A DNA stretch of 64,000 nt from Acutalibacteraceae bacterium. Its GTDB lineage: Bacteria; Bacillota; Clostridia; Oscillospirales; Acutalibacteraceae. The DNA is taken from the NCBI GenBank assembly GCA_045616815.1, contig JAZLHN010000173.1, positions 10,564-74,563 on the forward strand. The letters run 5' to 3'. The notes under the pieces are model-generated. The model saw only the letters and a program-made list of their open reading frames with translations, did not search any database and was not told the DNA's origin. Below are positions 1-64,000 of the stretch, piece after piece; position 1 is the stretch's first letter, and each line of letters starts with the position of its first letter. The position numbers and the translations under genes are program-made.

Positions 1-1
1 G

Positions 2-367
2 GGCGTTTTCCGCGAATGTATCGCCGAGCTTATGAAGTCCGACGAGGTGCGGTATTCGTTCCGCACGGGCGCGGAGGACGTGAGCCTGCCCGTGAAGGAT
101 ATCGTCTATTTTGAAAGCGACAAGCGCAAGATCACCGTAAAGTGCGTGAACGCGCGCGAATATTCCTTCTACGGCAAATTGGACGCCGTGGAGGAGGCGC
201 TGAAAAAGAACGATTTCGTGCGCTGCCATCAGAGCTTCCTTGTGAACGCCGCAAAAATAACGTCCGTGGGCGCGGGAGAGCTGACGCTGAACGACGGCGT
301 ATCTATCCCCGTGAGCAAGCACCGGATGAAGGAGACGAACGAAGCCTTCCTCTGGGCGATGAGATAG
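2..367 (+). CDS. LytTR DNA-binding domain, C-terminal part of a LytR/AgrA-type response regulator (5' end lies outside the window)
   Basis: The ORF is open to the window edge. The segment DIVYFESDKRKITV...FVRCHQSFLVN...IPVSKHR fits the LytTR pattern, and a cognate-type kinase gene follows. Confidence 0.8.
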   Translation, partial: GVFRECIAELMKSDEVRYSFRTGAEDVSLPVKDIVYFESDKRKITVKCVNAREYSFYGKLDAVEEALKKNDFVRCHQSFLVNAAKITSVGAGELTLNDGVSIPVSKHRMKETNEAFLWAMR

Positions 368-372
368 TATAA

Positions 373-414
373 TTTTCAGTTTTCAGTTTTCAGTTTTCAG
401 TTTTCAGTTTTAAG
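373..414. repeat. Tandem heptanucleotide repeat (TTTTCAG)x5 plus TTTTAAG in the regulator-kinase intergenic spacer
   Basis: Read directly: ttttcag repeated 5 times head to tail, then ttttaag. It lies between the stop at 365-367 and the ATG at 423. Confidence 0.95.
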
Positions 415-422
415 TTGCTGCT

Positions 423-1781
423 ATGATAACAAGGCTTCTGAATGATTATCAGAATATTCTGTTCAACACCGCGATCATTTTTTCGTCGGTGTTTGAGCTC
501 GTGCTCGCGTATATCCTCGTAACGAACTTTTACGAATCGCGGCTGAAAAAACGCAGCTTTGATTTTCTTCCCTTCGTCGCCGTTGCCGCGGGCGTCATTT
601 TTCTGCGGCAGCGCGGAGTCGACGAAAAATACTGCTATATAGCCGAATGCGCCGTGCTGCTCGTTTTCCTGTTCCTTCTGTATAAGGGGGACGTTCGTTC
701 AAAGCTCATCGGCGCGTCGGCGTTCGTGCTGATGCTTTCGGCGGCGAAAATCGGCTCCGCGTTCCTTCTGCTCATCACCGGGCGGCATTTCGGCGTGGAA
801 AAGGCGGCGCCGTATATGCAGCTCATCGAGCTTGCCGTTTCCAACGGCATCATGATCGTATTGTCGGTGCTCATCAGCATCTTCGCGCGGCATTATACGA
901 CCCGCGCGCCCGCTTCGTTCCGGTTGTGGCTCGCGCTTTTCTCCGTTCCGGTCATCACGATGACGACGTTTTCGGTGTTCCAGTATTATCTCACGCTCAA
1001 TCCCGATCCCGCCGACAAAATGATCGTCCGCTATATCTATCTGTCCGGTGCGGGACTCATTTTCGTGAATATCCTCGTTTTCGTGCTGTTTTCGAGGCTG
1101 CAGAAGCAGTTGATCCTCAAACGCGACACCGATATCCTCACGGCGCAGCTCGACCAGCAGGAAATGTCGGTGCTTCGTTTAGAAACGCTGTACAACCGCA
1201 CCCGCTCTTTCCGTCACGATATAAAAAACCATATTCTGCTCATGAACATGCTCGCCGAACAGGGGAATTTCGACGAGCTGAAAAAATATCTGCGCGATAT
1301 GAGCGGCGTCATCGACGAATCTGACTACGTGCGCATCAGCGGTGTTTCCGCGGTGGACGCCATATTGAATGAAAAAATGTACGAGGCGCAGGCGAAGGGG
1401 ATCACCACGAACTACGACGTGGTGAATCTCGACAAAAACAATATACAGCCCATCGACCTGTGTGTGATCCTTTCCAACGCGCTCGATAACGCCATCGAGG
1501 CAAATGAAAAGATCGAAGACGCTTCCGGCCGCTATATAAAGCTCAAGGTACACGGCAACGAAACGTTCAGTGTGATCAGCGTTTCCAATCCGTCGGGGGA
1601 GGAGCCGAAGAAAACGTCCTCCGGGCTTTTCGCCACGTCCAAGGAGGACGCCGAGGCGCACGGTTTCGGACTCAAAAGCATAGAAAACACCATGAAAAAA
1701 TACCGGGGAGAAATGGTCGCCAAGTGTGAGGACGGCATATTCACGCTCGTTGTGCGGCTCAATTCCGCTCCGAAAACATAA
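423..1781 (+). CDS. Membrane sensor histidine kinase, AgrC/LytS-like GHKL (HPK10-type)
   Basis: The N-terminal ~230 aa are hydrophobic helices. H-box-like FRHDIKNH, N-box LSNALDNAIEA and G-box HGFGLKSIE are present. Confidence 0.8.
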   Translation: MITRLLNDYQNILFNTAIIFSSVFELVLAYILVTNFYESRLKKRSFDFLPFVAVAAGVIFLRQRGVDEKYCYIAECAVLLVFLFLLYKGDVRSKLIGASAFVLMLSAAKIGSAFLLLITGRHFGVEKAAPYMQLIELAVSNGIMIVLSVLISIFARHYTTRAPASFRLWLALFSVPVITMTTFSVFQYYLTLNPDPADKMIVRYIYLSGAGLIFVNILVFVLFSRLQKQLILKRDTDILTAQLDQQEMSVLRLETLYNRTRSFRHDIKNHILLMNMLAEQGNFDELKKYLRDMSGVIDESDYVRISGVSAVDAILNEKMYEAQAKGITTNYDVVNLDKNNIQPIDLCVILSNALDNAIEANEKIEDASGRYIKLKVHGNETFSVISVSNPSGEEPKKTSSGLFATSKEDAEAHGFGLKSIENTMKKYRGEMVAKCEDGIFTLVVRLNSAPKT

Positions 1782-1805
1782 GATCAAAATAAAGAGGTAG
1801 GTATC

Positions 1806-2837
1806 ATGTTCAAAGAATACGCTCGGTTCGCGCTCGATAAAACGTTGGAGCTGCTTGCCATCGACAGCCCCACAGGCTACACGGCAGAGGTCGCCGAAAA
1901 AATAAAGAACGAATTCCTTTCACTCGGCTGCAAGGCGTTTATTGCCGAAAAGGGCGGTGTCGCCGCCGAGATCGGGGGAAAAGACGAAACCAACGCGCTT
2001 CTTTTAGAGGCGCACGCCGATACCTTAGGCGGCATGGTGTGCGAGATAAAGGGCACGGGTGCTTTGAAGCTCACGCCTCTCGGCGGGCTTTGCGCCGCCA
2101 ACTGCGAAACGGAAAACTGCCGCGTTATCACGAAGAGCGGCAAGATCTACGAGGGCACGGTGCAGCTGCACGATCCGTCCGTCCACGTCAACGGCGATTT
2201 CCGCACGAAAGAGCGTTCTTTTGATACGGTGGAGGTCATCCTCGACGAGGACGTGAAGAAAGCCGAGGACGTGAAGGCGCTCGGCATCCGCAACGGCGAT
2301 ATCGTGTGCATGGAGCCCCGCACTCGCGTGACCGCTTCCGGCTACATCAAGAGCCGCTTCCTCGACGATAAGCTGAGCGTGGGCATCATCCTCGGCTTCG
2401 CGAAATACTTAAAGGATAACGGCATCGAGCCGGAGAGAAAAATATACGTTCACATCACCGTGTATGAAGAGGTGGGGCACGGTGCCGCCGCCTGCCCGTT
2501 CACGGGGGTCACCGAAGCCCTTTCGGTGGATATGGGGTGCGTGGGCGATGGTCTCGAATGCACCGAAAAGCAGGTGAGCATCTGCGCCAAGGATTCGGGC
2601 GGCCCGTATTCCTATGAGATGGTGAAAAAGCTCATCGCCGCCGCGGAAAAAACGGGCGCGGACTACGCCGTGGACGTTTACCCGCATTACGGCTCCGACG
2701 TGGAAGCAACGCTGGACGCCGGAAACGATTTCCGTCACGGACTCATCGGCGCGGGCGTTTTCGCTTCCCACGGCTACGAGAGAAGCCATATAAGCGGCGT
2801 GGAGAATACGATAAAATTACTTGCGGGACTTGTTTGA
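1806..2837 (+). CDS. M42-family metallo-aminopeptidase (FrvX/PepA/YsdC-like)
   Basis: Motif pattern IDSPTGYT, EAHADTLGGMV, SRFLDDK and YEEVGHGAA in a 343-aa protein is typical of M42 peptidases. A GGT-rich SD lies upstream. Confidence 0.7.
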   Translation: MFKEYARFALDKTLELLAIDSPTGYTAEVAEKIKNEFLSLGCKAFIAEKGGVAAEIGGKDETNALLLEAHADTLGGMVCEIKGTGALKLTPLGGLCAANCETENCRVITKSGKIYEGTVQLHDPSVHVNGDFRTKERSFDTVEVILDEDVKKAEDVKALGIRNGDIVCMEPRTRVTASGYIKSRFLDDKLSVGIILGFAKYLKDNGIEPERKIYVHITVYEEVGHGAAACPFTGVTEALSVDMGCVGDGLECTEKQVSICAKDSGGPYSYEMVKKLIAAAEKTGADYAVDVYPHYGSDVEATLDAGNDFRHGLIGAGVFASHGYERSHISGVENTIKLLAGLV

Positions 2838-2883
2838 AACAGCCTGCAGGACGGTAAATTTTTGTTTGAAGAGTAAAACGAAG

Positions 2884-3058
2884 CATTTGAATCATAACGC
2901 CTCCCCTTTTAGGGGAGGGTGGACCAACCGACAGGTTGGTGGAGAGGTTCAATGCGAGTTTCCGTCATATTGTTGTCACGGCGGCAATCACGGAACCTCA
3001 CCGCCACGCTTACGCGCGGCCCTCCTCCCCTAAGAGGGGAGGCGTTGTGTTAGAAATG
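2884..3058. repeat. About 175-bp imperfect palindromic element (about 40-bp inverted arms, each carrying its own CCTCCCC/GGGGAGG hairpin)
   Basis: Left arm: catttgaatcataacgcctccccttttaggggagggtggacc. Reverse complement of right arm: catttctaacacaacgcctcccctcttaggggaggagggcc. An inner GGTGGAGAGGTTC / GGAACCTCACCGCC pairing is also present. Confidence 0.7.
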
Positions 3059-3143
3059 TTTCGCGCGCTCCCGCGACAGCCTCCGCACTAACCTGCAATT
3101 TACCGTTTTATCTCCTGATGATGTGAAGAATCGAGGTAATATA

Positions 3144-4259
3144 ATGAAAATGAATTTTTGCGTTCCCTGCCTGTTGGGGTTGGAGGGACTTATAGCGGAC
3201 GAATTGAGAGAAATGGAGGCCGAAAACGTGGTCGCCGAAAACGGCAGAGTGCTTTTTTCCGGCGATGAATATACGCTCGCGCGGGCGAATATCCGCTCCC
3301 GCTACGCCGAGCGCATCCTCGTGATGCTCGGCACGTTCGAGGCTCACTCGTTCGAAGAGCTGTTTCAGGGCACCAAGGCTCTGCCGTGGGAGGACTGGAT
3401 CGGCAAGACCGATCAGTTCCCGGTCAAGGGATATTCGCTCAACTCCGATCTGTTCAGCGTGAGCGACTGTCAGGCGATCATCAAAAAAGCGGTCGTGGAG
3501 CGGCTGAAAACGAAGTTCATGATCCCGTGGTTCGAGGAAACGGGCGCCATGTATCAGATCCAGTTTTCCATCATGAAAAATCAGGTCAGCCTGTTCATAG
3601 ATTCCTCCGGCAGAGGTCTGCACAAGCGCGGCTACCGTCCCGCGGCGAACGCCGCCCCGCTGAAAGAAACACTCGCGGCGTCGCTTTGTTCCATATCGCA
3701 TTTAAGGCATTATCATACGCTCTACGATCCCATGTGCGGCTCCGGCACCATCATCATCGAGGGTGCGCTGATGGCACTCAACATCGCCCCCGGCATCGGC
3801 AGACGCTTCACCGCCGAACAGTGGAGGCAGGCGCCGGCGAAGGTGTGGCAGGAGGAGAGAACGAAAGCGCGTGAACTGCAGCGGCACGATATCGAATTCC
3901 ACGGCTACGGCTACGATATCGACCCAGAGGCGCTCGAGATCGCCAAAGAGAACGCGAAGCGCGCGGGCGTGGCGGATTACGTCACCTTTGAACTGAAAGA
4001 CGCGAAGGATTTTGCCCCCGTTACCGAAAAGGCGACCGTCATCGTCAACCCGCCCTACGGCGAACGCCTCATGGATATCGAGCAGGCGCGGAAGCTCTAT
4101 AAGGTCCTCGGCGAACGCTTCAAACCCGTGAAGGGCAGAAGCTACACCATCATCACCGCCGACGAGGATTTCGAACGCGCCTTCGGCCGGAAAGCCGATA
4201 AGCGCCGCAAGCTCTATAACGGCATGATCAAGTGCCAGGTGTATATGTATTTCAAATAA
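3144..4259 (+). CDS. THUMP-domain class I SAM-dependent RNA (N6-adenine/guanine-N2 type) methyltransferase, RlmL/YpsC-like
   Basis: SAM motif DPMCGSGTIIIEGA and catalytic VNPPYGERL are present, with a THUMP-like N-terminal half. SD gaggt lies 6 nt before ATG 3144 (the ORF track starts at 3123). Confidence 0.75.
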   Translation: MKMNFCVPCLLGLEGLIADELREMEAENVVAENGRVLFSGDEYTLARANIRSRYAERILVMLGTFEAHSFEELFQGTKALPWEDWIGKTDQFPVKGYSLNSDLFSVSDCQAIIKKAVVERLKTKFMIPWFEETGAMYQIQFSIMKNQVSLFIDSSGRGLHKRGYRPAANAAPLKETLAASLCSISHLRHYHTLYDPMCGSGTIIIEGALMALNIAPGIGRRFTAEQWRQAPAKVWQEERTKARELQRHDIEFHGYGYDIDPEALEIAKENAKRAGVADYVTFELKDAKDFAPVTEKATVIVNPPYGERLMDIEQARKLYKVLGERFKPVKGRSYTIITADEDFERAFGRKADKRRKLYNGMIKCQVYMYFK

Positions 4260-4336
4260 TCGACTTTTCTTTCTTGACTGTGACGCAAACTTGTTGTAGA
4301 ATAGCATTCGGCAAGATTCATCACAGTCGAATATTT

Positions 4337-4413
4337 CCGTCCGTGGCGCAGCTGGATAACGCAGCAGATTCCGATTCTGAAGATCGGGGGTTCGAATCCC
4401 TTCGGGCGGGCCA
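4337..4413 (+). tRNA. tRNA-Arg (anticodon CCG) with encoded CCA
   Basis: Hand-folded cloverleaf: acceptor ccgtccg/cgggcgg (one G-U), anticodon loop ttCCGat, 5-nt variable loop, T arm ggggg-ttcgaat-ccctt, discriminator g, CCA. Confidence 0.85.
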
Positions 4414-4450
4414 AATTCATCGGGCACCTTTGGGTGCCCAATGAATTTTT
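4414..4450 (+). terminator. Rho-independent terminator after tRNA-Arg
   Basis: Stem aaattcatcgggcacc / gggtgcccaatgaattt is followed by a T-run. Confidence 0.8.
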
Positions 4451-4551
4451 AAAGTGCACAGTACCGAAGGGATGAGAACGTAGGAGCGGTACTGAATGAA
4501 CGTCCGGTGGACGTTCAGAGCCGCGAATGACCGAGCGCCGCAGCGCGAGAA

Positions 4552-4574
4552 TTCGAATCCCTTCGGGCGGGCCA
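4552..4574 (+). repeat. Exact 23-bp direct repeat of the tRNA-Arg 3' end (att-like scar)
   Basis: ttcgaatcccttcgggcgggcca occurs at 4391-4413 and again at 4552-4574. The sequence upstream of the second copy does not fold into a cloverleaf. Confidence 0.85.
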
Positions 4575-4576
4575 AC

Positions 4577-4616
4577 AAAAAAGTCTCTTTTGTCTGCCGA
4601 CAAAAGGGACTTTTTT
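4577..4616 (+). terminator. Hairpin/terminator immediately after the duplicated tRNA 3' end
   Basis: Stem aaaaaagtctcttttgtc / gacaaaagggactttttt with loop tgcc. Confidence 0.6.
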
Positions 4617-4710
4617 GAACGATGTGTTCCTATCGGAACGTGATGTGCGCTTCGCGCGTGATGCTTGCCTACGGCGAGTGATGTGCGCGGCGGCGCGTAA
4701 GTGGAACACA

Positions 4711-4899
4711 TCACATCACTTTGCGGTGAAGCCGTAAAACATCACTATGGCATACGCCATAACATCTCTGTGCCATAGGCACAACAAGTGTATTTCTCGC
4801 GGCAATCGGCGATTTGAGTTCAAGAAGAATATAATCCTTGATCGACATCAGCTGCTGCTGTGCCTGTGGAGTAATAATGACTCTATACTTTTTGATCAT
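4711..4899 (-). pseudogene. RelE/ParE-family toxin, C-terminally truncated or diverged (62 aa versus the usual ~90-105)
   Basis: The N-terminus KYRVIITPQAQQQLMSIKDYI...SPIAARN is typical of the family. The remainder is unrelated and stops next to the repeat-rich scar region. It abuts the antitoxin stop. Confidence 0.6.
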
Positions 4900-4900
4900 A

Positions 4901-5200
4901 TTATACTCCCTGCATCAAATCAGAAAAAACTTCCGCGGCAGGCTTACCCGATTTCGCATTTGCTTCCGACAAGCCCTGCTCCATCATTTTATCAAAAGCG
5001 ACAGCATCCATTTCGTCTCTCGCAGCAGGTGAGCAGGGAATAGAGAGCGAGAACGGGATACTCTTTGTTAAAATGATTTGTTTATACAGCATATTTATGA
5101 GTACAGAAGTGGGAACGCCAAGCGTTTCGAGAATGGTTTCTGCCTGCATTTTAACATCCGGTTCCACCCTTGCAAGAACATTTGCGGTTTTAGTTGCCAT
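4901..5200 (-). CDS. RelB/DinJ-family type II antitoxin
   Basis: ANVLARVEPDVKMQAETILETLGVPTSVLINMLYKQI matches the RelB/DinJ ribbon-helix-helix N-terminus. It sits upstream of and adjacent to the toxin remnant. Confidence 0.75.
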   Translation of the reverse strand: MATKTANVLARVEPDVKMQAETILETLGVPTSVLINMLYKQIILTKSIPFSLSIPCSPAARDEMDAVAFDKMMEQGLSEANAKSGKPAAEVFSDLMQGV

Positions 5201-5431
5201 AATATCATCTTCCTTTCAATGATATTATTCGCCATTGTATAACAAATAGCAATACAAATTTACATTTTCTGTATTTTACAAATTCTGTTTTTCAATATAG
5301 GCAGGGATCCTTTCTTTGATCTTTGCCATTCGTTTCGTGATGGCACTGTGATTTAATTACTGAAAATAGTTATTTTAAATGAGATTTTTTGCTTCTTAGT
5401 GTAGTATATAAAGTGAAAGGGGGTCGGTCAT

Positions 5432-5926
5432 ATGTGTTCATTTGGTACCGATGAATACATAAGCGGTCTTGTCGAAAAGTACAGCGCTTCTTTGCTGCGC
5501 GCGGCATTTGCGATTCTGAAAAATACCGCGGACGCGCAGGATGCCGTACAGGAAGCCTTCCTTGTTTTAATAAAAAGACAGCCCGTTTTTGAAAACGAGG
5601 AGCACGAAAAGGCATGGTTGATACGCGTGACGGTGAACAAGGCGAAGTCCATGCTTCGTTTATCCCGTCGGGCGAGCTTTTTACCAATCGACGAGCTGCC
5701 CGAGGAGCTTTTAAGCGAAGAGCCCGAGGGACTGAACGAGCCTCTTTCCGCCCTGATGCTTTTGCCCGAAAAATACAGAACGGTTTTACATCTGTATTAT
5801 TACGAGGGTTATTCACAAAAAGAAATAGCCGCTATATTGAGCAAGCCCCTGTCTACCGTGGAAACGCTGATTTCGCGCGGGCGGGCAAGGCTTAAAAAAA
5901 TGCTGGAAGGAGAATACGAATGTTGA
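5432..5926 (+). CDS. ECF-type sigma-70 family RNA polymerase sigma factor
   Basis: Region 2 (DAQDAVQEAFLVL...WLIRVTVNKA) and region 4 (YYYEGYSQKEIAAILSKPLSTVETLISRGRARLKK) are present. SD aaggggg lies upstream. Confidence 0.85.
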   Translation: MCSFGTDEYISGLVEKYSASLLRAAFAILKNTADAQDAVQEAFLVLIKRQPVFENEEHEKAWLIRVTVNKAKSMLRLSRRASFLPIDELPEELLSEEPEGLNEPLSALMLLPEKYRTVLHLYYYEGYSQKEIAAILSKPLSTVETLISRGRARLKKMLEGEYEC

Positions 5927-6801
5927 AATTTGCCGACGAATACACAAAAAAAATGGCTTCGGTGAAATTCGATGAGGATTTCAAAAAAAGCACTTCCGTT
6001 CTGCTCACGGCGGCGCTTGAACGAAAGGAGCATAAAACAAATATGAAAAACAAAAAAACACTCAGAATTCTGATCGCTGCGGCGATCCTTGCGCTGCTCA
6101 CCGTTTCGGCGGGAGCCGCCGTAAAATTCTTTCTTCCGTCGTATTTTGAAAACACCGGAATGCAGTTTGAAAATGTAAAAACCGTGATCGATACCGGCAA
6201 AGCGACCGAGGAAACGGTGCAGACGGTTCAGAAAACATACGAAACGGAAGACTATATCATCACCTTTGAAGCCATCGTTGACGCGAACGTCCTGAACGCG
6301 GACGTGGGGCTTATGGCACCCGAGGACGGCGAGATGACGCTTGCCGTTTTCACGCTTCGTCGCACGGACGGAAAGAGCGTTTTCACCGTGTTCGACCCGG
6401 AGGATGATAAAACGCTGACCCCCGGAAATCTTGGCTTCCTACCGCTGATCAAGGGGTATTATCCGAACCCATGTATGTGGTATGAAGGGGTACTGAACTG
6501 GACTCCCTACGAGGAAAACGGCGTGCTTTATATGCTGTGCGATATCACCCCTCTGAATGCCTTTGCGGACAAAGAGCTTTCCATTGCCGTTTCGGATTCA
6601 TTTCTGATCAACTGCGATATTCTCGGAATGACAGAGGACGGCGAATTCTATTATAAGGAAGGCACCGGACATATTCCCGCGCTGTTCGACTTTGATCTGC
6701 CGGACGAAAGAGCCGACCACGAGAAAGCGGCGCAGATGATCGACGAAAGACCGTTCCTGAACTATGAGGAGTGGCACTCTGCTGTTGAAGCAGGCGAATG
6801 A
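5920..6801 (+). CDS. Single-pass membrane protein, putative anti-sigma factor (DUF4179-like layout)
   Basis: Its start overlaps the sigma gene stop (ATGTTGA). It has a short cytoplasmic N-terminus, a TM helix LRILIAAAILALLTVSAGAAV and an extracytoplasmic domain. Confidence 0.6.
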   Translation: MLKFADEYTKKMASVKFDEDFKKSTSVLLTAALERKEHKTNMKNKKTLRILIAAAILALLTVSAGAAVKFFLPSYFENTGMQFENVKTVIDTGKATEETVQTVQKTYETEDYIITFEAIVDANVLNADVGLMAPEDGEMTLAVFTLRRTDGKSVFTVFDPEDDKTLTPGNLGFLPLIKGYYPNPCMWYEGVLNWTPYEENGVLYMLCDITPLNAFADKELSIAVSDSFLINCDILGMTEDGEFYYKEGTGHIPALFDFDLPDERADHEKAAQMIDERPFLNYEEWHSAVEAGE

Positions 6802-7245
6802 GCCACAGAAACGCTGGAAAAGTTCGGGCACACGGAGGTTACCGTTCCGGCTGTTGCGGCGACCTGCAAAGCGACCGGACTTACCGAAGGCAGTAAGTGC
6901 TCCGTCTGCGATACGATCCTTGTGGCGCAGACCGTAACGGATAAGCTCTCTCACACTTGGGACGGTGGTGTCGTTACTTCTCCTGCAACTTGTAAGGCAG
7001 AAGGCAGTGCGACATATACTTGCGTTGTTTGCGATACTCAAAAGACTGAAAAGGTTGCAAAACTTCCTCATGAGTATGAGAATGGCATTTGTGTAAATTG
7101 CGGTGCTGAAGAACCCGCTCCTGCAACATGTTCACATCTGTGTCATAAGACCGGTTTCCTTGGTTTCATCTGGAAGATAATCAATCTCTTTAACAAACTC
7201 TTCAAGATTAACCAGTACTGTTCATGCGGTGCTAAACACTGGTAA
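6802..7245 (+). other. Cys-rich CxxC-repeat segment, in frame with the preceding gene across a TGA; gene fragment or read-through extension
   Basis: The same frame as 5920-6801 is open directly after TGA 6799-6801. It translates to ATETLEKFGHTEVTVPAVAATCKATGLTEGSKCSVCDT...TYTCVVCDT...CVNCG...CSCGAKHW. Only a GTG at 6922 could serve as an internal start. Confidence 0.45.
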
Positions 7246-7255
7246 AACAACCAAT

Positions 7256-7284
7256 GCGGTCTTCGGATAACCTCCGAAGACCGC
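7256..7284. terminator. Hairpin between convergent genes
   Basis: gcggtcttcgga-taacc-tccgaagaccgc, a perfect 12-bp stem. Confidence 0.6.
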
Positions 7285-7296
7285 AAAACTATATTA

Positions 7297-7554
7297 TTAA
7301 TAAATCAGCTCCCGGAAAATGATTTCTTCTGCACAGTGGCGGTAGTTGTTCATCAGCCCAACCCATTTCATCGGATCGGTACGCTTGAGTGTTTCATCGC
7401 ATTTTTCCCTCTCGGCAAGCGCTTTCACGGTCTGTTCAAGGATTTCATTTGCCCGCTCGTCCACGTCCCGCAGATGACTTCTCAATTCTCCGTCCATCTG
7501 CAGCAGAGTGTACGTTCCCCGCCGGTGTTCTTTCAGATACGTTTCTCTCAACAT
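7297..7554 (-). pseudogene. TnpV-like protein (Tn4451-type accessory protein), N-terminally truncated fragment
   Basis: GKYGMLRETYLKEHRRGTYTLL...GELRSHLRDVDERANE...MKWVGLMNNYRHCAEEIIFRELIY resembles TnpV as I recall it. The upstream part of the ORF (to 7689) runs through a 12-bp tandem repeat and looks non-native. Confidence 0.5.
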
Positions 7555-7674
7555 CCCGTACTTCCCGAGAGGAGGATATTTCTCCTGATATAAAAAAGCA
7601 GCAAATAAAGCAGCAAATAAAGTAGCGAATAAAAAAACATTGTGGTATACTATGGGCAAAGGAAGTGTTTTTCT

Positions 7675-7893
7675 ATGTACAGAAATCAAAAAAACAAGAA
7701 AGAAAAAGAAGAAACCGGCGGTTATGGTGAAGAGGGCGGGTTTGATGAGACCTTTGCTTTCATCGCGGGGTTTACGGAAGGCGGCGCTCCTTTCGGCGTA
7801 ACGTGGGAAGACGCGAAAAGGCTTGCCGCCGAGGAGGGTGAGCTTATCAACTGTCCTTTTGAGGAAGATGACGAAAAAGAGCTTTCATTCTAA
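7675..7893 (+). CDS. Small acidic hypothetical protein (72 aa)
   Basis: The ORF has an ATG at 7675 (MYRNQKNKK...) and lies directly upstream of the SWIM gene. I recognise no motif. Confidence 0.4.
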   Translation: MYRNQKNKKEKEETGGYGEEGGFDETFAFIAGFTEGGAPFGVTWEDAKRLAAEEGELINCPFEEDDEKELSF

Positions 7894-7925
7894 AAATAAG
7901 GTGATCTGCGGAAGGAGAACGGAAA

Positions 7926-9569
7926 ATGAAAATGCCGGATAAAAAATGTTGGCAGCCGTATTTCACAAAGAAAATACTTGAACGCGGCAGGGATTATTAC
8001 GAGACCGACGCCGTGGATAAGCTTGTATACGATGCGGATAAGAACAGCGTGACCGCCGAGGTGTACGGCTCAAAGGTCTATAAGGTCGAAATCACGTTCG
8101 ACGACGACAGGAGCGGCGTCATTCTCACGAGATGCACCTGCCCTTACGCGAAGGACGGCACCCGCTGCAAGCATATGGCGGCGGTGCTGTTTGCCTTTGA
8201 GGATCATGCGGACTTCCCGGATGAGGAAGGGGAACACAAAAAAATAACGCTTGAGGAAACTGTGGAAAAACTCAGCGAAAAAGAGGCTAAAGCCCTTCTT
8301 CTCGAATACGCAGAAGAAAATCCCGCGCTGCGCGACAGGCTTATACTCAAATGCTGTGACAAAATATCGCCCGCGCAAAAGCGGGTCTGGGAGCGCGAGC
8401 TTCAAAAAATATCCTATGCCGCGACCGGCGGTTACGATTATGTTGATTATTACCACGCGGAGGATTATTTTTACGAATTAAGCGTATTTTTAGAGAAAAG
8501 GCTCCCCGCGCTGATCGAAAACGGTTTGCTTGAGGACGCCTTTGAGCTGCTCTGTATGACATATGAAGAGGCGTATTCCAATGACGTTGACGATTCCGAC
8601 GGAGGATACGCCGACTTTGATTGCTGCTGTTTTGATTGGTGGGAGGAGCTCCACGACGCGGCGGATTTGGGTCTGAAGCGGGAAATGTTCGCGTGGTTCA
8701 ACTCAAAGAAGGACGAAAATCTGTTTTATTTTGTGCTTGAAAATTTCCCGGAACGGGAGTTTTTAGAGCAGAAGCTTGCGTTGCTGGATAAAAAATTAGC
8801 GGGAGAGGCGGACGATTCGTATTATATCGAAAATGTGATAGCGCAAAAAAGCGCGGTCATGTCGCAGATGAAGCTGCCGCCGGAGGAAATAAAAGCGTTC
8901 AGAGACCAATACCGTATGCTTCACGGCATAAGAAAGCAGGAGATCGACGAAGCGCTCGCGGAGGAAAAATACGCCGAAGCGATCGACCTTATCAAAGAAA
9001 GCAAGCGTATAGACGAAAACACCGGCTGGCTTTACAAATGGTCGGAAATGCTGATCGACCTGTATGAAAAGACCGGGAAAAGGGATGAACTCGGCGAAGA
9101 GCTGCTGTTTTATGTCTTTAACTGCCGTCAGGATGATATGGAATATGTTATGCGGTTAAAAAATCTTCTCACACATGACGAATGGACGGCGGTCAGGAGC
9201 GCGCTTTTGCTGTCGGATTCAATGAGCGGTCGGAAATGCGAGCTGCTGTCGGCAGAAAAAATGTACGAGGACTTGCTTGACGAGCTGGTAAAGGAAGGCT
9301 CTGCGAGTTCTTTTATGACCTATGAAAAAGAGCTTAAAAAGCAGCTTCCCGATGAAACGCGCGCCGCTTTTGCCTTTTTGCTTGATAGAATGATGAAAAA
9401 CGCCGCCTCAAGGAACACTTATGCCGAAGCAGCGCAATATCTCCGCCGCCTGAAAACCCATACGGGCGGAAAAGCGCTTGCGGATGATATGGCAAAAAGG
9501 TGGGCAAAGGAATTTCCCCGCCGCAGCGCGATGAAGGAGGAGCTTCGGGACGCGGGCTTTGACGTATAA
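7926..9569 (+). CDS. SWIM zinc-finger domain protein with a long helical C-terminal region
   Basis: CTCPYAKDGTRCKHMAAVLF is a CxCx(n)CxH SWIM signature. SD ggaaggag lies upstream. Confidence 0.75.
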   Translation: MKMPDKKCWQPYFTKKILERGRDYYETDAVDKLVYDADKNSVTAEVYGSKVYKVEITFDDDRSGVILTRCTCPYAKDGTRCKHMAAVLFAFEDHADFPDEEGEHKKITLEETVEKLSEKEAKALLLEYAEENPALRDRLILKCCDKISPAQKRVWERELQKISYAATGGYDYVDYYHAEDYFYELSVFLEKRLPALIENGLLEDAFELLCMTYEEAYSNDVDDSDGGYADFDCCCFDWWEELHDAADLGLKREMFAWFNSKKDENLFYFVLENFPEREFLEQKLALLDKKLAGEADDSYYIENVIAQKSAVMSQMKLPPEEIKAFRDQYRMLHGIRKQEIDEALAEEKYAEAIDLIKESKRIDENTGWLYKWSEMLIDLYEKTGKRDELGEELLFYVFNCRQDDMEYVMRLKNLLTHDEWTAVRSALLLSDSMSGRKCELLSAEKMYEDLLDELVKEGSASSFMTYEKELKKQLPDETRAAFAFLLDRMMKNAASRNTYAEAAQYLRRLKTHTGGKALADDMAKRWAKEFPRRSAMKEELRDAGFDV

Positions 9570-9677
9570 ATCGGAAATATCCGGAAAAGATTATGTTTAT
9601 TATGAGTTCAATCTTCATCCGAACAACCGGTTCTTTTTCCGGGTTCAGCAAATTTGTAAGAACCTTCAATCTCCCGA

Positions 9678-9706
9678 TTGACTATAATTTCGATTTTGGT
9701 TATACT
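9678..9706 (+). promoter_or_regulatory. Sigma-A-type promoter (TTGACT-17 nt-TATACT)
   Basis: Read directly upstream of the DUF1016-type gene. Confidence 0.5.
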
Positions 9707-9732
9707 ATGAAAATGAAAAAAGTTCAAATACT

Positions 9733-10758
9733 ATGGGAGTGAAAAACTTGAGTGACGAATTAACCCCACAAGCAGGGCAGTTTGATGAAATCGTCTCCAT
9801 TATCGATAACGCCCGCGCCCGTGCTCTGAAAGCAGTCAATGCGGAATTGATTCAGATGTATTGGGAAATCGGCGCTTACATCAGCGACCGTGTCAGGGAC
9901 GGAGGCTGGGGTAAAAGTATCGTTGCGGATTTTTCCGCGTTTCTTCAATCCCGGTACCCGACGGTAAAAGGTTTTTCCGCGCAAAACATATGGCGTATGA
10001 AGCAGTTTTATGAAACTTATAACGGAAACGAAAAACTCTCACCACTGGTGAGAGAAATTCCGTGGACGAACAATCTGCTTATCATGGCAGGCTGCAAGAC
10101 CGATGAAGCCCGCGAATTCTATCTGAAAATGTGCATTGCAAACCGTTATTCAAAACGGGAACTGGATCGTCAGATCAGCAGTATGCTTTATGAACGAACC
10201 ATGCTCTCCGACGCGAAGCACAAGGAATTGATTGCCGGAAACTACGGCTTATCTGCTCTGCGGGATTCTTATGTATTCGAGTTTCTTGACCTCAACGAGC
10301 CGTATAAAGAAAAGGATCTTCGTCGACAGATCGTATCGCATTTGAAAGATTTTATCCTGGAATTCGGATACGACTTTACCTTTGTCGGAGAAGAATACCG
10401 TGTGCAGGTCGGCAATACCGATTTCTTCATTGATCTGCTGTTTTACAATCGCGCTTTATCCTGTCTTGTCGCTATTGAATTGAAGATCGACATGTTCCGT
10501 CCGGAGCATTTGGGACAACTCAATTTTTATCTGGAAGCTCTTGACCGGGACGTAAGGAAGCCGAATGAAAATCCGAGCGTAGGTCTGATCCTCTGCACAG
10601 GCAAGGATGACACGGTTGTCGAATACACACTCAGCAGAACGATGTCCCCGACAATGGTTGCGGACTATACTTTGCACCTGCCCGACAAAGAGCTGCTGCA
10701 GAACAAGCTACGTGAACTGACCGAGCTTGCTTTTGAAAACGATGAAAGCGATGAATAA
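9733..10758 (+). CDS. YhcG/DUF1016-family PDDEXK nuclease-fold protein
   Basis: The N-terminal DUF1016 pattern is present (QMYWEIGAYI...GWGKSIV...FSAQNIWRMKQFYETY). The C-terminal PD-(D/E)xK core is FFIDLLFYNRALSCLVAIELK. An alternative TTG start lies at 9748. Confidence 0.75.
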   Translation: MGVKNLSDELTPQAGQFDEIVSIIDNARARALKAVNAELIQMYWEIGAYISDRVRDGGWGKSIVADFSAFLQSRYPTVKGFSAQNIWRMKQFYETYNGNEKLSPLVREIPWTNNLLIMAGCKTDEAREFYLKMCIANRYSKRELDRQISSMLYERTMLSDAKHKELIAGNYGLSALRDSYVFEFLDLNEPYKEKDLRRQIVSHLKDFILEFGYDFTFVGEEYRVQVGNTDFFIDLLFYNRALSCLVAIELKIDMFRPEHLGQLNFYLEALDRDVRKPNENPSVGLILCTGKDDTVVEYTLSRTMSPTMVADYTLHLPDKELLQNKLRELTELAFENDESDE

Positions 10759-10908
10759 TACGGTGATATTTTGAAAAGATTATGTATGTTCGGCTGCCGT
10801 ATGCATTTTGTTATTGGATCCGTTATCAACAACCGTACCAAATTTCCCTTATACGAACACCTATTATTTCAACGGCGGTTTTGCCGTTTTCATGAGCGTA
10901 TAAGGACG

Positions 10909-10948
10909 ATCAGCCGGTGAGGTAATTTACCCCGCCGGCTGATTTTTT
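10909..10948 (+). terminator. Rho-independent terminator
   Basis: Stem atcagccgg...ccggctgat is followed by tttttt. A smaller hairpin lies at 10871-10890. Confidence 0.65.
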
Positions 10949-11013
10949 CGTGAAACATTCCGTCCCTTGCTAATTCGCTGTTCATGCGGTATGCTGAAAA
11001 CGCAGCGGAGGTG

Positions 11014-11487
11014 ATGAATACAATGCAGACCGGTCAGAAATTACAAAAGCTGCGCTTGCAGGCGAATCTAACGCAGGAACAGTTAGCCGAAAAGCTGTAT
11101 GTTTCGCGCGATCTCGTGTCCAAATGGGAAACCGGCGTCCGGCGTCCCGATCACAAAACCGTTTTACGTATCTGTGAGATTTTGTCCGTTTCTCCGGATG
11201 AATTGATGCAGGCGGATGACAACATATTGCATGAGCTTTCGGAATGTATCCCCGAAGACTTAAAAACAAAAGACGCGGACGTGCAATCACTGTTGAATCC
11301 GTTTTTGCGGACACTCCCGGAGCGGGACTGCAATATTTTCATAATGCGGTATTACCGTTCGGACAGCATGGAGCAGATCGCGGACAAAACGGGCTTGCGT
11401 GAGGCAAACGTGCGGCTGATCCTGCACAGAACGAGAAAAAAGCTCAGAAAATATTTATCGGAGGAAACTATCCATGAACAGTCATGA
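11014..11487 (+). CDS. Fusion of an XRE-type HTH domain and a sigma-70 region-4-like domain
   Basis: The N-terminus LQKLRLQANLTQEQLAEKLYVSRDLVSKWETG is XRE-type HTH. The C-terminus LPERDCNIFIMRYYRSDSMEQIADKTGLREANVRLILHRTRKKLRK is region 4. The start is ambiguous (10984, 11014 or 11023). Confidence 0.65.
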   Translation: MNTMQTGQKLQKLRLQANLTQEQLAEKLYVSRDLVSKWETGVRRPDHKTVLRICEILSVSPDELMQADDNILHELSECIPEDLKTKDADVQSLLNPFLRTLPERDCNIFIMRYYRSDSMEQIADKTGLREANVRLILHRTRKKLRKYLSEETIHEQS

Positions 11488-12322
11488 TATATTCAATGCC
11501 ATGGGCTCCATCGACGAAGACCTTGTTGCCCGTGCGGAAAACAGCAAAAAATCCAGGAAAAGCACCGTTTCCAAACGTGTCATTCCCCTTGCATTATGTC
11601 TGGCGATCGCTTTCGCGGCAGTATTCGGTTTCTTTAAGAACGGCTCTCCCGATGTAACGGCACCGACGGCAACACAAGACGTATCGGCTCCCCGTTTCGG
11701 GCTGCTTGTCGCCAGCGCGGCGGAGAAAGACGATGTTACATTCCGGCAGGTAAAAAACGGATACAATGTCACTGTTCCCTATGAATGTCGTTTGATGCTC
11801 GAACACGTTGACGGCATGACCACGGAGCAGAAAAACGCGGTATTCGACAAGCTGAAAGAAATCAACAAAGAGTATATTGAAAGAGAGGACAGAGATATTC
11901 CGTCCTACGGCGCGGAGATACATCTTTCGGATGAAACCGAAAACAGTATCTATGCCGTATATTCACTCGCCTATTTCTCCTTTGCTGTCGAAAACGCAGA
12001 GCTTCTTGACAGGATCGTAATATCCGGTACCGGCAATTACAGCTTTACAAAGCATACTTCCGATTCCTGCACCGCCGGCGCGGATGAGGGACGGGAGCTG
12101 ACGATCTCCGGCGACGAATACAGAAAAAATAACACGGTCGGCATCAGCTGGAATCCCTCTTATGAAACGATCGCGGCGTTTGAAAGCGATGCCCAAATGA
12201 CCGTATCCGACATAACGGACACCCTTATTTTTACCGCGTTTTTTAAGGACGGCAAAACGGAACAGATCCGCGTTGATATTTCCTTTGACGATAACGGGAT
12301 CATGAACGCAGTCGTCGGATAA
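11474..12322 (+). CDS. Single-pass membrane protein (anti-sigma-like partner of the preceding gene)
   Basis: It overlaps the upstream stop. It has a short N-terminus, a TM helix VIPLALCLAIAFAAVFGFF and an extracytoplasmic domain. I recognise no catalytic motif. Confidence 0.5.
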   Translation: MNSHDIFNAMGSIDEDLVARAENSKKSRKSTVSKRVIPLALCLAIAFAAVFGFFKNGSPDVTAPTATQDVSAPRFGLLVASAAEKDDVTFRQVKNGYNVTVPYECRLMLEHVDGMTTEQKNAVFDKLKEINKEYIEREDRDIPSYGAEIHLSDETENSIYAVYSLAYFSFAVENAELLDRIVISGTGNYSFTKHTSDSCTAGADEGRELTISGDEYRKNNTVGISWNPSYETIAAFESDAQMTVSDITDTLIFTAFFKDGKTEQIRVDISFDDNGIMNAVVG

Positions 12323-12441
12323 GCAAAAAACCGGGATAGAGGTTTCTTTGTACAAAATCCTATATTCTATGACCTGAATCACGAAACAGAAGTTTACGCG
12401 CTTTGGGTGTAAACTGCCGTTTTTCGTCTTCGTCTCTCCGC

Positions 12442-12470
12442 TTGACAAAAAAAAGCGGATTTGATAATAT
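12442..12470 (+). promoter_or_regulatory. Sigma-A-type promoter (TTGACA-17 nt-TAATAT with upstream TG) heading the heptose/radical SAM operon
   Basis: Read directly: cTTGACAaaaaaaagcggatTTGaTAATAT. Confidence 0.5.
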
Positions 12471-12520
12471 ATAATTAATTATATTTTAATGGAAGAGTGT
12501 TTTTTGCGGAGGGTGAGATA

Positions 12521-13393
12521 TTGTATTGCATTGCGGGTGCCGACGGCTTTTTCGGCGCGTATATTCAGAATGATCTCATCGGACGCGGGGAAAGCGTACT
12601 TGCCCTCAACCACCGTTCCGCCGTTTTTCCGGAGTCGGAGAACGTGAAAAATCTTCCGTTCGAGCTTACGTCCCGCAAGGATCTCGACGCTCTGCACGCG
12701 TTTCTGAAAGACAAAAAAGATATAAAGCTTATTTATCTCATCGCGGCGCATTCACCGGACTTCGTGAAAGCGCAGCCGGAAAAAGCGCTGTATATCAACA
12801 GCCGCGCGTATGAGGACTTCCTTACGAAGCTTTCGGATTGCGATATAACGCGGCTTTACTATGCTTCGAGCGACACGGTGTACGGAGAGAATAAGGACGA
12901 TACGCCGTTTACCGAAACGTCGCCCCTTTCTCCCGTGAATCTCTACGGAGAGCAAAAGGCACGCGCGGAGGAGATCACGCTTGGCTGCGGCTTTTCCGTC
13001 ACTCGGTTTCCGTACATGTTCGCGCCGTCCCTGACGCATAAAAAGCATTTTTTCGATACGCTCACCGATAAGCTTTCCGGCGGGGAGAGCATATATATGT
13101 TCACGGACTATATCCGTTCGTCGCTCACCTATCCCGCCGCGGCGGAATATCTCTGCCGACTTTCGGACGCGGATACGGACGAAAAAATATTCAATGTCTG
13201 CGCCGACGAACCCACTTCGAAATACGATATCGGACTTTACGCCGCGAAAACGTGCGGAGCGGATGAAAAACTCGTCGTGCCGTGCCTCAGCGGCGACACG
13301 GACGTGTTCACCGAAAAGCGGGCGGGACTTCTCACCATGTCGAACGCAAAACTGAAAGCGGCGCTCGGAATTACGCAGCGCATCGGCTTCTGA
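12521..13393 (+). CDS. NAD-dependent sugar-nucleotide epimerase/dehydratase/reductase (extended SDR)
   Basis: GADGFFGAYI (GxxGxxG), SSDTVYG and YGEQKARAE (YxxxK) are present. A TTG start at 12521 follows SD ggaggg (the ORF track GTG is at 12497). Confidence 0.7.
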   Translation: MYCIAGADGFFGAYIQNDLIGRGESVLALNHRSAVFPESENVKNLPFELTSRKDLDALHAFLKDKKDIKLIYLIAAHSPDFVKAQPEKALYINSRAYEDFLTKLSDCDITRLYYASSDTVYGENKDDTPFTETSPLSPVNLYGEQKARAEEITLGCGFSVTRFPYMFAPSLTHKKHFFDTLTDKLSGGESIYMFTDYIRSSLTYPAAAEYLCRLSDADTDEKIFNVCADEPTSKYDIGLYAAKTCGADEKLVVPCLSGDTDVFTEKRAGLLTMSNAKLKAALGITQRIGF

Positions 13394-13408
13394 AAAAAGG
13401 AAAGAATT

Positions 13409-14386
13409 ATGGTCATTTCAAGAACTCCGTTTCGTATGTCGTTCTTCGGCGGCGGTACCGATTACAGGGAATACTATGAAAAATACGGCGGCAGCGTCAT
13501 TTCCGCTACCTTCGATAAATACTGCTTCGTCACCGTGCGGGATTATCCGCCGTTCTTCAGCTATAAAAATCAGCTCACGTATTCAAAGATCGAGCGTTTC
13601 AACTCGCCGGACGAAGTATCGCATCCTCTCGTCCGCGAAACGATGAAGTATTTAGGCGAAAACGCTCTGCAGATCGGCTACGACTCCGATCTCCCCGCGC
13701 GTACGGGCATCGGTTCGAGCTCGTCGTTCGCGGTGGGACTTCTCAACAGCATCCATACGCTGCGCGGCGGCAGACCGAACGCCTATACGCTTGCGCAGGA
13801 AGCCATTTTTATCGAGCGCGAAAGGTGTGCGGAGCTCGGCGGCGTGCAGGATCAGATCGCGGCGGCGTACGGCGGCTTCAACCGCATTGATTTCAGCGCG
13901 GACGGCTTTACTGTCCGTCCGGTGAACATCCCGTCCGAACGGCTTGAGAACCTGAACGCGAAGCTGATGCTGTTTTTCTCGGGCACGAGCCGTATTTCAA
14001 GCGATATCTCCAAAGAGCAGTCCGCCAATCTCAACAAAAACATCGATACGCTCTGGGACATGCGCGGGCTGACGGACGAGGCGGAAAAGATCCTTCTTTC
14101 CTCCTGCTCTCTCGATCGCTTCGGTGAACTGCTCGACGTTACGTGGCAGCTGAAGCAGAAGCTCGCGTCCAATATATCCACCGACGAGGTAAACGGCATC
14201 TATGCCGCCGCGAAAGAGAGCGGCGCCGTCGGCGGCAAGCTTTTAGGCGCGGGAGGCGGCGGTTTTCTGCTGCTGTACGTCCCGGAAGAGAAACAGGCGA
14301 ACGTAAGAAAGGCCCTTTCAAAATATATGTACGTGCCCTTTTCGTTTGAGCATGAGGGCAGCAAAATCATTTACGCGCAGAAATAA
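13409..14386 (+). CDS. hddA: GHMP-family sugar kinase, D-glycero-D-manno-heptose 7-phosphate kinase-like
   Basis: The N-terminus ISRTPFRMSFFGGGTDY and the GHMP motif PARTGIGSSSSFAVG are present, with a C-terminal GGKLLGAGGGGFLL. An HddC/GmhB gene lies in the same operon. Confidence 0.65.
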   Translation: MVISRTPFRMSFFGGGTDYREYYEKYGGSVISATFDKYCFVTVRDYPPFFSYKNQLTYSKIERFNSPDEVSHPLVRETMKYLGENALQIGYDSDLPARTGIGSSSSFAVGLLNSIHTLRGGRPNAYTLAQEAIFIERERCAELGGVQDQIAAAYGGFNRIDFSADGFTVRPVNIPSERLENLNAKLMLFFSGTSRISSDISKEQSANLNKNIDTLWDMRGLTDEAEKILLSSCSLDRFGELLDVTWQLKQKLASNISTDEVNGIYAAAKESGAVGGKLLGAGGGGFLLLYVPEEKQANVRKALSKYMYVPFSFEHEGSKIIYAQK

Positions 14387-14398
14387 GAGGTAAATAAA

Positions 14399-15334
14399 AT
14401 GTCGGATATACTCATCACCGGCGGCGCCGGCTATATCGGCTCGGTGCTCGTGCCGGAGCTTTTACAGAGAGGTCATAACGTTACGGTGCTCGATTCGTTT
14501 TTGTACCGTCAGGCGTCTCTGATCGACTGCTGTAAATATAAAAATTTCACGATCGTGAACGGCGACGCGCGCGATGAGGAAACGCTGAAAAAAGTACTCG
14601 ACGGCAAAGACTTCATTTTCCCGCTCGCGGCTCTCGTCGGCTTCCCCGTGTGCGATAAGGACAAGACCGCGGCGACCACCACCAACCTCGGAGCCGTGGA
14701 AAGTATTATAAAACTGCGCGAAAAAGGACAGAAGATCGTTTTTCCCTGCACCAACAGCGGCTACGGCCTCGGACAGGGACAGAATTACTGTACCGAGGAG
14801 TCGCCCATCGACCCCATCTCCCTTTACGGAAAAACCAAAATGGCGGCGGAAAAAGCCGTGCTGGACGCGGGTGATTCGCTCACCTTCCGTTTTGCGACGC
14901 TCTTCGGCGCCTCTCCGAGAATGCGTACCGATCTGCTCGTGAACGATTTCGTATACAGAGCGGTGTTCGACCGTACCGCGGTCATTTTCGAAGGTCATTT
15001 CATGCGCAACTATCTCCATGTCCGCGACGCCGCGCGTGCCTTCATGTTCGCGATGGAGAATTTCGATAAAATGCAGGGCCGGCAGTACAACTGCGGATTA
15101 AGTGACGCCAATCTTTCCAAAATAGAGCTCTGCGAAAAGATAAAAGAGCATATCCCGCAGTTCATGTATATCGAGGCGCCCGTGGGCACCGATCCCGACA
15201 AACGGAATTATCTCGTGTCGAACGCGCGGATAGAAAGCATGGGCTACAGGCCCGCCTACAGCCTCGACGATGGCATCGAGGAGCTTATCAAGGTGTATTC
15301 CATTATCAAAAATTCATTTTACGGGAACGTGTGA
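14399..15334 (+). CDS. NAD-dependent sugar-nucleotide epimerase/dehydratase/reductase (extended SDR)
   Basis: TGGAGYIGS and YGKTKMAAE (YxxxK) in a 311-aa protein. Confidence 0.7.
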   Translation: MSDILITGGAGYIGSVLVPELLQRGHNVTVLDSFLYRQASLIDCCKYKNFTIVNGDARDEETLKKVLDGKDFIFPLAALVGFPVCDKDKTAATTTNLGAVESIIKLREKGQKIVFPCTNSGYGLGQGQNYCTEESPIDPISLYGKTKMAAEKAVLDAGDSLTFRFATLFGASPRMRTDLLVNDFVYRAVFDRTAVIFEGHFMRNYLHVRDAARAFMFAMENFDKMQGRQYNCGLSDANLSKIELCEKIKEHIPQFMYIEAPVGTDPDKRNYLVSNARIESMGYRPAYSLDDGIEELIKVYSIIKNSFYGNV

Positions 15335-15337
15335 ACT

Positions 15338-15700
15338 ATGGCGCTCATTGAAAAACTCACCCCCGATTTCACCTTCACGGACGACCGCGGCACGCTCACC
15401 CAGCTCGTGAGCGGCGGCTATAACCAGGTCAACGCGGTATTCACGAAGGCGGGCGCGGTGAGAGGAAGATTCCACTATCATAAAGAGAACAAAGAGACGT
15501 TCTTCATCCTTTCCGGCAGCGTGAGGGTACGCGCGGAGCTTGACGGCGAAACGGAGGAGCATATTTTTTCCTCCGGCGATATGTTTCTCGTGAACGAGTA
15601 CGTGCGGCACGATTTTCGGTATCTTGAGGATACGTATTTGGTCGGGATGTATTCCGGCTGTGTGGAAAAAGCCGACGGAACGAAGGATATCTATGAATGA
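15338..15700 (+). CDS. Small cupin-fold protein, sugar-nucleotide isomerase/epimerase-like (FdtA/WxcM/CapF-C type)
   Basis: VRGRFHYHKENKETFFILSGSVRV...GDMFLV is a cupin metal/substrate motif pattern. The gene sits inside a sugar-nucleotide operon. Confidence 0.45.
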   Translation: MALIEKLTPDFTFTDDRGTLTQLVSGGYNQVNAVFTKAGAVRGRFHYHKENKETFFILSGSVRVRAELDGETEEHIFSSGDMFLVNEYVRHDFRYLEDTYLVGMYSGCVEKADGTKDIYE

Positions 15701-16946
15701 CGTTATAATTCTCGCCGGAGGGCTCGGTACGCGTCTCAGTCATGTGGTAAGCGACACACAGAAGACGATGGCGCCCGTGAACGGCAGACCGTTTTTATAC
15801 TATATAGCGGAGTATCTCATTGCCCGCGGGATTCAGAAGCTCGTTTTCGCCGTGTCCTACCGCTCGGAGCAGATCCGGGAATATTTCGGGAACGAATATA
15901 AGGGCGTAAAGATCCTGTATTCCGAGGAAGCGGAGCCTCTCGGCACCGGCGGCGCGATAAAGCAGGCGCTGGAGCTGTGTACCTCCGAAAACGTTTTTAT
16001 TCTGAACGGCGACACCTTTTTCGACGTTGATTTCCCGGCGCTCGAAAAACGCCACGCGGCGCTTAAAGCCGACATAACGCTGAGCGTAAGGGAAGTGGGC
16101 TGCCGCGACCGTTCGGGTGTGGTCGTCTTCGACGAAGAAGGCAATATCACGGCGTTCAACGAAAAAAAAGCCATCGACCGGGGCTTTATCAACGGCGGCG
16201 TGTACCTTGTGAAAAGGAGCATAACGGAAAAGCTTCCGGACGGAAAATTCTCGTTTGAGACCGACGTCATGGAAAAGCTCGTTTTCCGCATGGCGGCTCT
16301 TCCGTCCGACGGCTATTTCATCGACATCGGCGTACCGTCCGATTTCTTCCGGGCGCAGACCGAGATCCCGCTGAGATCCGGTGTGAAAACGTTCCGGGCG
16401 GCGTTCATCGACCGCGACGGCGTGATCTGTAAAGAAAAACATCACTTATATAAAAAAGAAGATTTCGAGTTCATCGACGGCGCACCCGAGGCGCTGGCCG
16501 CTCTGCGGGAAAAGGGGTATCTCGTGATCGTCGTCACCAATCAGGCGGGCGTCGCCAAGGGACTCTACACCGAGGACGACGTGAACGCCCTGCACGACCA
16601 CATGACGGAGCTTCTGAAGGACAGAGCGGTGATCGACGGTATCTACTACTGCCCGTATCATCCCGAGGGCGTTGTTGAAAAATATAAAAAAGATTCTCCC
16701 GAGCGAAAACCCGCTCCCGGCATGATCGAAAGAGCTGTGAGAGACTTCGCGCTCAAGGGGATAAACATAGATATAAAAAACTCCCTTATGATAGGCGATA
16801 CCGAAAGAGATATCGAAACGGGTATCCATGCCGGCATCGGCACGAAGGTGCTCGTCCGCTCGGGGCACGCGATCCCCGACGAGAACAAAAGCCGTGCCGA
16901 TATCGTGACCGATTCGGTCAGAACTTTTACGGAACTTTATTTGTGA
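15693..16946 (+). CDS. Bifunctional sugar-1-phosphate nucleotidyltransferase (HddC-like) fused to a HAD D,D-heptose 1,7-bisphosphate phosphatase (GmhB-like)
   Basis: The N-terminal half has ILAGGLGTRLS...GTGGAI...NGD. The C-terminal half has FIDRDGVI (DxD HAD motif I), VVTNQAGVAKG, CPYHPEG, RKPAPGM and GDTERD. ATG 15693 overlaps the upstream stop. Confidence 0.75.
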   Translation: MNDVIILAGGLGTRLSHVVSDTQKTMAPVNGRPFLYYIAEYLIARGIQKLVFAVSYRSEQIREYFGNEYKGVKILYSEEAEPLGTGGAIKQALELCTSENVFILNGDTFFDVDFPALEKRHAALKADITLSVREVGCRDRSGVVVFDEEGNITAFNEKKAIDRGFINGGVYLVKRSITEKLPDGKFSFETDVMEKLVFRMAALPSDGYFIDIGVPSDFFRAQTEIPLRSGVKTFRAAFIDRDGVICKEKHHLYKKEDFEFIDGAPEALAALREKGYLVIVVTNQAGVAKGLYTEDDVNALHDHMTELLKDRAVIDGIYYCPYHPEGVVEKYKKDSPERKPAPGMIERAVRDFALKGINIDIKNSLMIGDTERDIETGIHAGIGTKVLVRSGHAIPDENKSRADIVTDSVRTFTELYL

Positions 16947-16974
16947 CATACATCAGGAAAGAAGACATACAGGC

Positions 16975-19900
16975 ATGAAGAAAAAGATCTATCTCATACA
17001 GGCCAGCGCCGTTTACGGCGAAAGCGTGAAAAGCGCCTACCTCCCTTACGCGGCGGGCTGCCTTGCCGCCTACGCCTTTGCGGACGAAAAGATAAAAGAG
17101 GAGTATTCTCTCGGCAGATTTATTTTTACCCGCGAGAATATCGACGAGGCCGTTGCCTCCCTTGAGAAGCCGTATTTTGTCGGTTTTTCGTCCTATATCT
17201 GGAATATGGAGTACAACAAGCTTTTCGCGAAAAAGCTGAAAGAAAAATATCCGGACGTCATCATCGCGTTCGGCGGCCATAACGTGAAGCCCGACGGCAG
17301 CGATCTGGATAAGATCCCCGAGGCCGATATCATTATGCACGGCGAGGGAGAAAAGGTATTCAAAGATCTTCTGCTGGCTCTTTCGGCAAACAGACCGTAT
17401 TCCTCTGTCGGCGGCGTGTCTTTCCGGGAAAACGGTTCTGTTGTCACAACACCCGCGGGCGAAGCGGCGGATATCGCTTCATTCCCTTCTCCTTATACGG
17501 AGGGATATTTTGACGATATCATCCGTGATTCCGGGATCGTTCCGTCCATCGTATGGGAAACCAACCGCGGTTGTCCCAACCGCTGCGCGTTCTGCGACTG
17601 GGGTTCTCTCAAATCGAAGCTCAGACAGTTCCCGATGGATAGGATCAGGGCGGAGCTCGACTGGATGGCGGAAAATAAGATCGAATACGTTTACTGCGCC
17701 GATTCCAATTTCGGAATATATCCGCGTGATACCGAGATCGCCGATATGATCATTGCATACAACGAAAAATACGGCTATCCGAAGGTATTCCGTACCAATT
17801 ATACGAAAAATAAAGACGACGTCGTGTTTGAGATCAGCAGCAAGCTTATCAATCGGCGTATCGGCAAATCCCCCACGCTCTCTTTCCAGAGCCTTTCGCC
17901 CGACGTGCTTGAAAAGATCGGCCGGAGCAACATGGATCTTGTGAATTTCAAAAGGCTCATGGCGCGCTACAGCGAAGCGAAGGTACCTGTTTTTTCGGAG
18001 CTCATACTCGGTTTGCCGGGCGAGACCTACGACAGCTTTACGGACGGGATCTGCGACCTTATTGAGTCCAATCAGCATACGGCTCTCGGTATCTATCCCT
18101 GTGAGCTTCTTCCCAATTCCCGCATGGGCAGCAAAGAATTCTGTGAAAAATACGGTATCCGCACCGTGCACACGGAGTTCGCGCAGTATCACACTAAGCC
18201 GGAGGAGGACGGCATAAAGGAAATGTCCAATATCGTCATATCCACCTCCGATATGGGGATCGCGGACTGGAAGCGTTCGTTCATCTTCTCGGTGTGCGTG
18301 CAGGCTTTCCACAATCTTGCGCTGACCAGAGCCATCGCCATATATCTTAATAAAGAAAAAAATATTCCGTATAAACGGTTTTACGAGTCGCTGATAAGTC
18401 TTATCTCTTCCGCAAAGGAAGACAGTGTATGCGGTCGGGTCTTCCGCAGGATCCGTGCGTTGACCGACGGCGTTATAGACGGAAAGAATTCGTTCTCCTG
18501 TTTGTTCGGCGACGAGGAACGGCTGCTGTGGAGTTTTGAGGAATATATGTTCCTCGCCCTGGCGAGGGAAGCGGACCGGTTCTATGACGAGATCGGCGGA
18601 TTCGTAAAGTCCTATGGGATCGAAGAGGATATTTTCAACGCGCTGATGACGTATCAGAGCGCGATCATCAAAAAACCCGGCAGGACCGGGATGGCTCTCA
18701 CTCTCGGCTATGACTTCTACGGCTATTTCAAGCGCATTTATCAGGATGAATACAAGCCTCTGGAAAAAATCGGAAACACCGTTACGGTTTCGGATACACC
18801 CGCCGCGACGTGGGACGAATATGCTCGTATGAACGTCTGGTACGGCCGCCGCGACGACGCGCAGCTTTATACCGGAAAGAAAAATACGGCGGTACAGACG
18901 TTTGAAAAAACGGAAAAGAAAAACGTGTACATGGTGCAGGCTACCTATCTGAACGGAAAAACCGTTTATATTCCCTATGCCGTGGGCGCGCTCATCGCCT
19001 ACGCGTGGAAGGACGAGACCGTAAAAGCGCATTATAACGCGGCGGATATCTTTTTCCTCCGGGAGGATATCGACGACGTCGTGGCAAAGCTCGATTCTCC
19101 GTTTTACGTGGGATTTTCCTCCTATATGTGGAATTTTGAATACAACAAGAAGCTTGCCGCGAAAATAAAGGAAACATACCCGGAGTGTATCATCCAGTTC
19201 GGCGGACATCAGGTAGCGCCCGGAGACGACATCCTGCGCGAAAATCCTTTTATCGACGTTGCCGTTCACAACGAGGGGGAAGAGCCGTTCAGGCTTCTGC
19301 TGCTCGAGTATCTGAAGGAGCAGCCGGATCTTTCTTCGATCCCCAACGTCACCTACCGCGAAAACGGAGAAATCAAAAGCAATCCCTGTGCCGTTCCCGA
19401 GGTGGACGAGTATCCTTCGCCTTATCAGGAGGGAGTCTTTGACCGGATCATCGCGGAGAATCCGGATATCAGATTCGATGCGCTGCTTGAAACGAACCGC
19501 GGCTGTCCGTATTCCTGCACGTACTGCGGATGGGGCATGTATCAATCGAAGATCCGCATGTTCTCGATGGAGAGGATCTACAAGGATATCGAATGGGCCA
19601 GCGAGCATAAGATCGAGTTCTTAGGCGGCGCGGACGCGAATTTCGGTCTGTTTGACCGTGACGAACAGATCGTGGACTGGATCATCGATTTCAAAAAACG
19701 CACCGGATATCCCGATAAATTCCAGGTATCCTACGCCAAAAACAGCACGGAACGTATTTTCAGAATGACCGAAAAGCTCCATGCCGCCAATATGGATAAG
19801 GGCGTGACGCTTGCCTTCCAGTCTCTTGATCCGCAGGTACTCGACAATATCGGCCGTTCGAATATCAAGCTCGATTATTATTCAACGCTTCTGCGTATGT

Positions 19901-20835
19901 ACGCGAACGCGGGCATCCCCACGTATTCCGATCTGATCATAGGTCTTCCCGGGGAAACGTACGCTTCTTTCGTAAAAGGGATCGATACGCTTCTTGCCGC
20001 GGGACAGCATTCGTCTTTGTTCATCCATATATTGGAATGGCTTCCCTGTTCCACGATGGGCAACAGGGAATATATGGACCGTTTCGGGATCGAATATACC
20101 GTGCTGCCGCTTAATCAGCCCCACCGTGTAAAGACCGGCGAGGACAGCATCACCGAGTATTCGCGTATTATCACAAAGACGAATACCATGGATCACGCCG
20201 AGTGGATAAGGATGAATATGTTCTCCGCGTGCGTGCAGTGCTTCCATCATCTCGGTCTGCTGGAGTATGTGGCGCTGTACTGCCATTATGACCTCGGGTT
20301 CGGTTACGGCGACTTCTATGACCGGCTGCTGACATATCTTGAACAGCACCCGGATACCGTGGCGGGGAACGTCTTCGCCCGCGTGAAACAGCATTTTTCG
20401 GACGTGATCGAAAAAGGCGGTCCCGTTGTGTTCGTTGACGAAACATACGGTCCCGTGTCGTGGACGGCGGAAGAATACGCCTTCCTGGAGATCGTGAGAA
20501 ACAAAAAACGTTTTTATGAAGAGATCCGCGGATTCACGAACGGTCTCGGTATCGATCCCGACGTGCTGGACGACCTTTTCGGGTATCAGTACGCGATCAT
20601 CAAAACGGTCAACAACAGGCACAGCGAACAGGTCATCCGTTATGATTTCCCCGACTATTTCAAAGGCGCGCTGGAGGGAATGCCCCCTGCTCTTGCGCCG
20701 GCGGATAAAAAACTCGTCATCGACGATCCCGATACCTTCGATAACTGGGAGGATTACGCCCGTTTCGTCGTTTGGTACGGGCGGCGCGGCGGCAAGAATA
20801 TCTATCTTTCCGAAGCGCATATCGAAGAAATATGA
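16975..20835 (+). CDS. Tandem-fused double B12-binding-domain-type radical SAM enzyme (two complete clade-A modules, 1286 aa)
   Basis: Module 1 has VGFSSYIWN, AFGGHN, HGEGE, TNRGCPNRCAFCDWG (17572-17595) and WDEYARMNVWYGRR. Module 2 restarts at KKNVYMVQ (about 18919) with GFSSYMWN, FGGHQ, HNEGE, TNRGCPYSCTYCGWG (19504-19527) and WEDYARFVVWYGRR. Confidence 0.85.
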   Translation: MKKKIYLIQASAVYGESVKSAYLPYAAGCLAAYAFADEKIKEEYSLGRFIFTRENIDEAVASLEKPYFVGFSSYIWNMEYNKLFAKKLKEKYPDVIIAFGGHNVKPDGSDLDKIPEADIIMHGEGEKVFKDLLLALSANRPYSSVGGVSFRENGSVVTTPAGEAADIASFPSPYTEGYFDDIIRDSGIVPSIVWETNRGCPNRCAFCDWGSLKSKLRQFPMDRIRAELDWMAENKIEYVYCADSNFGIYPRDTEIADMIIAYNEKYGYPKVFRTNYTKNKDDVVFEISSKLINRRIGKSPTLSFQSLSPDVLEKIGRSNMDLVNFKRLMARYSEAKVPVFSELILGLPGETYDSFTDGICDLIESNQHTALGIYPCELLPNSRMGSKEFCEKYGIRTVHTEFAQYHTKPEEDGIKEMSNIVISTSDMGIADWKRSFIFSVCVQAFHNLALTRAIAIYLNKEKNIPYKRFYESLISLISSAKEDSVCGRVFRRIRALTDGVIDGKNSFSCLFGDEERLLWSFEEYMFLALAREADRFYDEIGGFVKSYGIEEDIFNALMTYQSAIIKKPGRTGMALTLGYDFYGYFKRIYQDEYKPLEKIGNTVTVSDTPAATWDEYARMNVWYGRRDDAQLYTGKKNTAVQTFEKTEKKNVYMVQATYLNGKTVYIPYAVGALIAYAWKDETVKAHYNAADIFFLREDIDDVVAKLDSPFYVGFSSYMWNFEYNKKLAAKIKETYPECIIQFGGHQVAPGDDILRENPFIDVAVHNEGEEPFRLLLLEYLKEQPDLSSIPNVTYRENGEIKSNPCAVPEVDEYPSPYQEGVFDRIIAENPDIRFDALLETNRGCPYSCTYCGWGMYQSKIRMFSMERIYKDIEWASEHKIEFLGGADANFGLFDRDEQIVDWIIDFKKRTGYPDKFQVSYAKNSTERIFRMTEKLHAANMDKGVTLAFQSLDPQVLDNIGRSNIKLDYYSTLLRMYANAGIPTYSDLIIGLPGETYASFVKGIDTLLAAGQHSSLFIHILEWLPCSTMGNREYMDRFGIEYTVLPLNQPHRVKTGEDSITEYSRIITKTNTMDHAEWIRMNMFSACVQCFHHLGLLEYVALYCHYDLGFGYGDFYDRLLTYLEQHPDTVAGNVFARVKQHFSDVIEKGGPVVFVDETYGPVSWTAEEYAFLEIVRNKKRFYEEIRGFTNGLGIDPDVLDDLFGYQYAIIKTVNNRHSEQVIRYDFPDYFKGALEGMPPALAPADKKLVIDDPDTFDNWEDYARFVVWYGRRGGKNIYLSEAHIEEI

Positions 20836-20846
20836 TATAATATAAA

Positions 20847-20890
20847 CAACCTCGGGCTTTCCGTGTAAGGAAGATGCCCGAGGCTGTTTT
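20847..20890. terminator. Bidirectional terminator hairpin between convergent radical SAM genes
   Basis: caacctcgggc...gcccgaggctg stem with an internal sub-stem, followed by ttttt. Confidence 0.7.
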
Positions 20891-22803
20891 TACATGTATT
20901 CTATTGTGACGGATTCCCGGTCGTTCGTGGCGAGCGTCGCGCTGCGGCGTTTGCCGTACCAGATGATCTCGCGGGCGTATTCGTCCCACGCGGTGATATT
21001 TTTCTCCATTTTTATATGGAGGATATTTTTTTTCTTTTCGAGAGGCTTATACTCCCGCATATAGATATTGCGGAAATAGTTATAAAAATCGTATTCCAGC
21101 GGCAGATGCAGTTCGTTTTTATCCGGCTGACGGAGAATCTCGGTCTGATAGGTAAGGAGCTGACTGTAAACGTCGTCGGGAATGCCGAGCGATTCGAAAA
21201 ACGGGAGCATTTCCTGCGTGTAGCGGGCCAGCTCGTGAGTGCACTCGAGGAAAAGTCCCTCCTCGAAATACCAGCCCGTGGTGCCGAAGATATCCTTCTG
21301 ATACGCCCACGGATTTTCGGTATCGCTGATGGTATCGCGTACCCAGGTGAGGACCTGTCCCGGCAGGGTATCCGGACGGCTCGAAAGAAAAGCAAAGAGT
21401 CTGTTGTAAAAATCGAGATAGGACATACCCATCTCGTGGCGCATATACAGGGCAAAGCAGCGCACGAGACCGATGTAATGGAAGGCCTCTACGCACACGG
21501 CGTAAACGTTGGTTTTTTCCCAATCCGCGCGGCTCATCGAATAGGATCCGGTCGTTATGCGGAAGCGCTCGTTCACACCGCTGAAATCCGGCGTGTAATG
21601 CACGGCGTCGATGGGTACCTCCGTGACCTCCATTTTGTATTTTTCCTGATAGTCTTTTTTGCCCATGGGGGCGTTCGGATAGACCTGACAGTGGTGGAAG
21701 GTGACCGAATTGTGCTGACCCATTTCCATCAGATCGCAGAGCGTTTTCCGGAAGCTTTCAAAGGATTCTCCGGGCAGGCCGAGGATCAGGTCGGAATAAG
21801 TCGGGATGCCGATGGCATTGCAGCGTTTTGCCAGATCGGTGAACACGTCTACGTCAAGATTTTCGCGGGCGATGTTGTCAAGAGCCTCTTCGCAGGTAGT
21901 CTGATAGGATATGGTGATCCCCTTGTCCGCGCCCGCGGCGTTGAGGATCCTGCCAGCCTCAAACACGGTATCGTTGCTGTTTTTCGCGTAGCAGGGCTTG
22001 AATATGTTGGGATAGCCGTTCTTTTTCCGTACGTCCACCACCCACTGTGCGATCTCGATATCCCGTTCAACGATACCGAAATTGCCGTCCGCGCAGTAAA
22101 TGTATTCCAGCTTATGATCGCTTGCCCACTGTATCTCCGCCTTGACCTTTTCGATCGGGAAGAGCCGCAGCCTTCTGTCGTGGCTCCATTCGCAGTAGGC
22201 ACAGGTGTAGGGACAGCCGCGGTTGGTCTCCACGGTCATATTGAACATGATCTCCGGGTGCTCGGCCATGATATCGTCGAAGATCCCGGTGAGATAGGGG
22301 GAGGGAAATCCGGATAGGTCGTTGAGCTGCTGCGGGATCCTTACGATCTTTCCGTTTCTGCGGAACATGGCGCCCGGCACATCGTCACAGCTTTCGCCGT
22401 GCAGACAGTGCTTGAGCAGCATGGGAAAGGATACTTCGCCTTCGCCGTATAAAACGAAATCGACGTCGGGCTGTTCGTTCAGCATTTCCGAATCCGGCGT
22501 GATGCTGTGACCGCCGACGACGATCGTACAGTCCGGATATTTTTCCTTTACGAGTTTCGCAAGGCGTTTATTGTATTCCGTATTCCAGAAGTTTGTGGAA
22601 AAGGTCACGACGTCCGGAGCGGTTATCCGGGCGAGGTTGTTCTCAAGCGTATCTCTTTCAAAGATCAGTACGGGTTTCTCATAGTTTGCCGCGATCTCGC
22701 CGTCCGCAAATGCGCTCGCCGCGATACAGCCCGCCGCATAAGGCAGATAAACAAGAGACCGATCAAAGCTGAAACCAATTTGTATCATGTACAGTTTTTT
22801 CAT
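20890..22803 (-). CDS. B12-binding-domain-type radical SAM enzyme, clade A (subtype A1)
   Basis: MKKLYMIQ...YLPYAAG, VVGGHS, YGEGE, TNRGCPYTCAYCEW and the C-terminal WDEYAREIIWYGKRR are present. ATG 22803 is preferred over GTG 22812. Confidence 0.85.
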   Translation of the reverse strand: MKKLYMIQIGFSFDRSLVYLPYAAGCIAASAFADGEIAANYEKPVLIFERDTLENNLARITAPDVVTFSTNFWNTEYNKRLAKLVKEKYPDCTIVVGGHSITPDSEMLNEQPDVDFVLYGEGEVSFPMLLKHCLHGESCDDVPGAMFRRNGKIVRIPQQLNDLSGFPSPYLTGIFDDIMAEHPEIMFNMTVETNRGCPYTCAYCEWSHDRRLRLFPIEKVKAEIQWASDHKLEYIYCADGNFGIVERDIEIAQWVVDVRKKNGYPNIFKPCYAKNSNDTVFEAGRILNAAGADKGITISYQTTCEEALDNIARENLDVDVFTDLAKRCNAIGIPTYSDLILGLPGESFESFRKTLCDLMEMGQHNSVTFHHCQVYPNAPMGKKDYQEKYKMEVTEVPIDAVHYTPDFSGVNERFRITTGSYSMSRADWEKTNVYAVCVEAFHYIGLVRCFALYMRHEMGMSYLDFYNRLFAFLSSRPDTLPGQVLTWVRDTISDTENPWAYQKDIFGTTGWYFEEGLFLECTHELARYTQEMLPFFESLGIPDDVYSQLLTYQTEILRQPDKNELHLPLEYDFYNYFRNIYMREYKPLEKKKNILHIKMEKNITAWDEYAREIIWYGKRRSATLATNDRESVTIEYM

Positions 22804-22882
22804 GACTGCCACCGTGTTTCATTGATAATAATATAAAAATCATTATAACACGGAAGACGAAAAAAATCTACCGTTGATTTGT

Positions 22883-22910
22883 TTGACAACATATTTTTTC
22901 ATGTTATAAT
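22883..22910 (+). promoter_or_regulatory. Near-consensus sigma-A promoter (TTGACA-16 nt-TGtTATAAT, extended -10)
   Basis: Read directly: tTTGACAacatattttttcaTGtTATAAT, about 34 nt upstream of ATG 22944. Confidence 0.65.
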
Positions 22911-22943
22911 ATTAAGTAACATATTTTTGACCCGGTGATATTT

Positions 22944-24848
22944 ATGAAAAATATTTATTTTATTCAGGTTGGTTTTGATTTCGACGGATCTGTGTATCTT
23001 CCGTACGCCGTGGGTACGATGGCGGCTTATTGTCTTGCGGACGAAAAACTGAATAAGGAATACGCTTTCCCCGATTTCATTTACCGTCGGGAAAAGCTGG
23101 ACGACGCACTTTCAAAGATAAAGGATCCGTATATCGCCGCGTTTTCCTGCAGCGTGTGGAATATGGAATTCAACAAAACGCTCGCAAAGCGCGTGAAAGA
23201 AAAATATCCGGAATGTATCGTCATTTTCGGCGGCCACAGTGTCCGTGAAAATGACTGCTCCCTGCTTGAAAGCGAGTCCTACGTCGATATCCTGATGTAC
23301 GGCGAGGGTGAAAAGACCTTTGCCGATATTTTGGCCGCCCTGCCGGCGGACGCGCTCGGAACGGTGGAAAACATAGCATTCCGGAAAGGCACGGAATACG
23401 TGCGCACCGAAAGAAGCGTATGCTCGGATCTGTCAAATCATCCGTCCCCGTATCTTACGGGCGTTTTCGATAAGATCATGGACGAAAATCCCGGTGCCGA
23501 CTGGCTCGCAGTGCTGGAAACGAACCGCGGCTGCCCCTATTCCTGTGCCTACTGCGACTGGTGCGCGGGTAAAAAGATGCGTCATTTCCTGCTCGAAAAG
23601 GTGCTCGGCGAGATCGACTGGTTCGCGAAAAACGAAGTGGAATATATTTTCTGCGCCGACTCCAATTTCGGTATGTTCGACCGTGACGTCGAAATAGCAG
23701 AATACCTTGTGGCATCGAAAAGAAAGACCGGCTATCCCAAGGTATTCCGTCCGTGCTACGAAAAGAACAGCGCGGACAGAGTGTTCAATATCTGCCGTAT
23801 CCTCAATTCCGAAGGTATGGACAAGGGCGCGACGATGGCGTATCAGACGCTTTCCGACGACGCGCTGAAAAACATCGGCCGGAAGAATCTGACGATGGAG
23901 CATTTCTCCTCTCTGCTTCAGCGATACAACGAGGCGGGCATTCCCACCTATTCGGAGCTTATTTTAGGCCTGCCCGGCGAAACGAAGGAAAGCTTCTGCG
24001 AGGGCATCTGCCGTCTGCTTGAAAACGGTCAGCACAATTCGATCAACGTCTATCACTGCGAGATGCTGCCGAACTCCGATATGTCGGAAAAGTCTTTCGT
24101 CGAAAAGCACGGTATCAAAGAAATAAAAGTACCCTTCAATCATATACACAGCGCGATCAAACGGGATGAGGAGGTACAGGAATATTCCTATCTCGTGCGC
24201 GCCACCGCGACCCTGCCCGAAGAGGACTGGGTGTACGCAAATCTGTTTTCGATCACGGTGCAGTGTTTCCACAGCCTCGGTTTTCTGCGTCTGTTTTCGA
24301 TCTATCTCAACTATGAGAAAAACGTAAAATATATCGACTTTTTTACCGGGCTGCTCGATTTCATCCTGAATTCGGACGGCAGACTCGGTGTGCTGTGGAG
24401 AGGCTTCCGCGAGAAATACGAAAGCTCTCTTTCCGGCGACTGGAATTATCACAACGAAAAATTCGGCAACGTGACGTGGTTCTTCGAGGAGGGCGCGTTT
24501 TTAGAGCTCGTGTGCGAGCCGGACGCGTATATGAACGAGCTTCTGCCGTATCTGAAGACTTTTGATATCGGGGATGAGCTGTTCAAGCAGATGCTCGTTT
24601 TCCAGCGTCATATCGTGCGTATTCCTTCGGGCGGAGAAGCGGAGATCACATCCGATTGGGATATCTTTTCTTTCTATACAAGCGTGATCGGCGGCAGTCC
24701 CGAACCTTTACGGAAACGGAAGACCACGGTGAGATTCTGTCCGTCGGTGACATATGACGATATCGAGACCTACGCTCGCGAAACGGTATGGTTCGGCAGA
24801 CGCCGCGGCGCGGCCATGCTGCACGGAAAGGAAATGATCCGCTTATGA
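22944..24848 (+). CDS. B12-binding-domain-type radical SAM enzyme, clade A (A1)
   Basis: MKNIYFIQ...YLPYAVG, IFGGHS, YGEGE, TNRGCPYSCAYCDW and YARETVWFGRRR. Confidence 0.85.
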   Translation: MKNIYFIQVGFDFDGSVYLPYAVGTMAAYCLADEKLNKEYAFPDFIYRREKLDDALSKIKDPYIAAFSCSVWNMEFNKTLAKRVKEKYPECIVIFGGHSVRENDCSLLESESYVDILMYGEGEKTFADILAALPADALGTVENIAFRKGTEYVRTERSVCSDLSNHPSPYLTGVFDKIMDENPGADWLAVLETNRGCPYSCAYCDWCAGKKMRHFLLEKVLGEIDWFAKNEVEYIFCADSNFGMFDRDVEIAEYLVASKRKTGYPKVFRPCYEKNSADRVFNICRILNSEGMDKGATMAYQTLSDDALKNIGRKNLTMEHFSSLLQRYNEAGIPTYSELILGLPGETKESFCEGICRLLENGQHNSINVYHCEMLPNSDMSEKSFVEKHGIKEIKVPFNHIHSAIKRDEEVQEYSYLVRATATLPEEDWVYANLFSITVQCFHSLGFLRLFSIYLNYEKNVKYIDFFTGLLDFILNSDGRLGVLWRGFREKYESSLSGDWNYHNEKFGNVTWFFEEGAFLELVCEPDAYMNELLPYLKTFDIGDELFKQMLVFQRHIVRIPSGGEAEITSDWDIFSFYTSVIGGSPEPLRKRKTTVRFCPSVTYDDIETYARETVWFGRRRGAAMLHGKEMIRL

Positions 24849-25585
24849 CAGCCCCGGAGTTTACGTCCGTGTCCGTGATGATGGGCGCGGTATCGGAAAC
24901 GGAGTCTCTGCGCCGGACCGTTTACGGCATTGCCGCCGCCGTTGAGCAGAAATCGGATATCGCCGAGCTGCTGATCGCTTATCCGGCCGACCGGGTAACA
25001 CCGGAATGCAAAGCCGTGCTGGACGAACTGCAGAACGAAGAAGTCGGCGTCAAACTCGATATCTTTCCGCAGATAACCCCCGGGATCGGTTTTTATTCGG
25101 ACGCGATCGAAAGGGCTACCGGCTCTCACTGCATTCCGTTTCAGACGGATATGGCTATGCCGCTTGAGATAATAGCCGATCTCATAGCCGAAGGAAAAAA
25201 AGATCCTTCGATTTTCGTGACGACCTCCCGCTGGCTGCCGGAATGTAAATGGACAGGCTACGGAGCTGTAAAAAAAGTGATAAATAAGCTTGCTCAGATC
25301 TTTTTGCGCGTGCTTTTCGGCGGAGGTCTCACCGATTATACCTGTCCCGTGCAGCTCATACCCACAGAGATCATGAAAAACATCCGTTGGGAGAAAAACG
25401 ATTTTTCCCGGTTTATGGAGATGCAGATAAAGCCTTTGCGTCTGGGATATAAATTCCGTGAGATCCCCGTGGATTGTCTGGAGCGTACGGACGGACAGTC
25501 AAGCAACAGCACGATACAGATCTTCAATTATCTGAAAACCGCTTTTCATCTGCGGTTTATGAAAAAACAGGATATACTCAAGTGA
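24845..25585 (+). CDS. Small soluble GT-A/DPM1-like glycosyltransferase-fold protein with a degenerate DxD (paralogue 1 of 3)
   Basis: Its ATG overlaps the upstream stop (ATGA). It has FQTDMAMPL in place of DxD, then SRWL...GYG...TDYTCPVQLIP...ERTDGQSSNS (DPM1-like R-x-x-G-x-S C-terminal pattern). No TM helix is present. Confidence 0.55.
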   Translation: MTAPEFTSVSVMMGAVSETESLRRTVYGIAAAVEQKSDIAELLIAYPADRVTPECKAVLDELQNEEVGVKLDIFPQITPGIGFYSDAIERATGSHCIPFQTDMAMPLEIIADLIAEGKKDPSIFVTTSRWLPECKWTGYGAVKKVINKLAQIFLRVLFGGGLTDYTCPVQLIPTEIMKNIRWEKNDFSRFMEMQIKPLRLGYKFREIPVDCLERTDGQSSNSTIQIFNYLKTAFHLRFMKKQDILK

Positions 25586-25606
25586 AGAGACAACAAAGAG
25601 AAAAGG

Positions 25607-25648
25607 CAAGGGTTGTAAAAAACGATCAGTTTTTTACAACCCCTTTTG
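25607..25648. terminator. Bidirectional terminator hairpin
   Basis: aagggttgtaaaaaa-cgatcag-ttttttacaaccccttt between convergent genes. Confidence 0.75.
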
Positions 25649-25651
25649 TTT

Positions 25652-27466
25652 TTATCGGCCTTTCTTTTTGTATTTCAGCCGGTAATTCTTAACGAATTCT
25701 TTGCCGTGGCGAGTGAGATACAAAAGCAGGTAATCGCTGTCGGTAAAGGTGTGTGCCCAGAGTCTGTCGGCGGTGTCGATCAGATACTGCCGCTCGAAGC
25801 CGTTGCGTCTGCGCTTGACCTCCTCCATCGAGGTGACGGTCGATTGATACTTATACGATATGTGCAGTTCGCCGTTTTCGTTGAAGCCGGTGATGCCCAC
25901 GGAGGAAGCGTCGTCCTTGAGGATCGCGTTCTTTTTCAGCGCGAAGTTGGAGGGCGTGCAGGTGTTCACGAGCTCGTGGTCGTAGATCACGTCGATGGTG
26001 GACTGCAGTTCCTCCGGCGTTTCCGTGGGATAGCACAAAAGGAAGGTGCAGAGGTTCCAAAGCCCCGCGTCGGCGGCATCGCGCAGGATCTTTTTGCGCG
26101 CGTCCACGTCGATACCTTTGTTGATAAGCTTCATGATGCGTTCGGATTCCGCTTCGTATCCCCACATGAAGAACCGGGCTCCGCCCTCGTACAGATTTTT
26201 GAGTACCTCGGGAGTGAACGCCTTTTCGAGCCGCGCGAACGAATAAAACGTGATGCCGAGCCCGCGTTTTTTCACTTCTTTGGAAAATTCATCGTAGAAT
26301 TTCGGCGGCACCGCCTCGTCCACGAAATTGAAGAGCTTTGAGTTGTATTTCTTTGAGAGAAATTCGACCTCGTCCGCGGCTCTCACAACGGATTTGATGT
26401 CGAATTTCTGCTGACCGGTGTAAAAGTCGCAGAAGGTGCATTTTCCCCAGTAGCAGCCCTTGCCGAGCTGCACGGGGATCACGGTCTCCGGGGAGAGATA
26501 TTTTGAAAAATCGTAGGAATCAAAGTCCGGATAGCAAACGGTATCGAGTTTCAGCAGGGGAGCGGCTTCGTTTTCGCAAATACCGCCCTTCCCATCGGCG
26601 TAAACGAGCGAATGAACATCCTTTATATCGCGTTTGCCCGCCATATGTTCCGCAAGCTCAACGGACGTCGTTTCCCCGTCGCCGATGCTGAGAAAATCGC
26701 AGTATGTTTCAAAAACGGCGGGGATGCGCATGAGATTCGGCTTTATCTTGTAGATATAGTTGCCGCCGAGGCAGATCTTCGCGGTCGTTCGCCGTTTCAG
26801 CAGCCGCGCGAGGGTGAGCCCCGGGATCACCTGGCTCAGGTCGGTGATCGATATCCCGATGAGCGTGTATTCCGAAAAATCGAGAGCGTCCAGCTTCTTT
26901 TCAAAATACGGCAGGAACATATTGATATCCCGCGAGCCGCACTGAAAATCCACGTCGGAAAAATCGTAGGAAAAAACGGGATTGGCTATATAATTATCGA
27001 GCAGGATGCGCGACGGTGCCCAGGGGAGAGACACGATCTCCAGTGCGTCGGCGATAACGTCCTTTGCCTCAAACAGCTTTTCGGGGTCGTAAAACAGCTC
27101 TTTGGTCTTCATCACCTTTACGGCGTTTTCCACCGCGTTCACCGTCGCTTCCGCATAGGTACCGTTGGCGGAAAAATACTCCCCGATCAAACGCTTTCTG
27201 CCTTGAAAGGATGTGTTTATTTTTGCTTTCAGCGCATCGGAGGCGTTTTCGGGAAAGACGGGCCCGGACTCGGAAAACCGTTTTTCTGCGAGAACAACGC
27301 TGTCCTTTACGGACTTCTCCGTAAGGATATCGTTGAAAAATTCTATGTTCATATCGAGCGTATCGGTGGGGTAGCCGGCGGAGTTGAGCTGTCCCGCCAG
27401 CAGAGCGCAGGCGAGATAGGGACTGGCAGGATACCATTGCGGTACGGAGATATACAGAGATTTCAT
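25652..27466 (-). CDS. B12-binding-domain-type radical SAM enzyme, clade B (CX4CX2C cluster motif)
   Basis: MKSLYISVPQWYP, IGISITD, LGGNY, IGDGE, GKGCYWGKCTFCDF and the C-terminal LLLYLTRHGKEFVKNYRLKYK are present. ATG 27466 follows SD aaggtg (the ORF track starts at 27586). Confidence 0.8.
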   Translation of the reverse strand: MKSLYISVPQWYPASPYLACALLAGQLNSAGYPTDTLDMNIEFFNDILTEKSVKDSVVLAEKRFSESGPVFPENASDALKAKINTSFQGRKRLIGEYFSANGTYAEATVNAVENAVKVMKTKELFYDPEKLFEAKDVIADALEIVSLPWAPSRILLDNYIANPVFSYDFSDVDFQCGSRDINMFLPYFEKKLDALDFSEYTLIGISITDLSQVIPGLTLARLLKRRTTAKICLGGNYIYKIKPNLMRIPAVFETYCDFLSIGDGETTSVELAEHMAGKRDIKDVHSLVYADGKGGICENEAAPLLKLDTVCYPDFDSYDFSKYLSPETVIPVQLGKGCYWGKCTFCDFYTGQQKFDIKSVVRAADEVEFLSKKYNSKLFNFVDEAVPPKFYDEFSKEVKKRGLGITFYSFARLEKAFTPEVLKNLYEGGARFFMWGYEAESERIMKLINKGIDVDARKKILRDAADAGLWNLCTFLLCYPTETPEELQSTIDVIYDHELVNTCTPSNFALKKNAILKDDASSVGITGFNENGELHISYKYQSTVTSMEEVKRRRNGFERQYLIDTADRLWAHTFTDSDYLLLYLTRHGKEFVKNYRLKYKKKGR

Positions 27467-27471
27467 GGAGT

Positions 27472-28197
27472 TCACCTTTTGAGCAGTTTTTGTTTTTTGG
27501 TAAAGCGTATCCGTAAGGCCGTTTTCAGATACAGCGCGGTCTGTTTTACGGAGTTGCCGGAGTGTCCCTCGGTTCTGCCGTAGCATCCGGCGGGCAGCTC
27601 TTTTATGACGGTGCCGAGCCGGAGCGGAACGAGCACCATTTCCTCTAAAAACGGGAAGTTCAGTTCCCGCCAGTCGATCGACTTATAAAGAGCTGTCGGC
27701 ATGATCTGCACGGGGCAGGTCAGGTCTGTGATCTTTACGCCGAACAGAACGCGCAGAAACATCTGACCGCAGGCGTTGAATATTTTTTTGACGGGATCGT
27801 AGCCGTGAAAACTGTTTTTGTCGATCCAGCGGGATATTTTGAATATCGTGTCCGGCTCTTTTTTTACGCCTTCTATCATTGCCGGGATAACGTCAAGGCC
27901 GATCGCCATATCGCCGGGCAGCAGCAGAATGTGTGAGGTCTCGGCGGAATCGAAGCCGTCCCTGATCGCACCGCCTACAAAGGGGCGCGTCTGCACGAAA
28001 TCCACGGCAATGCCGGGATATTTCCGCTCCAGCTCATTTATGGCGGCGAGACATTCGTCCGATACCTTCGCGGGACGGACGAGCAGTATTTTTTCCATGT
28101 CGGCGGCGGAGGTTCGCATAACGGTGTCAACGGTCCGTATGAGCGACTGCTTTTCGTCGTTGGCTCCCACCACCACGGTCAAAGATTTGAATTTCAT
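27472..28197 (-). CDS. Small soluble GT-A/DPM1-like protein with a degenerate DxD (paralogue 2 of 3)
   Basis: LLLPGDMAIGL, SRWID...GYD...ITDLTCPVQIMP and GRTEGHSGNS are present. It is wedged between two clade-B genes with 3-5 nt gaps. Confidence 0.55.
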   Translation of the reverse strand: MKFKSLTVVVGANDEKQSLIRTVDTVMRTSAADMEKILLVRPAKVSDECLAAINELERKYPGIAVDFVQTRPFVGGAIRDGFDSAETSHILLLPGDMAIGLDVIPAMIEGVKKEPDTIFKISRWIDKNSFHGYDPVKKIFNACGQMFLRVLFGVKITDLTCPVQIMPTALYKSIDWRELNFPFLEEMVLVPLRLGTVIKELPAGCYGRTEGHSGNSVKQTALYLKTALRIRFTKKQKLLKR

Positions 28198-28200
28198 ATT

Positions 28201-30039
28201 TTATCTGAATTCCGGCGCGATGCGCTTTTCGGAGCGGTAGTCCCGCACGTAGTCGCAGCCGTATCGGGAAAGATATAAAAGCAGATGGTCGAAATCGGAG
28301 AACACTACGCTCCACAGCGAATGGGCGTTCTCATCGAGAAAATCGAATTGGAAATCGCGGCGGTAGGAGCGCCGCTTCTGCATATCCACGCCCTCTACGG
28401 TGTCGCGGTAAACGGTGTAGAATTCGCCGTTTTCCTCGTAGGAGAGCACGCCGTTTTCGCCGATATGCTCTTTTAACAGAGAGTGCTTCTTGAGGGCGAA
28501 GTTGGATAAGGTCACGCTCGGGATGATCCTGCGGTTGTTCCTTATCGTCGCCATGGTGGCTTCGATCTCCTCCGGCGTTTCGGTGGGATAGCCGAAGATG
28601 AACAGTCCGTCGTTCCATATCCCCGCATTCGCGGAATCGGCGAGTATTTCAAGGCGGCGTTCGGCGTTGATGCCCTTGTTCATGAGTTCCATCACGCGCA
28701 GGGATTCGCATTCGTATCCCCACATGAACAATCTTGCGCCGGCGTCGTACAGATTTTTGAGCACCTCGGGCGTGTAGCCGTCCTCCAAACGCGCGAAGGA
28801 ATAGAAATGGATCTTTAGCCCCGCTTCGGTGATCGCGAGCGCGAGCTTATTGTAAAATACGGGCGGGATGCACTCGTCAACGAAGATGAATTTGCTTGCC
28901 CCGTAGGCGTGGATATAATATTTCAGCTCGTCAAGCATGCGTTCGATGGTCTTTGGGTGATAGCCCTGCTGCCCGTAATGGTAATCGCAGAAGCTGCATT
29001 TGCCCCAGTAGCAGCCCTTGGAAAGCTGCACGGGGAATACGGGTTCGGGTGTGAAATACTGTTTTAGGTCGTAATCCGAAAAATCGGCGTACGCCAGCTC
29101 GTTCATATCGATCCTGAGACACGAAAAGCCGGTGGAAACGGGCGCGTTCTTTTTATGATCGAAATAAACGAGATTGGAAACGTCCGTTACGTTCCGTTTC
29201 CCGTCAAGATGCTCACACAGCTCGGCAAACGACAGCTCGCCGTCGCCGATGGTGAGATAGTCTATGTAATCCGTAAATATTTCGGGATGGTTCATCATGT
29301 CCTCATGGATCTGCGTGGCGTAGTTGCCACCCACGATCAACTTGGCGGACGTGCATTTTTTTATAAGGAAAGCGAGCGTGAAAACGGGGATGAGCTGGCT
29401 CAGATCGGTAAGGGAAAGGCTTATCGCGTCGTAATTCTCTTTTGCAAAGCCCTTTACGGTATCCTCAAGATAGTCGTAAAACATATTGACGCTTTTGTCG
29501 TGTACCTGCGCTCTGACCGAATCCCACGAGAGCTTATAAAGCGGGTTCGCGAAATAATTGTCGAGATCGAGCTCGTTGGGCGCGTAGGGCATGGAAAGAA
29601 AACGCAGCGCGAGACGGAGAACGTGCATGGCCTCCGTCATTTTTTCGGGAACGAAAAATTCCTCGGGCGTTTTCAGCGCGTTTTTCGCCCACGTCGTGTG
29701 CGTGCTTATGTATTCCGCTTCCGCGCCGTGTTCGGCGTAGAATTTTTTGAGCGCGAAATATTTGGCAAGCCGTGTTTTTTCTTCATAGCTGCCGCTTTTC
29801 GCCGCTTTTTCGAGGTCGGCGCTCTCGCTTTCGTCCTTCAGCGCCGCCATGTCCGCGCGCGCTTTTTCGTTTGCGGCGGCCACGTTTTCATCGGTGAGCA
29901 GGTCGTTGAAAAAACGGACGTTGAGGTCGAGGGCTTTTACGTCGAAGCCCGCTTTTATGAGCTGCCCTTTGAGCAGCGGCACCGCCGAATGGGGAGACAC
30001 CGGGTACCACTGGGGCGGCTGGATGAGAAGAATTTTCAT
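28201..30039 (-). CDS. B12-binding-domain-type radical SAM enzyme, clade B (CX4CX2C)
   Basis: MKILLIQPPQWYP, ISLSLTD, VGGNY, IGDGE, SKGCYWGKCSFCDY and the C-terminal LLLYLSRYGCDYVRDYR. Confidence 0.8.
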   Translation of the reverse strand: MKILLIQPPQWYPVSPHSAVPLLKGQLIKAGFDVKALDLNVRFFNDLLTDENVAAANEKARADMAALKDESESADLEKAAKSGSYEEKTRLAKYFALKKFYAEHGAEAEYISTHTTWAKNALKTPEEFFVPEKMTEAMHVLRLALRFLSMPYAPNELDLDNYFANPLYKLSWDSVRAQVHDKSVNMFYDYLEDTVKGFAKENYDAISLSLTDLSQLIPVFTLAFLIKKCTSAKLIVGGNYATQIHEDMMNHPEIFTDYIDYLTIGDGELSFAELCEHLDGKRNVTDVSNLVYFDHKKNAPVSTGFSCLRIDMNELAYADFSDYDLKQYFTPEPVFPVQLSKGCYWGKCSFCDYHYGQQGYHPKTIERMLDELKYYIHAYGASKFIFVDECIPPVFYNKLALAITEAGLKIHFYSFARLEDGYTPEVLKNLYDAGARLFMWGYECESLRVMELMNKGINAERRLEILADSANAGIWNDGLFIFGYPTETPEEIEATMATIRNNRRIIPSVTLSNFALKKHSLLKEHIGENGVLSYEENGEFYTVYRDTVEGVDMQKRRSYRRDFQFDFLDENAHSLWSVVFSDFDHLLLYLSRYGCDYVRDYRSEKRIAPEFR

Positions 30040-30044
30040 GATGC

Positions 30045-31961
30045 TTATTCCTCCTCGGAATAGGTGATGTGTTCTTTCGGATTGACCATGAGCGTGGCGG
30101 AATAACGTTTTCCGAACCAGATGACGCTGCGGGCGTAGTCCGCCCAGTTATCGAAAATTTTGTCCGATTTCACATGCAGCATGGTATTTTTCTTTTCGAG
30201 CTTTGTTCCTTCACTTTGATCCTCAAAATAGGGATAAAAATTGTAAGCCGAACAAACGGTCACTTCGTCCGTATTCAACGGACGGATAAGAGAGAACTGA
30301 TAGTGAAGAAGCTCGCCGGCGAGCTGTGTATCGATCCCGAAGCGATCGATGAACGGGACGATCTCTTTTTTGAAATCGTCAAAGTGATAAACGAGTTCGA
30401 GAAAAACTCCTTCCTCGAAATACCAGCCCGTGGAACTGAAAATATCCTTCTGATACGTCCAGCGGGTACCGGAAAGATCGTTTTTGCGTTCTCGGAGCTC
30501 CTCGAACAGCGAATGGATATAGCCGTCGCTCTCCGTATAAATGAAATCGTAAAGCGCGTTGTAAAAATCGTAATAGCTTACGTTCTTTTCTTTGTTGAGA
30601 TAAATGGCGACGTAACGCAGCAGTCCGAGATGGTGGAACGCCTGCAGAACGACCGAGAACATATACGAGCGCACCCAATCCTCCTTCGGCATGGTGTTCG
30701 TTTCGTAAATGATATCGAAATGCTCGTATACGCCGTTGAATTCGGGATTGTAATGGATGCCGAGCAGAGGGATGCGGGTGGTCTTTATACCGAATTTTTC
30801 CCGGTAGGCGGGGTCGCCCATGCGGGTATTGGGATACACCTGACATTCGTACACGGTCATGGAATTGTTCTGTCCCGCTCTTAAAAGGGAGCACATCCCG
30901 CGGCAGAAGCTTTCATACGTCTCGCCGGGCAGACCGAGGATCAGCTCGGTGTAGGTGGGTATGCCCGCCTCGGTGTAGCGGCGGTCAAGATCGGCGAAGC
31001 GTTCGAGCGTGAGATTTTTTCTGCCGATGTTTTCGAGCGCGGCCGGTTCGACCGACTGATAGGCAAGGGTCACTCCCTTGTCGGCGTTGTTTTTGTTGAG
31101 GATATAGCCCGCGGCAAACACGTTGTCGTCGCTCTCTTTGGCGTAGCAGGGCTTGAAAACGTCGGGATAGCCGTACTGTTTCTTCATGTCCACAACGGTC
31201 TGCGCTATTTCCACGTCGCGGTCGAGGATGCCGAAATTCGCGTCCGCGCAGTAGCAGTATTTAAGCTTATGCTTCGCGATCCATTCGATCTCGGCTTTAA
31301 TTTTTCCCATCGGGAAAACGCGGAGTTTTTTGGTGAAGCACCATTCGCAGTAGGCGCATTCATAGGGGCAGCCGCGGTTGGTTTCCAGCGTCGCGTGGAA
31401 TTCGGTATTGGGAAATTCCTTCAATATATTGTCGAAAATGCCGTCGAGGTAGGGCGACGGATAGGCGGAAATATCGCAGGGATGGCGCTCGGGCGTTGTG
31501 TGTGTGCCGTCCGGCGTGCGGTAGGTGAGGTTGGGGATCTCCGAAAGCGGCGTGCCGTTTACGAGCGCTTTCAGGAGCAGAGCCGTCGTTTCCTCGCCCT
31601 CGTTGTGCAGCAGAAAGTCTATAAACGGATATTCGTCGAGCATTTCGCCGCCGGCAGGAACGCTGTGCCCGCCGAAAAGGATGAGAACGTCCGGAAATTT
31701 TTTTTTGAGTCTGCGGGCAAGGAGCAGATCGTATTCGTAATTCCACGTATAACAGGAAAACGCAACGATCCCGGGGGCGTCGAACCGTTTTATGACGTCC
31801 TCGGGTCTTTCACGCATCACAATGATATCGGGTATCTCGTAATGCTTTATTATTTCGGCGTCCCGCTTCAGATACGCCGCTATGCAGCCCGTGGAATAGG
31901 GCAGAAAAACGGGATTGGAATGCGAAACGCCTATTTGAACGAAATACAGCTTTTTTTTCAT
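30045..31961 (-). CDS. B12-binding-domain-type radical SAM enzyme, clade A (A1)
   Basis: MKKKLYFVQ...FLPYSTG, LFGGHS, HNEGE, TNRGCPYECAYCEW and WADYARSVIWFGKR. Confidence 0.85.
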   Translation of the reverse strand: MKKKLYFVQIGVSHSNPVFLPYSTGCIAAYLKRDAEIIKHYEIPDIIVMRERPEDVIKRFDAPGIVAFSCYTWNYEYDLLLARRLKKKFPDVLILFGGHSVPAGGEMLDEYPFIDFLLHNEGEETTALLLKALVNGTPLSEIPNLTYRTPDGTHTTPERHPCDISAYPSPYLDGIFDNILKEFPNTEFHATLETNRGCPYECAYCEWCFTKKLRVFPMGKIKAEIEWIAKHKLKYCYCADANFGILDRDVEIAQTVVDMKKQYGYPDVFKPCYAKESDDNVFAAGYILNKNNADKGVTLAYQSVEPAALENIGRKNLTLERFADLDRRYTEAGIPTYTELILGLPGETYESFCRGMCSLLRAGQNNSMTVYECQVYPNTRMGDPAYREKFGIKTTRIPLLGIHYNPEFNGVYEHFDIIYETNTMPKEDWVRSYMFSVVLQAFHHLGLLRYVAIYLNKEKNVSYYDFYNALYDFIYTESDGYIHSLFEELRERKNDLSGTRWTYQKDIFSSTGWYFEEGVFLELVYHFDDFKKEIVPFIDRFGIDTQLAGELLHYQFSLIRPLNTDEVTVCSAYNFYPYFEDQSEGTKLEKKNTMLHVKSDKIFDNWADYARSVIWFGKRYSATLMVNPKEHITYSEEE

Positions 31962-31967
31962 GGAGCC

Positions 31968-33890
31968 TTACGGTATTTCGGTAACGTCGTCTTTATAGGA
32001 GGCCCAGCCCATGCGGCCGTACCAGATGACGAATTTGCCGAATTTCGGCCAGTCGGGCACCACGTCGGAATCCTTCATGACGAGTGTGTGCTTTTTCGGC
32101 ATGAGCTTATGGATATTGTTGACGTATACGTCCGAAAGGAAGCCGTGCACGTCGTAGTTCAGGCTTACCGTGCGCTGCTCGTCGTTCGGAACGCGCATGA
32201 TATTACGCTGATAGGCGAGCAGATCGCTGAATATATCTTCGGGGATGTTATAGCCTTTCAGGTACGGCAGGATCTCGTCATAGAAACGGTCGATATCGTA
32301 AAGCAGGTGCAGCACGAGGTATTCGTGATCGTCCCACACGACGTCGCCGGTGGGGGCAAACTGGAGCTTGCGGTTATTGACGCCTCTGCTCTGCTCGTCG
32401 AGGTCTTTTTTGATCTCGTTATAATATTTTGAGAGCTCAAGTTCCGGGTGCTCCTCGCAGTAGGTGAGGATGCCGTCGTAGAACTTCGCGTACGGGATAT
32501 CCATGTGCCAGCGCAGATATACGGCGAAGGCTCTTAAAAGACCGTTGCCGTGGAAGGCCTTGGCGAGATAATAGAAGACGGAGGAGCGCACCCACATCTC
32601 GCGCGGCATGGTATCGGTCGCGGTCACGATGGTGTTGTATTCCGGCACGTCGAAGGCGTTGTTTTCAAAGTGAGGCCGTATGATTTCGGTGCGTACGGTC
32701 TTGATGCCGTGCTTTTCGACCGTTTCTTTCTGCCCGAGCTGTGAGTTCGGCAGCAGGATGCAGCCGTAGACCTCGAATACGAAGTGCTGCCCGATATCGA
32801 ACAGCTTGCCGATGCCCTCCGTGAAGCTCTCGTAGGTCTCGCCGGGCAGACCGAGGATCAGCTCGGAGTAGGTCTTCATCTTTTCGGTGTTGTACTTTGT
32901 GAGCAGATTTTTATAGAAGTCGATATCGGCGTTCGTCCGGCCGATGTTTTCAAGCACGACGGGCGAAAGGCTCTGGAAGGAGAGCGTCGCGCCGATGCGG
33001 TCGAATTCACATTCCTTGAATATTTTTACAATGGCGAAAACGTTTTCAAAATTGTTTTTCGCGTAGTTCATGCGCATTCTTTCGGGGTAGCCGGTGGTCT
33101 TTTTCGCTTCGGCGAGAGCCTTCGCGATTTCAAGATCACGGCTGAACATGCCGAAGTTGGCATCCGCGCCCCACACGAAAGCCACCTTATGGTCGGAGAA
33201 CCATTTTATCTCCGCTTTGACTCTTTCCAGAGGGAAAAGCCTTACCTTGGACTGCAGCAGTCCCCAGTCGCAGTAGGCGCACTTGTTGGGACAGCCGCGC
33301 GAGGTCTCTAAAATGACGTTGAAGGTGATCTCGGGATGCTCCTCCACGATCTTGTCGAACCAGCCGTCCAGATACGGAGACGGATAATTCTCAAGCGTTT
33401 TCGGGCAGGATGAGCCCGTCCGCGTGAAGCTGCCGTTATCGCGGAAGGAAATATTATCAACGGTGTTCAGAGAAGTGCCGAGGGCGAGAGCCTCCATGAG
33501 AAGCTTTACCGTTTCCTCGCCTTCGCCGTGGCAGAGGATATCTATATACGGATATTCCTCAAGAAAACTGAAGTTGTCGGGTACGTTGTGACCGCCGAAA
33601 ACGGTGACGCAATCCGGCCATTTCTTTTTGATCTCCGCGGCGAGCAGTTTATTGTATTCGGTATTCCAGCAGTAGTTGGAAAAAGCGACCAGAAACGGCG
33701 TTTCCATGCGGGATATGACCGCGCCGATCTCCTCCCGTAAAAAGATGAATTCCTTGAAGCAATAGTTCTGTTTTACGGTTTCGCTGGTCCATGCGGACGC
33801 GGCGAGAACGCCCGCCGTGTAGGGCAGATAAGCGTTCTGTGTGCCGAGGGTGGCGGAAACGTCCACCTGAACGAAATATACGTTTTTCAT
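31968..33890 (-). CDS. B12-binding-domain-type radical SAM enzyme, clade A (A2)
   Basis: MKNVYFVQ...YLPYTAG, VFGGHN, HGEGE, TSRGCPNKCAYCDWG and FVIWYGR. Confidence 0.85.
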   Translation of the reverse strand: MKNVYFVQVDVSATLGTQNAYLPYTAGVLAASAWTSETVKQNYCFKEFIFLREEIGAVISRMETPFLVAFSNYCWNTEYNKLLAAEIKKKWPDCVTVFGGHNVPDNFSFLEEYPYIDILCHGEGEETVKLLMEALALGTSLNTVDNISFRDNGSFTRTGSSCPKTLENYPSPYLDGWFDKIVEEHPEITFNVILETSRGCPNKCAYCDWGLLQSKVRLFPLERVKAEIKWFSDHKVAFVWGADANFGMFSRDLEIAKALAEAKKTTGYPERMRMNYAKNNFENVFAIVKIFKECEFDRIGATLSFQSLSPVVLENIGRTNADIDFYKNLLTKYNTEKMKTYSELILGLPGETYESFTEGIGKLFDIGQHFVFEVYGCILLPNSQLGQKETVEKHGIKTVRTEIIRPHFENNAFDVPEYNTIVTATDTMPREMWVRSSVFYYLAKAFHGNGLLRAFAVYLRWHMDIPYAKFYDGILTYCEEHPELELSKYYNEIKKDLDEQSRGVNNRKLQFAPTGDVVWDDHEYLVLHLLYDIDRFYDEILPYLKGYNIPEDIFSDLLAYQRNIMRVPNDEQRTVSLNYDVHGFLSDVYVNNIHKLMPKKHTLVMKDSDVVPDWPKFGKFVIWYGRMGWASYKDDVTEIP

Positions 33891-33931
33891 CTGATGTGCC
33901 TCGGTTCTGAAATATTATTATAATTATATTT

Positions 33932-33960
33932 ATTATATTAAAAATTATTTTTTTTGTCAA
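33932..33960 (-). promoter_or_regulatory. Consensus sigma-A promoter (TTGACA-17 nt-TATAAT) for the five-gene minus-strand radical SAM operon
   Basis: The reverse complement of 33932-33960 reads TTGACAaaaaaaataattttttaaTATAAT. Confidence 0.7.
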
Positions 33961-34042
33961 CCGAGAAAACAGAAGCCGATGAAGGATCCGGAGCGGCAGA
34001 AAGGCGTTTATCGTTCTCCCGGAACGCCGCCGGAAAATCTTT

Positions 34043-34071
34043 TTGACATTTATCGGCGGCCATGATACTAT
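34043..34071 (+). promoter_or_regulatory. Sigma-A-type promoter (TTGACA-17 nt-TACTAT)
   Basis: Read directly: tTTGACAtttatcggcggccatgaTACTAT. It implies the ATG at 34062 is not the start codon. Confidence 0.5.
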
Positions 34072-34100
34072 TTCAATATTACGGAAACGGGGTGATTTCT

Positions 34101-35405
34101 ATGGAAAATGTGCGTTCAAGAGCCTGCAGTAGGGCAAAAAAAGCGGGAATGACGGCCGCGTTTGCCGTTCCCGTATTTTTTCTGTTCGTTTTCCTGGATG
34201 CCCGGGCTGGATTCAACGTGCTGGATTTCCGTCCTACGATGCTTTTTCCTCCCATACCGGTTTATCTTGCGGATTTCAGCCTCTGTTTTTCATCCCGTCT
34301 GCTTATAGGCAGTATCACGAAACTGTTTTCTTATCAGCTTACCCTTCCGCAGCTTTATACCATATGCTGTACGATGAACGTCCTTGCGCTGATATGTGTT
34401 TCGCTGCTGTGCGGAGCAGCCCTGCGGAGAATAGCGGAAAAGAAAAACCCGCTTCTGTTTTTCGTTTTATGGCTGATTGTATTCGATCCCGTTGTGGCGC
34501 AGGAATGTTATCCGTCCATAGGCTGTTATGACACCTACTGGATCGTATTGTTTTCCGTGCTTATGCTGGCTTGCGATACCTCCGTTTTTGCGGTCCTGGC
34601 TCCGTTTTTATGCTTCGCGGGGATGATGGTTCATTACGGGTTCCTGTTTTCCTTCCTGCCCGCTGTGGCTGCTTTGCTGTTTTATGATATGCTCTGCTCG
34701 ACAAAAAAAAGCAAAAGGATCCTCAGCGGTTGTTCTCTGGCGCTCACCGGGGGATCTTCTGCTTTTGTACTGATTTATTCTTTTTTCTTTTCAAAATCGC
34801 ATCTGACCATGACGGGAGAGGAATTCCATTCCTACCTTCTTTCCCGGCTGAAACTGATGGGAGTCGAGGAGATCAGACTGAAAAAGATGTTCGGGGACAA
34901 TCTTTTTCCGTTCAACTTTTTTGAAGTCTATTTCTTTGACGCGGAAAGCGGGACGGGAAAGCTCGATGCTATGGACGCAGGCAGGTATCTGGAGATTTTT
35001 TACGACCACATAAAGCAGAACACGTCGGTCGGATATTATCTGAAATACGCGGCTGCCGTTCTTCCTTTCGTGCTGCTTTTTACCGTCTTCTGGATCGCCT
35101 GCGCGAAAAAAGCACAGGGAAAAGGAAAACTGCCGTTCATTGCCTTTGCGGGAATACAGACCGCATTTTTCGCTGCGTGCCTTTTTTCCACGGATATATA
35201 TCGGTGGAGCGCCTCCCTGCTTATATCGCAGGTATCCGTATTGCTTGCGATGATCGTCAAAAAAGATAAAACGACCGAAAAGGTGATGTCTTCACCGGTG
35301 TTCAAGAATAAAAAACTGATCCTTCTTTTTATCGCCGCCGGTATGGCGTTCGCCGTCTATCTGTTCATATTCGGCGCACATCTGCCCCGTACCGCCGACA
35401 GATGA
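34101..35405 (+). CDS. Polytopic membrane protein, uncharacterised family X (paralogue 1 of 3)
   Basis: It has about 10-12 hydrophobic helices. Motifs shared with 44267 and 45655: PPIPVYLADxSL, QExYPSxGxYxTYW, MxVHxGF, FPFxFFExYFFD and STDxxRW. Confidence 0.6.
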   Translation: MENVRSRACSRAKKAGMTAAFAVPVFFLFVFLDARAGFNVLDFRPTMLFPPIPVYLADFSLCFSSRLLIGSITKLFSYQLTLPQLYTICCTMNVLALICVSLLCGAALRRIAEKKNPLLFFVLWLIVFDPVVAQECYPSIGCYDTYWIVLFSVLMLACDTSVFAVLAPFLCFAGMMVHYGFLFSFLPAVAALLFYDMLCSTKKSKRILSGCSLALTGGSSAFVLIYSFFFSKSHLTMTGEEFHSYLLSRLKLMGVEEIRLKKMFGDNLFPFNFFEVYFFDAESGTGKLDAMDAGRYLEIFYDHIKQNTSVGYYLKYAAAVLPFVLLFTVFWIACAKKAQGKGKLPFIAFAGIQTAFFAACLFSTDIYRWSASLLISQVSVLLAMIVKKDKTTEKVMSSPVFKNKKLILLFIAAGMAFAVYLFIFGAHLPRTADR

Positions 35406-35414
35406 CGCGCTGGC

Positions 35415-37271
35415 TTACGACCAGGAGGTCACGTGAACGGTCACGCCCACCGGACTCTCTGTGACCTCGCACTCACACAGGCCTCGGATAAAGGACAGTT
35501 TATCATCGATCCCCGCGGTAATGCTCTTGAAGGAATAACAGTCGATTTTCGGGATATAAATATATTCCGGCCGTCTTTCGGGATATTTTTCCCAGTAGTG
35601 ATACTGTCGTGTCTGACTGTCTTCCTTAACGTACCATGCGGAATAGGTCCCGTACGGTCTGTCGAGACAGAGATAATACCATGCGTCGAGATCCGCCACG
35701 TACACGGGACCGGAACAATTTTCTCTGATCTGTTCGAGATCGTCGACGATGAGCTCATAGGTGCGGGAAAGTTTTCCGAAGGTACGGATCCCTTTCAGAG
35801 GTCCGCTTTCAAGCGTTTCGCGGGACGTGTCGGAGGGAATGTAAAAAAAGGTTTTTTCAAAAAGTGTTTCCATCCTCAGCGAAGTGGCTACCGAGACCGA
35901 CGACGTGACCAGAATCGATGCCGCGAGGACGGATAAGCATACCGTACGCAGCAGTTTCATCGGAAACCGTTTTATCTCGGCTTTTGTATCTTCCCGGGAA
36001 AGAAAAGCAAAAAGTTCCCTGCCGAGTTTTTCACAGAAGACCGCAAACACCGGAATGCAGGCGCATACGGTGATACCGAGCGTTATATCCGAGGAGATAT
36101 CCCGGATCGCAGAGGCGAAGAAGATCAGAAGAACGGAGAGGGTAAGCCGCCGGTCATGCTTTTCCGTAAAAGCGAGAAGCATGACGCCGCAGAATACCTT
36201 GGGGAAATTGATGCAGGTCACCTGATTGATCTGCTGCGGATCGCCTTTCTGATATACCGCCGCCATGACGGCCATGAGGACCGCCGCGCACAGCAGGAGT
36301 ATTGCGTTTACGGTTTTATTGTGTTTTCTGAAGTATAATCCCGCTGCGCATAAAGCGGAAAAAGCGATAACGTGAGCCGTTCCCATGGCCTTTATTTCCG
36401 AGAAAAGAAGGCTCAGGGAGAATACGCTGCTGCGGCTCGCCTCCGCAAGACCGACGCCTCCGGAAGAGAAATCGTATTCGGAATCCGTAAACAGTTCGGG
36501 CAGACCGTTCAGAACGGTGCTTATATCCGTCCGGCTCAGGATAAAACCGAATACCACCGCCATACTGAGCAGGATTCCCGCCGTGATGAACACCCATGCT
36601 TTGAGATCGATAAAGTAAGTGAAATCGCCGGCAATGCTTTTTTTGCGGCGGACGCACAGCATTTCGATCAGCACGGCAGCCGAATAGATAAAATAAATAA
36701 CTGCGTCAAGAGGATCGTTCAGTACCATACAGGACAGCAGTATTCCGCACAGAACGAATTCCGCGGGGCGGAGTTCTTTTTTTTCTTTCCAGAACAGAAG
36801 ACAGCACAGCAGTACGGAGGACATGATCAGTCCCGAATAGTAATTCACGGCGGGAATATTCACCGGCACGGTAAATGCCGCCAGTACGGAGCCGATGAGC
36901 GCGGCTACCCCGAATCTGCGAAGCGTGACATAAGCGATAAAAAAGACCGAGACCCAGCAGACAACGAAATAATTCCGCATGAAAAGAATGATCCCTTCGG
37001 TGCCGCCCGTGATCGTTACAAACAGTTTTACGGGTATCATCTGGAAAAAAGAAGAAAGCTGCGACAGATGCCACTCATCCGTCAGCAGAGAATCCCCTTG
37101 GAGAAGCCGGTGAGGGATCGTCAGATAAAAGCCCTCGTCTACGACGCCTATGCCGTAGCGTACGGCAATAAAAAGATAACACGCCAATGCCGCAAAACAA
37201 AAGATCGCCGCAATATCAACGGGGGTCAGGGAAGCATGGAAATGTTTTTCCTCTTTTTTATGATAAAACAT
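35415..37271 (-). CDS. Large polytopic membrane protein with a C-terminal soluble domain; possible GT-C-fold (ArnT/PMT/YfhO-like) glycosyltransferase
   Basis: It has more than 10 TM helices, an acidic loop motif GVVDEGFY after TM1 and a ~170-aa C-terminal extracytoplasmic domain. ATG 37271 follows SD ggag. The GT-C assignment is inference only. Confidence 0.4.
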   Translation of the reverse strand: MFYHKKEEKHFHASLTPVDIAAIFCFAALACYLFIAVRYGIGVVDEGFYLTIPHRLLQGDSLLTDEWHLSQLSSFFQMIPVKLFVTITGGTEGIILFMRNYFVVCWVSVFFIAYVTLRRFGVAALIGSVLAAFTVPVNIPAVNYYSGLIMSSVLLCCLLFWKEKKELRPAEFVLCGILLSCMVLNDPLDAVIYFIYSAAVLIEMLCVRRKKSIAGDFTYFIDLKAWVFITAGILLSMAVVFGFILSRTDISTVLNGLPELFTDSEYDFSSGGVGLAEASRSSVFSLSLLFSEIKAMGTAHVIAFSALCAAGLYFRKHNKTVNAILLLCAAVLMAVMAAVYQKGDPQQINQVTCINFPKVFCGVMLLAFTEKHDRRLTLSVLLIFFASAIRDISSDITLGITVCACIPVFAVFCEKLGRELFAFLSREDTKAEIKRFPMKLLRTVCLSVLAASILVTSSVSVATSLRMETLFEKTFFYIPSDTSRETLESGPLKGIRTFGKLSRTYELIVDDLEQIRENCSGPVYVADLDAWYYLCLDRPYGTYSAWYVKEDSQTRQYHYWEKYPERRPEYIYIPKIDCYSFKSITAGIDDKLSFIRGLCECEVTESPVGVTVHVTSWS

Positions 37272-37557
37272 CTGTCGTTCTCCGAAGAAATACTGATTTT
37301 TATTCAATAATAGCATATTCGCAAAACAAAGTCCATCCGTTTTTGGAGCGCGCGGAGAAATAATGTTGACAATTCCCGAAGAATCCCTTAAAATTTTCAA
37401 TAAGAAAAATCTATAAGAAAAACAATTTCACCATGCGGATCTGAGAACGAAAGTCTGATATGTTGCTTCTCAAAAATAAAGTGAAATGCTGCGTTGCGGT
37501 AATCGGTCTCGTATTTCTTTTGTGTCTTGCGGCGCAGCGGAAAGGAATGGGCTTGAT

Positions 37558-39489
37558 ATGAAAAAGCCATTCGTAAAAACAGTTTTTTTTATCTTTCTTG
37601 CGGCAGCGGCGGCAGCGGCCTTTTTCTTCTTTTCCGGCAGGGGAGCCGGCGCCCGGGGAGGGATCGCGGAGCTGTCCGTCAGTGTATTCGACAGTGAACT
37701 CTGTACCGTATACGCCCAGCCCGCGGGAGAAAATGAATTTCGTTTGTATCTGCCCTGTGATACCGACTTTTCTTCTGCAAGGTTATATTTCGAAGCCGAT
37801 ACCGACGTACGGCTGGAGCGCCGCAGGATCCGTTCCGGAGACGTGTGCTCCGCGATAACGGGAGAGGGAGAATACCGCTTATCCGCCGGCTCGACGGATT
37901 ACAAACTCTTCGTTTTTACGGGATCGGAAATACCTGCGGTCTTTATTTCTACCGAATCCGGCAATCTGGACTATATCCATGCAGATAAGGAGAATAAAGA
38001 AAAAGGCAGGATCGCAGTCGCCGAAAAAGGCGGACTGACGTTTGAGGGCGGCCTGAGCTCCGTCAAGGGCAGAGGCAACTCCTTCATGGAGAGCAGAAAA
38101 AAATCCTACAACATCAAATTGGAGGATAAACAGAGCCTTTTCGGGATGGATCCTGCCAAAAAGTGGAGCCTCGTTGCTGCCGACTGCGACTATTCCGCTC
38201 CGCTGAAATGGCAGATCGGTTTTGCTCTCGAGGAGTATATGGGCATATACAGCGCCGGTGACGGTGCTCCCGCCGATCTTTATATCAACGGAGAGTATCG
38301 CGGTATGTATCTTGTGTGCGAGAGCGTTCAGATCGCCGAGGGAAGAGTGGATATCACCGACCTCGAAAAGCTCAACGAACAGGCAAATCCCGATATCGAT
38401 ATCGAAAAATGCGCCCCGTGCGGGGTGGCGGAGCCCGGTACGCCCGGCAGCCGCAAATGGGTGGATATACCCGTTTCCCCGGAGGATATCACGGGCGGAT
38501 ATCTGCTGGAATTCGACGCTATGGACGCCTACGGACAGGAGGCAAGCGCCTTTATCTCACCGAACGGTCAGTGTATCGTTGTGAAAGAGCCGGAATACTG
38601 CTCGGAGGCGGAGATCGATTATATCGCCGATTGGTATGCTCTCGCGGAGGAGGCGCTGATCTCCGAGGACGGCTATAACTCGCTCGGAAAGCATTACAGC
38701 GAATATTATGACGTGGATTCTCTGGCGAGAATGTATATCCTTCAGGAGTTTACGCAGAATCTGGATGCATCCTTTTCAAGCTGTTTCTTTTATAAAGATA
38801 AGGGCGACGGCAAACTTTATGCCGGCCCCGCATGGGATTTCGATCTGATCATGTTCCCGCAATGCAGGATCGCCGGGCATTCCATGCTGTATTGTGACAG
38901 ATGGTACGTGAATGTTTTCGCCGCGGATACCAGTCTGATCCCGTCGATCTATAACTCTGCTTACAGACATGATGATTTTGTGAAGACCGTGATCGGTCTT
39001 TGGAAAGAATTTACCGAAAAAGGCTTGCTTTCTTACTGCCGTGAGCTTACGGAACAAATCAGTGCGTCCACGGAAAAATCGACATTGATGAACCGGTTCA
39101 GATGGAACGATGACGAGCCCGTCGATGTACAGCGGGAGTCTGAAGATATGACCGAAATAAAAAATACGATCTTTGAATTTCTGGATAAAAAAACGCAGGC
39201 TCTGCATAAAGGCTACGCAGAGGACTGCTCCATGCTGTATTACGATCCGAACGGCGGCAGCGGATTCCTGTATACGAATTTCATTACCTCTTTCGGCGAG
39301 CAGTACGCCGTGCTGCAGCCGGAGCTGGGACAGAACGGGATCAAACCGGCGGACGAGGAGCATGTTTTCAAATGCTGGAATACCGCAAAAGACGGCTCGG
39401 GTACCGACTATTATCCCGGTGATAAATTAACGGCAAATACGCGCAGGATCATACTGTACGCCCAGTGGGAACCGAAGTCCGACGGATAG
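37558..39489 (+). CDS. Secreted/anchored CotH-family (atypical kinase fold) protein
   Basis: It has a signal/anchor (KTVFFIFLAAAAAAAFFFF) and CotH-like segments KKSYNIKL...KKWSL..., LYINGEYRGMYLVCESV and GPAWDFDL. Confidence 0.6.
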   Translation: MKKPFVKTVFFIFLAAAAAAAFFFFSGRGAGARGGIAELSVSVFDSELCTVYAQPAGENEFRLYLPCDTDFSSARLYFEADTDVRLERRRIRSGDVCSAITGEGEYRLSAGSTDYKLFVFTGSEIPAVFISTESGNLDYIHADKENKEKGRIAVAEKGGLTFEGGLSSVKGRGNSFMESRKKSYNIKLEDKQSLFGMDPAKKWSLVAADCDYSAPLKWQIGFALEEYMGIYSAGDGAPADLYINGEYRGMYLVCESVQIAEGRVDITDLEKLNEQANPDIDIEKCAPCGVAEPGTPGSRKWVDIPVSPEDITGGYLLEFDAMDAYGQEASAFISPNGQCIVVKEPEYCSEAEIDYIADWYALAEEALISEDGYNSLGKHYSEYYDVDSLARMYILQEFTQNLDASFSSCFFYKDKGDGKLYAGPAWDFDLIMFPQCRIAGHSMLYCDRWYVNVFAADTSLIPSIYNSAYRHDDFVKTVIGLWKEFTEKGLLSYCRELTEQISASTEKSTLMNRFRWNDDEPVDVQRESEDMTEIKNTIFEFLDKKTQALHKGYAEDCSMLYYDPNGGSGFLYTNFITSFGEQYAVLQPELGQNGIKPADEEHVFKCWNTAKDGSGTDYYPGDKLTANTRRIILYAQWEPKSDG

Positions 39490-39550
39490 GTCCGCTGTCC
39501 GGCGTCCGTTCGGCGCCTTTTTGCCTCTGCGGATCCGTAAAAAACGAAAA

Positions 39551-39596
39551 AAGAAGACCTGCACTTCACAATGAACGGCAGGTCTTCTTTTTTATT
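39551..39596. terminator. Bidirectional terminator hairpin
   Basis: aagaagacctgc...gcaggtcttctt stem flanked by A- and T-runs, between convergent genes. Confidence 0.75.
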
Positions 39597-41067
39597 CGAT
39601 GTCTTTGAGTCCGTATTTTCTGATAACGGACGGGAAAAAGTGCGCCCAGCAGAAAATATCGAGGAATTCATAGGCGGAAATGCAGAACAACTGGACGGCG
39701 AATTTCGGCCCGTGCCCGCGGAACTGTTTGAGAACGTCCGCTATATCTTTTTTCGCTATATCGTAGCTTCTTGCATCTTCGTTGAAAAACTTGCGCGAAA
39801 ATCCTTTCCATAAAAAACGGGCTCTTACTGCTTTAAGTTCCTTTGATGGGACATTGGAAACGTTCGGCTCGGGAGAGTAGAAAAACTTGATTTTCGTATA
39901 ACCGCGAAATGTTTTCGGGGGGATATATCTTCCGGAAGCTACGAGCTGATCGTAAAGTTCCGAGCCGACCCCGGGCATGAAAAAGAAAAAAGTGCGCTGC
40001 GTCGCTTTGATCCGCTTTGCCATTTCCACTGTGTCGCGAAACTGTTCTTCCGTTTCGTCCGGGAAGCCTATGATAAAATTGGCAAGAGAAATGATCCCCG
40101 CCTTTGAGCAATCCTCAAAGGTCTTTTCTATTTTGTCGTAGGGAATGCCTTTTTTGATGGTTTTCAGCATGGTGGGCGAGCCTGTTTCCACGCCGAAATC
40201 CACCCAAAGACAGCCTGCGTCCTTCATCACGCGGAAATCGTCCTCGTCAAAAATGCCGATCCTCGTCTGGACGCCCCATTTGAAGCCGAGCCCCGAGTCT
40301 TTGAATGCTTTACACTGGGCGAGCATTTCATTACGGTTTTTGCACCACAGCTCGTCCGCGAAATAAATGCAGTCCACCCCGTGATGTTCCATGAGATATT
40401 TTACTTCCGTCAGAAAAGTCTCGACGGGACGCATACGACAGGTCTGACGGTGGTATTTTTTATTGAAGCAGAACGTACATTGACCGATGCAGCCCTTGGA
40501 CATATACAGCAGGGCACACTTTTTGCAGCCGTACATATCGCCGAGATATTTGTCGACGTCCACAAGAGAAAAATCGATGGGCGGCAGCACGGCAAGGTCG
40601 ATGAAATCGCGCTCGGGGGTAAAAACGGTTTTGCCGTTTTCACGATAGGCAAGTCCGGGCACGGCTTTGGGATCGCCGCCCTTATCAAGCGTGCCGCACA
40701 GCTCCAGCCACGTCTGTTCTCCCTCGCCGACGGAAATAAAATCGATATCGATGTTGTTGAAGACGAGTTCGGTGTCAAGGGAAACGAACGCTCCGCCCCA
40801 GACGACCTTTATGCCGAGTTTTTTTGCCGCGAGCGATACCTTTTCGGAATCGGTAAAGGATTTCATGGAATAAACCGAAACGCCCACTATGTCGGGAGCA
40901 TAGGAGCGAAGTTCTTTTTCTATCGGTGTTGTTTTCAGCGTTCGGTCGAGTATTTTGACCTCGTGTCCGTTGGCCTTCAGATAAGTCGCGATGGACATGA
41001 GCCCGAGAGGAAAAGCCACCTGGCGGGTATACCGTTCCATGGCGGGGTTGATAAAAAGGACTTTCAT
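39592..41067 (-). CDS. B12-binding-domain-type radical SAM enzyme, clade C (about 490 aa)
   Basis: MKVLFINPA, VGVSVYS, VWGGAF, VGEGE, SKGCIGQCTFCFN and the C-terminal FLDIFCWAHFFPSVIRKYGL. Confidence 0.8.
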   Translation of the reverse strand: MKVLFINPAMERYTRQVAFPLGLMSIATYLKANGHEVKILDRTLKTTPIEKELRSYAPDIVGVSVYSMKSFTDSEKVSLAAKKLGIKVVWGGAFVSLDTELVFNNIDIDFISVGEGEQTWLELCGTLDKGGDPKAVPGLAYRENGKTVFTPERDFIDLAVLPPIDFSLVDVDKYLGDMYGCKKCALLYMSKGCIGQCTFCFNKKYHRQTCRMRPVETFLTEVKYLMEHHGVDCIYFADELWCKNRNEMLAQCKAFKDSGLGFKWGVQTRIGIFDEDDFRVMKDAGCLWVDFGVETGSPTMLKTIKKGIPYDKIEKTFEDCSKAGIISLANFIIGFPDETEEQFRDTVEMAKRIKATQRTFFFFMPGVGSELYDQLVASGRYIPPKTFRGYTKIKFFYSPEPNVSNVPSKELKAVRARFLWKGFSRKFFNEDARSYDIAKKDIADVLKQFRGHGPKFAVQLFCISAYEFLDIFCWAHFFPSVIRKYGLKDIE

Positions 41068-41080
41068 GCGCCGCTCCTTT

Positions 41081-42562
41081 TCACTTTAAGGTCAGTCCGT
41101 ATTTTTTCTTTGTCGACGGGAAGAAATGGGAGTAGAAGAAAATATCGAGGAACTCATGACCGCTGACAAAAAGCTGATATACGGCCTTTATCGGTCCGTG
41201 ACCGAACAAGCTTCTTATGATCGTCAGGATATTGGAGACCGCGATCGGATATTTGTCATCGTTTCCGGAAAAGTATTTCTTGGAAAAACTTGCCCACAGC
41301 ATGGAGCATCTTATCACCTTCAGGTCTTTCGTCTTTACGGATGACAGATTCGGGGCGGGGGAGTATTTGCTTTGCGGCTTAAGAAAGTCTTCCATATTTT
41401 CGATCGGCGTCAGTTTTTTTTCTTTCACGAGCTGCTCATAGATCTCGGAGCCGGGCAGAGGAGAAAAATACGAACAGATAAAACGCGCAAAACCGATTCT
41501 GTCGGCAAGTTCGCAGGTTTTTTTCAATTCGTCCTCGGTTTCTCCGGGGAAGCCCACGATAAAATAGCATAAGGGATTGATCCCGGCCGCCTTGCAATTA
41601 TTGATGTCGATGACGGCGCGTTCCGGATTCATCCCTTTTTTCATTCTCTTCAGGGTGGACGGCGCCCCGCTTTCGATGCCGAATTCGAGCCAGCGGCAGC
41701 CGGCTTTATATAAAAGGTCGAAATCTTCCTTATCGTAAATCCCGATCCTGGTCATGCCGCCCCAGGGCAATCCCATGTCGTGTTCAAGGAAGGCGCGGCA
41801 GATGTTCCGGGTGTTTTCTTTCGTACCCCCGAACAGTTCATCCGTAAAGAAAAGAGCGTCTACCCCGAGATCCGTGCTTTTCAGATAGTCGATATCCTGC
41901 AAAAACACGTTCAGATCCTTTTGCCTCCGGCAGTTTTTATGAAAGTCGGTGTTGTAGCAAAACGTGCAATGCCCCGTGCAGCCCTTGGAGAGATAGACGG
42001 GCATGACCTTTTTGTATTTTCCCGTATCGTAGTCGGTAAACAGCGTCGGCGCGACGTCCAGCAATGAATAATCGGTCGGCGGAAGGAGCGTGAGATCCAT
42101 AAAATCCCGTTCATGATATATATATTCGCCGTCTTTGTAATAGGCGAGCCCGGGTACGGAAAGAATGTCCTCCCCGTTGTTTACGGCATTGGCTATATCA
42201 AGCCATGCCGCTTCTCCCTCGCCCACGGAAACGGCATCGACGTACGGCTGCGCGGCGAATATCTCTGCGGAGGAAGAAACGATCGGACCGCCCCATATCA
42301 CGGGAATGTTCCGTTTCTTTGCAAGTTTTGAAATATATACGGAATCGGTTATCGACATGGTGGATATGAGAGAGCACCCGATGACGTCCGGCCGGAAAGA
42401 GTCCAGAGTCTTTTGTATATTGTCGGAACGGACGGAACGGTTCAGGATCATGACCTCATGACCGTTTTTTTTGAGATAACTGCCGATGGATAAGATTCCG
42501 AGCGGTGTGCAGGGAGTTCGGGTGTATCTTTTTGTGGCGGGATTGATCAGTAATAATTTCAT
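41081..42562 (-). CDS. B12-binding-domain-type radical SAM enzyme, clade C
   Basis: MKLLLINPA, IGCSLIS, IWGGPI, VGEGE, SKGCTGHCTFCYN and FLDIFFYSHFFPSTKKKYGL. Confidence 0.8.
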   Translation of the reverse strand: MKLLLINPATKRYTRTPCTPLGILSIGSYLKKNGHEVMILNRSVRSDNIQKTLDSFRPDVIGCSLISTMSITDSVYISKLAKKRNIPVIWGGPIVSSSAEIFAAQPYVDAVSVGEGEAAWLDIANAVNNGEDILSVPGLAYYKDGEYIYHERDFMDLTLLPPTDYSLLDVAPTLFTDYDTGKYKKVMPVYLSKGCTGHCTFCYNTDFHKNCRRQKDLNVFLQDIDYLKSTDLGVDALFFTDELFGGTKENTRNICRAFLEHDMGLPWGGMTRIGIYDKEDFDLLYKAGCRWLEFGIESGAPSTLKRMKKGMNPERAVIDINNCKAAGINPLCYFIVGFPGETEDELKKTCELADRIGFARFICSYFSPLPGSEIYEQLVKEKKLTPIENMEDFLKPQSKYSPAPNLSSVKTKDLKVIRCSMLWASFSKKYFSGNDDKYPIAVSNILTIIRSLFGHGPIKAVYQLFVSGHEFLDIFFYSHFFPSTKKKYGLTLK

Positions 42563-42699
42563 GCCCTATCACTTCCGGAATATAGTAAATTAGATTAAGC
42601 ATATCATGATTTGCGGTTTTTTTCAAGTTTTTTTCTGCGTACGGGATCGGTTTTACGTTTATCCGGTAAGAGAAGCAGCCCGCATGAATGTTTTTTTAT

Positions 42700-42729
42700 T
42701 TGACAAGTTTGTTATTTTCGTGATATAGT
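42700..42729 (+). promoter_or_regulatory. Sigma-A-type promoter (TTGACA-18 nt-TATAGT, TG at -15) heading the ~20-kb plus-strand operon
   Basis: Read directly: tTTGACAagtttgttattttcgTGaTATAGT, upstream of SD aagagg and ATG 42783. Confidence 0.6.
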
Positions 42730-42782
42730 ATATACGCATTATAAATTATTCTTTTACTGATTTGTTTTATAAGAGGCGCATT

Positions 42783-44270
42783 ATGAGAATACTGCTTATC
42801 AACCCATCGACGGAGGGCTATGCCCGTTCCGTTACTCTGCCTCTCGGCTTACTTTCCATCGCCGCCGTGCTGCAAAAGGACGGCCACGTTATCCGGCTGT
42901 ACGACCGGACGGTGGAAAAAGCGAAAGAAAAAGAGGTTTTTGATGAGTTTCGGCCGGAATTGGTCGGGATATCGCTTGTCTCCATCAAGTCGATCAATGA
43001 TACTCTTTCGCTGGCGTCGTTTGCAAAAAAGAAGAAATTGCCGGTCGTTGTCGGCGGCCCTCTGGCTTCCGAACTGCCCGACTGTGTGCTGGTCCACCGT
43101 GACGTCGATATCGTTTCGATCGGCGAGGGGGAGGAAACGTGGCGGGAGCTTGTTCGCTTCTATGAGAAAAAAGACCGCCGGCTCACGGATATCGCCGGGA
43201 TCGCTTATGTGGAAGACGGCGAAACGATCCTGACTGCGCAGCGTGATTTTATCGACCTTGCAACCCTGCCTCCGATCGATTGGAGCCTTGTGAACGTACC
43301 GAAATACTTTCAGTCCTCCTACGGCTGTGACAAAATGCTGTATCTGTATTCGGCCAAAGGATGTCCCAACAGCTGCACGTTTTGCTATAACCGGGATTTT
43401 CACCGCTGCCGGTACCGCAAGCGTCCCATCGGAGCGCTGCTCGATGAAATAAAATATCTCGCTGAAAATTTCGGGCTGAACGGTGTGTATTTTGCGGATG
43501 AACTCTGGTGCAGAAGCCGTGAGGAGATGCACGAAACGTGTGACGCGCTCCGTTCCCTCGGTCCGGACCTTGCCTGGGGCTGCCAGACCCGTATCGGATT
43601 GTTTGACGAAGAGGATTTCCGGTATATGTACTCTTCCGGCTGCCGCTGGGTGTTCTTCGGCGTGGAAAGCGGCTCAAAGCGTATGCTGAAGCTTATGAAC
43701 AAACGTATCGACTACGATAAGATCGTTCCCACGTTTGCCGACTGCAAAAAAGCGGGGCTCAATGCGATCGGTTCCTTTATCGTCGGTGCGCCGGACGAAA
43801 CGGTACAGGATCTCAGAGAGACGGTCTCACTGATCGAAAAACTGGATACCCGTCTTATCAACCTGAATTATTATATTCTGGTGCCCGCATCCGATGATTA
43901 CAAAAGGCTTGTTGCGGAAGGAAGGTATCCGGCTTACCGGGATATAACGGAGCTTGCCGTGATCGATCCCGTGGAAAAGATCGAATACAAGTTCTGCGAT
44001 ATTCCCGACAGGGATATCAGGGTCATCCGGTCGCTGTATATGTGGCGTTCTTTCGTGAACGATGACGTTTCCACCGGCAAGGGAGATTCTTTTGCCAAAA
44101 AAGTCATTACGGACGCGCTGCGATCCATGGTCGGCGGCGGATTCGGAAATTTCATCGCCGCGACGTTTTTTGCCGGCATGGAATTTTTACGGGTATTCTT
44201 TTATGCGCACGCTTTTCCGTCCGTGGTCGGAAAATATATCCCGAAACGGGAGTCGGGGAAAGACAGATGA
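42783..44270 (+). CDS. B12-binding-domain-type radical SAM enzyme, clade C
   Basis: MRILLINPS, VGISLVS, VVGGPL, IGEGE, AKGCPNSCTFCYN and FLRVFFYAHAFPSVVGKY. Confidence 0.8.
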   Translation: MRILLINPSTEGYARSVTLPLGLLSIAAVLQKDGHVIRLYDRTVEKAKEKEVFDEFRPELVGISLVSIKSINDTLSLASFAKKKKLPVVVGGPLASELPDCVLVHRDVDIVSIGEGEETWRELVRFYEKKDRRLTDIAGIAYVEDGETILTAQRDFIDLATLPPIDWSLVNVPKYFQSSYGCDKMLYLYSAKGCPNSCTFCYNRDFHRCRYRKRPIGALLDEIKYLAENFGLNGVYFADELWCRSREEMHETCDALRSLGPDLAWGCQTRIGLFDEEDFRYMYSSGCRWVFFGVESGSKRMLKLMNKRIDYDKIVPTFADCKKAGLNAIGSFIVGAPDETVQDLRETVSLIEKLDTRLINLNYYILVPASDDYKRLVAEGRYPAYRDITELAVIDPVEKIEYKFCDIPDRDIRVIRSLYMWRSFVNDDVSTGKGDSFAKKVITDALRSMVGGGFGNFIAATFFAGMEFLRVFFYAHAFPSVVGKYIPKRESGKDR

Positions 44271-45622
44271 AAAGCAATAAGAAATTGCCGAAAACAGAAT
44301 CAGACGTGCCGGCGTTGAAAAACAGATCCGTTTTCTCCGGCGGAACGATAAAAAACGTGCTGCTCGATCTGTTAATCGCGATCCCGGTCTTCTTCCTTTT
44401 TGTTTTCGAACTGAGAATCGGCGGCTACGATCTGCTGACGCTGCATCCGGAGGATCTCCTGCCGCCCATCCCCGTGTATCTTGCGGATTACAGCCTCACC
44501 TTTACGACTAAACTGCTGATCGGCAGCGTGACGGGTCTGTTCTTTGATAAGATCACTCTGGAGCAGATGTTTGAGATCTGCGGTATCGCAAACATCATTG
44601 CCGTCGGTGTGCTTGCTCTTTTTTTCGCTGCGCTGCTGCGCATCACGGTCGAAAAAAAGCAGTATCCCGCTTTGTTCATTGCTTTCTTTTTTATCCTGGA
44701 TCCGATGATCCCGCAGGAATATTATCCATCGATCGGAGGATACAACACCTATTGGACGGTGTTGTTCGTTCTCCTGATCTTTCTGTATTCCTCCCGCGGC
44801 TACTATCTTCTCGCTCCGGTCCTGTGTGTGATCGGCATGCTCGTTCACGACGGTTTTCTGCTTTCGTTCCTGCCTGTCGTCATGGTGCTGCTTGTCTATG
44901 ATCTCTGCCATGCGGACAGCGTTGGGAAAAAGACGGCCGGTGCCGTATCTTTCGGTCTTACGGGCGCTTCCTGCGTATCGCTGTTCGTATACTCATCCTT
45001 CTTTCAGAACGATCATCTGAAAATGACCGGGGACGAATTTTACGAATATATGCTCTCCCGGTTCGATCTCACCGTTGTGCAGAAGTGGCAGCTCGAGCAG
45101 ATCAACGGTTCCAGAGTATTCCCGTTCTCCTTTTTTGAAACGTACTTTTTTGATAAATATTCCAATCCGGGAAACGAGGGCTCCATGTCTCTCGGAACGT
45201 ATCTTTCCCTGTTTCACGATTATCTCGGGAAAACGCTTTCCCCGGATTTTTATCTCCGGTATCTTGTTTCCTTTTTGCCGTTCGCGGTCTTATTTGCGGT
45301 GCTGTGGGGTGTATGCGCGAAAAAAAGCAGGGGGATCAGAAAGCTTCCTTTCATTTTCTTCGCGTGTATCGAGGCGGTCATCCTGCCGTTAGGGATCATA
45401 TCGACCGATTTCCATCGCTGGATCCCCGCCGCGATCATATCGCAGGCGGCTCTCGTTTATGCCATGATAAAAAAAGAGGATGAGACTTTTTCGGAAGTCC
45501 TTTCCTCTCCCATCCTGAAGAAAAAACCGTTTATCGCGCTGATGATCGTTGCGGCGTGCGTATGCATCACGGGGCTTGCGCTGTTTTGCATCGATCTGCC
45601 GATGATGGACGACGTGATGTAG
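44267..45622 (+). CDS. Polytopic membrane protein, family X (paralogue 2 of 3)
   Basis: Its ATG overlaps the clade-C stop (ATGA). It carries the family motifs PPIPVYLADYSLTFTTKLLIGSVT, QEYYPSIGGYNTYW, MLVHDGF and STDFHRWIP. Confidence 0.6.
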   Translation: MKSNKKLPKTESDVPALKNRSVFSGGTIKNVLLDLLIAIPVFFLFVFELRIGGYDLLTLHPEDLLPPIPVYLADYSLTFTTKLLIGSVTGLFFDKITLEQMFEICGIANIIAVGVLALFFAALLRITVEKKQYPALFIAFFFILDPMIPQEYYPSIGGYNTYWTVLFVLLIFLYSSRGYYLLAPVLCVIGMLVHDGFLLSFLPVVMVLLVYDLCHADSVGKKTAGAVSFGLTGASCVSLFVYSSFFQNDHLKMTGDEFYEYMLSRFDLTVVQKWQLEQINGSRVFPFSFFETYFFDKYSNPGNEGSMSLGTYLSLFHDYLGKTLSPDFYLRYLVSFLPFAVLFAVLWGVCAKKSRGIRKLPFIFFACIEAVILPLGIISTDFHRWIPAAIISQAALVYAMIKKEDETFSEVLSSPILKKKPFIALMIVAACVCITGLALFCIDLPMMDDVM

Positions 45623-45654
45623 ATAAAAACCTGAAAAGCGGGTGAAGAGAGATT

Positions 45655-46986
45655 ATGAATACCGCTGATATGCTTCCGGCAAAAAAAGCGGACGGCGGGC
45701 ATCCGGGCAGACTGAAAAAGGCGGGGCTCGATCTGCTTATCGCAATACCGATCTTTGTGTTTTTCGTGTTTGCCGTAAAGATCGGCGGCTATGACCTGCT
45801 GACGCTGCGTCCGAGATTGCTTATTCCTCCGATCCCGGTGTATCTCGCGGATTACAGCCTGACGTTTACGACAAAGCTGCTGATCGGTAGCGTAACGCGG
45901 CTTTTTGCCGAAAAGATCACTCTCGAGCAGATGTATGCGGTCTGCAGCGTCGCGAATATTGCCGCCGTCGGCGCGCTCTCTCTGTTCGGCGCGGCGATCC
46001 TGCGCAGCGCGATCGAATTGAAACAGTATGCCGCCGTTATCCTTTGTTCTTTTTTCGCGCTGAATGCGATGCTGCCGCTGGAGTATTATCCGTCCTTCGG
46101 CAGTTACAACACCTACTGGACGATCCTGTTCGTTTTTCTGATCTTTCTGTGCGGCGGGAAAGCTTTTTATTTACTTGCGCCGATCATCTGCGTCGTCGGT
46201 ATGCTCGTCCACGATGGTTTCTTTTTTGCGTTTCTGCCTGCCGTCATGGCGATCATCGTCTATGATCATTGCAGCGCGCAGAACGGAAAACAAAAAAAAC
46301 TCAGTGCCGCGTCCTTTCTGGTGACCGGCGCGGCCTCCGGTGCGCTGCTGATCTACTCGTCGTTTTTCCAGAACAAATATCTGAATATGACGGCGGAGGA
46401 GTTTCACGCATATATGATCTCGCGGTTCGATATATCGTTCGGCGAGCAGAAAATACTTGAAAGGAATTTCGGACCGTCCCTGTTTCCGTTTTCCTTTTTT
46501 GAAACGTATTTCTTCGATCAGTTCTCCGATGCGGCGAGCAAAGCTCCCATGACGCCGTTCGGTTATATCGCCGCCGCCAGGGCGTATCTCAGCGGCAGAG
46601 TCTCGTCCGGTTTTTATCTGCGCTATCTGGCGGTGTTCCTGCCTTTTGTGCTGATGTTCGCGGTGTTGTGGGGCTTATGCGCCAAAAAGAGCAGCGGAAT
46701 AAAGAAAGTGCCGTTTATCCTCTTTGCTCTCATTCCGTTCTCCATTCTTCCCCTGGTCGTCGTTTCGACCGATTTCCACCGTTGGATCCCCGCTGTGATG
46801 ATATCACAGTTCTCTCTCGTTTTTGCCATGCTCAAAAAAAAGGATGCGGCGTTTTCAGAGGTCATGTCCTCTCCTTTGCTGAAGAAAAAGATTTTTGCCG
46901 TGCTGATGATCGCTGCGGCGGGAATATGTATTGCCGCTCTCACGCTGTATTGCAGAGACCTTCCGATGATAGACGACGTGGCTTAG
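45655..46986 (+). CDS. Polytopic membrane protein, family X (paralogue 3 of 3; recent duplicate of 44267)
   Basis: It is colinear with 44267-45622 and has long identical stretches (PPIPVYLADYSLTFTTKLLIGSVT, STDFHRWIPA). Confidence 0.6.
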   Translation: MNTADMLPAKKADGGHPGRLKKAGLDLLIAIPIFVFFVFAVKIGGYDLLTLRPRLLIPPIPVYLADYSLTFTTKLLIGSVTRLFAEKITLEQMYAVCSVANIAAVGALSLFGAAILRSAIELKQYAAVILCSFFALNAMLPLEYYPSFGSYNTYWTILFVFLIFLCGGKAFYLLAPIICVVGMLVHDGFFFAFLPAVMAIIVYDHCSAQNGKQKKLSAASFLVTGAASGALLIYSSFFQNKYLNMTAEEFHAYMISRFDISFGEQKILERNFGPSLFPFSFFETYFFDQFSDAASKAPMTPFGYIAAARAYLSGRVSSGFYLRYLAVFLPFVLMFAVLWGLCAKKSSGIKKVPFILFALIPFSILPLVVVSTDFHRWIPAVMISQFSLVFAMLKKKDAAFSEVMSSPLLKKKIFAVLMIAAAGICIAALTLYCRDLPMIDDVA

Positions 46987-47010
46987 TATTTTTACGGAGT
47001 TGTGACGCGT

Positions 47011-48105
47011 ATGCAAAAGATACCGATGTACGATTTCTCAAGAGAATATGAACGGAACAGGCAGCGGTACACCGACGCCTTCGACAAAGTGTGCCGCACG
47101 GGGCATTTCGCCGGAGGAGAGTTTTCCGCCGCGTTTGAAAAGGGCTTCACCGCTTTTCTCTGTACGCCGTTCTGCGCCGCGGTCAACAGCGGCACCTCCG
47201 CACTTTTTCTCGCGCTCACCGCTCTCGGGATCGGTGCCGGGGATGAGGTCATCGTACCGTCGGGAACTTTTAACGCTACGCCGGGTGCCGTGATGATGTG
47301 CGGCGCGAAGCCCGTTTTCGCCGACTGTGATGAAAATACGTGGCAGATATCCCCGGACGAGGTAAAAAAACTTATCTCGAAACGAACGAAAGCCGTCATC
47401 GGCGTGCATCTGTACGGCGGCACGTTCGACGTTGAAAAAATCAAAAAAATGACCGACGAGGCCGGTATCGCTCTGCTTGAGGATACTGCGCAGGCGTTCG
47501 GCTCGAAATATAAAGACAAATACGCGGGCACGTTCGGAAAAGCGGGCTGCTTCAGCTTTTATCCGACCAAGAACTTAGGTGCGTTCGGTGAGGGCGGAGC
47601 CGTTGTCAGCGAGGACGAAGAGCTGATCCTTCGGATAAATGATCTGAAAGCGCATGACGCCCGTAACGGTTTTACCGTCCTCGGCTACAATATGCGCATG
47701 GACGGCATCCAGGGAGCGATCCTCTGTGCAAAGCTCGTCGATATGCCGGATCTCCTCGAAAAAAAACGCACTATCGCGAAAATATACGGCGAGGCGGTAG
47801 CGGAAAATCCGCTGCTTACGCCGCAGTATATCCCGCCGGAGGTCACGCCGTCCTATCATCTGTACGTTGTGAAAACGGACGACCGTGAACGCTTCCGGGC
47901 GTATATGGAGGATCGCGGCATCGAAACGGGCGTGCAGTACGCCGTGCCGTGTCACAGACAGAAGGTCTTTACGGATGCGTTCGGATATGTTCCGCTTTCC
48001 GTAACGGAAGATCTGTTTTCAAAATGTGTGTCGGTACCGGTCTATCCGTATCTGACCGACGATGAGATCAGTGCCGTTGCCGCGGCGCTGAAGGAATACC
48101 GATAA
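47011..48105 (+). CDS. DegT/DnrJ/EryC1/StrS-family PLP-dependent sugar aminotransferase
   Basis: It has the family N-terminus (IPMYDFSREY...), GDEVIVPS, and SFYPTKNLGAFGEGGAV with the catalytic Lys context. Confidence 0.8.
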   Translation: MQKIPMYDFSREYERNRQRYTDAFDKVCRTGHFAGGEFSAAFEKGFTAFLCTPFCAAVNSGTSALFLALTALGIGAGDEVIVPSGTFNATPGAVMMCGAKPVFADCDENTWQISPDEVKKLISKRTKAVIGVHLYGGTFDVEKIKKMTDEAGIALLEDTAQAFGSKYKDKYAGTFGKAGCFSFYPTKNLGAFGEGGAVVSEDEELILRINDLKAHDARNGFTVLGYNMRMDGIQGAILCAKLVDMPDLLEKKRTIAKIYGEAVAENPLLTPQYIPPEVTPSYHLYVVKTDDRERFRAYMEDRGIETGVQYAVPCHRQKVFTDAFGYVPLSVTEDLFSKCVSVPVYPYLTDDEISAVAAALKEYR

Positions 48106-48121
48106 CGAAAGGATGAAGCCT

Positions 48122-49069
48122 ATGGCGAAAATATTATGGATCGTCGTACCCTGCTACAACGAGCACGAGGTACTGCCCGTATCGGCTCCCGCTCTGCTGG
48201 AAAAGCTGAACGGTTTCATCTCCGCCGGGCGCGTATCGCCGGAAAGCCGCATCCTGTTCGTGAACGACGGCTCGAAGGACGGCACGTGGGAGATCATCTG
48301 TGCCCTGCATGAAAAAGACAAGCGCTTCTGCGGCATCAGTCTCGCCCATAACTCCGGGGAGCAGAACGCTTATCTCGCGGGCATGTTCACGGCGGTGAAA
48401 TACGCCGACGTGGTCATCACGACCGACTGCGACTTACAGGACGATATAAACGCCATGGACGAAATGCTCGACCGCTTCGACGAGGGCAGCGAGATCGTGT
48501 ACGGCGTTCGCAAAAAACGCGTGAACGAGGGCGTTATCCACCGGAACAACGCGGGACTGTTTTATAAGATCATGAAGCTGTGCGGCACGGAACTTGTGGA
48601 AGAACATTCCCAGTACCGGCTCATGAGCCGCCGCGCCGTGGAAATGCTTTCGCAGTACGGCGAAGTCAATATGTTCCTGCCCGCGCTCGTGCCGCTTCTC
48701 GGCCTTAAAAACACCACGGTGGAGCATGAACGCACGGAGCGCGCCGCCGGCACGAGCAATTATTCGTTCAAAAAGCTTGTAAAGCTCTCGGTAGAAGCTG
48801 TCACGTCGTTTTCCTCCGCGCCTTTAGCACTCATAACGCTGTTTACATTGCTGTGCGCGGTGCTTTTCGCCGCCTGCCTTGTCGGCCTGATCGTCGTATC
48901 CGTAAAGAGCGGCGCATTCAGCGTGCCGTGGGCGGTGCTCTCCTCCGTCTGGTTTATTGCCGCCGGACTCGGCGCGTCGGTGCGCATCATCGGCGAATAC
49001 GTCTGCAAAAACTATACGGAAACAAAAAAGCGTCCGAGATATAATATCGAAACGACGGTTATTTCATAA
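48122..49069 (+). CDS. GT2 polyprenyl-phosphate sugar transferase, GtrB/ArnC/CsbB-like (two C-terminal TM helices)
   Basis: VVPCYNE, NDGSKDGT and TDCDLQDD (DxD) are present, with C-terminal helices ALITLFTLLCAVLFAACLVGLIVV and WAVLSSVWFIAAGLGA. Confidence 0.75.
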   Translation: MAKILWIVVPCYNEHEVLPVSAPALLEKLNGFISAGRVSPESRILFVNDGSKDGTWEIICALHEKDKRFCGISLAHNSGEQNAYLAGMFTAVKYADVVITTDCDLQDDINAMDEMLDRFDEGSEIVYGVRKKRVNEGVIHRNNAGLFYKIMKLCGTELVEEHSQYRLMSRRAVEMLSQYGEVNMFLPALVPLLGLKNTTVEHERTERAAGTSNYSFKKLVKLSVEAVTSFSSAPLALITLFTLLCAVLFAACLVGLIVVSVKSGAFSVPWAVLSSVWFIAAGLGASVRIIGEYVCKNYTETKKRPRYNIETTVIS

Positions 49070-49088
49070 AAAGGAAAGAAATGTCATC

Positions 49089-51011
49089 ATGAAAAAAAAC
49101 GTCTATTTTGTTCAAGTGAATGTGGCTTACAGTGATTACTTCGCTTATCTTCCTTACACGGCAGGCTGTATCGCGGCATATGTGTTTGCGGATGACGCAA
49201 TAAATGAAAAATACGCGCTCGGTGATATCCTTCATCTGCGTAAACCGGTCGACGAGGCTCTCGCGGAATTGGACAGTCCCGCCGTCGTCGGTTTCTCCTG
49301 TTACGTCTGGAATATGGAGTATAATAAAACGCTTGCGCGTCTCATAAAGGAAAAATATCCGGACTGTCTGATCGTTTTCGGCGGACACAATATCCCGTTC
49401 GATACGTCTGTGCTGGAAAGTGAGCCGTACATCGACGTGCTTATACACGGTGAGGGCGAAGTATGCTTCAGAGATCTGCTTCTTGCCGCCGACCGGGGGG
49501 ACATCTCCGGGGTCAATGATATATCCTACCGCAGCGGCGATCGGTACGTCACCACGCCCCAAAGAGACAAGTGTTTTCCGTTGGATACGTTCCCGTCGCC
49601 GTATACGACCGGTCTTTTTGATAAAATGCTGGAAAAATATCCCGATATAGCTTTTCAGGCAACGCTCGAAACAAACCGCGGCTGCCCGTATGCCTGCGCG
49701 TTCTGCGACTGGTCCTTTACCGAAAAGCTGCGGTATTTTCCCATGGAAAAGGTGAAGGCGGAAATCGATTGGTTAAGTGAACATAAGATCACCTACTGCT
49801 ATTGTGCGGATTCCAATTTCGGCATTGCCAAAAGAGATCTGGAGATCGCGGAGTACGTTGTAAAACGCCATAATGAAACGGGATATCCGCAGATCTTCAA
49901 GCCCTGCTATGCAAAAAACAGCGACGATCTTGTGTTTGAGATCGGTAAGCTGCTCAATACCAACGGTGCGGATAAAGGCGTCACGCTTGCGTATCAGTCC
50001 ATGAATCCGGTCGTGCTGGAGAATATCGGCAGAAAAAACCTGGATATGAAATATTACGCCGATCTGAACGCCAAATATTCCGCGGCCGGGATACCCACTT
50101 ATACCGAGCTGATCCTCGGTCTGCCGGGGGAGACCTATGAGAGTTTCTGCAGCGGTCTGTGTTCTTTACTGGAAGCCGGACAGCACAACTCCATGACGGT
50201 ATATACCTGTCAGGTTTATTGCAATGCGCCGCTCGCGCAGCCGGATTACCGGGATAAATACGGCATCCGCTGGGAACATCAGAAGCTGAACGGCATCCAT
50301 TATCCCGCGAATTTCAACGGCGTGCAGGAGTATTACGACGTCGTGGTCGAAACGAAGGATATGTCCAAAGCGGACTGGGTGCGCGCCAATATGTTTTCGG
50401 TCACTCTGCAGAGCTTCCATCATTTAGGACTTCTGCGCTGTTTCGCCATATATATGCGGCATGAGTACGGGTTGAGCTATTATGATTTTTATAATCGCCT
50501 TCTGGATTATATCTTCTCGGATGAGAGCCGCTATATCTGTTCTCTTTTCCGCATGATAGAACACAGAACGTTTGATGCAGAGCATCTGGAATGGTGCTAT
50601 CAGAACGACAGATTCAGCAAGGTCGGCTGGTATTTTGAGGAGGGTATCTTCCTTGATATCGCATATAATTTCGATACCTACGTCAAAGAGATATCCGACT
50701 TCGTAAGCTCACTCGGTATCGATGAGGAGATATGCCGTGAGATGTTCCGCTATCAGTGCGGGATCCTTCGTATGCCGGGGCAGAAGAAAGTGACCGTGGA
50801 AAGCGCTTTTGATTTCTACACCTATTTTGAAAATATCTATGAGGATAAATATTCACCGCTGGAAAAAAAGCATACCGTTCTGACGGTCGTTCCCGAAAAG
50901 GATATCGACAGCTGGGACGTATATGCGCGTGAGATCATCTGGTACGGTAAACGCCGCAGCGCCACGCTCCTTACCAATCCCCGGGATCATAAGGAACTGA
51001 AATACGTTTGA
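49089..51011 (+). CDS. B12-binding-domain-type radical SAM enzyme, clade A (A1)
   Basis: MKKNVYFVQ...YLPYTAG, VFGGHN, HGEGE, TNRGCPYACAFCDW and WDVYAREIIWYGKRR are present. SD aaaggaaag precedes ATG 49089 (the ORF track starts at 48957 inside the upstream gene). Confidence 0.85.
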   Translation: MKKNVYFVQVNVAYSDYFAYLPYTAGCIAAYVFADDAINEKYALGDILHLRKPVDEALAELDSPAVVGFSCYVWNMEYNKTLARLIKEKYPDCLIVFGGHNIPFDTSVLESEPYIDVLIHGEGEVCFRDLLLAADRGDISGVNDISYRSGDRYVTTPQRDKCFPLDTFPSPYTTGLFDKMLEKYPDIAFQATLETNRGCPYACAFCDWSFTEKLRYFPMEKVKAEIDWLSEHKITYCYCADSNFGIAKRDLEIAEYVVKRHNETGYPQIFKPCYAKNSDDLVFEIGKLLNTNGADKGVTLAYQSMNPVVLENIGRKNLDMKYYADLNAKYSAAGIPTYTELILGLPGETYESFCSGLCSLLEAGQHNSMTVYTCQVYCNAPLAQPDYRDKYGIRWEHQKLNGIHYPANFNGVQEYYDVVVETKDMSKADWVRANMFSVTLQSFHHLGLLRCFAIYMRHEYGLSYYDFYNRLLDYIFSDESRYICSLFRMIEHRTFDAEHLEWCYQNDRFSKVGWYFEEGIFLDIAYNFDTYVKEISDFVSSLGIDEEICREMFRYQCGILRMPGQKKVTVESAFDFYTYFENIYEDKYSPLEKKHTVLTVVPEKDIDSWDVYAREIIWYGKRRSATLLTNPRDHKELKYV

Positions 51012-51037
51012 TACATTAAAACGAAAGAACGGTCTGT

Positions 51038-52960
51038 ATGAAAAAAAATGTTTATCTCGTTCAGGCAAACGTGACCTACAGCGATTTCATCGCCTACCTG
51101 CCCTATGCGGCGGGGTGCATCATGGCGTACGCGCTGAACGATAAGGATATCACCGAGAAATACGATTTCGGCGATATCCTGTACCGGCGGCATACGGTGC
51201 AGGAAAGTCTTGAACAGCTGAAATCCCCCTCCGTCGTCGGATTTTCCTGCTATATCTGGAATATGGAATACAACAAAGCGCTCGCGCGGGCGGTGAAGGA
51301 GCGGTATCCCGACTGTCTGATCGTTTTCGGCGGTCACAATATCCCGTTCGATACCTCCCTTTTGGATGCTGAGCCGTATATCGACGTGCTCATGCACGGC
51401 GAAGGGGAACGCGGTTTTGCGGAGCTGCTCAAGGCATTCGACAAGGGCGATATCTCCGGCGTGGACGGCATATCCTTCCGCAGGGACGGCACGGCTGTGA
51501 TGAACCGCCCTGCCGATAAATGTCTGCCGGTCGATGAGTTTCCGTCCCCGTACTTAACGGGGCTTTTCGATAAAATGCTGGAGAAAGATCCGCAGATCGG
51601 CTTCCAGGGAACGCTTGAGACCAATCGCGGCTGTCCGTATACCTGTGCGTTCTGCGACTGGTGCTTCTCCGAAAAGATACGCTTCTTCCCGATGGAGAAG
51701 ATCAAAAAAGAGATCGACTGGATGGCGGAGCATAAAATACCCTACTGCTACTGCGCCGACTCCAATTTCGGTATCGCCGAAAGAGACCTTGAGATCGCCG
51801 AGTACATCGTAAAACGGCATAACGAAACGGGTTATCCCGCCGTATTCAAGCCCTGCTACGCCAAAAACAGCGACGACCTCGTTTTTAAGATCGGCTGTAT
51901 CCTCAATGCCACGGGTGTGGATAAGGGCGTCACTCTCGCCTATCAGTCGATGGATCCGCAGGTGCTGGAAAACATCGGCCGCCGCAATCTCGACGTGCAG
52001 TATTACACGGATCTCAACGCCCGCTATTCGGCGGCGGGGATCCCCACCTACACCGAGCTGATCCTCGGATTGCCGGGCGAAACCTACGAGAGCTTCTGTC
52101 ACGGTCTGTGCTCGCTGCTTGAGGCGGGACAGCACAATTCCATGACGGTGTATACCTGCCAGGTGTACTGCAATTCTCCGATCGCGCAGCCGGGATACCG
52201 TGATAGATACGGTATCCGCTGGGAACGCCAGAAGCTCCACGGCATCCATTATCCCGCGAACTTCAACGGGGTGCAGGAGTATTACGACGTGATCGTGGAA
52301 ACGAAGGATATGTCCAAGGCGGACTGGGTGAAAGCCAATATGTTCTCCGTGACTCTGCAGAGCTTCCACCATTTGGGACTTCTGCGCTGCTTCGCGCTGT
52401 ACGCGCGGCATGAGCTGGATATAAGCTACTTCGATTTCTATAACCGACTGCTCGATTATATCTTCTCCGACGAAACGAAAAATATATACAAGCTCTTTGA
52501 AAAAATACGGCACGATACGAACGATACCGCCCATTCCGACTGGTGCTATCAGAACGATATTTTCAGCAAGGTGGGATGGTATTTCGAGGAAGGCATTTTC
52601 CTTGACCTCGCATACAACTTTGAGGAATACAAAAAGGATATCTACGGTTTTATCTCCTCCCTCGGTATCGAAAAGGAGATCGCGGACGAACTGTTCGATT
52701 ATCAGTGCGGCATCATCCGCAAACCGGGGCAGACGAAGGTCACGGTTACGAGCGAATACGATTTTTACACCTACATCGAAAATATCTATGAGAACCGGTA
52801 TTCTCCGCTCGAAAAGAAAAAGACCGAGCTGACGGTATATCCGGCGAAAGAAATAAATTCATGGGACGTTTACGCCCGTGAGATCATCTGGTACGGTAAG
52901 CGCCGCAGCGCAACCCTGCTTACCAATCCGTTTGACAGAAAAGAGATAAAATATATCTGA
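51038..52960 (+). CDS. B12-binding-domain-type radical SAM enzyme, clade A (A1), tandem duplicate of 49089-51011
   Basis: It is also 640 aa and aligns colinearly without gaps. It carries TNRGCPYTCAFCDW and WDVYAREIIWYGKRR. Confidence 0.85.
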   Translation: MKKNVYLVQANVTYSDFIAYLPYAAGCIMAYALNDKDITEKYDFGDILYRRHTVQESLEQLKSPSVVGFSCYIWNMEYNKALARAVKERYPDCLIVFGGHNIPFDTSLLDAEPYIDVLMHGEGERGFAELLKAFDKGDISGVDGISFRRDGTAVMNRPADKCLPVDEFPSPYLTGLFDKMLEKDPQIGFQGTLETNRGCPYTCAFCDWCFSEKIRFFPMEKIKKEIDWMAEHKIPYCYCADSNFGIAERDLEIAEYIVKRHNETGYPAVFKPCYAKNSDDLVFKIGCILNATGVDKGVTLAYQSMDPQVLENIGRRNLDVQYYTDLNARYSAAGIPTYTELILGLPGETYESFCHGLCSLLEAGQHNSMTVYTCQVYCNSPIAQPGYRDRYGIRWERQKLHGIHYPANFNGVQEYYDVIVETKDMSKADWVKANMFSVTLQSFHHLGLLRCFALYARHELDISYFDFYNRLLDYIFSDETKNIYKLFEKIRHDTNDTAHSDWCYQNDIFSKVGWYFEEGIFLDLAYNFEEYKKDIYGFISSLGIEKEIADELFDYQCGIIRKPGQTKVTVTSEYDFYTYIENIYENRYSPLEKKKTELTVYPAKEINSWDVYAREIIWYGKRRSATLLTNPFDRKEIKYI

Positions 52961-52986
52961 TGCGCGCTGCGAAAAAAGGTGACAGA

Positions 52987-54909
52987 ATGAAAAACGTATA
53001 CATGGTGCAGGCGTCCGCGACCTACGGCGGCAACGTTTTCAAGGCGGCGTATCTGCCCTATGCCGCCGGGCTGCTGATCGCAAACGCCTGGACGGAAGAG
53101 ACCATAAAAAAAGAATACGCGTTCAAACGCTTCATCTTTACCCGCGAGCCCACCGACGAGTGCGTTTCGTCGCTGGAGTCACCCGCGGTGATGGGCTTTT
53201 CAAACTATATCTGGAATACGCAGTATGATCTCGCGCTCGCGAAAAAGGTCAAGGCAAAATTCCCGGATTGTGTGATCGTTTTCGGCGGGCATAACGTCCC
53301 TCCGGAAGATGAGTTTCTGAAAAAATATCCCTTCATCGACTTCCTGATCCACGCCGAGGGCGAAGAAGCTTTCGCGGCTCTGTTAGCTGAACTGACGAAG
53401 GAAAAGCCCGATTTTTCCGGAATAAACAATCTGTCCTTCCGCACGCAGGACGGCTGCGTCACCACGCCGACGGAGGTACTCCGCCGGACGGATTATCCGT
53501 CGCCCTATCTGGAGGGATGGTTCGACTCCATCTTTGAGGAGCATCCCGATATGCAGCTCGATGCGATCCTCGAAACGTCGCGCGGCTGTCCGCGCAGCTG
53601 CGCTTACTGCGATTGGGGCTGCAACTGTGCCGGTGTCAAGCTCTATCCGATGGAGCGGATCCTCGCCGAGATCGACTGGTTCGCCGCGCACAAGGTCGCG
53701 TTTATCTGGGGGGCCGACGCCAATTTCGGCGCTTACGGGCGCGACGTGGAGATCGCCCGCTATCTCATGGAGACGCGCGAAAAATACGGCTACCCGGAGC
53801 GCCTTCGCACCAATTATGCCAAAAACGACCGTGACCGCGTGCTTCTCATCAACAGTATGCTTGAAAAAAACGGCGTCACCAAGGAAGGCGCGACGCTTTC
53901 GTTCCAGAGCCTCAATCCCGATACGCTCAGAGCCATCGGCAGGCAGAATATGAGCATGGAGGATTTCCGCGCGCAGATGTCGAATTACCGCAAAGAGGGC
54001 GTCACCACCTATTCGGAGCTGATCCTCGGTCTTCCGATGGAGACCTACGACAGCTTCTGCCGCGGCATCGGCACACTGCTGGAAAACGGTCAGCACCGTC
54101 TCATAAAGGTATATAACTGCGAGCTGCTCCCCAATTCTCCGATGGCGCAGCCCGCCTACAGAGAAAAATACGGCATCAAAACGGCAAACGTGGTATTCCT
54201 TACCGCACATTCGGGTGTGGATCCCGAGATAACGGAACGAACGGATTACGTCGTTGCCACCAATACCATGAACGGGGAGGAGTGGGTGAAGTCCAACCTT
54301 TTTGCCTGCTATGAGAATTCCTTCCATCACAACGGCTCTCTCCGCTATATCGCCATCTACGCGTTTTATGAGCTCAATATCCGCTATGAGGATTTTTACA
54401 ACGCCGTGATCGACCGCATCAGACGGGCGGAGGATTCCGCGATGCACGGCAGCTACGCTTTCCTGGATCATTTTTATCATACGGTGATAAACGAGGAACC
54501 GATGAAGCTCTATACGAACGAGCTCTACGGCAGGCTGTCGTGGGCGCCCGAGTACGTGCCGCATCTCGAGGTGATCTGCCGTCTGGATACGTTTTACGAT
54601 GAAATGCGGGAGCTTTTTATCTCGCTCGGCATAAAGGAAGAGATCCTGGACGAACTGTACGATTATCAGAGATGTATGCTCAAGCGTGCGTTCGCCAATC
54701 ATTATTCCCATACTTTTACTTACGACTGGCATAAATATTTCACCGCCGCGATCAACGGCAGTCCGGAGCCGCTCGAAAAACGCGCCAACCGTATAAGCGT
54801 CAACAACGACGTGACCTATGAGAGCTGGAGCGAGTACGCCGTGAACGCCGTATGGTTCGGCAAGGACGGTTTTTCTATCAATCCCGGCGTAACGGAAGAA
54901 TATATCTGA
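52987..54909 (+). CDS. B12-binding-domain-type radical SAM enzyme, clade A (A2)
   Basis: MKNVYMVQ...YLPYAAG, VFGGHN, HAEGE, TSRGCPRSCAYCDWG and YAVNAVWFGK. Confidence 0.85.
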   Translation: MKNVYMVQASATYGGNVFKAAYLPYAAGLLIANAWTEETIKKEYAFKRFIFTREPTDECVSSLESPAVMGFSNYIWNTQYDLALAKKVKAKFPDCVIVFGGHNVPPEDEFLKKYPFIDFLIHAEGEEAFAALLAELTKEKPDFSGINNLSFRTQDGCVTTPTEVLRRTDYPSPYLEGWFDSIFEEHPDMQLDAILETSRGCPRSCAYCDWGCNCAGVKLYPMERILAEIDWFAAHKVAFIWGADANFGAYGRDVEIARYLMETREKYGYPERLRTNYAKNDRDRVLLINSMLEKNGVTKEGATLSFQSLNPDTLRAIGRQNMSMEDFRAQMSNYRKEGVTTYSELILGLPMETYDSFCRGIGTLLENGQHRLIKVYNCELLPNSPMAQPAYREKYGIKTANVVFLTAHSGVDPEITERTDYVVATNTMNGEEWVKSNLFACYENSFHHNGSLRYIAIYAFYELNIRYEDFYNAVIDRIRRAEDSAMHGSYAFLDHFYHTVINEEPMKLYTNELYGRLSWAPEYVPHLEVICRLDTFYDEMRELFISLGIKEEILDELYDYQRCMLKRAFANHYSHTFTYDWHKYFTAAINGSPEPLEKRANRISVNNDVTYESWSEYAVNAVWFGKDGFSINPGVTEEYI

Positions 54910-54910
54910 C

Positions 54911-54919
54911 GGGGGGGGG
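54911..54919. repeat. Homopolymeric G9 tract in a 17-nt intercistronic spacer (doubles as the SD region)
   Basis: Read directly: TGA c ggggggggg tgacggt ATG. Confidence 0.95.
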
Positions 54920-54926
54920 TGACGGT

Positions 54927-55688
54927 ATGGCGGAGTTTGAAAACGTTTCCATCATGCTCGGAGCGGTGGACGAGACCGATTCTCTGCGCGCCACCGTACA
55001 TACGATCCTCGATCTGTGCGGGCATAAGGATATAAAAGAATTCATCATCGGCTATTCGCAGCACGTAACGCCGGAATGTAAGGCGGTCGTGGATGAGCTT
55101 GCCGCCATGGGGGGCGACGTGCCCGTCGTCACCTTCATGCAGACGCGCAAGGGCATTGAGGCTCTCACCGAGATGATCGATATCGCGCGCGGCTCGCACT
55201 GCCTGCTGCTTTCCTCCGACCTCGCGCATGACCTGACGAGCGTCGTCACGCTGATCGAAGAAGCGAAAAAGGACGGCGACACGATCGTTTCTTTTTCCCG
55301 GTGGCTGAAGGGTTGTGAGTTCTACGGCTACGGAAAAGTGAAATATCTGTTCAATTTCGCGGCACAGCAGCTTCTCAAGATCATGTTCGGAGCGAAGCGC
55401 ACCGATTTTACGAATCCGTGCCAGATCGTGCCGACGAAGGTCTATCAGTCGATAATCTGGGAGAGCGAGGGTTTTCCGATCCTCATAGAGCTCGTTCTCA
55501 AGCCCATGCGCCTCGGCTGCCGTTTTAAGGAAGTGCCCACCAACTGCTATCAGCGCAAACAGGGAAAATCGAAAAACTCGTTTAAGCAGACCGCGCTTTA
55601 CTTGAAGACGGCCCTGCATATCCGTTTTATGAAGAAAAAAGAAATTCTGAAAAAGGATTCGGAACTTTATAAAAAATATTATGGCTGA
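54927..55688 (+). CDS. Small soluble GT-A/DPM1-like protein with a degenerate DxD (paralogue 3 of 3)
   Basis: LLLSSDLAHDL, SRWLKG...GYG...TDFTNPCQIVP and QRKQGKSKNS are present. Its stop overlaps the start of the next radical SAM gene. Confidence 0.55.
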   Translation: MAEFENVSIMLGAVDETDSLRATVHTILDLCGHKDIKEFIIGYSQHVTPECKAVVDELAAMGGDVPVVTFMQTRKGIEALTEMIDIARGSHCLLLSSDLAHDLTSVVTLIEEAKKDGDTIVSFSRWLKGCEFYGYGKVKYLFNFAAQQLLKIMFGAKRTDFTNPCQIVPTKVYQSIIWESEGFPILIELVLKPMRLGCRFKEVPTNCYQRKQGKSKNSFKQTALYLKTALHIRFMKKKEILKKDSELYKKYYG

Positions 55689-57624
55689 ATCAAAGAAAAA
55701 CGTTTATTTCCTTCAGGTCAATTTCCCATACGGAAAAACGGCGCATCTGCCTTACACGGCGGGGGCGCTGACGGCGTATGCCATGGCGGATGAACGCGCG
55801 GCGGAAGCCTATGCGCTGCGGGATATTTTCTTTTTGCGGGAGGAACCCGATAAGCTGCTCGCAAAAATAAAGGATCCCGACGTGATCGGCTTTTCGACTT
55901 ATATATGGAATTTCGAATACAATAAATTTATCGCCCGGGAGATCAAAAAGCGTTATCCCGGCTGCACCGTTATTTTCGGCGGACATCACGTTCCGCCCGG
56001 CGGGGAGCTGCTGGAGAAATGTCCTTTTATTGACTTCCTGATCCACGGCGAGGGCGAAGAGGCGTTTAAGAACCTTTTGCTGTACGCGGCGGGATACGGC
56101 ACTCTTCCGGAGATCGCCGGTATATCCTACCGCTCGGGAAACGGCGTCGTGACGACTCCGAACGGCGTGTGCGCCGCCGGCGATACGATCGACTACCCGT
56201 CGCCGTATCTGAACGGTTATTTTGATAAAATACTCGATGAAAACAAAGACCTCACGTTTATGGCGCTGATCGAAACGACGCGCGGCTGCCCCAATTCCTG
56301 CTCTTACTGCGATTGGAGCAATATGAAATCGCGCATCCGCAAATTCCCGCTCGAACGGGTATTCGGTGAGATCGACTGGGTAAGCGAACATAAAATTTAC
56401 GGTCTCGGCTCGGCGGATTCCAATTTCGGTATCTTTGAGCGCGACGAGCGCATCACCGACTATATCATCGAAAAGTTTCTCAACAACGGCTATCCGAGAG
56501 GCTATCAGACCTCTTACGCCAAAAACAGCAACGAGCGCATTTTCCGCATCGGCTGCGCGCTCGAAAAATATCATCTGAGCAAGGGCATCACCCTGTCGTT
56601 TCAGTCTATGGACGATACGACGCTTGCGAATATCGGCCGTAAGAACATCTCCGTCAACAGCTTCCGGGAGCTGATGGATATGTACAACGCCGCCGGTATC
56701 AGCACCTATACCGAGCTCATTCTCGGTCTGCCCGGAGAGACTTATGAGAGCTTCACCTCCGGTATCGAAAGACTGCTCGAACTCGGTCAGCACAATTCGA
56801 TCTATATCCACAACTGCGAGTGGCTGCCCTGCTCGGTGATGGGCACCCCGGAGTATGTTGAAAAATATAAGATAAAGACGGCGAAGATCCCGCTCAATCA
56901 ACCGCATATAGAGGGCGACGCGGCGGACGGCATCCCCGAATATTCCCGTCTTGTGATAGCCACCTGCTCCATGACGGAGGAGGACTGGATAAACATGAAC
57001 CTGTTTTCGTTCACGGTGCAGTGCTTCCACCATTTAGGGCTGTTCCAGCTTTTCGCGCTGTACCTTTACAACGAAAAAAACGTAGGGTACGGGGAATTTT
57101 ACAATAAGACGCTTTCGTGGCTGCTTACTTCCGATAACGCGGCTTCGCGGGTGATGCGCGAAATAAAGAGGCGGCTCACCGATATCGTGAACGGCGTGCC
57201 CGGCGCGGCCTTCGTTGCGGAGGATGAGCGCTTCGGCAAGGTGCGCTGGCCGTTTGAGGAATATCTTTTCCTCTGCGCCGTGCGGGAGCTTGACGCGTTT
57301 TACGCCGCCGCAGAAGAATTCCTTGCGGGATTTTTCGGCGATGATCCCGTTTTCCCGGAGCTCATGCGCTTCCAGAGGGCAATGATCAAACGCCCGTTCA
57401 ACAAAGAAACGGAAATATCCTCGGACTGCGATTTCGAGACGTATTTTCTGAACGCGCTCGAAAACAGACGCGTTCCGCTGAAAAAAGAAAAACATACGAC
57501 GGCGATCAAAGCCGTTTATTACGACGACTGGACGTTTTACGCGAAAAAAGTGGTCTGGTTCGGCAGAAAAGAAAACAGAAATATCTACCTCGGCGAAAAC
57601 GGCGAACGCAGCGAGGAGAAATAA
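55681..57624 (+). CDS. B12-binding-domain-type radical SAM enzyme, clade A (A2)
   Basis: KKNVYFLQ...HLPYTAG, IFGGHH, HGEGE, TTRGCPNSCSYCDWS and YAKKVVWFGRK. Confidence 0.85.
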   Translation: MAESKKNVYFLQVNFPYGKTAHLPYTAGALTAYAMADERAAEAYALRDIFFLREEPDKLLAKIKDPDVIGFSTYIWNFEYNKFIAREIKKRYPGCTVIFGGHHVPPGGELLEKCPFIDFLIHGEGEEAFKNLLLYAAGYGTLPEIAGISYRSGNGVVTTPNGVCAAGDTIDYPSPYLNGYFDKILDENKDLTFMALIETTRGCPNSCSYCDWSNMKSRIRKFPLERVFGEIDWVSEHKIYGLGSADSNFGIFERDERITDYIIEKFLNNGYPRGYQTSYAKNSNERIFRIGCALEKYHLSKGITLSFQSMDDTTLANIGRKNISVNSFRELMDMYNAAGISTYTELILGLPGETYESFTSGIERLLELGQHNSIYIHNCEWLPCSVMGTPEYVEKYKIKTAKIPLNQPHIEGDAADGIPEYSRLVIATCSMTEEDWINMNLFSFTVQCFHHLGLFQLFALYLYNEKNVGYGEFYNKTLSWLLTSDNAASRVMREIKRRLTDIVNGVPGAAFVAEDERFGKVRWPFEEYLFLCAVRELDAFYAAAEEFLAGFFGDDPVFPELMRFQRAMIKRPFNKETEISSDCDFETYFLNALENRRVPLKKEKHTTAIKAVYYDDWTFYAKKVVWFGRKENRNIYLGENGERSEEK

Positions 57625-57647
57625 CTTATATGAAGGAGGGGAGCCGT

Positions 57648-59180
57648 ATGCAGCGTTATGACGCGATCGTGATCGGCGCGGGCAACGGCGGTCTTGCCGC
57701 CGCGGCGGCTCTCGCCAAGGGCGGCAAAAGGGTCGCTCTGTTTGAAAAGAACCGTACTCCCGGAGGTGTCGCCACGTCCTTCCGGCGCGGTCGGTTCGAT
57801 TTCGAGGTGTCGCTGCACGAGCTGTGCGGCTTCGGAAGAGACGAAAACCGTTCCGGCAGTGTCAGAAATCTTTTCGACTTCCTCGGTATATCCGATAAGA
57901 TCGGGTGGGCGGACGTGCCGGAGGCCTACAGGATCATTACCTATGACAGTCCCGATAATATTGATGTAACGATGCCCTTCGGCATAAACGAATATATCGA
58001 CGCGATGGAAAAATTCGTTCCCGGCAGCCGCGCTGATATCAAAGCGGCGTTCGATCTCGCCGCGGAATATCTGGCCGCCACCGCCGCGTTGGGCGCGGCG
58101 AAGAGCCCGGCGGAAGCGGTCGAAACGCTGCTTCGGTATCCGGATTTTCTGCATACCTGCTCCATGAGCGCGGACGACGGCATCGAGGCGGTGGGCTTGA
58201 AGGGAAAAGCCGCCGATATTTTCAGGGGGTACTGGGCGTATCTGTGCGCCGATTGTAACGATCTTACCTTTCTTCACTATCTGAGCATGGTGAATTCCTA
58301 TATCGAACTGAAGTCCGTCATCCCAAAAGGGCGCAGCCTGGAAATGACCCTGGCGCTCTCGGAGTGCATAGAGGAAAACGACGGAAAACTTTATCTGAAC
58401 ACCGAGGTCGGGCATATCCTCGTGAAGGAGGGCAGGGCTTACGGCATCGTTACCGCCAACGGCAGGGAATATGAAGCGGACGATATCATCTGCGATCTTT
58501 CTCCGCACACCGTGTTCGGAAAGATGATCGCCCCGGAGCATATCACCGAACGCGATACGAAAAAAACGAATGCGCGCGAGCTCGGCGGCAGAGGCTTCTG
58601 CGTGTTCCTCGGGCTGAACAAGTCCGCAAAGGAACTGGGACTCAACGAATATTCCTATTTTATCTATCCCGACATGGACACCGTGAAGCAGGTAAAAAAC
58701 ATGGCGTCCCCCGAAACGAACGGCGTACAGAATACGGTGTGCATCAACGCCGCCGACCCGGACGCTTCCCCGGAGGGCACCTGCATCCTCACGATGACTA
58801 CGTTATTTACTTCCGATTGGTGGGACGGACTCACTGCGGAGGAATATTATAAAGCCAAAGATGCGTTCGCCGAAAAAATGGTGAAGACGTTTGAAAAAGC
58901 GACCGGCGTGAACGTGCGCGATCATATCGAGGAGATCGAGATCGCCGCGCCCGCCACCTTCGCGCGGTATATGAATTCTCCGCAGGGCTCCATTTACGGT
59001 TATAAGGAATCCGTGCGGGACAGTATGTTCGCGCATAAGCTCATGGACAAAAAATATACCGATATAATCGGTCTGGAATTTGTGGGCGGTTTCGGTATGA
59101 ACCTGAACGGCTATTCGTCCGCGTTCGGCACGGGATTTTCCAAGGCGAAATATATATTATCCCGTGACGGTCTTCTGTGA
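57648..59180 (+). CDS. FAD-dependent oxidoreductase, phytoene-desaturase (CrtI)/amine-oxidase-like
   Basis: The N-terminal dinucleotide fold is YDAIVIGAGNGGLAAAAALAKGGKRVALFEKNRTPGG. The length is about 510 aa. SD aaggagg precedes ATG 57648. Confidence 0.65.
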   Translation: MQRYDAIVIGAGNGGLAAAAALAKGGKRVALFEKNRTPGGVATSFRRGRFDFEVSLHELCGFGRDENRSGSVRNLFDFLGISDKIGWADVPEAYRIITYDSPDNIDVTMPFGINEYIDAMEKFVPGSRADIKAAFDLAAEYLAATAALGAAKSPAEAVETLLRYPDFLHTCSMSADDGIEAVGLKGKAADIFRGYWAYLCADCNDLTFLHYLSMVNSYIELKSVIPKGRSLEMTLALSECIEENDGKLYLNTEVGHILVKEGRAYGIVTANGREYEADDIICDLSPHTVFGKMIAPEHITERDTKKTNARELGGRGFCVFLGLNKSAKELGLNEYSYFIYPDMDTVKQVKNMASPETNGVQNTVCINAADPDASPEGTCILTMTTLFTSDWWDGLTAEEYYKAKDAFAEKMVKTFEKATGVNVRDHIEEIEIAAPATFARYMNSPQGSIYGYKESVRDSMFAHKLMDKKYTDIIGLEFVGGFGMNLNGYSSAFGTGFSKAKYILSRDGLL

Positions 59181-59189
59181 GGTGCCCCG

Positions 59190-60167
59190 ATGAAACACGA
59201 CAGTATATCACTTCAAAAGGATTTAGAGGCGTTTCGGAATATCACCGCGGGCAGGCTCGCGCTCTTCGACGCCGCCTCCTCCGACCCGATAAAAGCCCCG
59301 GAGGGCGTGAATGTGCTGGCAAAAGAACTGCATCCGGACTGCCTCCGTCTTACCGTTTCGGCAAAAACGGAGGATGGCGACGGTACGCTCACGCTGACGC
59401 TGGGATGCGAAAACGGAAAGCTTCCGTTTTTCCGTGCGGGGCAGTATATCAATATCCTTTGCGGAGAGAATATATATCCCTTCTTCCTGAGCGGCGCGCC
59501 GTCCGACGCGCTGAAGGGAAGCTATGAAATAAGCGTTGAAAAAGAAAATGCGGTTTACGGCTTTTTCTCCGTGCTTAAAGAGGGCGCTCCCCTCGTTTCG
59601 GGCGCGCCGATGGGGTATTTTTATCGTCAGCCGCTGCGGGACGGTGTTTCCTCGGCGGTGATCGCCGACAGCACCGGCCGGGGCGCGGCGCTCTCCATGC
59701 GGCACAATGAAAACACCGATATTTTTCTGTGTGAGAGTACACAGTCTGTTCCCGCCGCCGAAGAGATAAACGCCGACACCGTTTTTCTCTGCGGCAAAAA
59801 GGAATTCTGTGAAAAGGCGGAAGAAATATTCTCCGACAAGCACGTCCGGACATTATATACCGACGCGCCCGTGAAAAACGCGCAGCGTGAAAAATTCACC
59901 TGCACCGTTATTTGCGGTGACGATACGTTTTCGTTCGATTGCTTTTCGGACGAGCCGCTGATGACCGCGCTTGAAAAAAACGGCGTGAGGCTTTTCAATA
60001 AATGCCGCACGGGCGACTGCGCTTTCTGCCGCGCAAGGCTCATAAACGGAACGGTTTCCCATGCTTTTGACGGCGAAGACGATGCGCGCCGCAAAGCCGA
60101 TATCAAATACGGCTATATCCACCCCTGCCGCGCTTTTGCCGAAAGCGACGTCACCTTAAAATACTGA
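59190..60167 (+). CDS. Ferredoxin-reductase-like protein with a C-terminal plant-type 2Fe-2S ferredoxin domain (flavin/NAD motifs degenerate)
   Basis: FRAGQYINI is an FAD-barrel-like motif. The C-terminal CRTGDCAFC...(about 32 aa)...HPC gives a CX4CX2C...C ferredoxin pattern. Confidence 0.6.
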   Translation: MKHDSISLQKDLEAFRNITAGRLALFDAASSDPIKAPEGVNVLAKELHPDCLRLTVSAKTEDGDGTLTLTLGCENGKLPFFRAGQYINILCGENIYPFFLSGAPSDALKGSYEISVEKENAVYGFFSVLKEGAPLVSGAPMGYFYRQPLRDGVSSAVIADSTGRGAALSMRHNENTDIFLCESTQSVPAAEEINADTVFLCGKKEFCEKAEEIFSDKHVRTLYTDAPVKNAQREKFTCTVICGDDTFSFDCFSDEPLMTALEKNGVRLFNKCRTGDCAFCRARLINGTVSHAFDGEDDARRKADIKYGYIHPCRAFAESDVTLKY

Positions 60168-60188
60168 TCTTCCGCGAGGAAATATTTT

Positions 60189-62012
60189 ATGAAAACACTT
60201 TTTATCTCCGTACCGCAATGGTACCCGATGAATCCGTATCTTTCCGGAGCGATCCTTGTCGGTCAGCTCAAAGCCGCCGGGTATGAGGCCGCCTCCTACG
60301 ATCTGAATATCGAATTTTTCAACGACGTTCTGAAAAGGGATTTCGTTGAAAGCAGCCTGGAAAACGCGAAAGTGCAGCTTCCGGCACTGAAAGAACTGGC
60401 GGACGGCCTTGACGAGCCCGAAAAAAATTTCAATACCTATTCCAAGGACGTGCGTACACGCCTTCTGCGGTATAAAACGATCGCCGGGTTTCTTGCGAAC
60501 GAAAACGGTCATGCAGAACGCACGATCGAAAACGTGGAGGACTCCGTAAGCGTACTGAAGGACAAAGAGCGGTTTTACGAGCCGGAAACGCTGTTCCGCG
60601 CCAAGGATACTCTTGTTGACGCGCTGAAAATCATATCTTTGCCCTACGCGCCGTCGAAGATCATGCTCGACAATTTCATTGCCGATCCGGTCATGTCGTT
60701 TTCCTTTGACGATGTGAAAGATCAGTGCTTCGATCCGTTCCGCAATATGTTCATCCCGTATTATGAGCACAAATTCAGCGAGATCCCGCTCGACGGCTGC
60801 GACCTCATCGGCATTTCGATGACCGATTTAAGCCAGCTCATCCCCGCGCTCACCCTCGGCAGGATGATAAAAGAGCGCACGGACAAAAAGGTGTGTATGG
60901 GCGGCAACTACGTCTATAAGATCATCACCGAGATCAAGGAAAATCCCGAGTTCTTTTCGCTTTACTGCGATTTCGTTTCCGTGGGCGACGGGGAGACCGC
61001 CGCTGTGGAGCTGGCGCAGTATATGAACGGCGAAAGAGAGCTTAAGGACGTGCATTCGCTTGTATGGTGCGAAAACGGCACGGTGATCACGAACGAAACG
61101 GCGCCCTTGCTCGATCTCGATGCTCTCTCTTATCCCGATTTCGGCGATTACGATTTTTCAAAGTATTTTTCCCCCGATATCGTTTTGCCCGTGCAGCTCG
61201 GCAAGGGCTGTTACTGGAGCAAATGCACGTTCTGCGATTTCTACACGGGACAGCAGAAATTCGATATGAAGAGCGTTTCCCATGCCGCCGACGAGGTGGC
61301 GTATCTCGTGAAGCGCTATGACGTTTCTCATTTTATTTTCGTGGACGAGGCAGTGCCCGCACCGTTTTACGACAAATTCGTCGATGAACTGAACGCCCGC
61401 GGCGTCCATATCCGGTTCTATTCGTTCGCGCGGCTCGATAAAGGCTTTACCAAGGGGCTGCTCAAAAAACTGCACGATAACGGAGCTCAATTTTTCTCAT
61501 GGGGCTACGAAGCGGAATCTCCGCGTCTTCTCAAGCTCATGAACAAGGGCATCGACCCTGAGGTCAGGACGCGCATCCTGCGGGATTGTGTGGAGATCGG
61601 TATGTGGACGCAGTGTACGTTTTTGCTGGGTTTCCCCACCGAAACACCCGAGGAGCTGCAGTCCACCATCGACGTGATCGAGGACCGAATGCTCATCAAC
61701 AGCTGTACGCCATCGAATTTCGCGCTCAAAAAGAACGCCATTCTCAAAAATGAGTTGAATTCCGTGGGCATCACCGATTATCGGTCCAACGGCGATTTCC
61801 ACGTTTCGTGCAGCTATCATTCCCTGAATACGACCATGGAAAAGGTAAAGCACGACCGCATGACCTTTGAACGCCGCTTCCTTGCCGAAACGGCGGACAG
61901 TATGTGGAGCCTCGGCTTTACCGACACCGATCACCTGCTGCTCTATTTATCCAAATACGGCAGAGATTACGTCAGGGATTATCGCCTGAAATATAAAAAA
62001 GAGCAGCCGTGA
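60189..62012 (+). CDS. B12-binding-domain-type radical SAM enzyme, clade B (CX4CX2C)
   Basis: MKTLFISVPQWYP, IGISMTD, MGGNY, VGDGE, GKGCYWSKCTFCDF and LLLYLSKYGRDYVRDYRLKYK. Confidence 0.8.
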   Translation: MKTLFISVPQWYPMNPYLSGAILVGQLKAAGYEAASYDLNIEFFNDVLKRDFVESSLENAKVQLPALKELADGLDEPEKNFNTYSKDVRTRLLRYKTIAGFLANENGHAERTIENVEDSVSVLKDKERFYEPETLFRAKDTLVDALKIISLPYAPSKIMLDNFIADPVMSFSFDDVKDQCFDPFRNMFIPYYEHKFSEIPLDGCDLIGISMTDLSQLIPALTLGRMIKERTDKKVCMGGNYVYKIITEIKENPEFFSLYCDFVSVGDGETAAVELAQYMNGERELKDVHSLVWCENGTVITNETAPLLDLDALSYPDFGDYDFSKYFSPDIVLPVQLGKGCYWSKCTFCDFYTGQQKFDMKSVSHAADEVAYLVKRYDVSHFIFVDEAVPAPFYDKFVDELNARGVHIRFYSFARLDKGFTKGLLKKLHDNGAQFFSWGYEAESPRLLKLMNKGIDPEVRTRILRDCVEIGMWTQCTFLLGFPTETPEELQSTIDVIEDRMLINSCTPSNFALKKNAILKNELNSVGITDYRSNGDFHVSCSYHSLNTTMEKVKHDRMTFERRFLAETADSMWSLGFTDTDHLLLYLSKYGRDYVRDYRLKYKKEQP

Positions 62013-62035
62013 GACTGCTCCCGAAAGGACACGCT

Positions 62036-62713
62036 ATGAAAAAGATCGTCGCATTGCTGACCGTTCTTATTACGGTGCTGTGCCTCGCCGCGTGCGGGGA
62101 ACCCGCGGAAAAAGAAGAAATATCCACCTATATGGTGGAGACCGAGCCGGAGGAGACCATCACGGTGTTCGTCGAATATCCGTCGATCGACGAGATGTCG
62201 CCGAAGACCATCGACGTCGAAAAAACGCAGGTGCCCATGGAACTGCCGTTTACGTTCAACGCCGATAAAATCAGAAGATACACTCCCATCCGGGCGGAGG
62301 ATTCCTTCGATCCCGATACCTATGCGCAGGAGATCTATAAGCACGGATCGGATCAGTATTTCGTCTTCTCGGACAGGATGGCGTTCGTCATTCTCACCGA
62401 CAGCGACAATGCGAAAAAGCGCACCTATGTTTATTCGGCGTACTATAACGAAGACGGCAGGCTTTTCTACATCGGCGACGACGTTTACAGCTGGTATTAT
62501 AACGAGGCGGGCGAGGTCGATATCATCGCCTATACCTATTATTTTGAGGATGTCGAGGTCGGTACCACGTTTTACGACGCTGAGGGCAAGCGCATCGGCG
62601 CGATCACGGACGGGCTGTATTACGACGCCGATCTGAACGTATACAACCGCAACGATGAGATCCTTCTTTTGCAGCGTCTCGGCGCGGTGGCGGAGATATT
62701 CAAGGCAGACTGA
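62036..62713 (+). CDS. Lipoprotein with Tyr/Asp-rich (YwqK/MORN-like) repeats
   Basis: It has a signal peptide with lipobox LCLAAC-G and repeats YYNEDGRLFYI, YYNEAGEVD and FYDAEGKRIG. It is the last gene of the operon. Confidence 0.6.
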   Translation: MKKIVALLTVLITVLCLAACGEPAEKEEISTYMVETEPEETITVFVEYPSIDEMSPKTIDVEKTQVPMELPFTFNADKIRRYTPIRAEDSFDPDTYAQEIYKHGSDQYFVFSDRMAFVILTDSDNAKKRTYVYSAYYNEDGRLFYIGDDVYSWYYNEAGEVDIIAYTYYFEDVEVGTTFYDAEGKRIGAITDGLYYDADLNVYNRNDEILLLQRLGAVAEIFKAD

Positions 62714-62716
62714 AAA

Positions 62717-62758
62717 GATCCGATATCCCGGCAGCGGGATATCGGATCCTGTTTTTTT
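62717..62758. terminator. Bidirectional rho-independent terminator
   Basis: gatccgatatcccg-gcag-cgggatatcggatc is followed by ctgttttttt. Confidence 0.8.
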
Positions 62759-62770
62759 AATTGAGGAAGA

Positions 62771-63535
62771 TCATATGAAAAACGCTTCCGCTTTTTCTTT
62801 CAAAGTGTTCGTTACGGGTTCGCCGCATAAATACAGCGCAGCGTAGCAGCCTGCCCATGCGATAAGACAAACGCAGACCAAAGCGTTATCATCCGTTGCC
62901 AGGCTGTAAACGAAGGAAGCAAAGGTATTTACGGCGGCAAGCAGATAGACCGTATGGAGTCTTTCGGGATATTCCCGAGCTTCGGCGGCCTTTTTCTTTT
63001 TGCTCTGAGCCGCCTTCTTTGTTCTTATAAGCGAAAAGCTTTTGAAAAATACGAACGCGCCGAATGCCGCAAACAGAAACAGAAGGCCTCTGACGGCATA
63101 GCCGAACACGCTCTCTCTGCCATCTTCGGAAAAAGCGGAAAATTCCAGACTTTTTGAAAATCCGATCACAAACGGGATAAAAGCGGCGCCGTCAAGCGCG
63201 AATGCGGCTGCGCGGCATATCCTGCCGGCGGTGTCCGCGCGGTCGATATTCTTAAACAACCATATAATAAGCAGGGGAGGAAATATCAGATAAGAGCAGG
63301 GCAGAAGAAAGACACTTGCCGTTACGACTGCCGCCGTGCAGAGGATAAGGGAAACGAGTCCGTTGTTTATTGCCGTCATAACGATCGCGCAGACGGCGAA
63401 AACCGAAAGGAAGACGATGCTGTCCTTCTGCGGATAGAAAAGCGGATCATAATTATACGTTTTTACGGCGTAGATCGCCGCCGCGGCTGCCGCGGCAAGA
63501 AAGACAAAGCTGAGAATGATTTTTGATTTTTTCAT
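62771..63535 (-). CDS. Polytopic membrane protein, unknown function
   Basis: 254 aa with about 7 hydrophobic helices. I recognise no motif. Confidence 0.45.
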   Translation of the reverse strand: MKKSKIILSFVFLAAAAAAAIYAVKTYNYDPLFYPQKDSIVFLSVFAVCAIVMTAINNGLVSLILCTAAVVTASVFLLPCSYLIFPPLLIIWLFKNIDRADTAGRICRAAAFALDGAAFIPFVIGFSKSLEFSAFSEDGRESVFGYAVRGLLFLFAAFGAFVFFKSFSLIRTKKAAQSKKKKAAEAREYPERLHTVYLLAAVNTFASFVYSLATDDNALVCVCLIAWAGCYAALYLCGEPVTNTLKEKAEAFFI

Positions 63536-63549
63536 GCGGCCGTCCTCCT

Positions 63550-63933
63550 TTACACGTACGGATCGAGGATCGTCAGCGCGTAGATGAAAAAGTACGCCGT
63601 ACCGACGACGGGTGAAAAACCGGAAAAATAATCCTTTATGATGCGCCAGTCTTCTTTATTGTCGTAAAGAACGTAAAGAGTGAGCGTGAACAGACACAGG
63701 AAGCCGTGCGCGATCCAGCGGACGGAATCCGTGGAAATGAAAAGCGAACAGAAAGCGGCGAGCGGAAACATGAAAAAGAAACAAAGATAAGTAAAGCGAA
63801 GCAGCGCATTGCCTTTTGCTCCCCGGAACTTTTTTACGGCGAAAATATAAAATAATATCAGCAGAGGGAGCAGGATCAGCAGCAGTACGGCTGCCTCGAT
63901 GATAACGTCCTTTATGATACTGCCGGTCTTCAT
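63550..63933 (-). CDS. Small membrane protein, unknown function
   Basis: 127 aa with 4 hydrophobic helices, upstream of and co-oriented with 62771-63535. Confidence 0.4.
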   Translation of the reverse strand: MKTGSIIKDVIIEAAVLLLILLPLLILFYIFAVKKFRGAKGNALLRFTYLCFFFMFPLAAFCSLFISTDSVRWIAHGFLCLFTLTLYVLYDNKEDWRIIKDYFSGFSPVVGTAYFFIYALTILDPYV

Positions 63934-64000
63934 GAGATAAAGCTGATATTGCAGCTGATAGGCTATCGCGTTGCCGAGGGAGGCAAGCGCGGGCAGATGT

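Follow-up and report, generated by a model that had tools for sequence, protein, structure and literature searches.

Why does a single locus in an uncultured gut Clostridia genome carry fifteen cobalamin-type radical SAM (Cbl-rSAM) genes, and on what do their products act? The genes lie between positions 16975 and 62012 of the 64,000-nt stretch analysed here (the window). They encode 16 modules, including one fused pair, which fall into three clades with 10 (clade A), three (clade B) and three (clade C) modules. A regex scan bore out the initial annotation: the 15 ORFs contain exactly 16 Cys triads, of which 13 have the form CX3CX2C and three the form CX4CX2C. The rSAM genes take up 29,343 of the 45,038 bp, in line with the earlier estimate of 29 of 45 kb, and are distributed over six transcription units. 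The functional locus extends from about 12497 to 62713 or beyond (~50 kb). The initial annotation was aware of no glycan locus with so many enzymes of this kind, and literature searches of open-access text likewise found no report of such a system. We consider the chances about even that the locus (~12.5-62.7 kb) is a Gtr/Arn-type cell-envelope glycosylation system with unusually many cytoplasmic Cbl-rSAM tailoring enzymes. Their most likely function would be to C-methylate or alkylate, by radical chemistry, sugars linked to a nucleotide or to polyprenyl phosphate, ahead of export.

The radical SAM domain (Pfam Radical_SAM PF04055) was detected in every one of the 15 genes, and in two stretches of the fused one. 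The B12-binding domain (PF02310) matches all nine clade A genes, six of which reach the gathering score; the genes starting at 22935, 31968 and 52960 fall below it (E 1e-4 to 4e-7). The match is strong in all three clade C genes (59-72 bits). Only one of the three clade B genes is matched, weakly (28 bits). Clade B aligns with clade C by hhalign at 100% probability across the Rossmann region, and most close homologues of clade B have a precomputed PF02310 match. Sequence identity in all-vs-all BLASTP is 34-76% within clade A, 42-56% within clade B and 36-43% within clade C, and ~22-29% between clades. These results, together with the Foldseek matches described below, bear out the proposal of three clades of cobalamin-type radical SAM enzymes. 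The C-terminal signatures proposed for each clade match exactly in all clade B and clade C modules (3/3 each), and in eight of ten clade A modules; the other two deviate.

The first clade A gene (16975..20835, +) encodes two complete fused modules in 1286 aa, with two CX3CX2C motifs, two Radical_SAM and two B12-binding stretches. Each half aligns full length to other clade A genes. Cys triad, Pfam, BLASTP clade and alignment support the assignment of 20890..22812 (-), 22935..24848 (+), 30045..31961 (-), 31968..33890 (-) and 52960..54909 (+), and Cys triad, Pfam, NCBIfam and alignment that of 49089..51011 (+) and 55681..57624 (+). The remaining gene, 51038..52960 (+), was the reference sequence in the comparison with TokK (PDB 7KDX), to which it is 36% identical over 527 aa (338 bits).

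Judged by sequence, clade A is homologous over its full length to TokK, a carbapenem methylase that acts iteratively on carbon, and to CysS. The clade A profile matches TokK 7KDX with E 4.7e-151 over profile positions 7-586 of 645, and the second-best match is CysS (E 6e-82). All ten modules share the two active-site tryptophans of TokK, W76 and W215. In eight of the ten, K or R stands at the position of R280, the TokK residue to which the substrate carboxylate binds. Other pocket residues differ; L383 is replaced by C and Y410 by H. The score against the KedN5 family (220-250 bits) is far under its cutoff of 700. The substrates of TokK, ThnK and CysS are pantetheinylated, and no carrier protein is encoded at the locus. 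The full-length homology to TokK and CysS strengthens the earlier proposal of C-methylation for clade A; for clades B and C the chemistry is read only from the gene neighbourhood.

Clade B comprises 25652..27466 (-), which has an ATG start at 27466, 28201..30039 (-) and 60189..62012 (+), all assigned by Cys triad, Pfam and NCBIfam. Their CYWxKCxFC motif (CX4CX2C) is unusual and strictly conserved, and their Rossmann domain is split by a ~150-aa helical insertion. The best Foldseek matches of the AlphaFold (AF2) model of 28201..30039 (pLDDT 92) are OxsB, TsrM, QCMT, CysS, AprD4 and TokK, and so include the OxsB, TsrM and TokK named for comparison at the outset. The best NCBIfam match of the clade is TIGR03975, a RiPP maturation C-methyltransferase (116-137 bits, far below cutoff). 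Clade C comprises 39592..41067 (-; Cys triad, Pfam, NCBIfam, BLASTP clade), 41081..42562 (-; Cys triad, Pfam, BLASTP clade) and 42762..44270 (+; Cys triad, Pfam, NCBIfam). The nearest PDB entries of the last are QCMT 9CCB and AprD4 (~77 bits each). NCBIfam matches of the clade to ApyD and the MCR glutamine methylase family are far below cutoffs. No close characterised relative of either clade was found in NCBIfam, PDB and Foldseek comparisons. Among their nearest families are peptide or protein methylases (TIGR03975, QCMT, ApyD) and the non-methylating dehydratase AprD4.

It is possible, if doubtful, that only clade A consists of sugar methylases, and that clade B, clade C or both catalyse another radical reaction on the sugar, for instance epimerisation, C-C bond formation, ring contraction or dehydration/deoxygenation. 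Structural neighbours that score similarly to the methylases include OxsB, which contracts a ring, and AprD4, a 1,2-diol dehydratase whose substrate is an aminoglycoside sugar. The motif and insertion of clade B point in the same direction. Against this, the B12-binding signature is kept in clades B and C, characterised Cbl-rSAM enzymes are mostly methylases, and AprD4 works without cobalamin.

The gene context is one of glycan assembly rather than of peptide maturation. Clade A is immediately flanked by a cassette of the GDP-heptose type. The first gene of the cassette, epi1 (12497..13393, +), encodes an SDR of the RmlD-like reductase/epimerase type (Pfam Epimerase and RmlD_sub_bind; weak NCBIfam rmlD); in 10 related loci, too, its neighbour is the gene of the HddA-like kinase. 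It is followed by an HddA-like GHMP sugar kinase (13409..14386, +; Pfam GHMP_kinases_N/C) and by epi2 (14399..15334, +; Pfam Epimerase, GDP_Man_Dehyd), an epimerase/4,6-dehydratase-like SDR whose orthologues in minimal related clusters are 66-79% identical. The next genes encode a small cupin of the sugar epimerase/isomerase type (15338..15700, +; Pfam Cupin_2, Polysacc_synt_C, FdtA), present at the equivalent position in three related loci (L048, L041 and L056), and a fusion of an HddC-like nucleotidyltransferase with a GmhB-like phosphatase (15693..16946, +; NCBIfam HddC, GmhB). GmhB TIGR00213 matches the fusion at its cutoff (149.6 bits). Heptose is the best guess for the sugar, and is a guess because no GmhA isomerase is encoded within the window and both the kinase (best NCBIfam HddA NF049969, 145 bits vs cutoff 600) and the HddC domain (220 bits, cutoff 300) score below cutoffs.

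The three proteins called GT-A-like in the initial annotation are indeed homologous to polyprenyl-phosphate glycosyltransferases. G1 (24845..25585, +) is a soluble DPMS/ArnC/GtrB-like domain of this kind, with no TM segment. G2 (27472..28197, -; Pfam, BLASTP), which has a clade B gene on either side, and G3 (54927..55688, +; Pfam GT2, 35 bits) are DPMS/ArnC-like GT-A proteins. The profile of this family of small proteins matches dolichol-phosphate-mannose synthase (DPMS) 5MLZ (E 7e-21), ArnC (2e-12) and GtrB (4e-6) in the PDB. A DegT/PseC/ArnB-type sugar aminotransferase (47002..48105, +; Pfam DegT, 352 bits; NCBIfam PseC, LegC and ArnB each below cutoff) precedes a membrane GT2 with C-terminal TM segments (48113..49069, +; Pfam GT2). 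The latter resembles the polyprenyl-phosphate glycosyltransferases PgfS (NCBIfam, 160 bits) and ArnC (120 bits). In Streptococcus mutans, PgfS belongs to a system for the O-glycosylation of proteins. The glycan-assembly neighbours reported earlier are thus real, while the heptose or polyprenyl-phosphate sugar proposed as substrate is deduced from them.

Three polytopic membrane proteins, X1 (34062..35405, +; ~10 hydrophobic segments), X2 (44267..45622, +) and X3 (45655..46986, +), are candidate GT-C-type transferases. X2 and X3 were assigned by BLASTP family and hydrophobic segments. For all three, distant members of the family have informative Pfam matches, one to GtrII PF14264 (2.6e-8) and another to PMT_2. 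The structural model drawn on for X1 and X3 is of low confidence (pLDDT 56) and its top weak Foldseek matches (E >=0.03) are mostly GT-C enzymes, which weakly suggests a GT-C type for the family. A further polytopic membrane protein, 661 aa long and ending in a soluble domain (35415..37400, -), has a weak TgpA_N match only, with no relation to PDB entries or family X found; homologues occur in 6 of 79 related loci.

In the favoured glycosylation pathway, the cassette and DegT would supply nucleotide sugars. The soluble G1-G3 and the membrane GT2 would load polyprenyl phosphate with these sugars, and family X, possibly with the 661-aa protein, would transfer them to an extracytoplasmic acceptor. 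No flippase was identified at the locus. The ten clade A modules may be methylcobalamin-dependent radical C-methylases acting on a heptose-derived sugar that is still attached to nucleotide or polyprenyl phosphate as its handle. A different position or step would fall to each conserved paralogue, and some modules are perhaps iterative. Clades B and C would add further radical tailoring, by methylation or otherwise, in sub-modules (B-G-B, B-CrtI-Fer2-B, and C with X or the 661-aa protein), and the 2Fe-2S protein described below would supply electrons. Genes overlap or abut, indicating co-translation of A, G and B. The pathway would end in a surface glycan or glycolipid that is heavily C-alkylated and typical of Acutalibacteraceae.

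The gene neighbourhoods of the window are repeated in the best 79 related loci, each sampled over ±10 kb. All are from MAGs of uncultured Clostridia, mostly Acutalibacteraceae from animal guts. The locus is not a one-off. The heptose cassette is present in 24 of the related loci, and in 13 of these 24 clade A comes directly after HddC-GmhB. G adjoins clade A in 48 of 49 cases, and B-G adjacency was observed 31 times. Clade C occurs with X or the 661-aa protein, and in two related loci DegT is nearby. Minimal clusters are made up of two to four clade A genes, X and the heptose cassette, sometimes with G. Such recurrence in a bacterial family implies an undescribed surface glycan, probably heavily C-methylated.

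A lipid target is unlikely. In that case, the polyprenyl carrier or the alkyl chain of a membrane lipid or glycolipid would be methylated, cyclised or cross-linked, and the sugars would serve as head group only. A CrtI/carotenoid-isomerase-like FAD oxidoreductase (57630..59180, +; Pfam NAD_binding_8, Amino_oxidase; NCBIfam carot_isom and CrtD far below cutoff) and a C-terminal plant-type 2Fe-2S protein (59190..60167, +; Pfam Fer2; weak NCBIfam BenC, Hcr and MmoC reductase-component matches) are grouped with clade B genes in the window and in locus L001, which has the order B-CrtI-Fer2-B. The 2Fe-2S protein is reductase-component-like and a candidate electron donor. Lipid modifiers are on record among Cbl-rSAM enzymes, namely GrsA/B and hopanoid methylases (PMC13459092), and all clades show weak matches to HpnJ, HpnR and TIGR04072 (lipid biosynthesis B12-binding radical SAM). 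However, these matches are no better than those to many other Cbl-rSAM families and all far below cutoff, and genes for fatty-acid, isoprenoid or glycerolipid synthesis are absent from the window. CrtI/Fer2 was seen in only one of the 79 related loci, against 24 for the heptose cassette, and the enzymes most closely related to clade A have small polar substrates.

Improbable to a similar degree is a capsule-like variable locus, in which the paralogues are interchangeable copies generating strain-level antigenic diversity rather than steps of a sequential pathway. Gene content and copy number do vary widely (1 to 10 rSAM genes per 22 kb), copies of X are divergent with only three close homologues, and the window contains strain-specific CotH and lipoprotein genes. 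The paralogues nevertheless form conserved orthogroups; at least five of those in the window have 60-73% identical orthologues in many genomes. Orthologues of 22935..24848 were found in 41 loci (up to 66% identical), and those of 30045..31961 and 31968..33890 are up to 69% and 73% identical. Most paralogues in the window are only 34-53% identical, the one closer pair being 49089/51038 (76%), and this difference indicates old, maintained specialisations. The sub-module order A-A-B-G-B-C-C-C is also constant across genomes.

A peptide or protein target encoded outside the locus (RiPP-like, or post-translational C-methylation of a protein that is also glycosylated, such as one of the surface or S-layer) is very unlikely, as the TIGR03975, ApyD, MCR glutamine methylase and QCMT matches and the PgfS-like GT2 that could suggest it are outweighed by the far-below-cutoff scores of those family matches, by the sugar-nucleotide genes and DPMS-like glycosyltransferases that are the closest neighbours, and by the absence of a small ORF, leader peptidase, SPASM domain and ABC exporter from the window. 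There is no room for a precursor-peptide gene in any gap inside the locus (199 bp at most). Gene-by-gene maps of the eight densest related loci show gaps of mostly <200 bp, and of no more than 240 bp, inside the rSAM blocks.

Two genes first counted as members of the locus are not conserved, with no homologue in the 79 related loci. One encodes a membrane-anchored CotH-domain protein with a Listeria-Bacteroides repeat (37486..39489, +; Pfam CotH, 83 bits), which is probably outside the conserved system. The other, which shares 4 nt with the end of the last rSAM gene, encodes a predicted lipoprotein (62009..62713, +; signal peptide, lipobox LAAC) with no Pfam match. The initial annotation had also missed the genes for the cupin, the CrtI-like flavoprotein and the 2Fe-2S protein. 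Four of its gene starts are probably better placed internally: 49089 instead of 48957, 27466 instead of 27586, 24845 instead of 24788, and 54927 instead of 54852.

A motif scan of long ORFs at 16975-62012 found 16 Cys triads in 15 genes, the same numbers of radical SAM modules and genes as in the initial annotation. The triad is CX3CX2C in 13 of the 16 and CX4CX2C in the other three. With Pfam, Radical_SAM (PF04055) was matched in all 15 genes, and twice in the 1286-aa gene 16975-20835. The three clades recognized earlier were separated by all-versus-all BLASTP. Clade A contains ten modules in nine genes (mutual identity 34-76%), clade B three genes (42-56%), and clade C three genes (36-43%), with only ~22-29% identity between clades. 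The radical SAM genes occupy 29,343 of the 45,038 bp of the locus and are spread over six transcription units that carry them, consistent with the large share estimated at first. The observation of a 15-gene, three-clade set of cobalamin-type radical SAM (Cbl-rSAM) enzymes is thus confirmed. A C-terminal signature had been assigned to each clade; it is present in all B and all C proteins (three each) and in eight of the ten A modules, and the remaining two A modules do not match. Some details of the earlier gene list were corrected. Four start codons needed revision, the cupin gene 15338-15700 was added, and two genes of the last operon, for a CrtI-like flavoprotein and a 2Fe-2S protein, had gone unmentioned.

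The ORF 16975-20835 is a fusion of two complete modules of clade A. Their counterparts are separate genes in most related genomes, and two other long clade A versions (>1250 aa) were seen among 79 related loci of other genomes.

An N-terminal cobalamin-binding domain had been proposed for every module. The B12-binding domain (PF02310) was matched in every A and C gene, in three clade A genes under the gathering score (E <= 1e-4), and weakly in one gene of clade B. The domain of clade B is accepted from three other observations. The profile-profile alignment of clades B and C with hhalign has a probability of 100% and includes the Rossmann region; most close homologues of clade B have a precomputed PF02310 match; and in Foldseek the AlphaFold model of clade B (pLDDT 92) comes closest to OxsB, TsrM, QCMT/MgmA, CysS, AprD4, and TokK. 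AprD4 has the same fold without cobalamin. The Cys-triad core and the N-terminal Rossmann domain are both found, and the set is accordingly predicted to belong to the cobalamin-dependent (class B) radical SAM enzymes.

The clade A profile matched TokK (PDB 7KDX) with an E-value of 4.7e-151 at profile positions 7-586 of 645, and its second-best solved relative was CysS. TokK is the carbapenem C6 methylase, which adds three methyl groups successively, and CysS is an iterative methylase in cystobactamid synthesis. The alignment with TokK spans all three domains, namely the cobalamin domain, the radical SAM domain, and most of the C-terminal domain. The clade A protein of 51038-52960 is 36% identical to TokK across 527 residues. 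Trp76 of TokK is placed beneath the cobalt, with Trp215 between this metal and the cluster (bioRxiv 10.1101/2021.07.10.451909; PMC12931638). The equivalents of both residues are invariant in all ten clade A modules (alignment A1: W74, W208), and the TokK-like active-site framework is retained. The pocket differs from that of TokK. At the position of R280, the substrate-carboxylate arginine of TokK, eight modules have Lys or Arg and two have Gln; L383 is replaced by Cys, and Y410 is replaced by His. The best NCBIfam model for clade A was KedN5 (NF033712), with 220-250 bits per single-module gene and 501 bits for the two-module gene 16975-20835; none of the clade A genes reached the curated cutoff of 700 bits. 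Clade A is a predicted TokK-type methylase in its working, yet it falls outside the curated subfamily, and its substrate is very probably unlike that of TokK.

The known members of this group (TokK, ThnK, CysS, and KedN5) work alone or in clusters with one to three Cbl-rSAM enzymes, and they act on pantetheinylated antibiotic intermediates in actinomycetes and myxobacteria. In contrast, the window has ten such modules in an anaerobic gut Firmicute, beside genes for sugar nucleotides and polyprenyl-phosphate glycosyltransferases and without a carrier protein: no PP-binding, ACP, or CoA-ligase domain was detected in any window ORF.

The CX4CX2C motif of clade B was kept in 34 of 34 homologues from related loci. 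In the window genes 25652-27466, 28201-30039, and 60189-62012, the consensus CYW[GAS][KR]CxFC takes the place of CX3CX2C. A helical insertion of ~150 aa separates the first strand from the remainder of the cobalamin Rossmann fold. The best family match of clade B was the RiPP C-methyltransferase TIGR03975, with 116-137 bits against a cutoff of 281.85, and no characterised relative of clade B was found. With its conserved motif and split Rossmann domain, clade B is an uncharacterised Cbl-rSAM subfamily in itself. The nearest relatives of clade C were QCMT (9CCB) and AprD4, with ~77 bits each. A non-methylating chemistry of clades B and C is a rival to their role as methylases; the closeness of clade C to AprD4 would fit it, and the B12-binding signature kept by both clades speaks against it.

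Between an A gene and the B gene that follows it, 57630-60167 encodes a flavoprotein resembling CrtI/carotenoid isomerase and a protein whose C-terminal domain is of the plant-type 2Fe-2S kind. In another genome, the same pair lies between two B genes (L001:13777-16385). The two proteins suggest a dedicated redox or electron-supply step.

The neighbouring genes had been read as envelope and sugar genes, and the glycan-assembly components were recovered: a heptose-type cassette, a DegT aminotransferase, a PgfS/ArnC-like GT2, and G1-G3, three small soluble GT-A proteins resembling dolichol-phosphate-mannose synthase (DPMS), ArnC, and GtrB. The cassette upstream of clade A encodes an RmlD-like SDR, an HddA-like GHMP kinase, a second SDR, a cupin, and a fusion of the HddC nucleotidyltransferase to the GmhB phosphatase. 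A spacer of 28 bp separates the cassette from the first gene of clade A. In NCBIfam, GmhB scored at its cutoff, HddC 220 against 300, and HddA 145 against 600. GDP-D-glycero-alpha-D-manno-heptose pathways, along with enzymes that modify the heptose, are known for Campylobacter capsules and Aneurinibacillus S-layer glycans. The window set (HddA-like kinase, GmhB, HddC, SDR dehydratase/reductase, and cupin epimerase) is presumably the set that makes GDP-heptose and 6-deoxy-heptose variants. Unlike those pathways, it has sub-threshold scores and lacks GmhA, as no SIS-domain isomerase was detected in a Pfam scan of the window ORFs. To our knowledge, the pathways of Campylobacter and Aneurinibacillus contain no radical SAM methylases.

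As single sequences, G1-G3 (24845-25585, 27472-28197, and 54927-55688) gave only weak matches. A profile of 25 G family members matched DPMS (5MLZ) in PDB with an E-value of 7e-21, and also ArnC and GtrB (9HWJ, 5EKP). No membrane segment was detected in G1-G3. The GT2 at 48113 is PgfS/ArnC-like, has C-terminal membrane helices, and is preceded by the DegT gene, just as ArnB adjoins ArnC. The G proteins and this GT2 are of the DPMS/ArnC kind, and from their sequences they are predicted to be the polyprenyl-phosphate glycosyltransferase component of a Gtr/Arn-type system.

The polytopic membrane proteins of family X (34062-35405, 44267-45622, and 45655-46986) are three paralogues, each with about ten hydrophobic segments. 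No Pfam match was obtained for the window copies. Among distant members, one matches GtrII (2.6e-8) and another PMT_2. The homologue search yielded three proteins, so the AlphaFold model was built on four sequences and has low confidence (pLDDT 56). Eight of its nine best Foldseek matches were GT-C enzymes, including STT3, PglB, PIG-M, and AftB, all weak (E >=0.03, TM ~0.33). From these weak GtrII, PMT_2, and GT-C signals, family X is a candidate for the GT-C partner of a Gtr/Arn system. For a 661-aa membrane protein of the window, no PDB relative and no kinship with family X were detected. No GtrA or EamA match for a small flippase was found in the window ORFs scanned, which included part of the small ORFs.

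The neighbourhood follows Gtr/Arn-type logic, in which cytoplasmic loading of a sugar onto polyprenyl phosphate is followed by its transfer on the outer side, through a polytopic enzyme. Compared with the three-component Gtr/Arn/CsbB-YfhO type (GtrB or ArnC, flippase, and GT-C), G and GT2 correspond to the first component. The differences are that the G proteins lack a membrane anchor, no flippase is recognised, and several donor/transferase pairs lie in one locus. We know of no radical SAM enzyme in the Gtr/Arn/CsbB-YfhO systems.

With one genome scanned per species, clade A relatives were encoded at 317 loci, and the best 79 were used for mapping the window proteins. These 79 are all from uncultured Clostridia, mostly labelled Acutalibacteraceae, from the guts of ruminants, horse, chicken, and others. 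There are thousands of close protein homologues, and their names are only generic ("cobalamin-dependent protein", "radical SAM protein", or "hypothetical protein"). Neighbourhoods of clades A, B, and C with G and X repeat in fixed arrangements across the related loci. A compact minimal cluster, bordered by unrelated genes, has the order HddA, cupin, HddC-GmhB, two to four A genes (sometimes with G), SDR, and X. Other fixed orders are A-A-B-G-B-C-C-C and B-CrtI-Fer2-B. In 13 of 24 loci, the next gene after HddC-GmhB belongs to clade A. G adjoins A in 48 of 49 cases and adjoins B 31 times. Clade A is physically coupled to the heptose-type cassette and to G, and clade B to G. The radical SAM density reaches 10 genes per 22 kb (L012, L025, and L067), and two overlapping samples of one contig (L027 and L075) together contain at least 12 clade A genes.

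For several of the window paralogues, many genomes encode an orthologue that is 60-73% identical. The paralogues within the window are mostly 34-53% identical, and only the pair 49089/51038 is closer (76%). As identity between genomes is well above that between paralogues, the duplications are judged to be old, with every copy maintained. The rival view that the paralogues are interchangeable diversity cassettes would fit the widely varying gene content and copy number of the related loci; the maintenance of each copy across genomes argues for separate roles.

Minimal heptose/clade A clusters elsewhere (L048:6331-7278, L056:2437-3384, and similar) start with a D-isomer-specific 2-hydroxyacid dehydrogenase, whose identity was confirmed by Pfam for L048 only. 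Some contain an extra conserved gene of ~290 aa or a gene for a membrane protein of 257-270 aa, neither with a Pfam match. All three genes are absent from the window.

The clade A modules would be methylcobalamin-dependent radical C-methylases acting on a heptose-derived sugar held on GDP or polyprenyl phosphate. This handle would play the part that the pantetheine arm plays for the substrates of TokK and CysS. Separate clade A paralogues may act on separate carbons or in consecutive steps, and clades B and C may tailor additional sugars or positions. The 2Fe-2S protein is a candidate dedicated reductant, the CrtI-like flavoprotein may contribute a redox step, and family X would move the completed sugars onto an envelope polymer. 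The chances of this mechanism as a whole are about even. We infer the product and the substrate class from the gene neighbourhood.

Cobalamin radical C-methylation has so far been known mainly from antibiotic, cofactor, and lipid tailoring. A lipid is a rival target; the heptose-type cassette beside clade A points to a sugar. A protein or peptide as target, a further rival, would agree with the RiPP family match of clade B. The window locus showed no SPASM domain, peptidase, or ABC exporter and no short precursor ORF, as reported at first; its gaps, each at most 199 bp, leave no space for a precursor. Gene-by-gene mapping of the eight related loci with the highest density showed gaps inside the radical SAM blocks that are mostly <200 bp, with a maximum of 240 bp. 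A RiPP was rejected as the main explanation on account of the absent precursor space and the family scores under threshold. A horizontal island is unsupported, as GC is flat at 0.49-0.54 over the locus.

The preferred reading, C-methylation of tethered sugars, has precedents. The Cbl-rSAM methylases GenK and GenD1 (gentamicin) and Fom3 (fosfomycin) set an example for radical methylation at unactivated sugar carbons, and Fom3 for that of a nucleotide-carried substrate (PMC4340712, PMC4039129). They differ from the window enzymes in belonging to other sequence clades, with one or two enzymes per antibiotic pathway, outside envelope glycan assembly. Multiple or iterative C-methylations on one product are also found with PoyB/PoyC (polytheonamide) and BchQ/BchR (bacteriochlorophyll). 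There, two enzymes add many methyl groups to a peptide or a tetrapyrrole, whereas the window keeps many specialised paralogues in a glycan setting.

The enzyme superfamily and the functional type of clade A are already known. What appears new is the context (primary envelope glycan assembly, with polyprenyl-phosphate glycosyltransferases and a heptose cassette), the number (up to 16 specialised modules, where the characterised pathways known to us have one to three), and the host group, strictly anaerobic gut Clostridia. No description of the system was found in open-access literature on radical SAM/cobalamin with heptose, Acutalibacteraceae, polyprenyl/glycosyltransferase, or surface polysaccharides, and recent reviews on Cbl-rSAM and lipid-modifying radical SAM enzymes do not mention it. 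Tentatively, and with the odds rather against it, the locus may specify an undescribed class of Acutalibacteraceae surface glycoconjugate. Up to 16 Cbl-rSAM modules would divide among them the poly-C-alkylation or chain extension of its heptose and amino-sugar units at unactivated carbons, while these units are tethered to a nucleotide or polyprenyl phosphate. This would be the first primary envelope pathway centred on TokK-type iterative radical methylation, and building the cell surface of these gut anaerobes would demand large amounts of cobalamin and SAM.

If the sugar-methylation reading is right, the locus would concern both radical SAM enzymology and bacterial glycobiology. Envelope glycans of this Clostridia family, widespread in gut and rumen, would be diversified to a major extent by cobalamin radical C-methylation. 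The ten TokK-like enzymes, which have diverged naturally and presumably differ in regio- and substrate specificity, would serve enzymology as well as the biocatalytic methylation of carbohydrate C-H bonds. The unusual hydrophobic sugars predicted could serve as phage receptors or immune ligands, and the vitamin B12 supply of the community would be tied to cell-surface synthesis.

Several minor features were observed in and around the locus. No cobalamin riboswitch or other Rfam element was found within it. The CotH protein (37486-39489) is membrane-anchored, has a Listeria-Bacteroides repeat, and is peculiar to the locus version of this genome. The CotH protein and the lipoprotein were rejected as core parts, being absent from all 79 related loci, where the downstream membrane protein also has no counterpart. 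Before the glycan locus, 4337-10758 contains tRNA-Arg(ccg) followed by genes resembling a mobile-element or defence remnant: a RelB antitoxin ORF (4901-5200, minus strand) with a 62-aa partner ORF, an ECF sigma factor with a membrane anti-sigma-like protein (5432-6801), TnpV (7297-7689, minus strand), a SWIM zinc-finger protein (7926-9569), and a YhcG/DUF1016 PDDEXK nuclease (9733-10758). A Cys-rich 107-aa ORF (6922-7245, plus strand) shows weak zinc-finger-like matches (zf-CHY, E 7e-4); it is no obvious RiPP precursor because of its distance from the radical SAM genes and its excess length. Directly upstream of the heptose cassette, a regulator with HTH_3 and sigma-70 region 4 overlaps a single-pass membrane protein of 282 aa with no Pfam match (10984-12322, plus strand), and this pair may regulate the locus.

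Follow-up and report, generated by a model that had tools for sequence, protein, structure and literature searches.

The window analysed here is a stretch of 64,000 nucleotides from an Acutalibacteraceae bacterium (contig JAZLHN010000173.1). A promoter-like site at 12442-12470 precedes an operon beginning near 12497, whose genes, all on the forward strand, were assigned by profile search: an SDR (12497-13393), an HddA-like GHMP kinase (13409-14386), a second SDR (14399-15334), a cupin (15338-15700) and an HddC-like nucleotidyltransferase fused to a GmhB phosphatase (~15693-16946). The GmhB model (TIGR00213) scored 149.6, exactly at its cut-off; the HddC model (NF049965) scored 219.9, under its cut-off of 300, and the HddA model (NF049969) 145.1, under 600. 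The last gene of the operon follows after a gap of 28 nt. It is a complete open reading frame of 1286 amino acids (16975-20835, forward strand, coordinates including the stop codon), defined from the reading frame and from fused orthologs, with an ATG start and no internal stops. Beyond it lies a hairpin (CCTCGGGC...GCCCGAGG, 20850-20891), read from the sequence and flanked by T and A runs, which likely terminates transcription in both directions, from the fusion gene and from a convergent paralog (20890-22812, reverse strand).

The locus extends over at least 50 kb and combines 16 B12 radical-SAM modules with GDP-heptose-like sugar-nucleotide genes, an aminotransferase, glycosyltransferases and polytopic membrane proteins. 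Ten of the modules belong to clade A and six to two other B12 radical-SAM clades. Apart from the fusion, the window holds eight further stand-alone clade A paralogs of ~640 amino acids each, and the clade A genes lie close together, with spacings of -1 (an overlap), 6 and 26 nt. Genes for carrier proteins, CoA ligases, NRPSs or PKSs were not seen in the window, nor was a carrier protein or precursor peptide seen among the small ORFs.

Each half of the fusion protein is a full TokK-like module: a cobalamin-binding Rossmann domain, a radical-SAM domain with a CX3CX2C motif, and a TokK-type C-terminal domain. The two modules share 41% identity over 642 amino acids. Module 1 (subclade X1) consists of the cobalamin-binding domain (aa 1-185; 16975-17529), the radical-SAM domain (aa 186-400; 17530-18174), within which a motif search located the [4Fe-4S] motif CPNRCAFC (from aa 200; 17572-17595), and the C-terminal domain (aa 401-631; 18175-18867), ending in WDEYARMNVWYGRRDDAQL. 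Module 2 (subclade Y) has the same layout, with a cobalamin-binding domain (aa 648-830; 18916-19464), a radical-SAM domain (aa 831-1045; 19465-20109) bearing CPYSCTYC (from aa 844; 19504-19527) and a C-terminal domain (aa 1046-1286; 20110-20832) with the end WEDYARFVVWYGRRGGKNIY.... These boundaries are our own approximate partition, drawn for the first two domains of each module from Pfam models and the TokK alignment, and for the third from the TokK alignment (to residue 585 in module 1, where an AF2 model and Foldseek were also used). Two stretches of the protein match PF02310 (B12-binding; 63.3 bits against a cut-off of 32.1) and two match PF04055 (Radical_SAM; 103.6 against 29.5), and W..YAR..VWYGRR ends both halves. 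The sequence-only reading of this DNA had described two complete modules in one uninterrupted chain, cysteine triads at exactly these positions and a C-terminal WxxYAxxxVWYGRR in each half, and the description holds.

In TokK, Trp76 lies under the corrin, at the lower axial face of cobalamin. Its equivalents, placed by alignment to TokK, are W76 in module 1 (17200-17202) and W719 in module 2 (19129-19131), both within an SSY[IM]WN context; this tryptophan and the three cysteines are kept in 65/65 modules compared. Loss of cluster-binding cysteines in relatives was also looked for and none was found, both triads being intact in all 16 two-module proteins examined (the present fusion counted). 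The modules differ at the position of Arg280, which anchors the substrate in TokK and whose replacement in the R280Q variant nearly abolishes activity on TokK's own substrate: alignment places R273 (17791-17793) there in module 1 and Q917 (19723-19725) in module 2. The difference is clade-specific, with Arg or Lys in X1 modules and Gln in every Y-clade module. Going by the characterised relatives, a separate [4Fe-4S] cluster, cobalamin and SAM should be bound in each of the two modules.

The AF2 model, which covers residues 1-1200 (the last 86 are absent) and was built from a shallow alignment of 16 sequences, folds both modules well (pLDDT 88), and the secondary structure of its N-terminal B12-binding domain is consistent with a Rossmann fold. 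The pTM, taken as interface proxy in place of PAE, was 0.57, so that the single-chain modelling proposed in the earlier reading returned a confident fold and no confident fixed interface between the modules. The best Foldseek match of the model was TokK (target-normalised TM 0.86), followed by CysS (0.77), with TsrM and OxsB also among the matches. Sequence comparison gave the same order: the halves match TokK (7KDX) with E-values of 1.8e-101 and 1.4e-100 (query residues 21-585 and 17-586 against TokK 21-608 and 21-612) and, second best, CysS (9N1B) with 2e-51 and 1.5e-44. Among NCBIfam models, NF033712 (KedN5 family methylcobalamin-dependent radical-SAM C-methyltransferase) scored best with each half and with the stand-alone paralogs. 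The scores, 500.8 bits summed over the two modules and 219.5 bits for one paralog, do not reach the cut-off of 700, and since it falls below NCBI's threshold we place the fusion protein outside that family.

Module 2 begins at aa 648 (nt 18916) with KKNVYMVQATYL, in which KKNVYMVQ is the usual gene start; a gene-like restart had been noticed earlier at about 18919. Stand-alone X1 orthologs end in ...WYGRRDDAQL[NY]TGKKN[TRK][VI].. followed by the stop codon, and the matching residues YTGKKNTAV of the fusion (18868-18894) are the native C-terminal tail of module 1, so that only the ~7 residues QTFEKTE (18895-18915; 21 nt), delimited by ortholog comparison, are new linker. In the AF2 model this short segment joins the last strand of module 1 to the first strand of module 2. 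No other part of the fusion varies as much: orthologs differ here by 4-aa indels, and the differing lengths are all in frame. The junction of one ortholog (P0002) keeps AAGGAAG, a Shine-Dalgarno-like sequence, followed after 6 nt by an in-frame ATG, which supports the idea of a former spacer. The earlier proposal that the linker is a translated intergenic spacer can apply to QTFEKTE, with support from the P0002 junction, and fails for YTGKKNTAV; that all 16 residues are translated spacer is rejected, the first nine being native tail.

Fused orthologs occur in independent assemblies at 91%, 74%, 73% and 72% identity (P0121, P0002, P0003 and P0004); the linker of the first is identical, and the second has the same sequence in five SRA assemblies. 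Comparison of such assemblies, in place of raw reads, served to examine whether the frame is open across the junction. A stop codon or frameshift missed by sequencing or assembly at this A-rich site would fit the A-runs found there (GAAAAAACGGAAAAGAAAAAC) and the apparently metagenome-type assembly from which the window comes. However, at least five divergent lineages and at least eight independent assemblies show an open frame, the junctions differ in sequence and in length, and the conserved tail TGKKNT(A)V shares one frame with the conserved KKNVYMVQ. The open frame in so many assemblies effectively refutes an artefact, to which we attach a vanishingly small probability. Pairwise comparison of the orthologs gave dN of 0.11-0.26 with saturated dS for both halves; judged by these rates, both are under purifying selection. 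The low dN with saturated dS, together with the cysteine triad and tryptophan in each half, rules out a decayed pseudo-enzyme half. On the sequence evidence the fusion is genuine, evolutionarily maintained and made from two formerly separate paralogous genes.

Loci in which the halves are separate genes, which the sequence-only reading had suggested seeking, do exist. A genome scan found module 1 as a stand-alone X1 gene of 641-645 amino acids (60-63% identity) in 11 MAGs assigned to Oscillospiraceae, Acutalibacteraceae or Clostridia (loci L008-L014, L016, L017, L019 and L021), and two stand-alone orthologs of module 2 are known (L015 and L018). A word-indexed protein search had missed single-module orthologs that the genome scan later found, and its negatives are for this reason uninformative. 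In a tree of 65 modules the X1 sequences, fused and stand-alone, group with 100% bootstrap, as do the fused Y halves with the stand-alone L015 gene. The same tree contains at least five independent two-module combinations of different clade A subclades, ruling out one ancient fusion common to all two-module proteins. Three of the five fusion types include an X-type module, and one protein (P0007) carries a Y-type followed by an X2-type module, that is, related subclades in reverse order. Partners vary between lineages, and therefore no single pair is obligatory. In eight MAGs the X1 gene shows tight or translational coupling to a further clade A paralog, from which it follows that these enzymes commonly occur as pairs; at three loci (L011, L017 and L021) a stand-alone X1 gene closes its operon, with a terminator hairpin after it and no adjoining clade A partner.

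The earlier statement that the fusion ends an NDP-heptose operon is correct in so far as the gene comes last, after the HddA-like kinase, the SDRs, the cupin and HddC-GmhB. The heptose link is less secure: a search of the window for a GmhA or SIS isomerase gene found none, and in the closest fused orthologs (L001-L006) the fusion gene is not preceded by heptose genes. Two further observations count against it, namely that in many MAGs the X1 ortholog is distant from all heptose genes and that the substrates of TokK and CysS are pantetheine-linked, not sugars. An SIS/GmhA gene is present at a related locus (L007), the order SDR-cupin followed by a Y-type (module 2) gene is conserved in L015, L007 and the window, and GCA_016648615.1 too carries sugar-nucleotide genes. 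With synteny conserved in this way, a heptose-derived sugar, or a glycoconjugate built from it, is a plausible and, by inference, probable substrate. Literature searches combining heptose with B12 radical SAM, and for KedN5 and glycan C-methylation, returned nothing relevant.

Together these analyses lead us to favour, as the probable explanation, a real and maintained fusion whose single chain carries out two C-methylation steps that are non-redundant and belong to one pathway. A Y-type gene would have come to be placed immediately downstream of an X1-type gene. With loss of the X1 stop codon, translation would then have continued in frame through a spacer of ~21-33 nt, together with its ribosome-binding site and start codon. 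Each module would be a TokK/CysS-type cobalamin-dependent (class B) radical-SAM methylase acting on an unactivated carbon, where, to go by characterised relatives, a 5′-deoxyadenosyl radical would abstract hydrogen and the substrate radical would receive a methyl group from methylcobalamin. Since X1 and Y are different subclades with a clade-conserved difference at the TokK substrate anchor, they most likely perform non-redundant steps, and may act on different positions or on successive intermediates; the recurrence of fusions makes it plausible that both work in succession on a single substrate. A single chain would fix a 1:1 stoichiometry and proximity. The rarity of two-module proteins (2-3 of the top 150 clusters at 50% identity) counts against this explanation, as do the varying fusion partners and the AF2 model without a confident interface. 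So does TokK, a monomer that carries out three successive methylations as a single enzyme, a partner therefore not being mechanistically required.

The rarity of two-module proteins is in keeping with a neutral accident, in which loss of a stop codon ahead of an in-frame spacer simply welded two close paralogs, with no coupling, channelling or interface. The tight spacing of clade A paralogs in the window, the fusion of several subclade combinations, the short and variable linker with its indels, the low pTM without a confident interface and the monomeric state of TokK all agree with such an origin. It is harder to reconcile with an X1-Y fusion that has outlasted synonymous saturation and persists at protein identities down to 72%, with the recurrent X-type partner, and with the joining of related X and Y subclades both ways round. 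Moreover, X1 and Y are not adjacent in sister taxa, and therefore a rearrangement and a fusion were fixed, not a stop-codon loss alone. We consider the accident somewhat unlikely. Very improbable, in our estimation, is an obligate intramolecular heterodimer, with packed modules, composite substrate or reductant sites and neither module active alone. The ~7-residue linker does force proximity, and coupled gene pairs and fusions of clade A paralogs are found repeatedly; but TokK elutes as a monomer, its substrate tunnel is built by three domains of one chain, the CysS entries 9N1B-D contain one chain each (three entries, three chains), the pTM is just 0.57, and X1 genes stand alone before terminator hairpins. 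The earlier suggestion that clade A enzymes work as hetero-oligomers finds no support in the monomeric TokK or in a pTM this low despite a pLDDT of 88.

A broader proposal is that the TokK-like arrays define an undescribed pathway of uncultured gut and rumen Clostridia that repeatedly C-methylates or alkylates a GDP-heptose-derived sugar or surface glycoconjugate, recurrent fusions and pairs marking obligatory hand-offs and X- and Y-type enzymes forming a fixed two-step unit; we regard this as distinctly doubtful. Few members of the very large class of cobalamin-dependent radical-SAM methylases have been characterised, and to our knowledge the solved structures are single-module without exception. 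The fusion is a genetic hint as to which paralogs act together in multi-paralog loci, a tractable single-polypeptide target for successive radical methylations, and a pointer to an uncharacterised, radical-SAM-rich locus of glycan type in gut and rumen Oscillospirales. Should it be a neutral accident, it would be a curiosity of crowded paralog arrays. The tandem two-module form is unmentioned in a 2026 review of the class and in full-text literature searches.

The fusion resembles Rosetta-stone gene fusions in that the parts are separate elsewhere, fused here and joined independently more than once. Unlike those cases, the partners are paralogs of one enzyme family rather than different pathway enzymes, so that little can be learned from the fusion about the function that is coupled. 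Precedent for class B methylation of sugar carbons comes from the GenK/GenD1-type B12 radical-SAM enzymes, the sugar C-methyltransferases of aminoglycoside pathways, which are single-module and encoded in antibiotic clusters; they are not among the close relatives returned by our sequence or structure searches. CysS, an iterative methylase of cystobactamid biosynthesis, shares the fold (TM 0.77) and the tryptophan beneath cobalamin, but is single-module, acts on pantetheine-linked 3-methoxy-4-aminobenzoate and shows ~21-22% identity in structural alignment. The large C-terminal domain is found in TokK alone among TokK, TsrM and OxsB, and is present in CysS as well. Closest of all are TokK and ThnK (carbapenem C6 alkylation; 7KDX/7KDY), with ~565 aligned residues at E ~1e-101, the CX3CX2C motif, Trp76 and the same three-domain architecture of cobalamin-binding Rossmann domain, partial radical-SAM barrel and large helical C-terminal domain; module 1 also has a basic residue at the position of Arg280, where module 2 has Gln. 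TokK itself is a 681-aa single-module monomer that acts on a pantetheinylated carbapenam and belongs to an actinomycete antibiotic cluster, whereas the fusion carries two modules per chain, lies at a locus of Clostridia that includes sugar-nucleotide genes and is ~30% identical in the Foldseek alignment. We see the tandem two-module form as a new variation on a known enzyme type, not as a system of a new kind.

The fusion gene occupies 16975-20835 on the forward strand as a single open reading frame with an ATG start, 1286 codons and no internal stop. By regex scan it contains two CX3CX2C motifs and no more: CPNRCAFC in module 1 (residue 200, nt 17572-17595, +) and CPYSCTYC in module 2 (residue 844, nt 19504-19527, +), precisely where the sequence-only reading had placed two intact triads. 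The restart of the second module that it described is also present (KKNVYMVQATYL, residue 648, nt 18916, +), as is the C-terminal signature, W..YAR..VWYGRR in both modules. Pfam detects two stretches each of PF02310 (B12-binding) and PF04055 (Radical_SAM), both above gathering scores. The modules share 41% identity over 642 residues, within the range of their identities to the eight stand-alone ∼640-aa paralogs of the window (34-53%; one pair 76%).

Each half aligns over nearly its full length with TokK (PDB 7KDX; E = 1.8e-101 and 1.4e-100), with CysS (9N1B) as the next match. For an AlphaFold2 model of residues 1-1200 (mean pLDDT 88) the best Foldseek match is again TokK (target-normalised TM 0.86, half of the query covered), then CysS (0.77); no solved structure spanning both modules was found with this model. 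KedN5 is the best NCBIfam model, and because the score lies well under its cut-off we assign the protein only to the TokK/CysS-like class B radical SAM enzymes. TokK has three domains with a substrate tunnel at the domain interface, Trp76 beneath the corrin and Arg280 as the anchor of the substrate carboxylate; CysS has the same Trp. This Trp and the three Cys are kept in 65 of 65 aligned modules of clade A (the TokK-like paralogs of ∼640 aa). Across the same 65, the Arg280 position is clade-specific: Lys or Arg in modules of the module 1 type (X), always Gln in those of the module 2 type (Y), and Asn in one further subclade. Together these patterns suggest that modules 1 and 2 are complete and cofactor-competent, and that they probably differ in substrate or regiochemistry.

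An assembly artefact is effectively excluded by recurrence of the fused frame in four homologous proteins. P0121 comes from another assembly and matches at 91% identity with no gaps and an identical linker; P0002 (74%) is encoded identically on contigs of five separate sequencing runs; P0003 and P0004 are fused orthologs at 72% and 73% identity. Junctions of the fused orthologs vary in sequence and length (4-residue indels), and every one is in frame. When the window gene, P0002 and P0003 are compared, module 1 shows a non-synonymous divergence of 0.13-0.26 and module 2 one of 0.11-0.15, with synonymous sites saturated, which argues that both modules are kept by selection and that the fusion has lasted over substantial divergence. 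The linker is the fastest-evolving part of the gene in this comparison.

A scan for module orthologs, with one genome taken for each species, gave 15 loci: 14 in Oscillospiraceae, Acutalibacteraceae or unclassified Clostridia MAGs from ruminant, human-gut and other unspecified sources, and one distant match in a Desulfobacteraceae MAG. The halves do occur as separate genes. Module 1 stands alone in 11 loci (641-645 aa, 60-63% identity); what follows it is either an ortholog of window gene 31968-33890 or a terminator hairpin, and in none of the 11 a module 2 ortholog. Module 2 stands alone in loci L015 (58% identity, 651 aa) and L018 (66% identity, where it has a GGAGG and an ATG of its own). 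A neighbour-joining tree of 65 modules (100 bootstraps) places all module 1 sequences, fused and stand-alone, in one clade (X1) and groups the fused module 2 halves with the L015 gene in another (Y), each with 100% bootstrap.

Stand-alone module 1 proteins end in WYGRRDDAQL[NY]TGKKN[TRK][VI] plus two residues. Since these ends carry TGKKN, the YTGKKNTAV of the window belongs to the native tail, which leaves just QTFEKTE (21 nt) as new sequence, a length similar to the usual intergenic gaps of the locus (26 nt from 51011 to 51038; 28 nt upstream of the fusion gene). The P0002 junction reads AGT AAG GAA GAC GGT ATG AAA AAG AAT: a Shine-Dalgarno-like AAGGAAG, 6 nt, ATG, then the usual MKKN N-terminus, all in frame, and thus plainly a remnant of the point where gene 2 once began. 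The native tail and this relic together indicate that the earlier idea of a translated spacer is right in principle, limited to ∼7-11 of the 16 linker residues for which it was proposed.

Stand-alone module 1 and the 31968-33890 ortholog form a tightly coupled pair in L008-L014, L016 and L019 (∼10001-13850 in each), hosted by Oscillospiraceae, Acutalibacteraceae and Clostridia MAGs. Stop and start overlap or are separated by 2 nt in most loci (∼270 nt in L009). In L010 the pair is isolated amid unrelated genes (MFS, SdpI, PrsW, NUDIX, LeuA-like, AMP-binding), with no other radical-SAM or heptose genes within 10 kb on either side; in the flanks of L008, L009, L012-L014, L016 and L019 no window-like genes were found beyond the pair.

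The two-module architecture is rare but recurrent. Fifteen other two-module clade-A proteins (1271-1321 aa) were found, and the tree of modules implies at least five independent combinations: X1-Y (window, P0002-P0004); Y'-X2, related subclades in the opposite order (P0007); Z-X2 (P0005, P0006, P0008-P0013); a 31968-like with a 30045-like module (P0015); and a pair of sister modules (P0014, P0016). Both Cys triads are kept in all five, so neither half has lost its cluster ligands in these double clade-A proteins. A heterologous fusion, P0232 (1173 aa), consists of a clade-C-like B12 radical-SAM module followed by a clade-A-like one whose Cys motif is degenerate (CPFQYGYC). An exhaustive HMMER search with module 2 gave 1573 50%-identity clusters at E <= 1e-30; among the best 150, double clade-A proteins occur in only two, plus P0232. 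Many distant clade-A homologs (P0020-P0064 and others) reach 800-1480 aa because of intein/Hint domains (PF14890, PF14528, PF07591) inserted near the Fe-S motif, at query residues ∼170-240.

The fusion gene is the final member of a co-directional series that starts after a promoter-like site (12442-12470), runs through an SDR, an HddA-like GHMP kinase, a second SDR, a cupin and an HddC-like nucleotidyltransferase fused to GmhB, and is closed by a hairpin terminator (20850-20891). Its position at the end of the series is thus as the sequence-only reading described; the label 'NDP-heptose operon' is plausible and not proven, because among the heptose-type proteins only the GmhB domain reaches a curated cut-off and the 64-kb window lacks a GmhA. 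Just upstream of the closest fused orthologs (L002-L006) these sugar-nucleotide genes are absent. L015 and L007 share a conserved order, SDR-cupin then Y-type module, which the window also keeps, there with HddC-GmhB and module 1 placed between the cupin and the Y-type module. Kinase, SDR and nucleotidyltransferase genes lie beside radical-SAM arrays in L007, as they do, with a cupin, in GCA_016648615.1; the link between sugar-nucleotide genes and methylases is therefore conserved at the level of the locus. The HddC-GmhB ORF (15624-16946) has a listed TTG start overlapping the cupin gene (15338-15700); its true start is likely the ATG at ∼15693 (MNDVIILAGG).

The locus as a whole (12497-62713) is a more surprising object than the fusion itself: the 64 kb hold 16 B12-type radical-SAM modules in three clades (ten TokK-like clade A; three clade B, ∼610-645 aa; three clade C, ∼495 aa), and no account of a locus of this kind came to light in the literature. 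Clade-B proteins (25652-27586 and 28201-30039, −; 60189-62012, +) carry CX4CX2C (CYW[GS]KC[TS]FC) rather than the CX3CX2C of clade A, and their best NCBIfam match, below cut-off, is TIGR03975, a RiPP-maturation C-methyltransferase model. The locus also encodes a DegT aminotransferase, a CotH-domain protein, an FAD oxidoreductase, a 2Fe-2S protein, a GtrB/ArnC-like GT2 whose C-terminus bears two transmembrane helices, and four polytopic membrane proteins lacking Pfam matches, a gene set compatible with a pathway to a surface glycoconjugate. Neither a carrier protein nor a precursor peptide was seen in the window. Three small proteins (240-280 aa) without Pfam matches lie among the radical-SAM genes (27472-28197, −; 24788-25585 and 54852-55688, +). 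The latter two have counterparts in L001, L007 and L015, those of L007 with weak GT2 matches, and the small proteins may be part of a conserved module set. ORF 48957-51011 probably starts at ∼49089 (MKKNVYFVQ), not within the GT2 gene. A perfect sigma-70-like promoter (22883-22910: TTGACA, 16 nt, TATAAT, TG extension) precedes paralog 22935-24848 and falls in the divergent region this gene shares with 20890-22812 (−).

The left flank (1-11500) is unrelated to the locus. It encodes a LytTR-type regulator fragment, a GHKL histidine kinase, an M42 peptidase, an RlmL-like methyltransferase, a SWIM protein and a YhcG nuclease, together with two small adjacent ORFs (4711-5200, −), possibly a toxin-antitoxin pair. 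Judged by eye, 5432-5926 is a possible sigma-factor-like ORF, followed by a single-TM protein (5920-6801), and 10984-11487, directly before the locus, a possible HTH regulator.

We favour, with some reserve, the reading that a single chain carries two TokK-type methylase modules, each autonomous and not redundant with the other, that serve one pathway. Joining them would fix their stoichiometry and hold them in proximity; by homology, each would transfer the methyl group of methylcobalamin to a substrate radical, and synteny points to a heptose-derived sugar, or its glycan, as the candidate substrate. The main rival, a neutral accident among tightly packed paralogs, we regard as a rather unlikely account. 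That the halves form an obligate intramolecular heterodimer, in line with the hetero-oligomers suggested in the sequence-only reading, finds little support: TokK elutes as a monomer, the substrate cavities of TokK and CysS lie inside one chain, and the single-chain model (residues 1-1200, shallow alignment) has a pTM of only 0.57 despite high pLDDT.

The fusion provides a clean, verified example of the Rosetta-stone kind and may help show which paralogs cooperate. The enzyme family and its fold are already known; a tandem two-module member appears to be undescribed, fused or tandem forms being absent from a 2026 review of the enzyme class and full-text literature searches giving no relevant match. 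The substrates of TokK and CysS are pantetheine-linked, whereas that proposed for the fusion would be a heptose-derived sugar or glycan.
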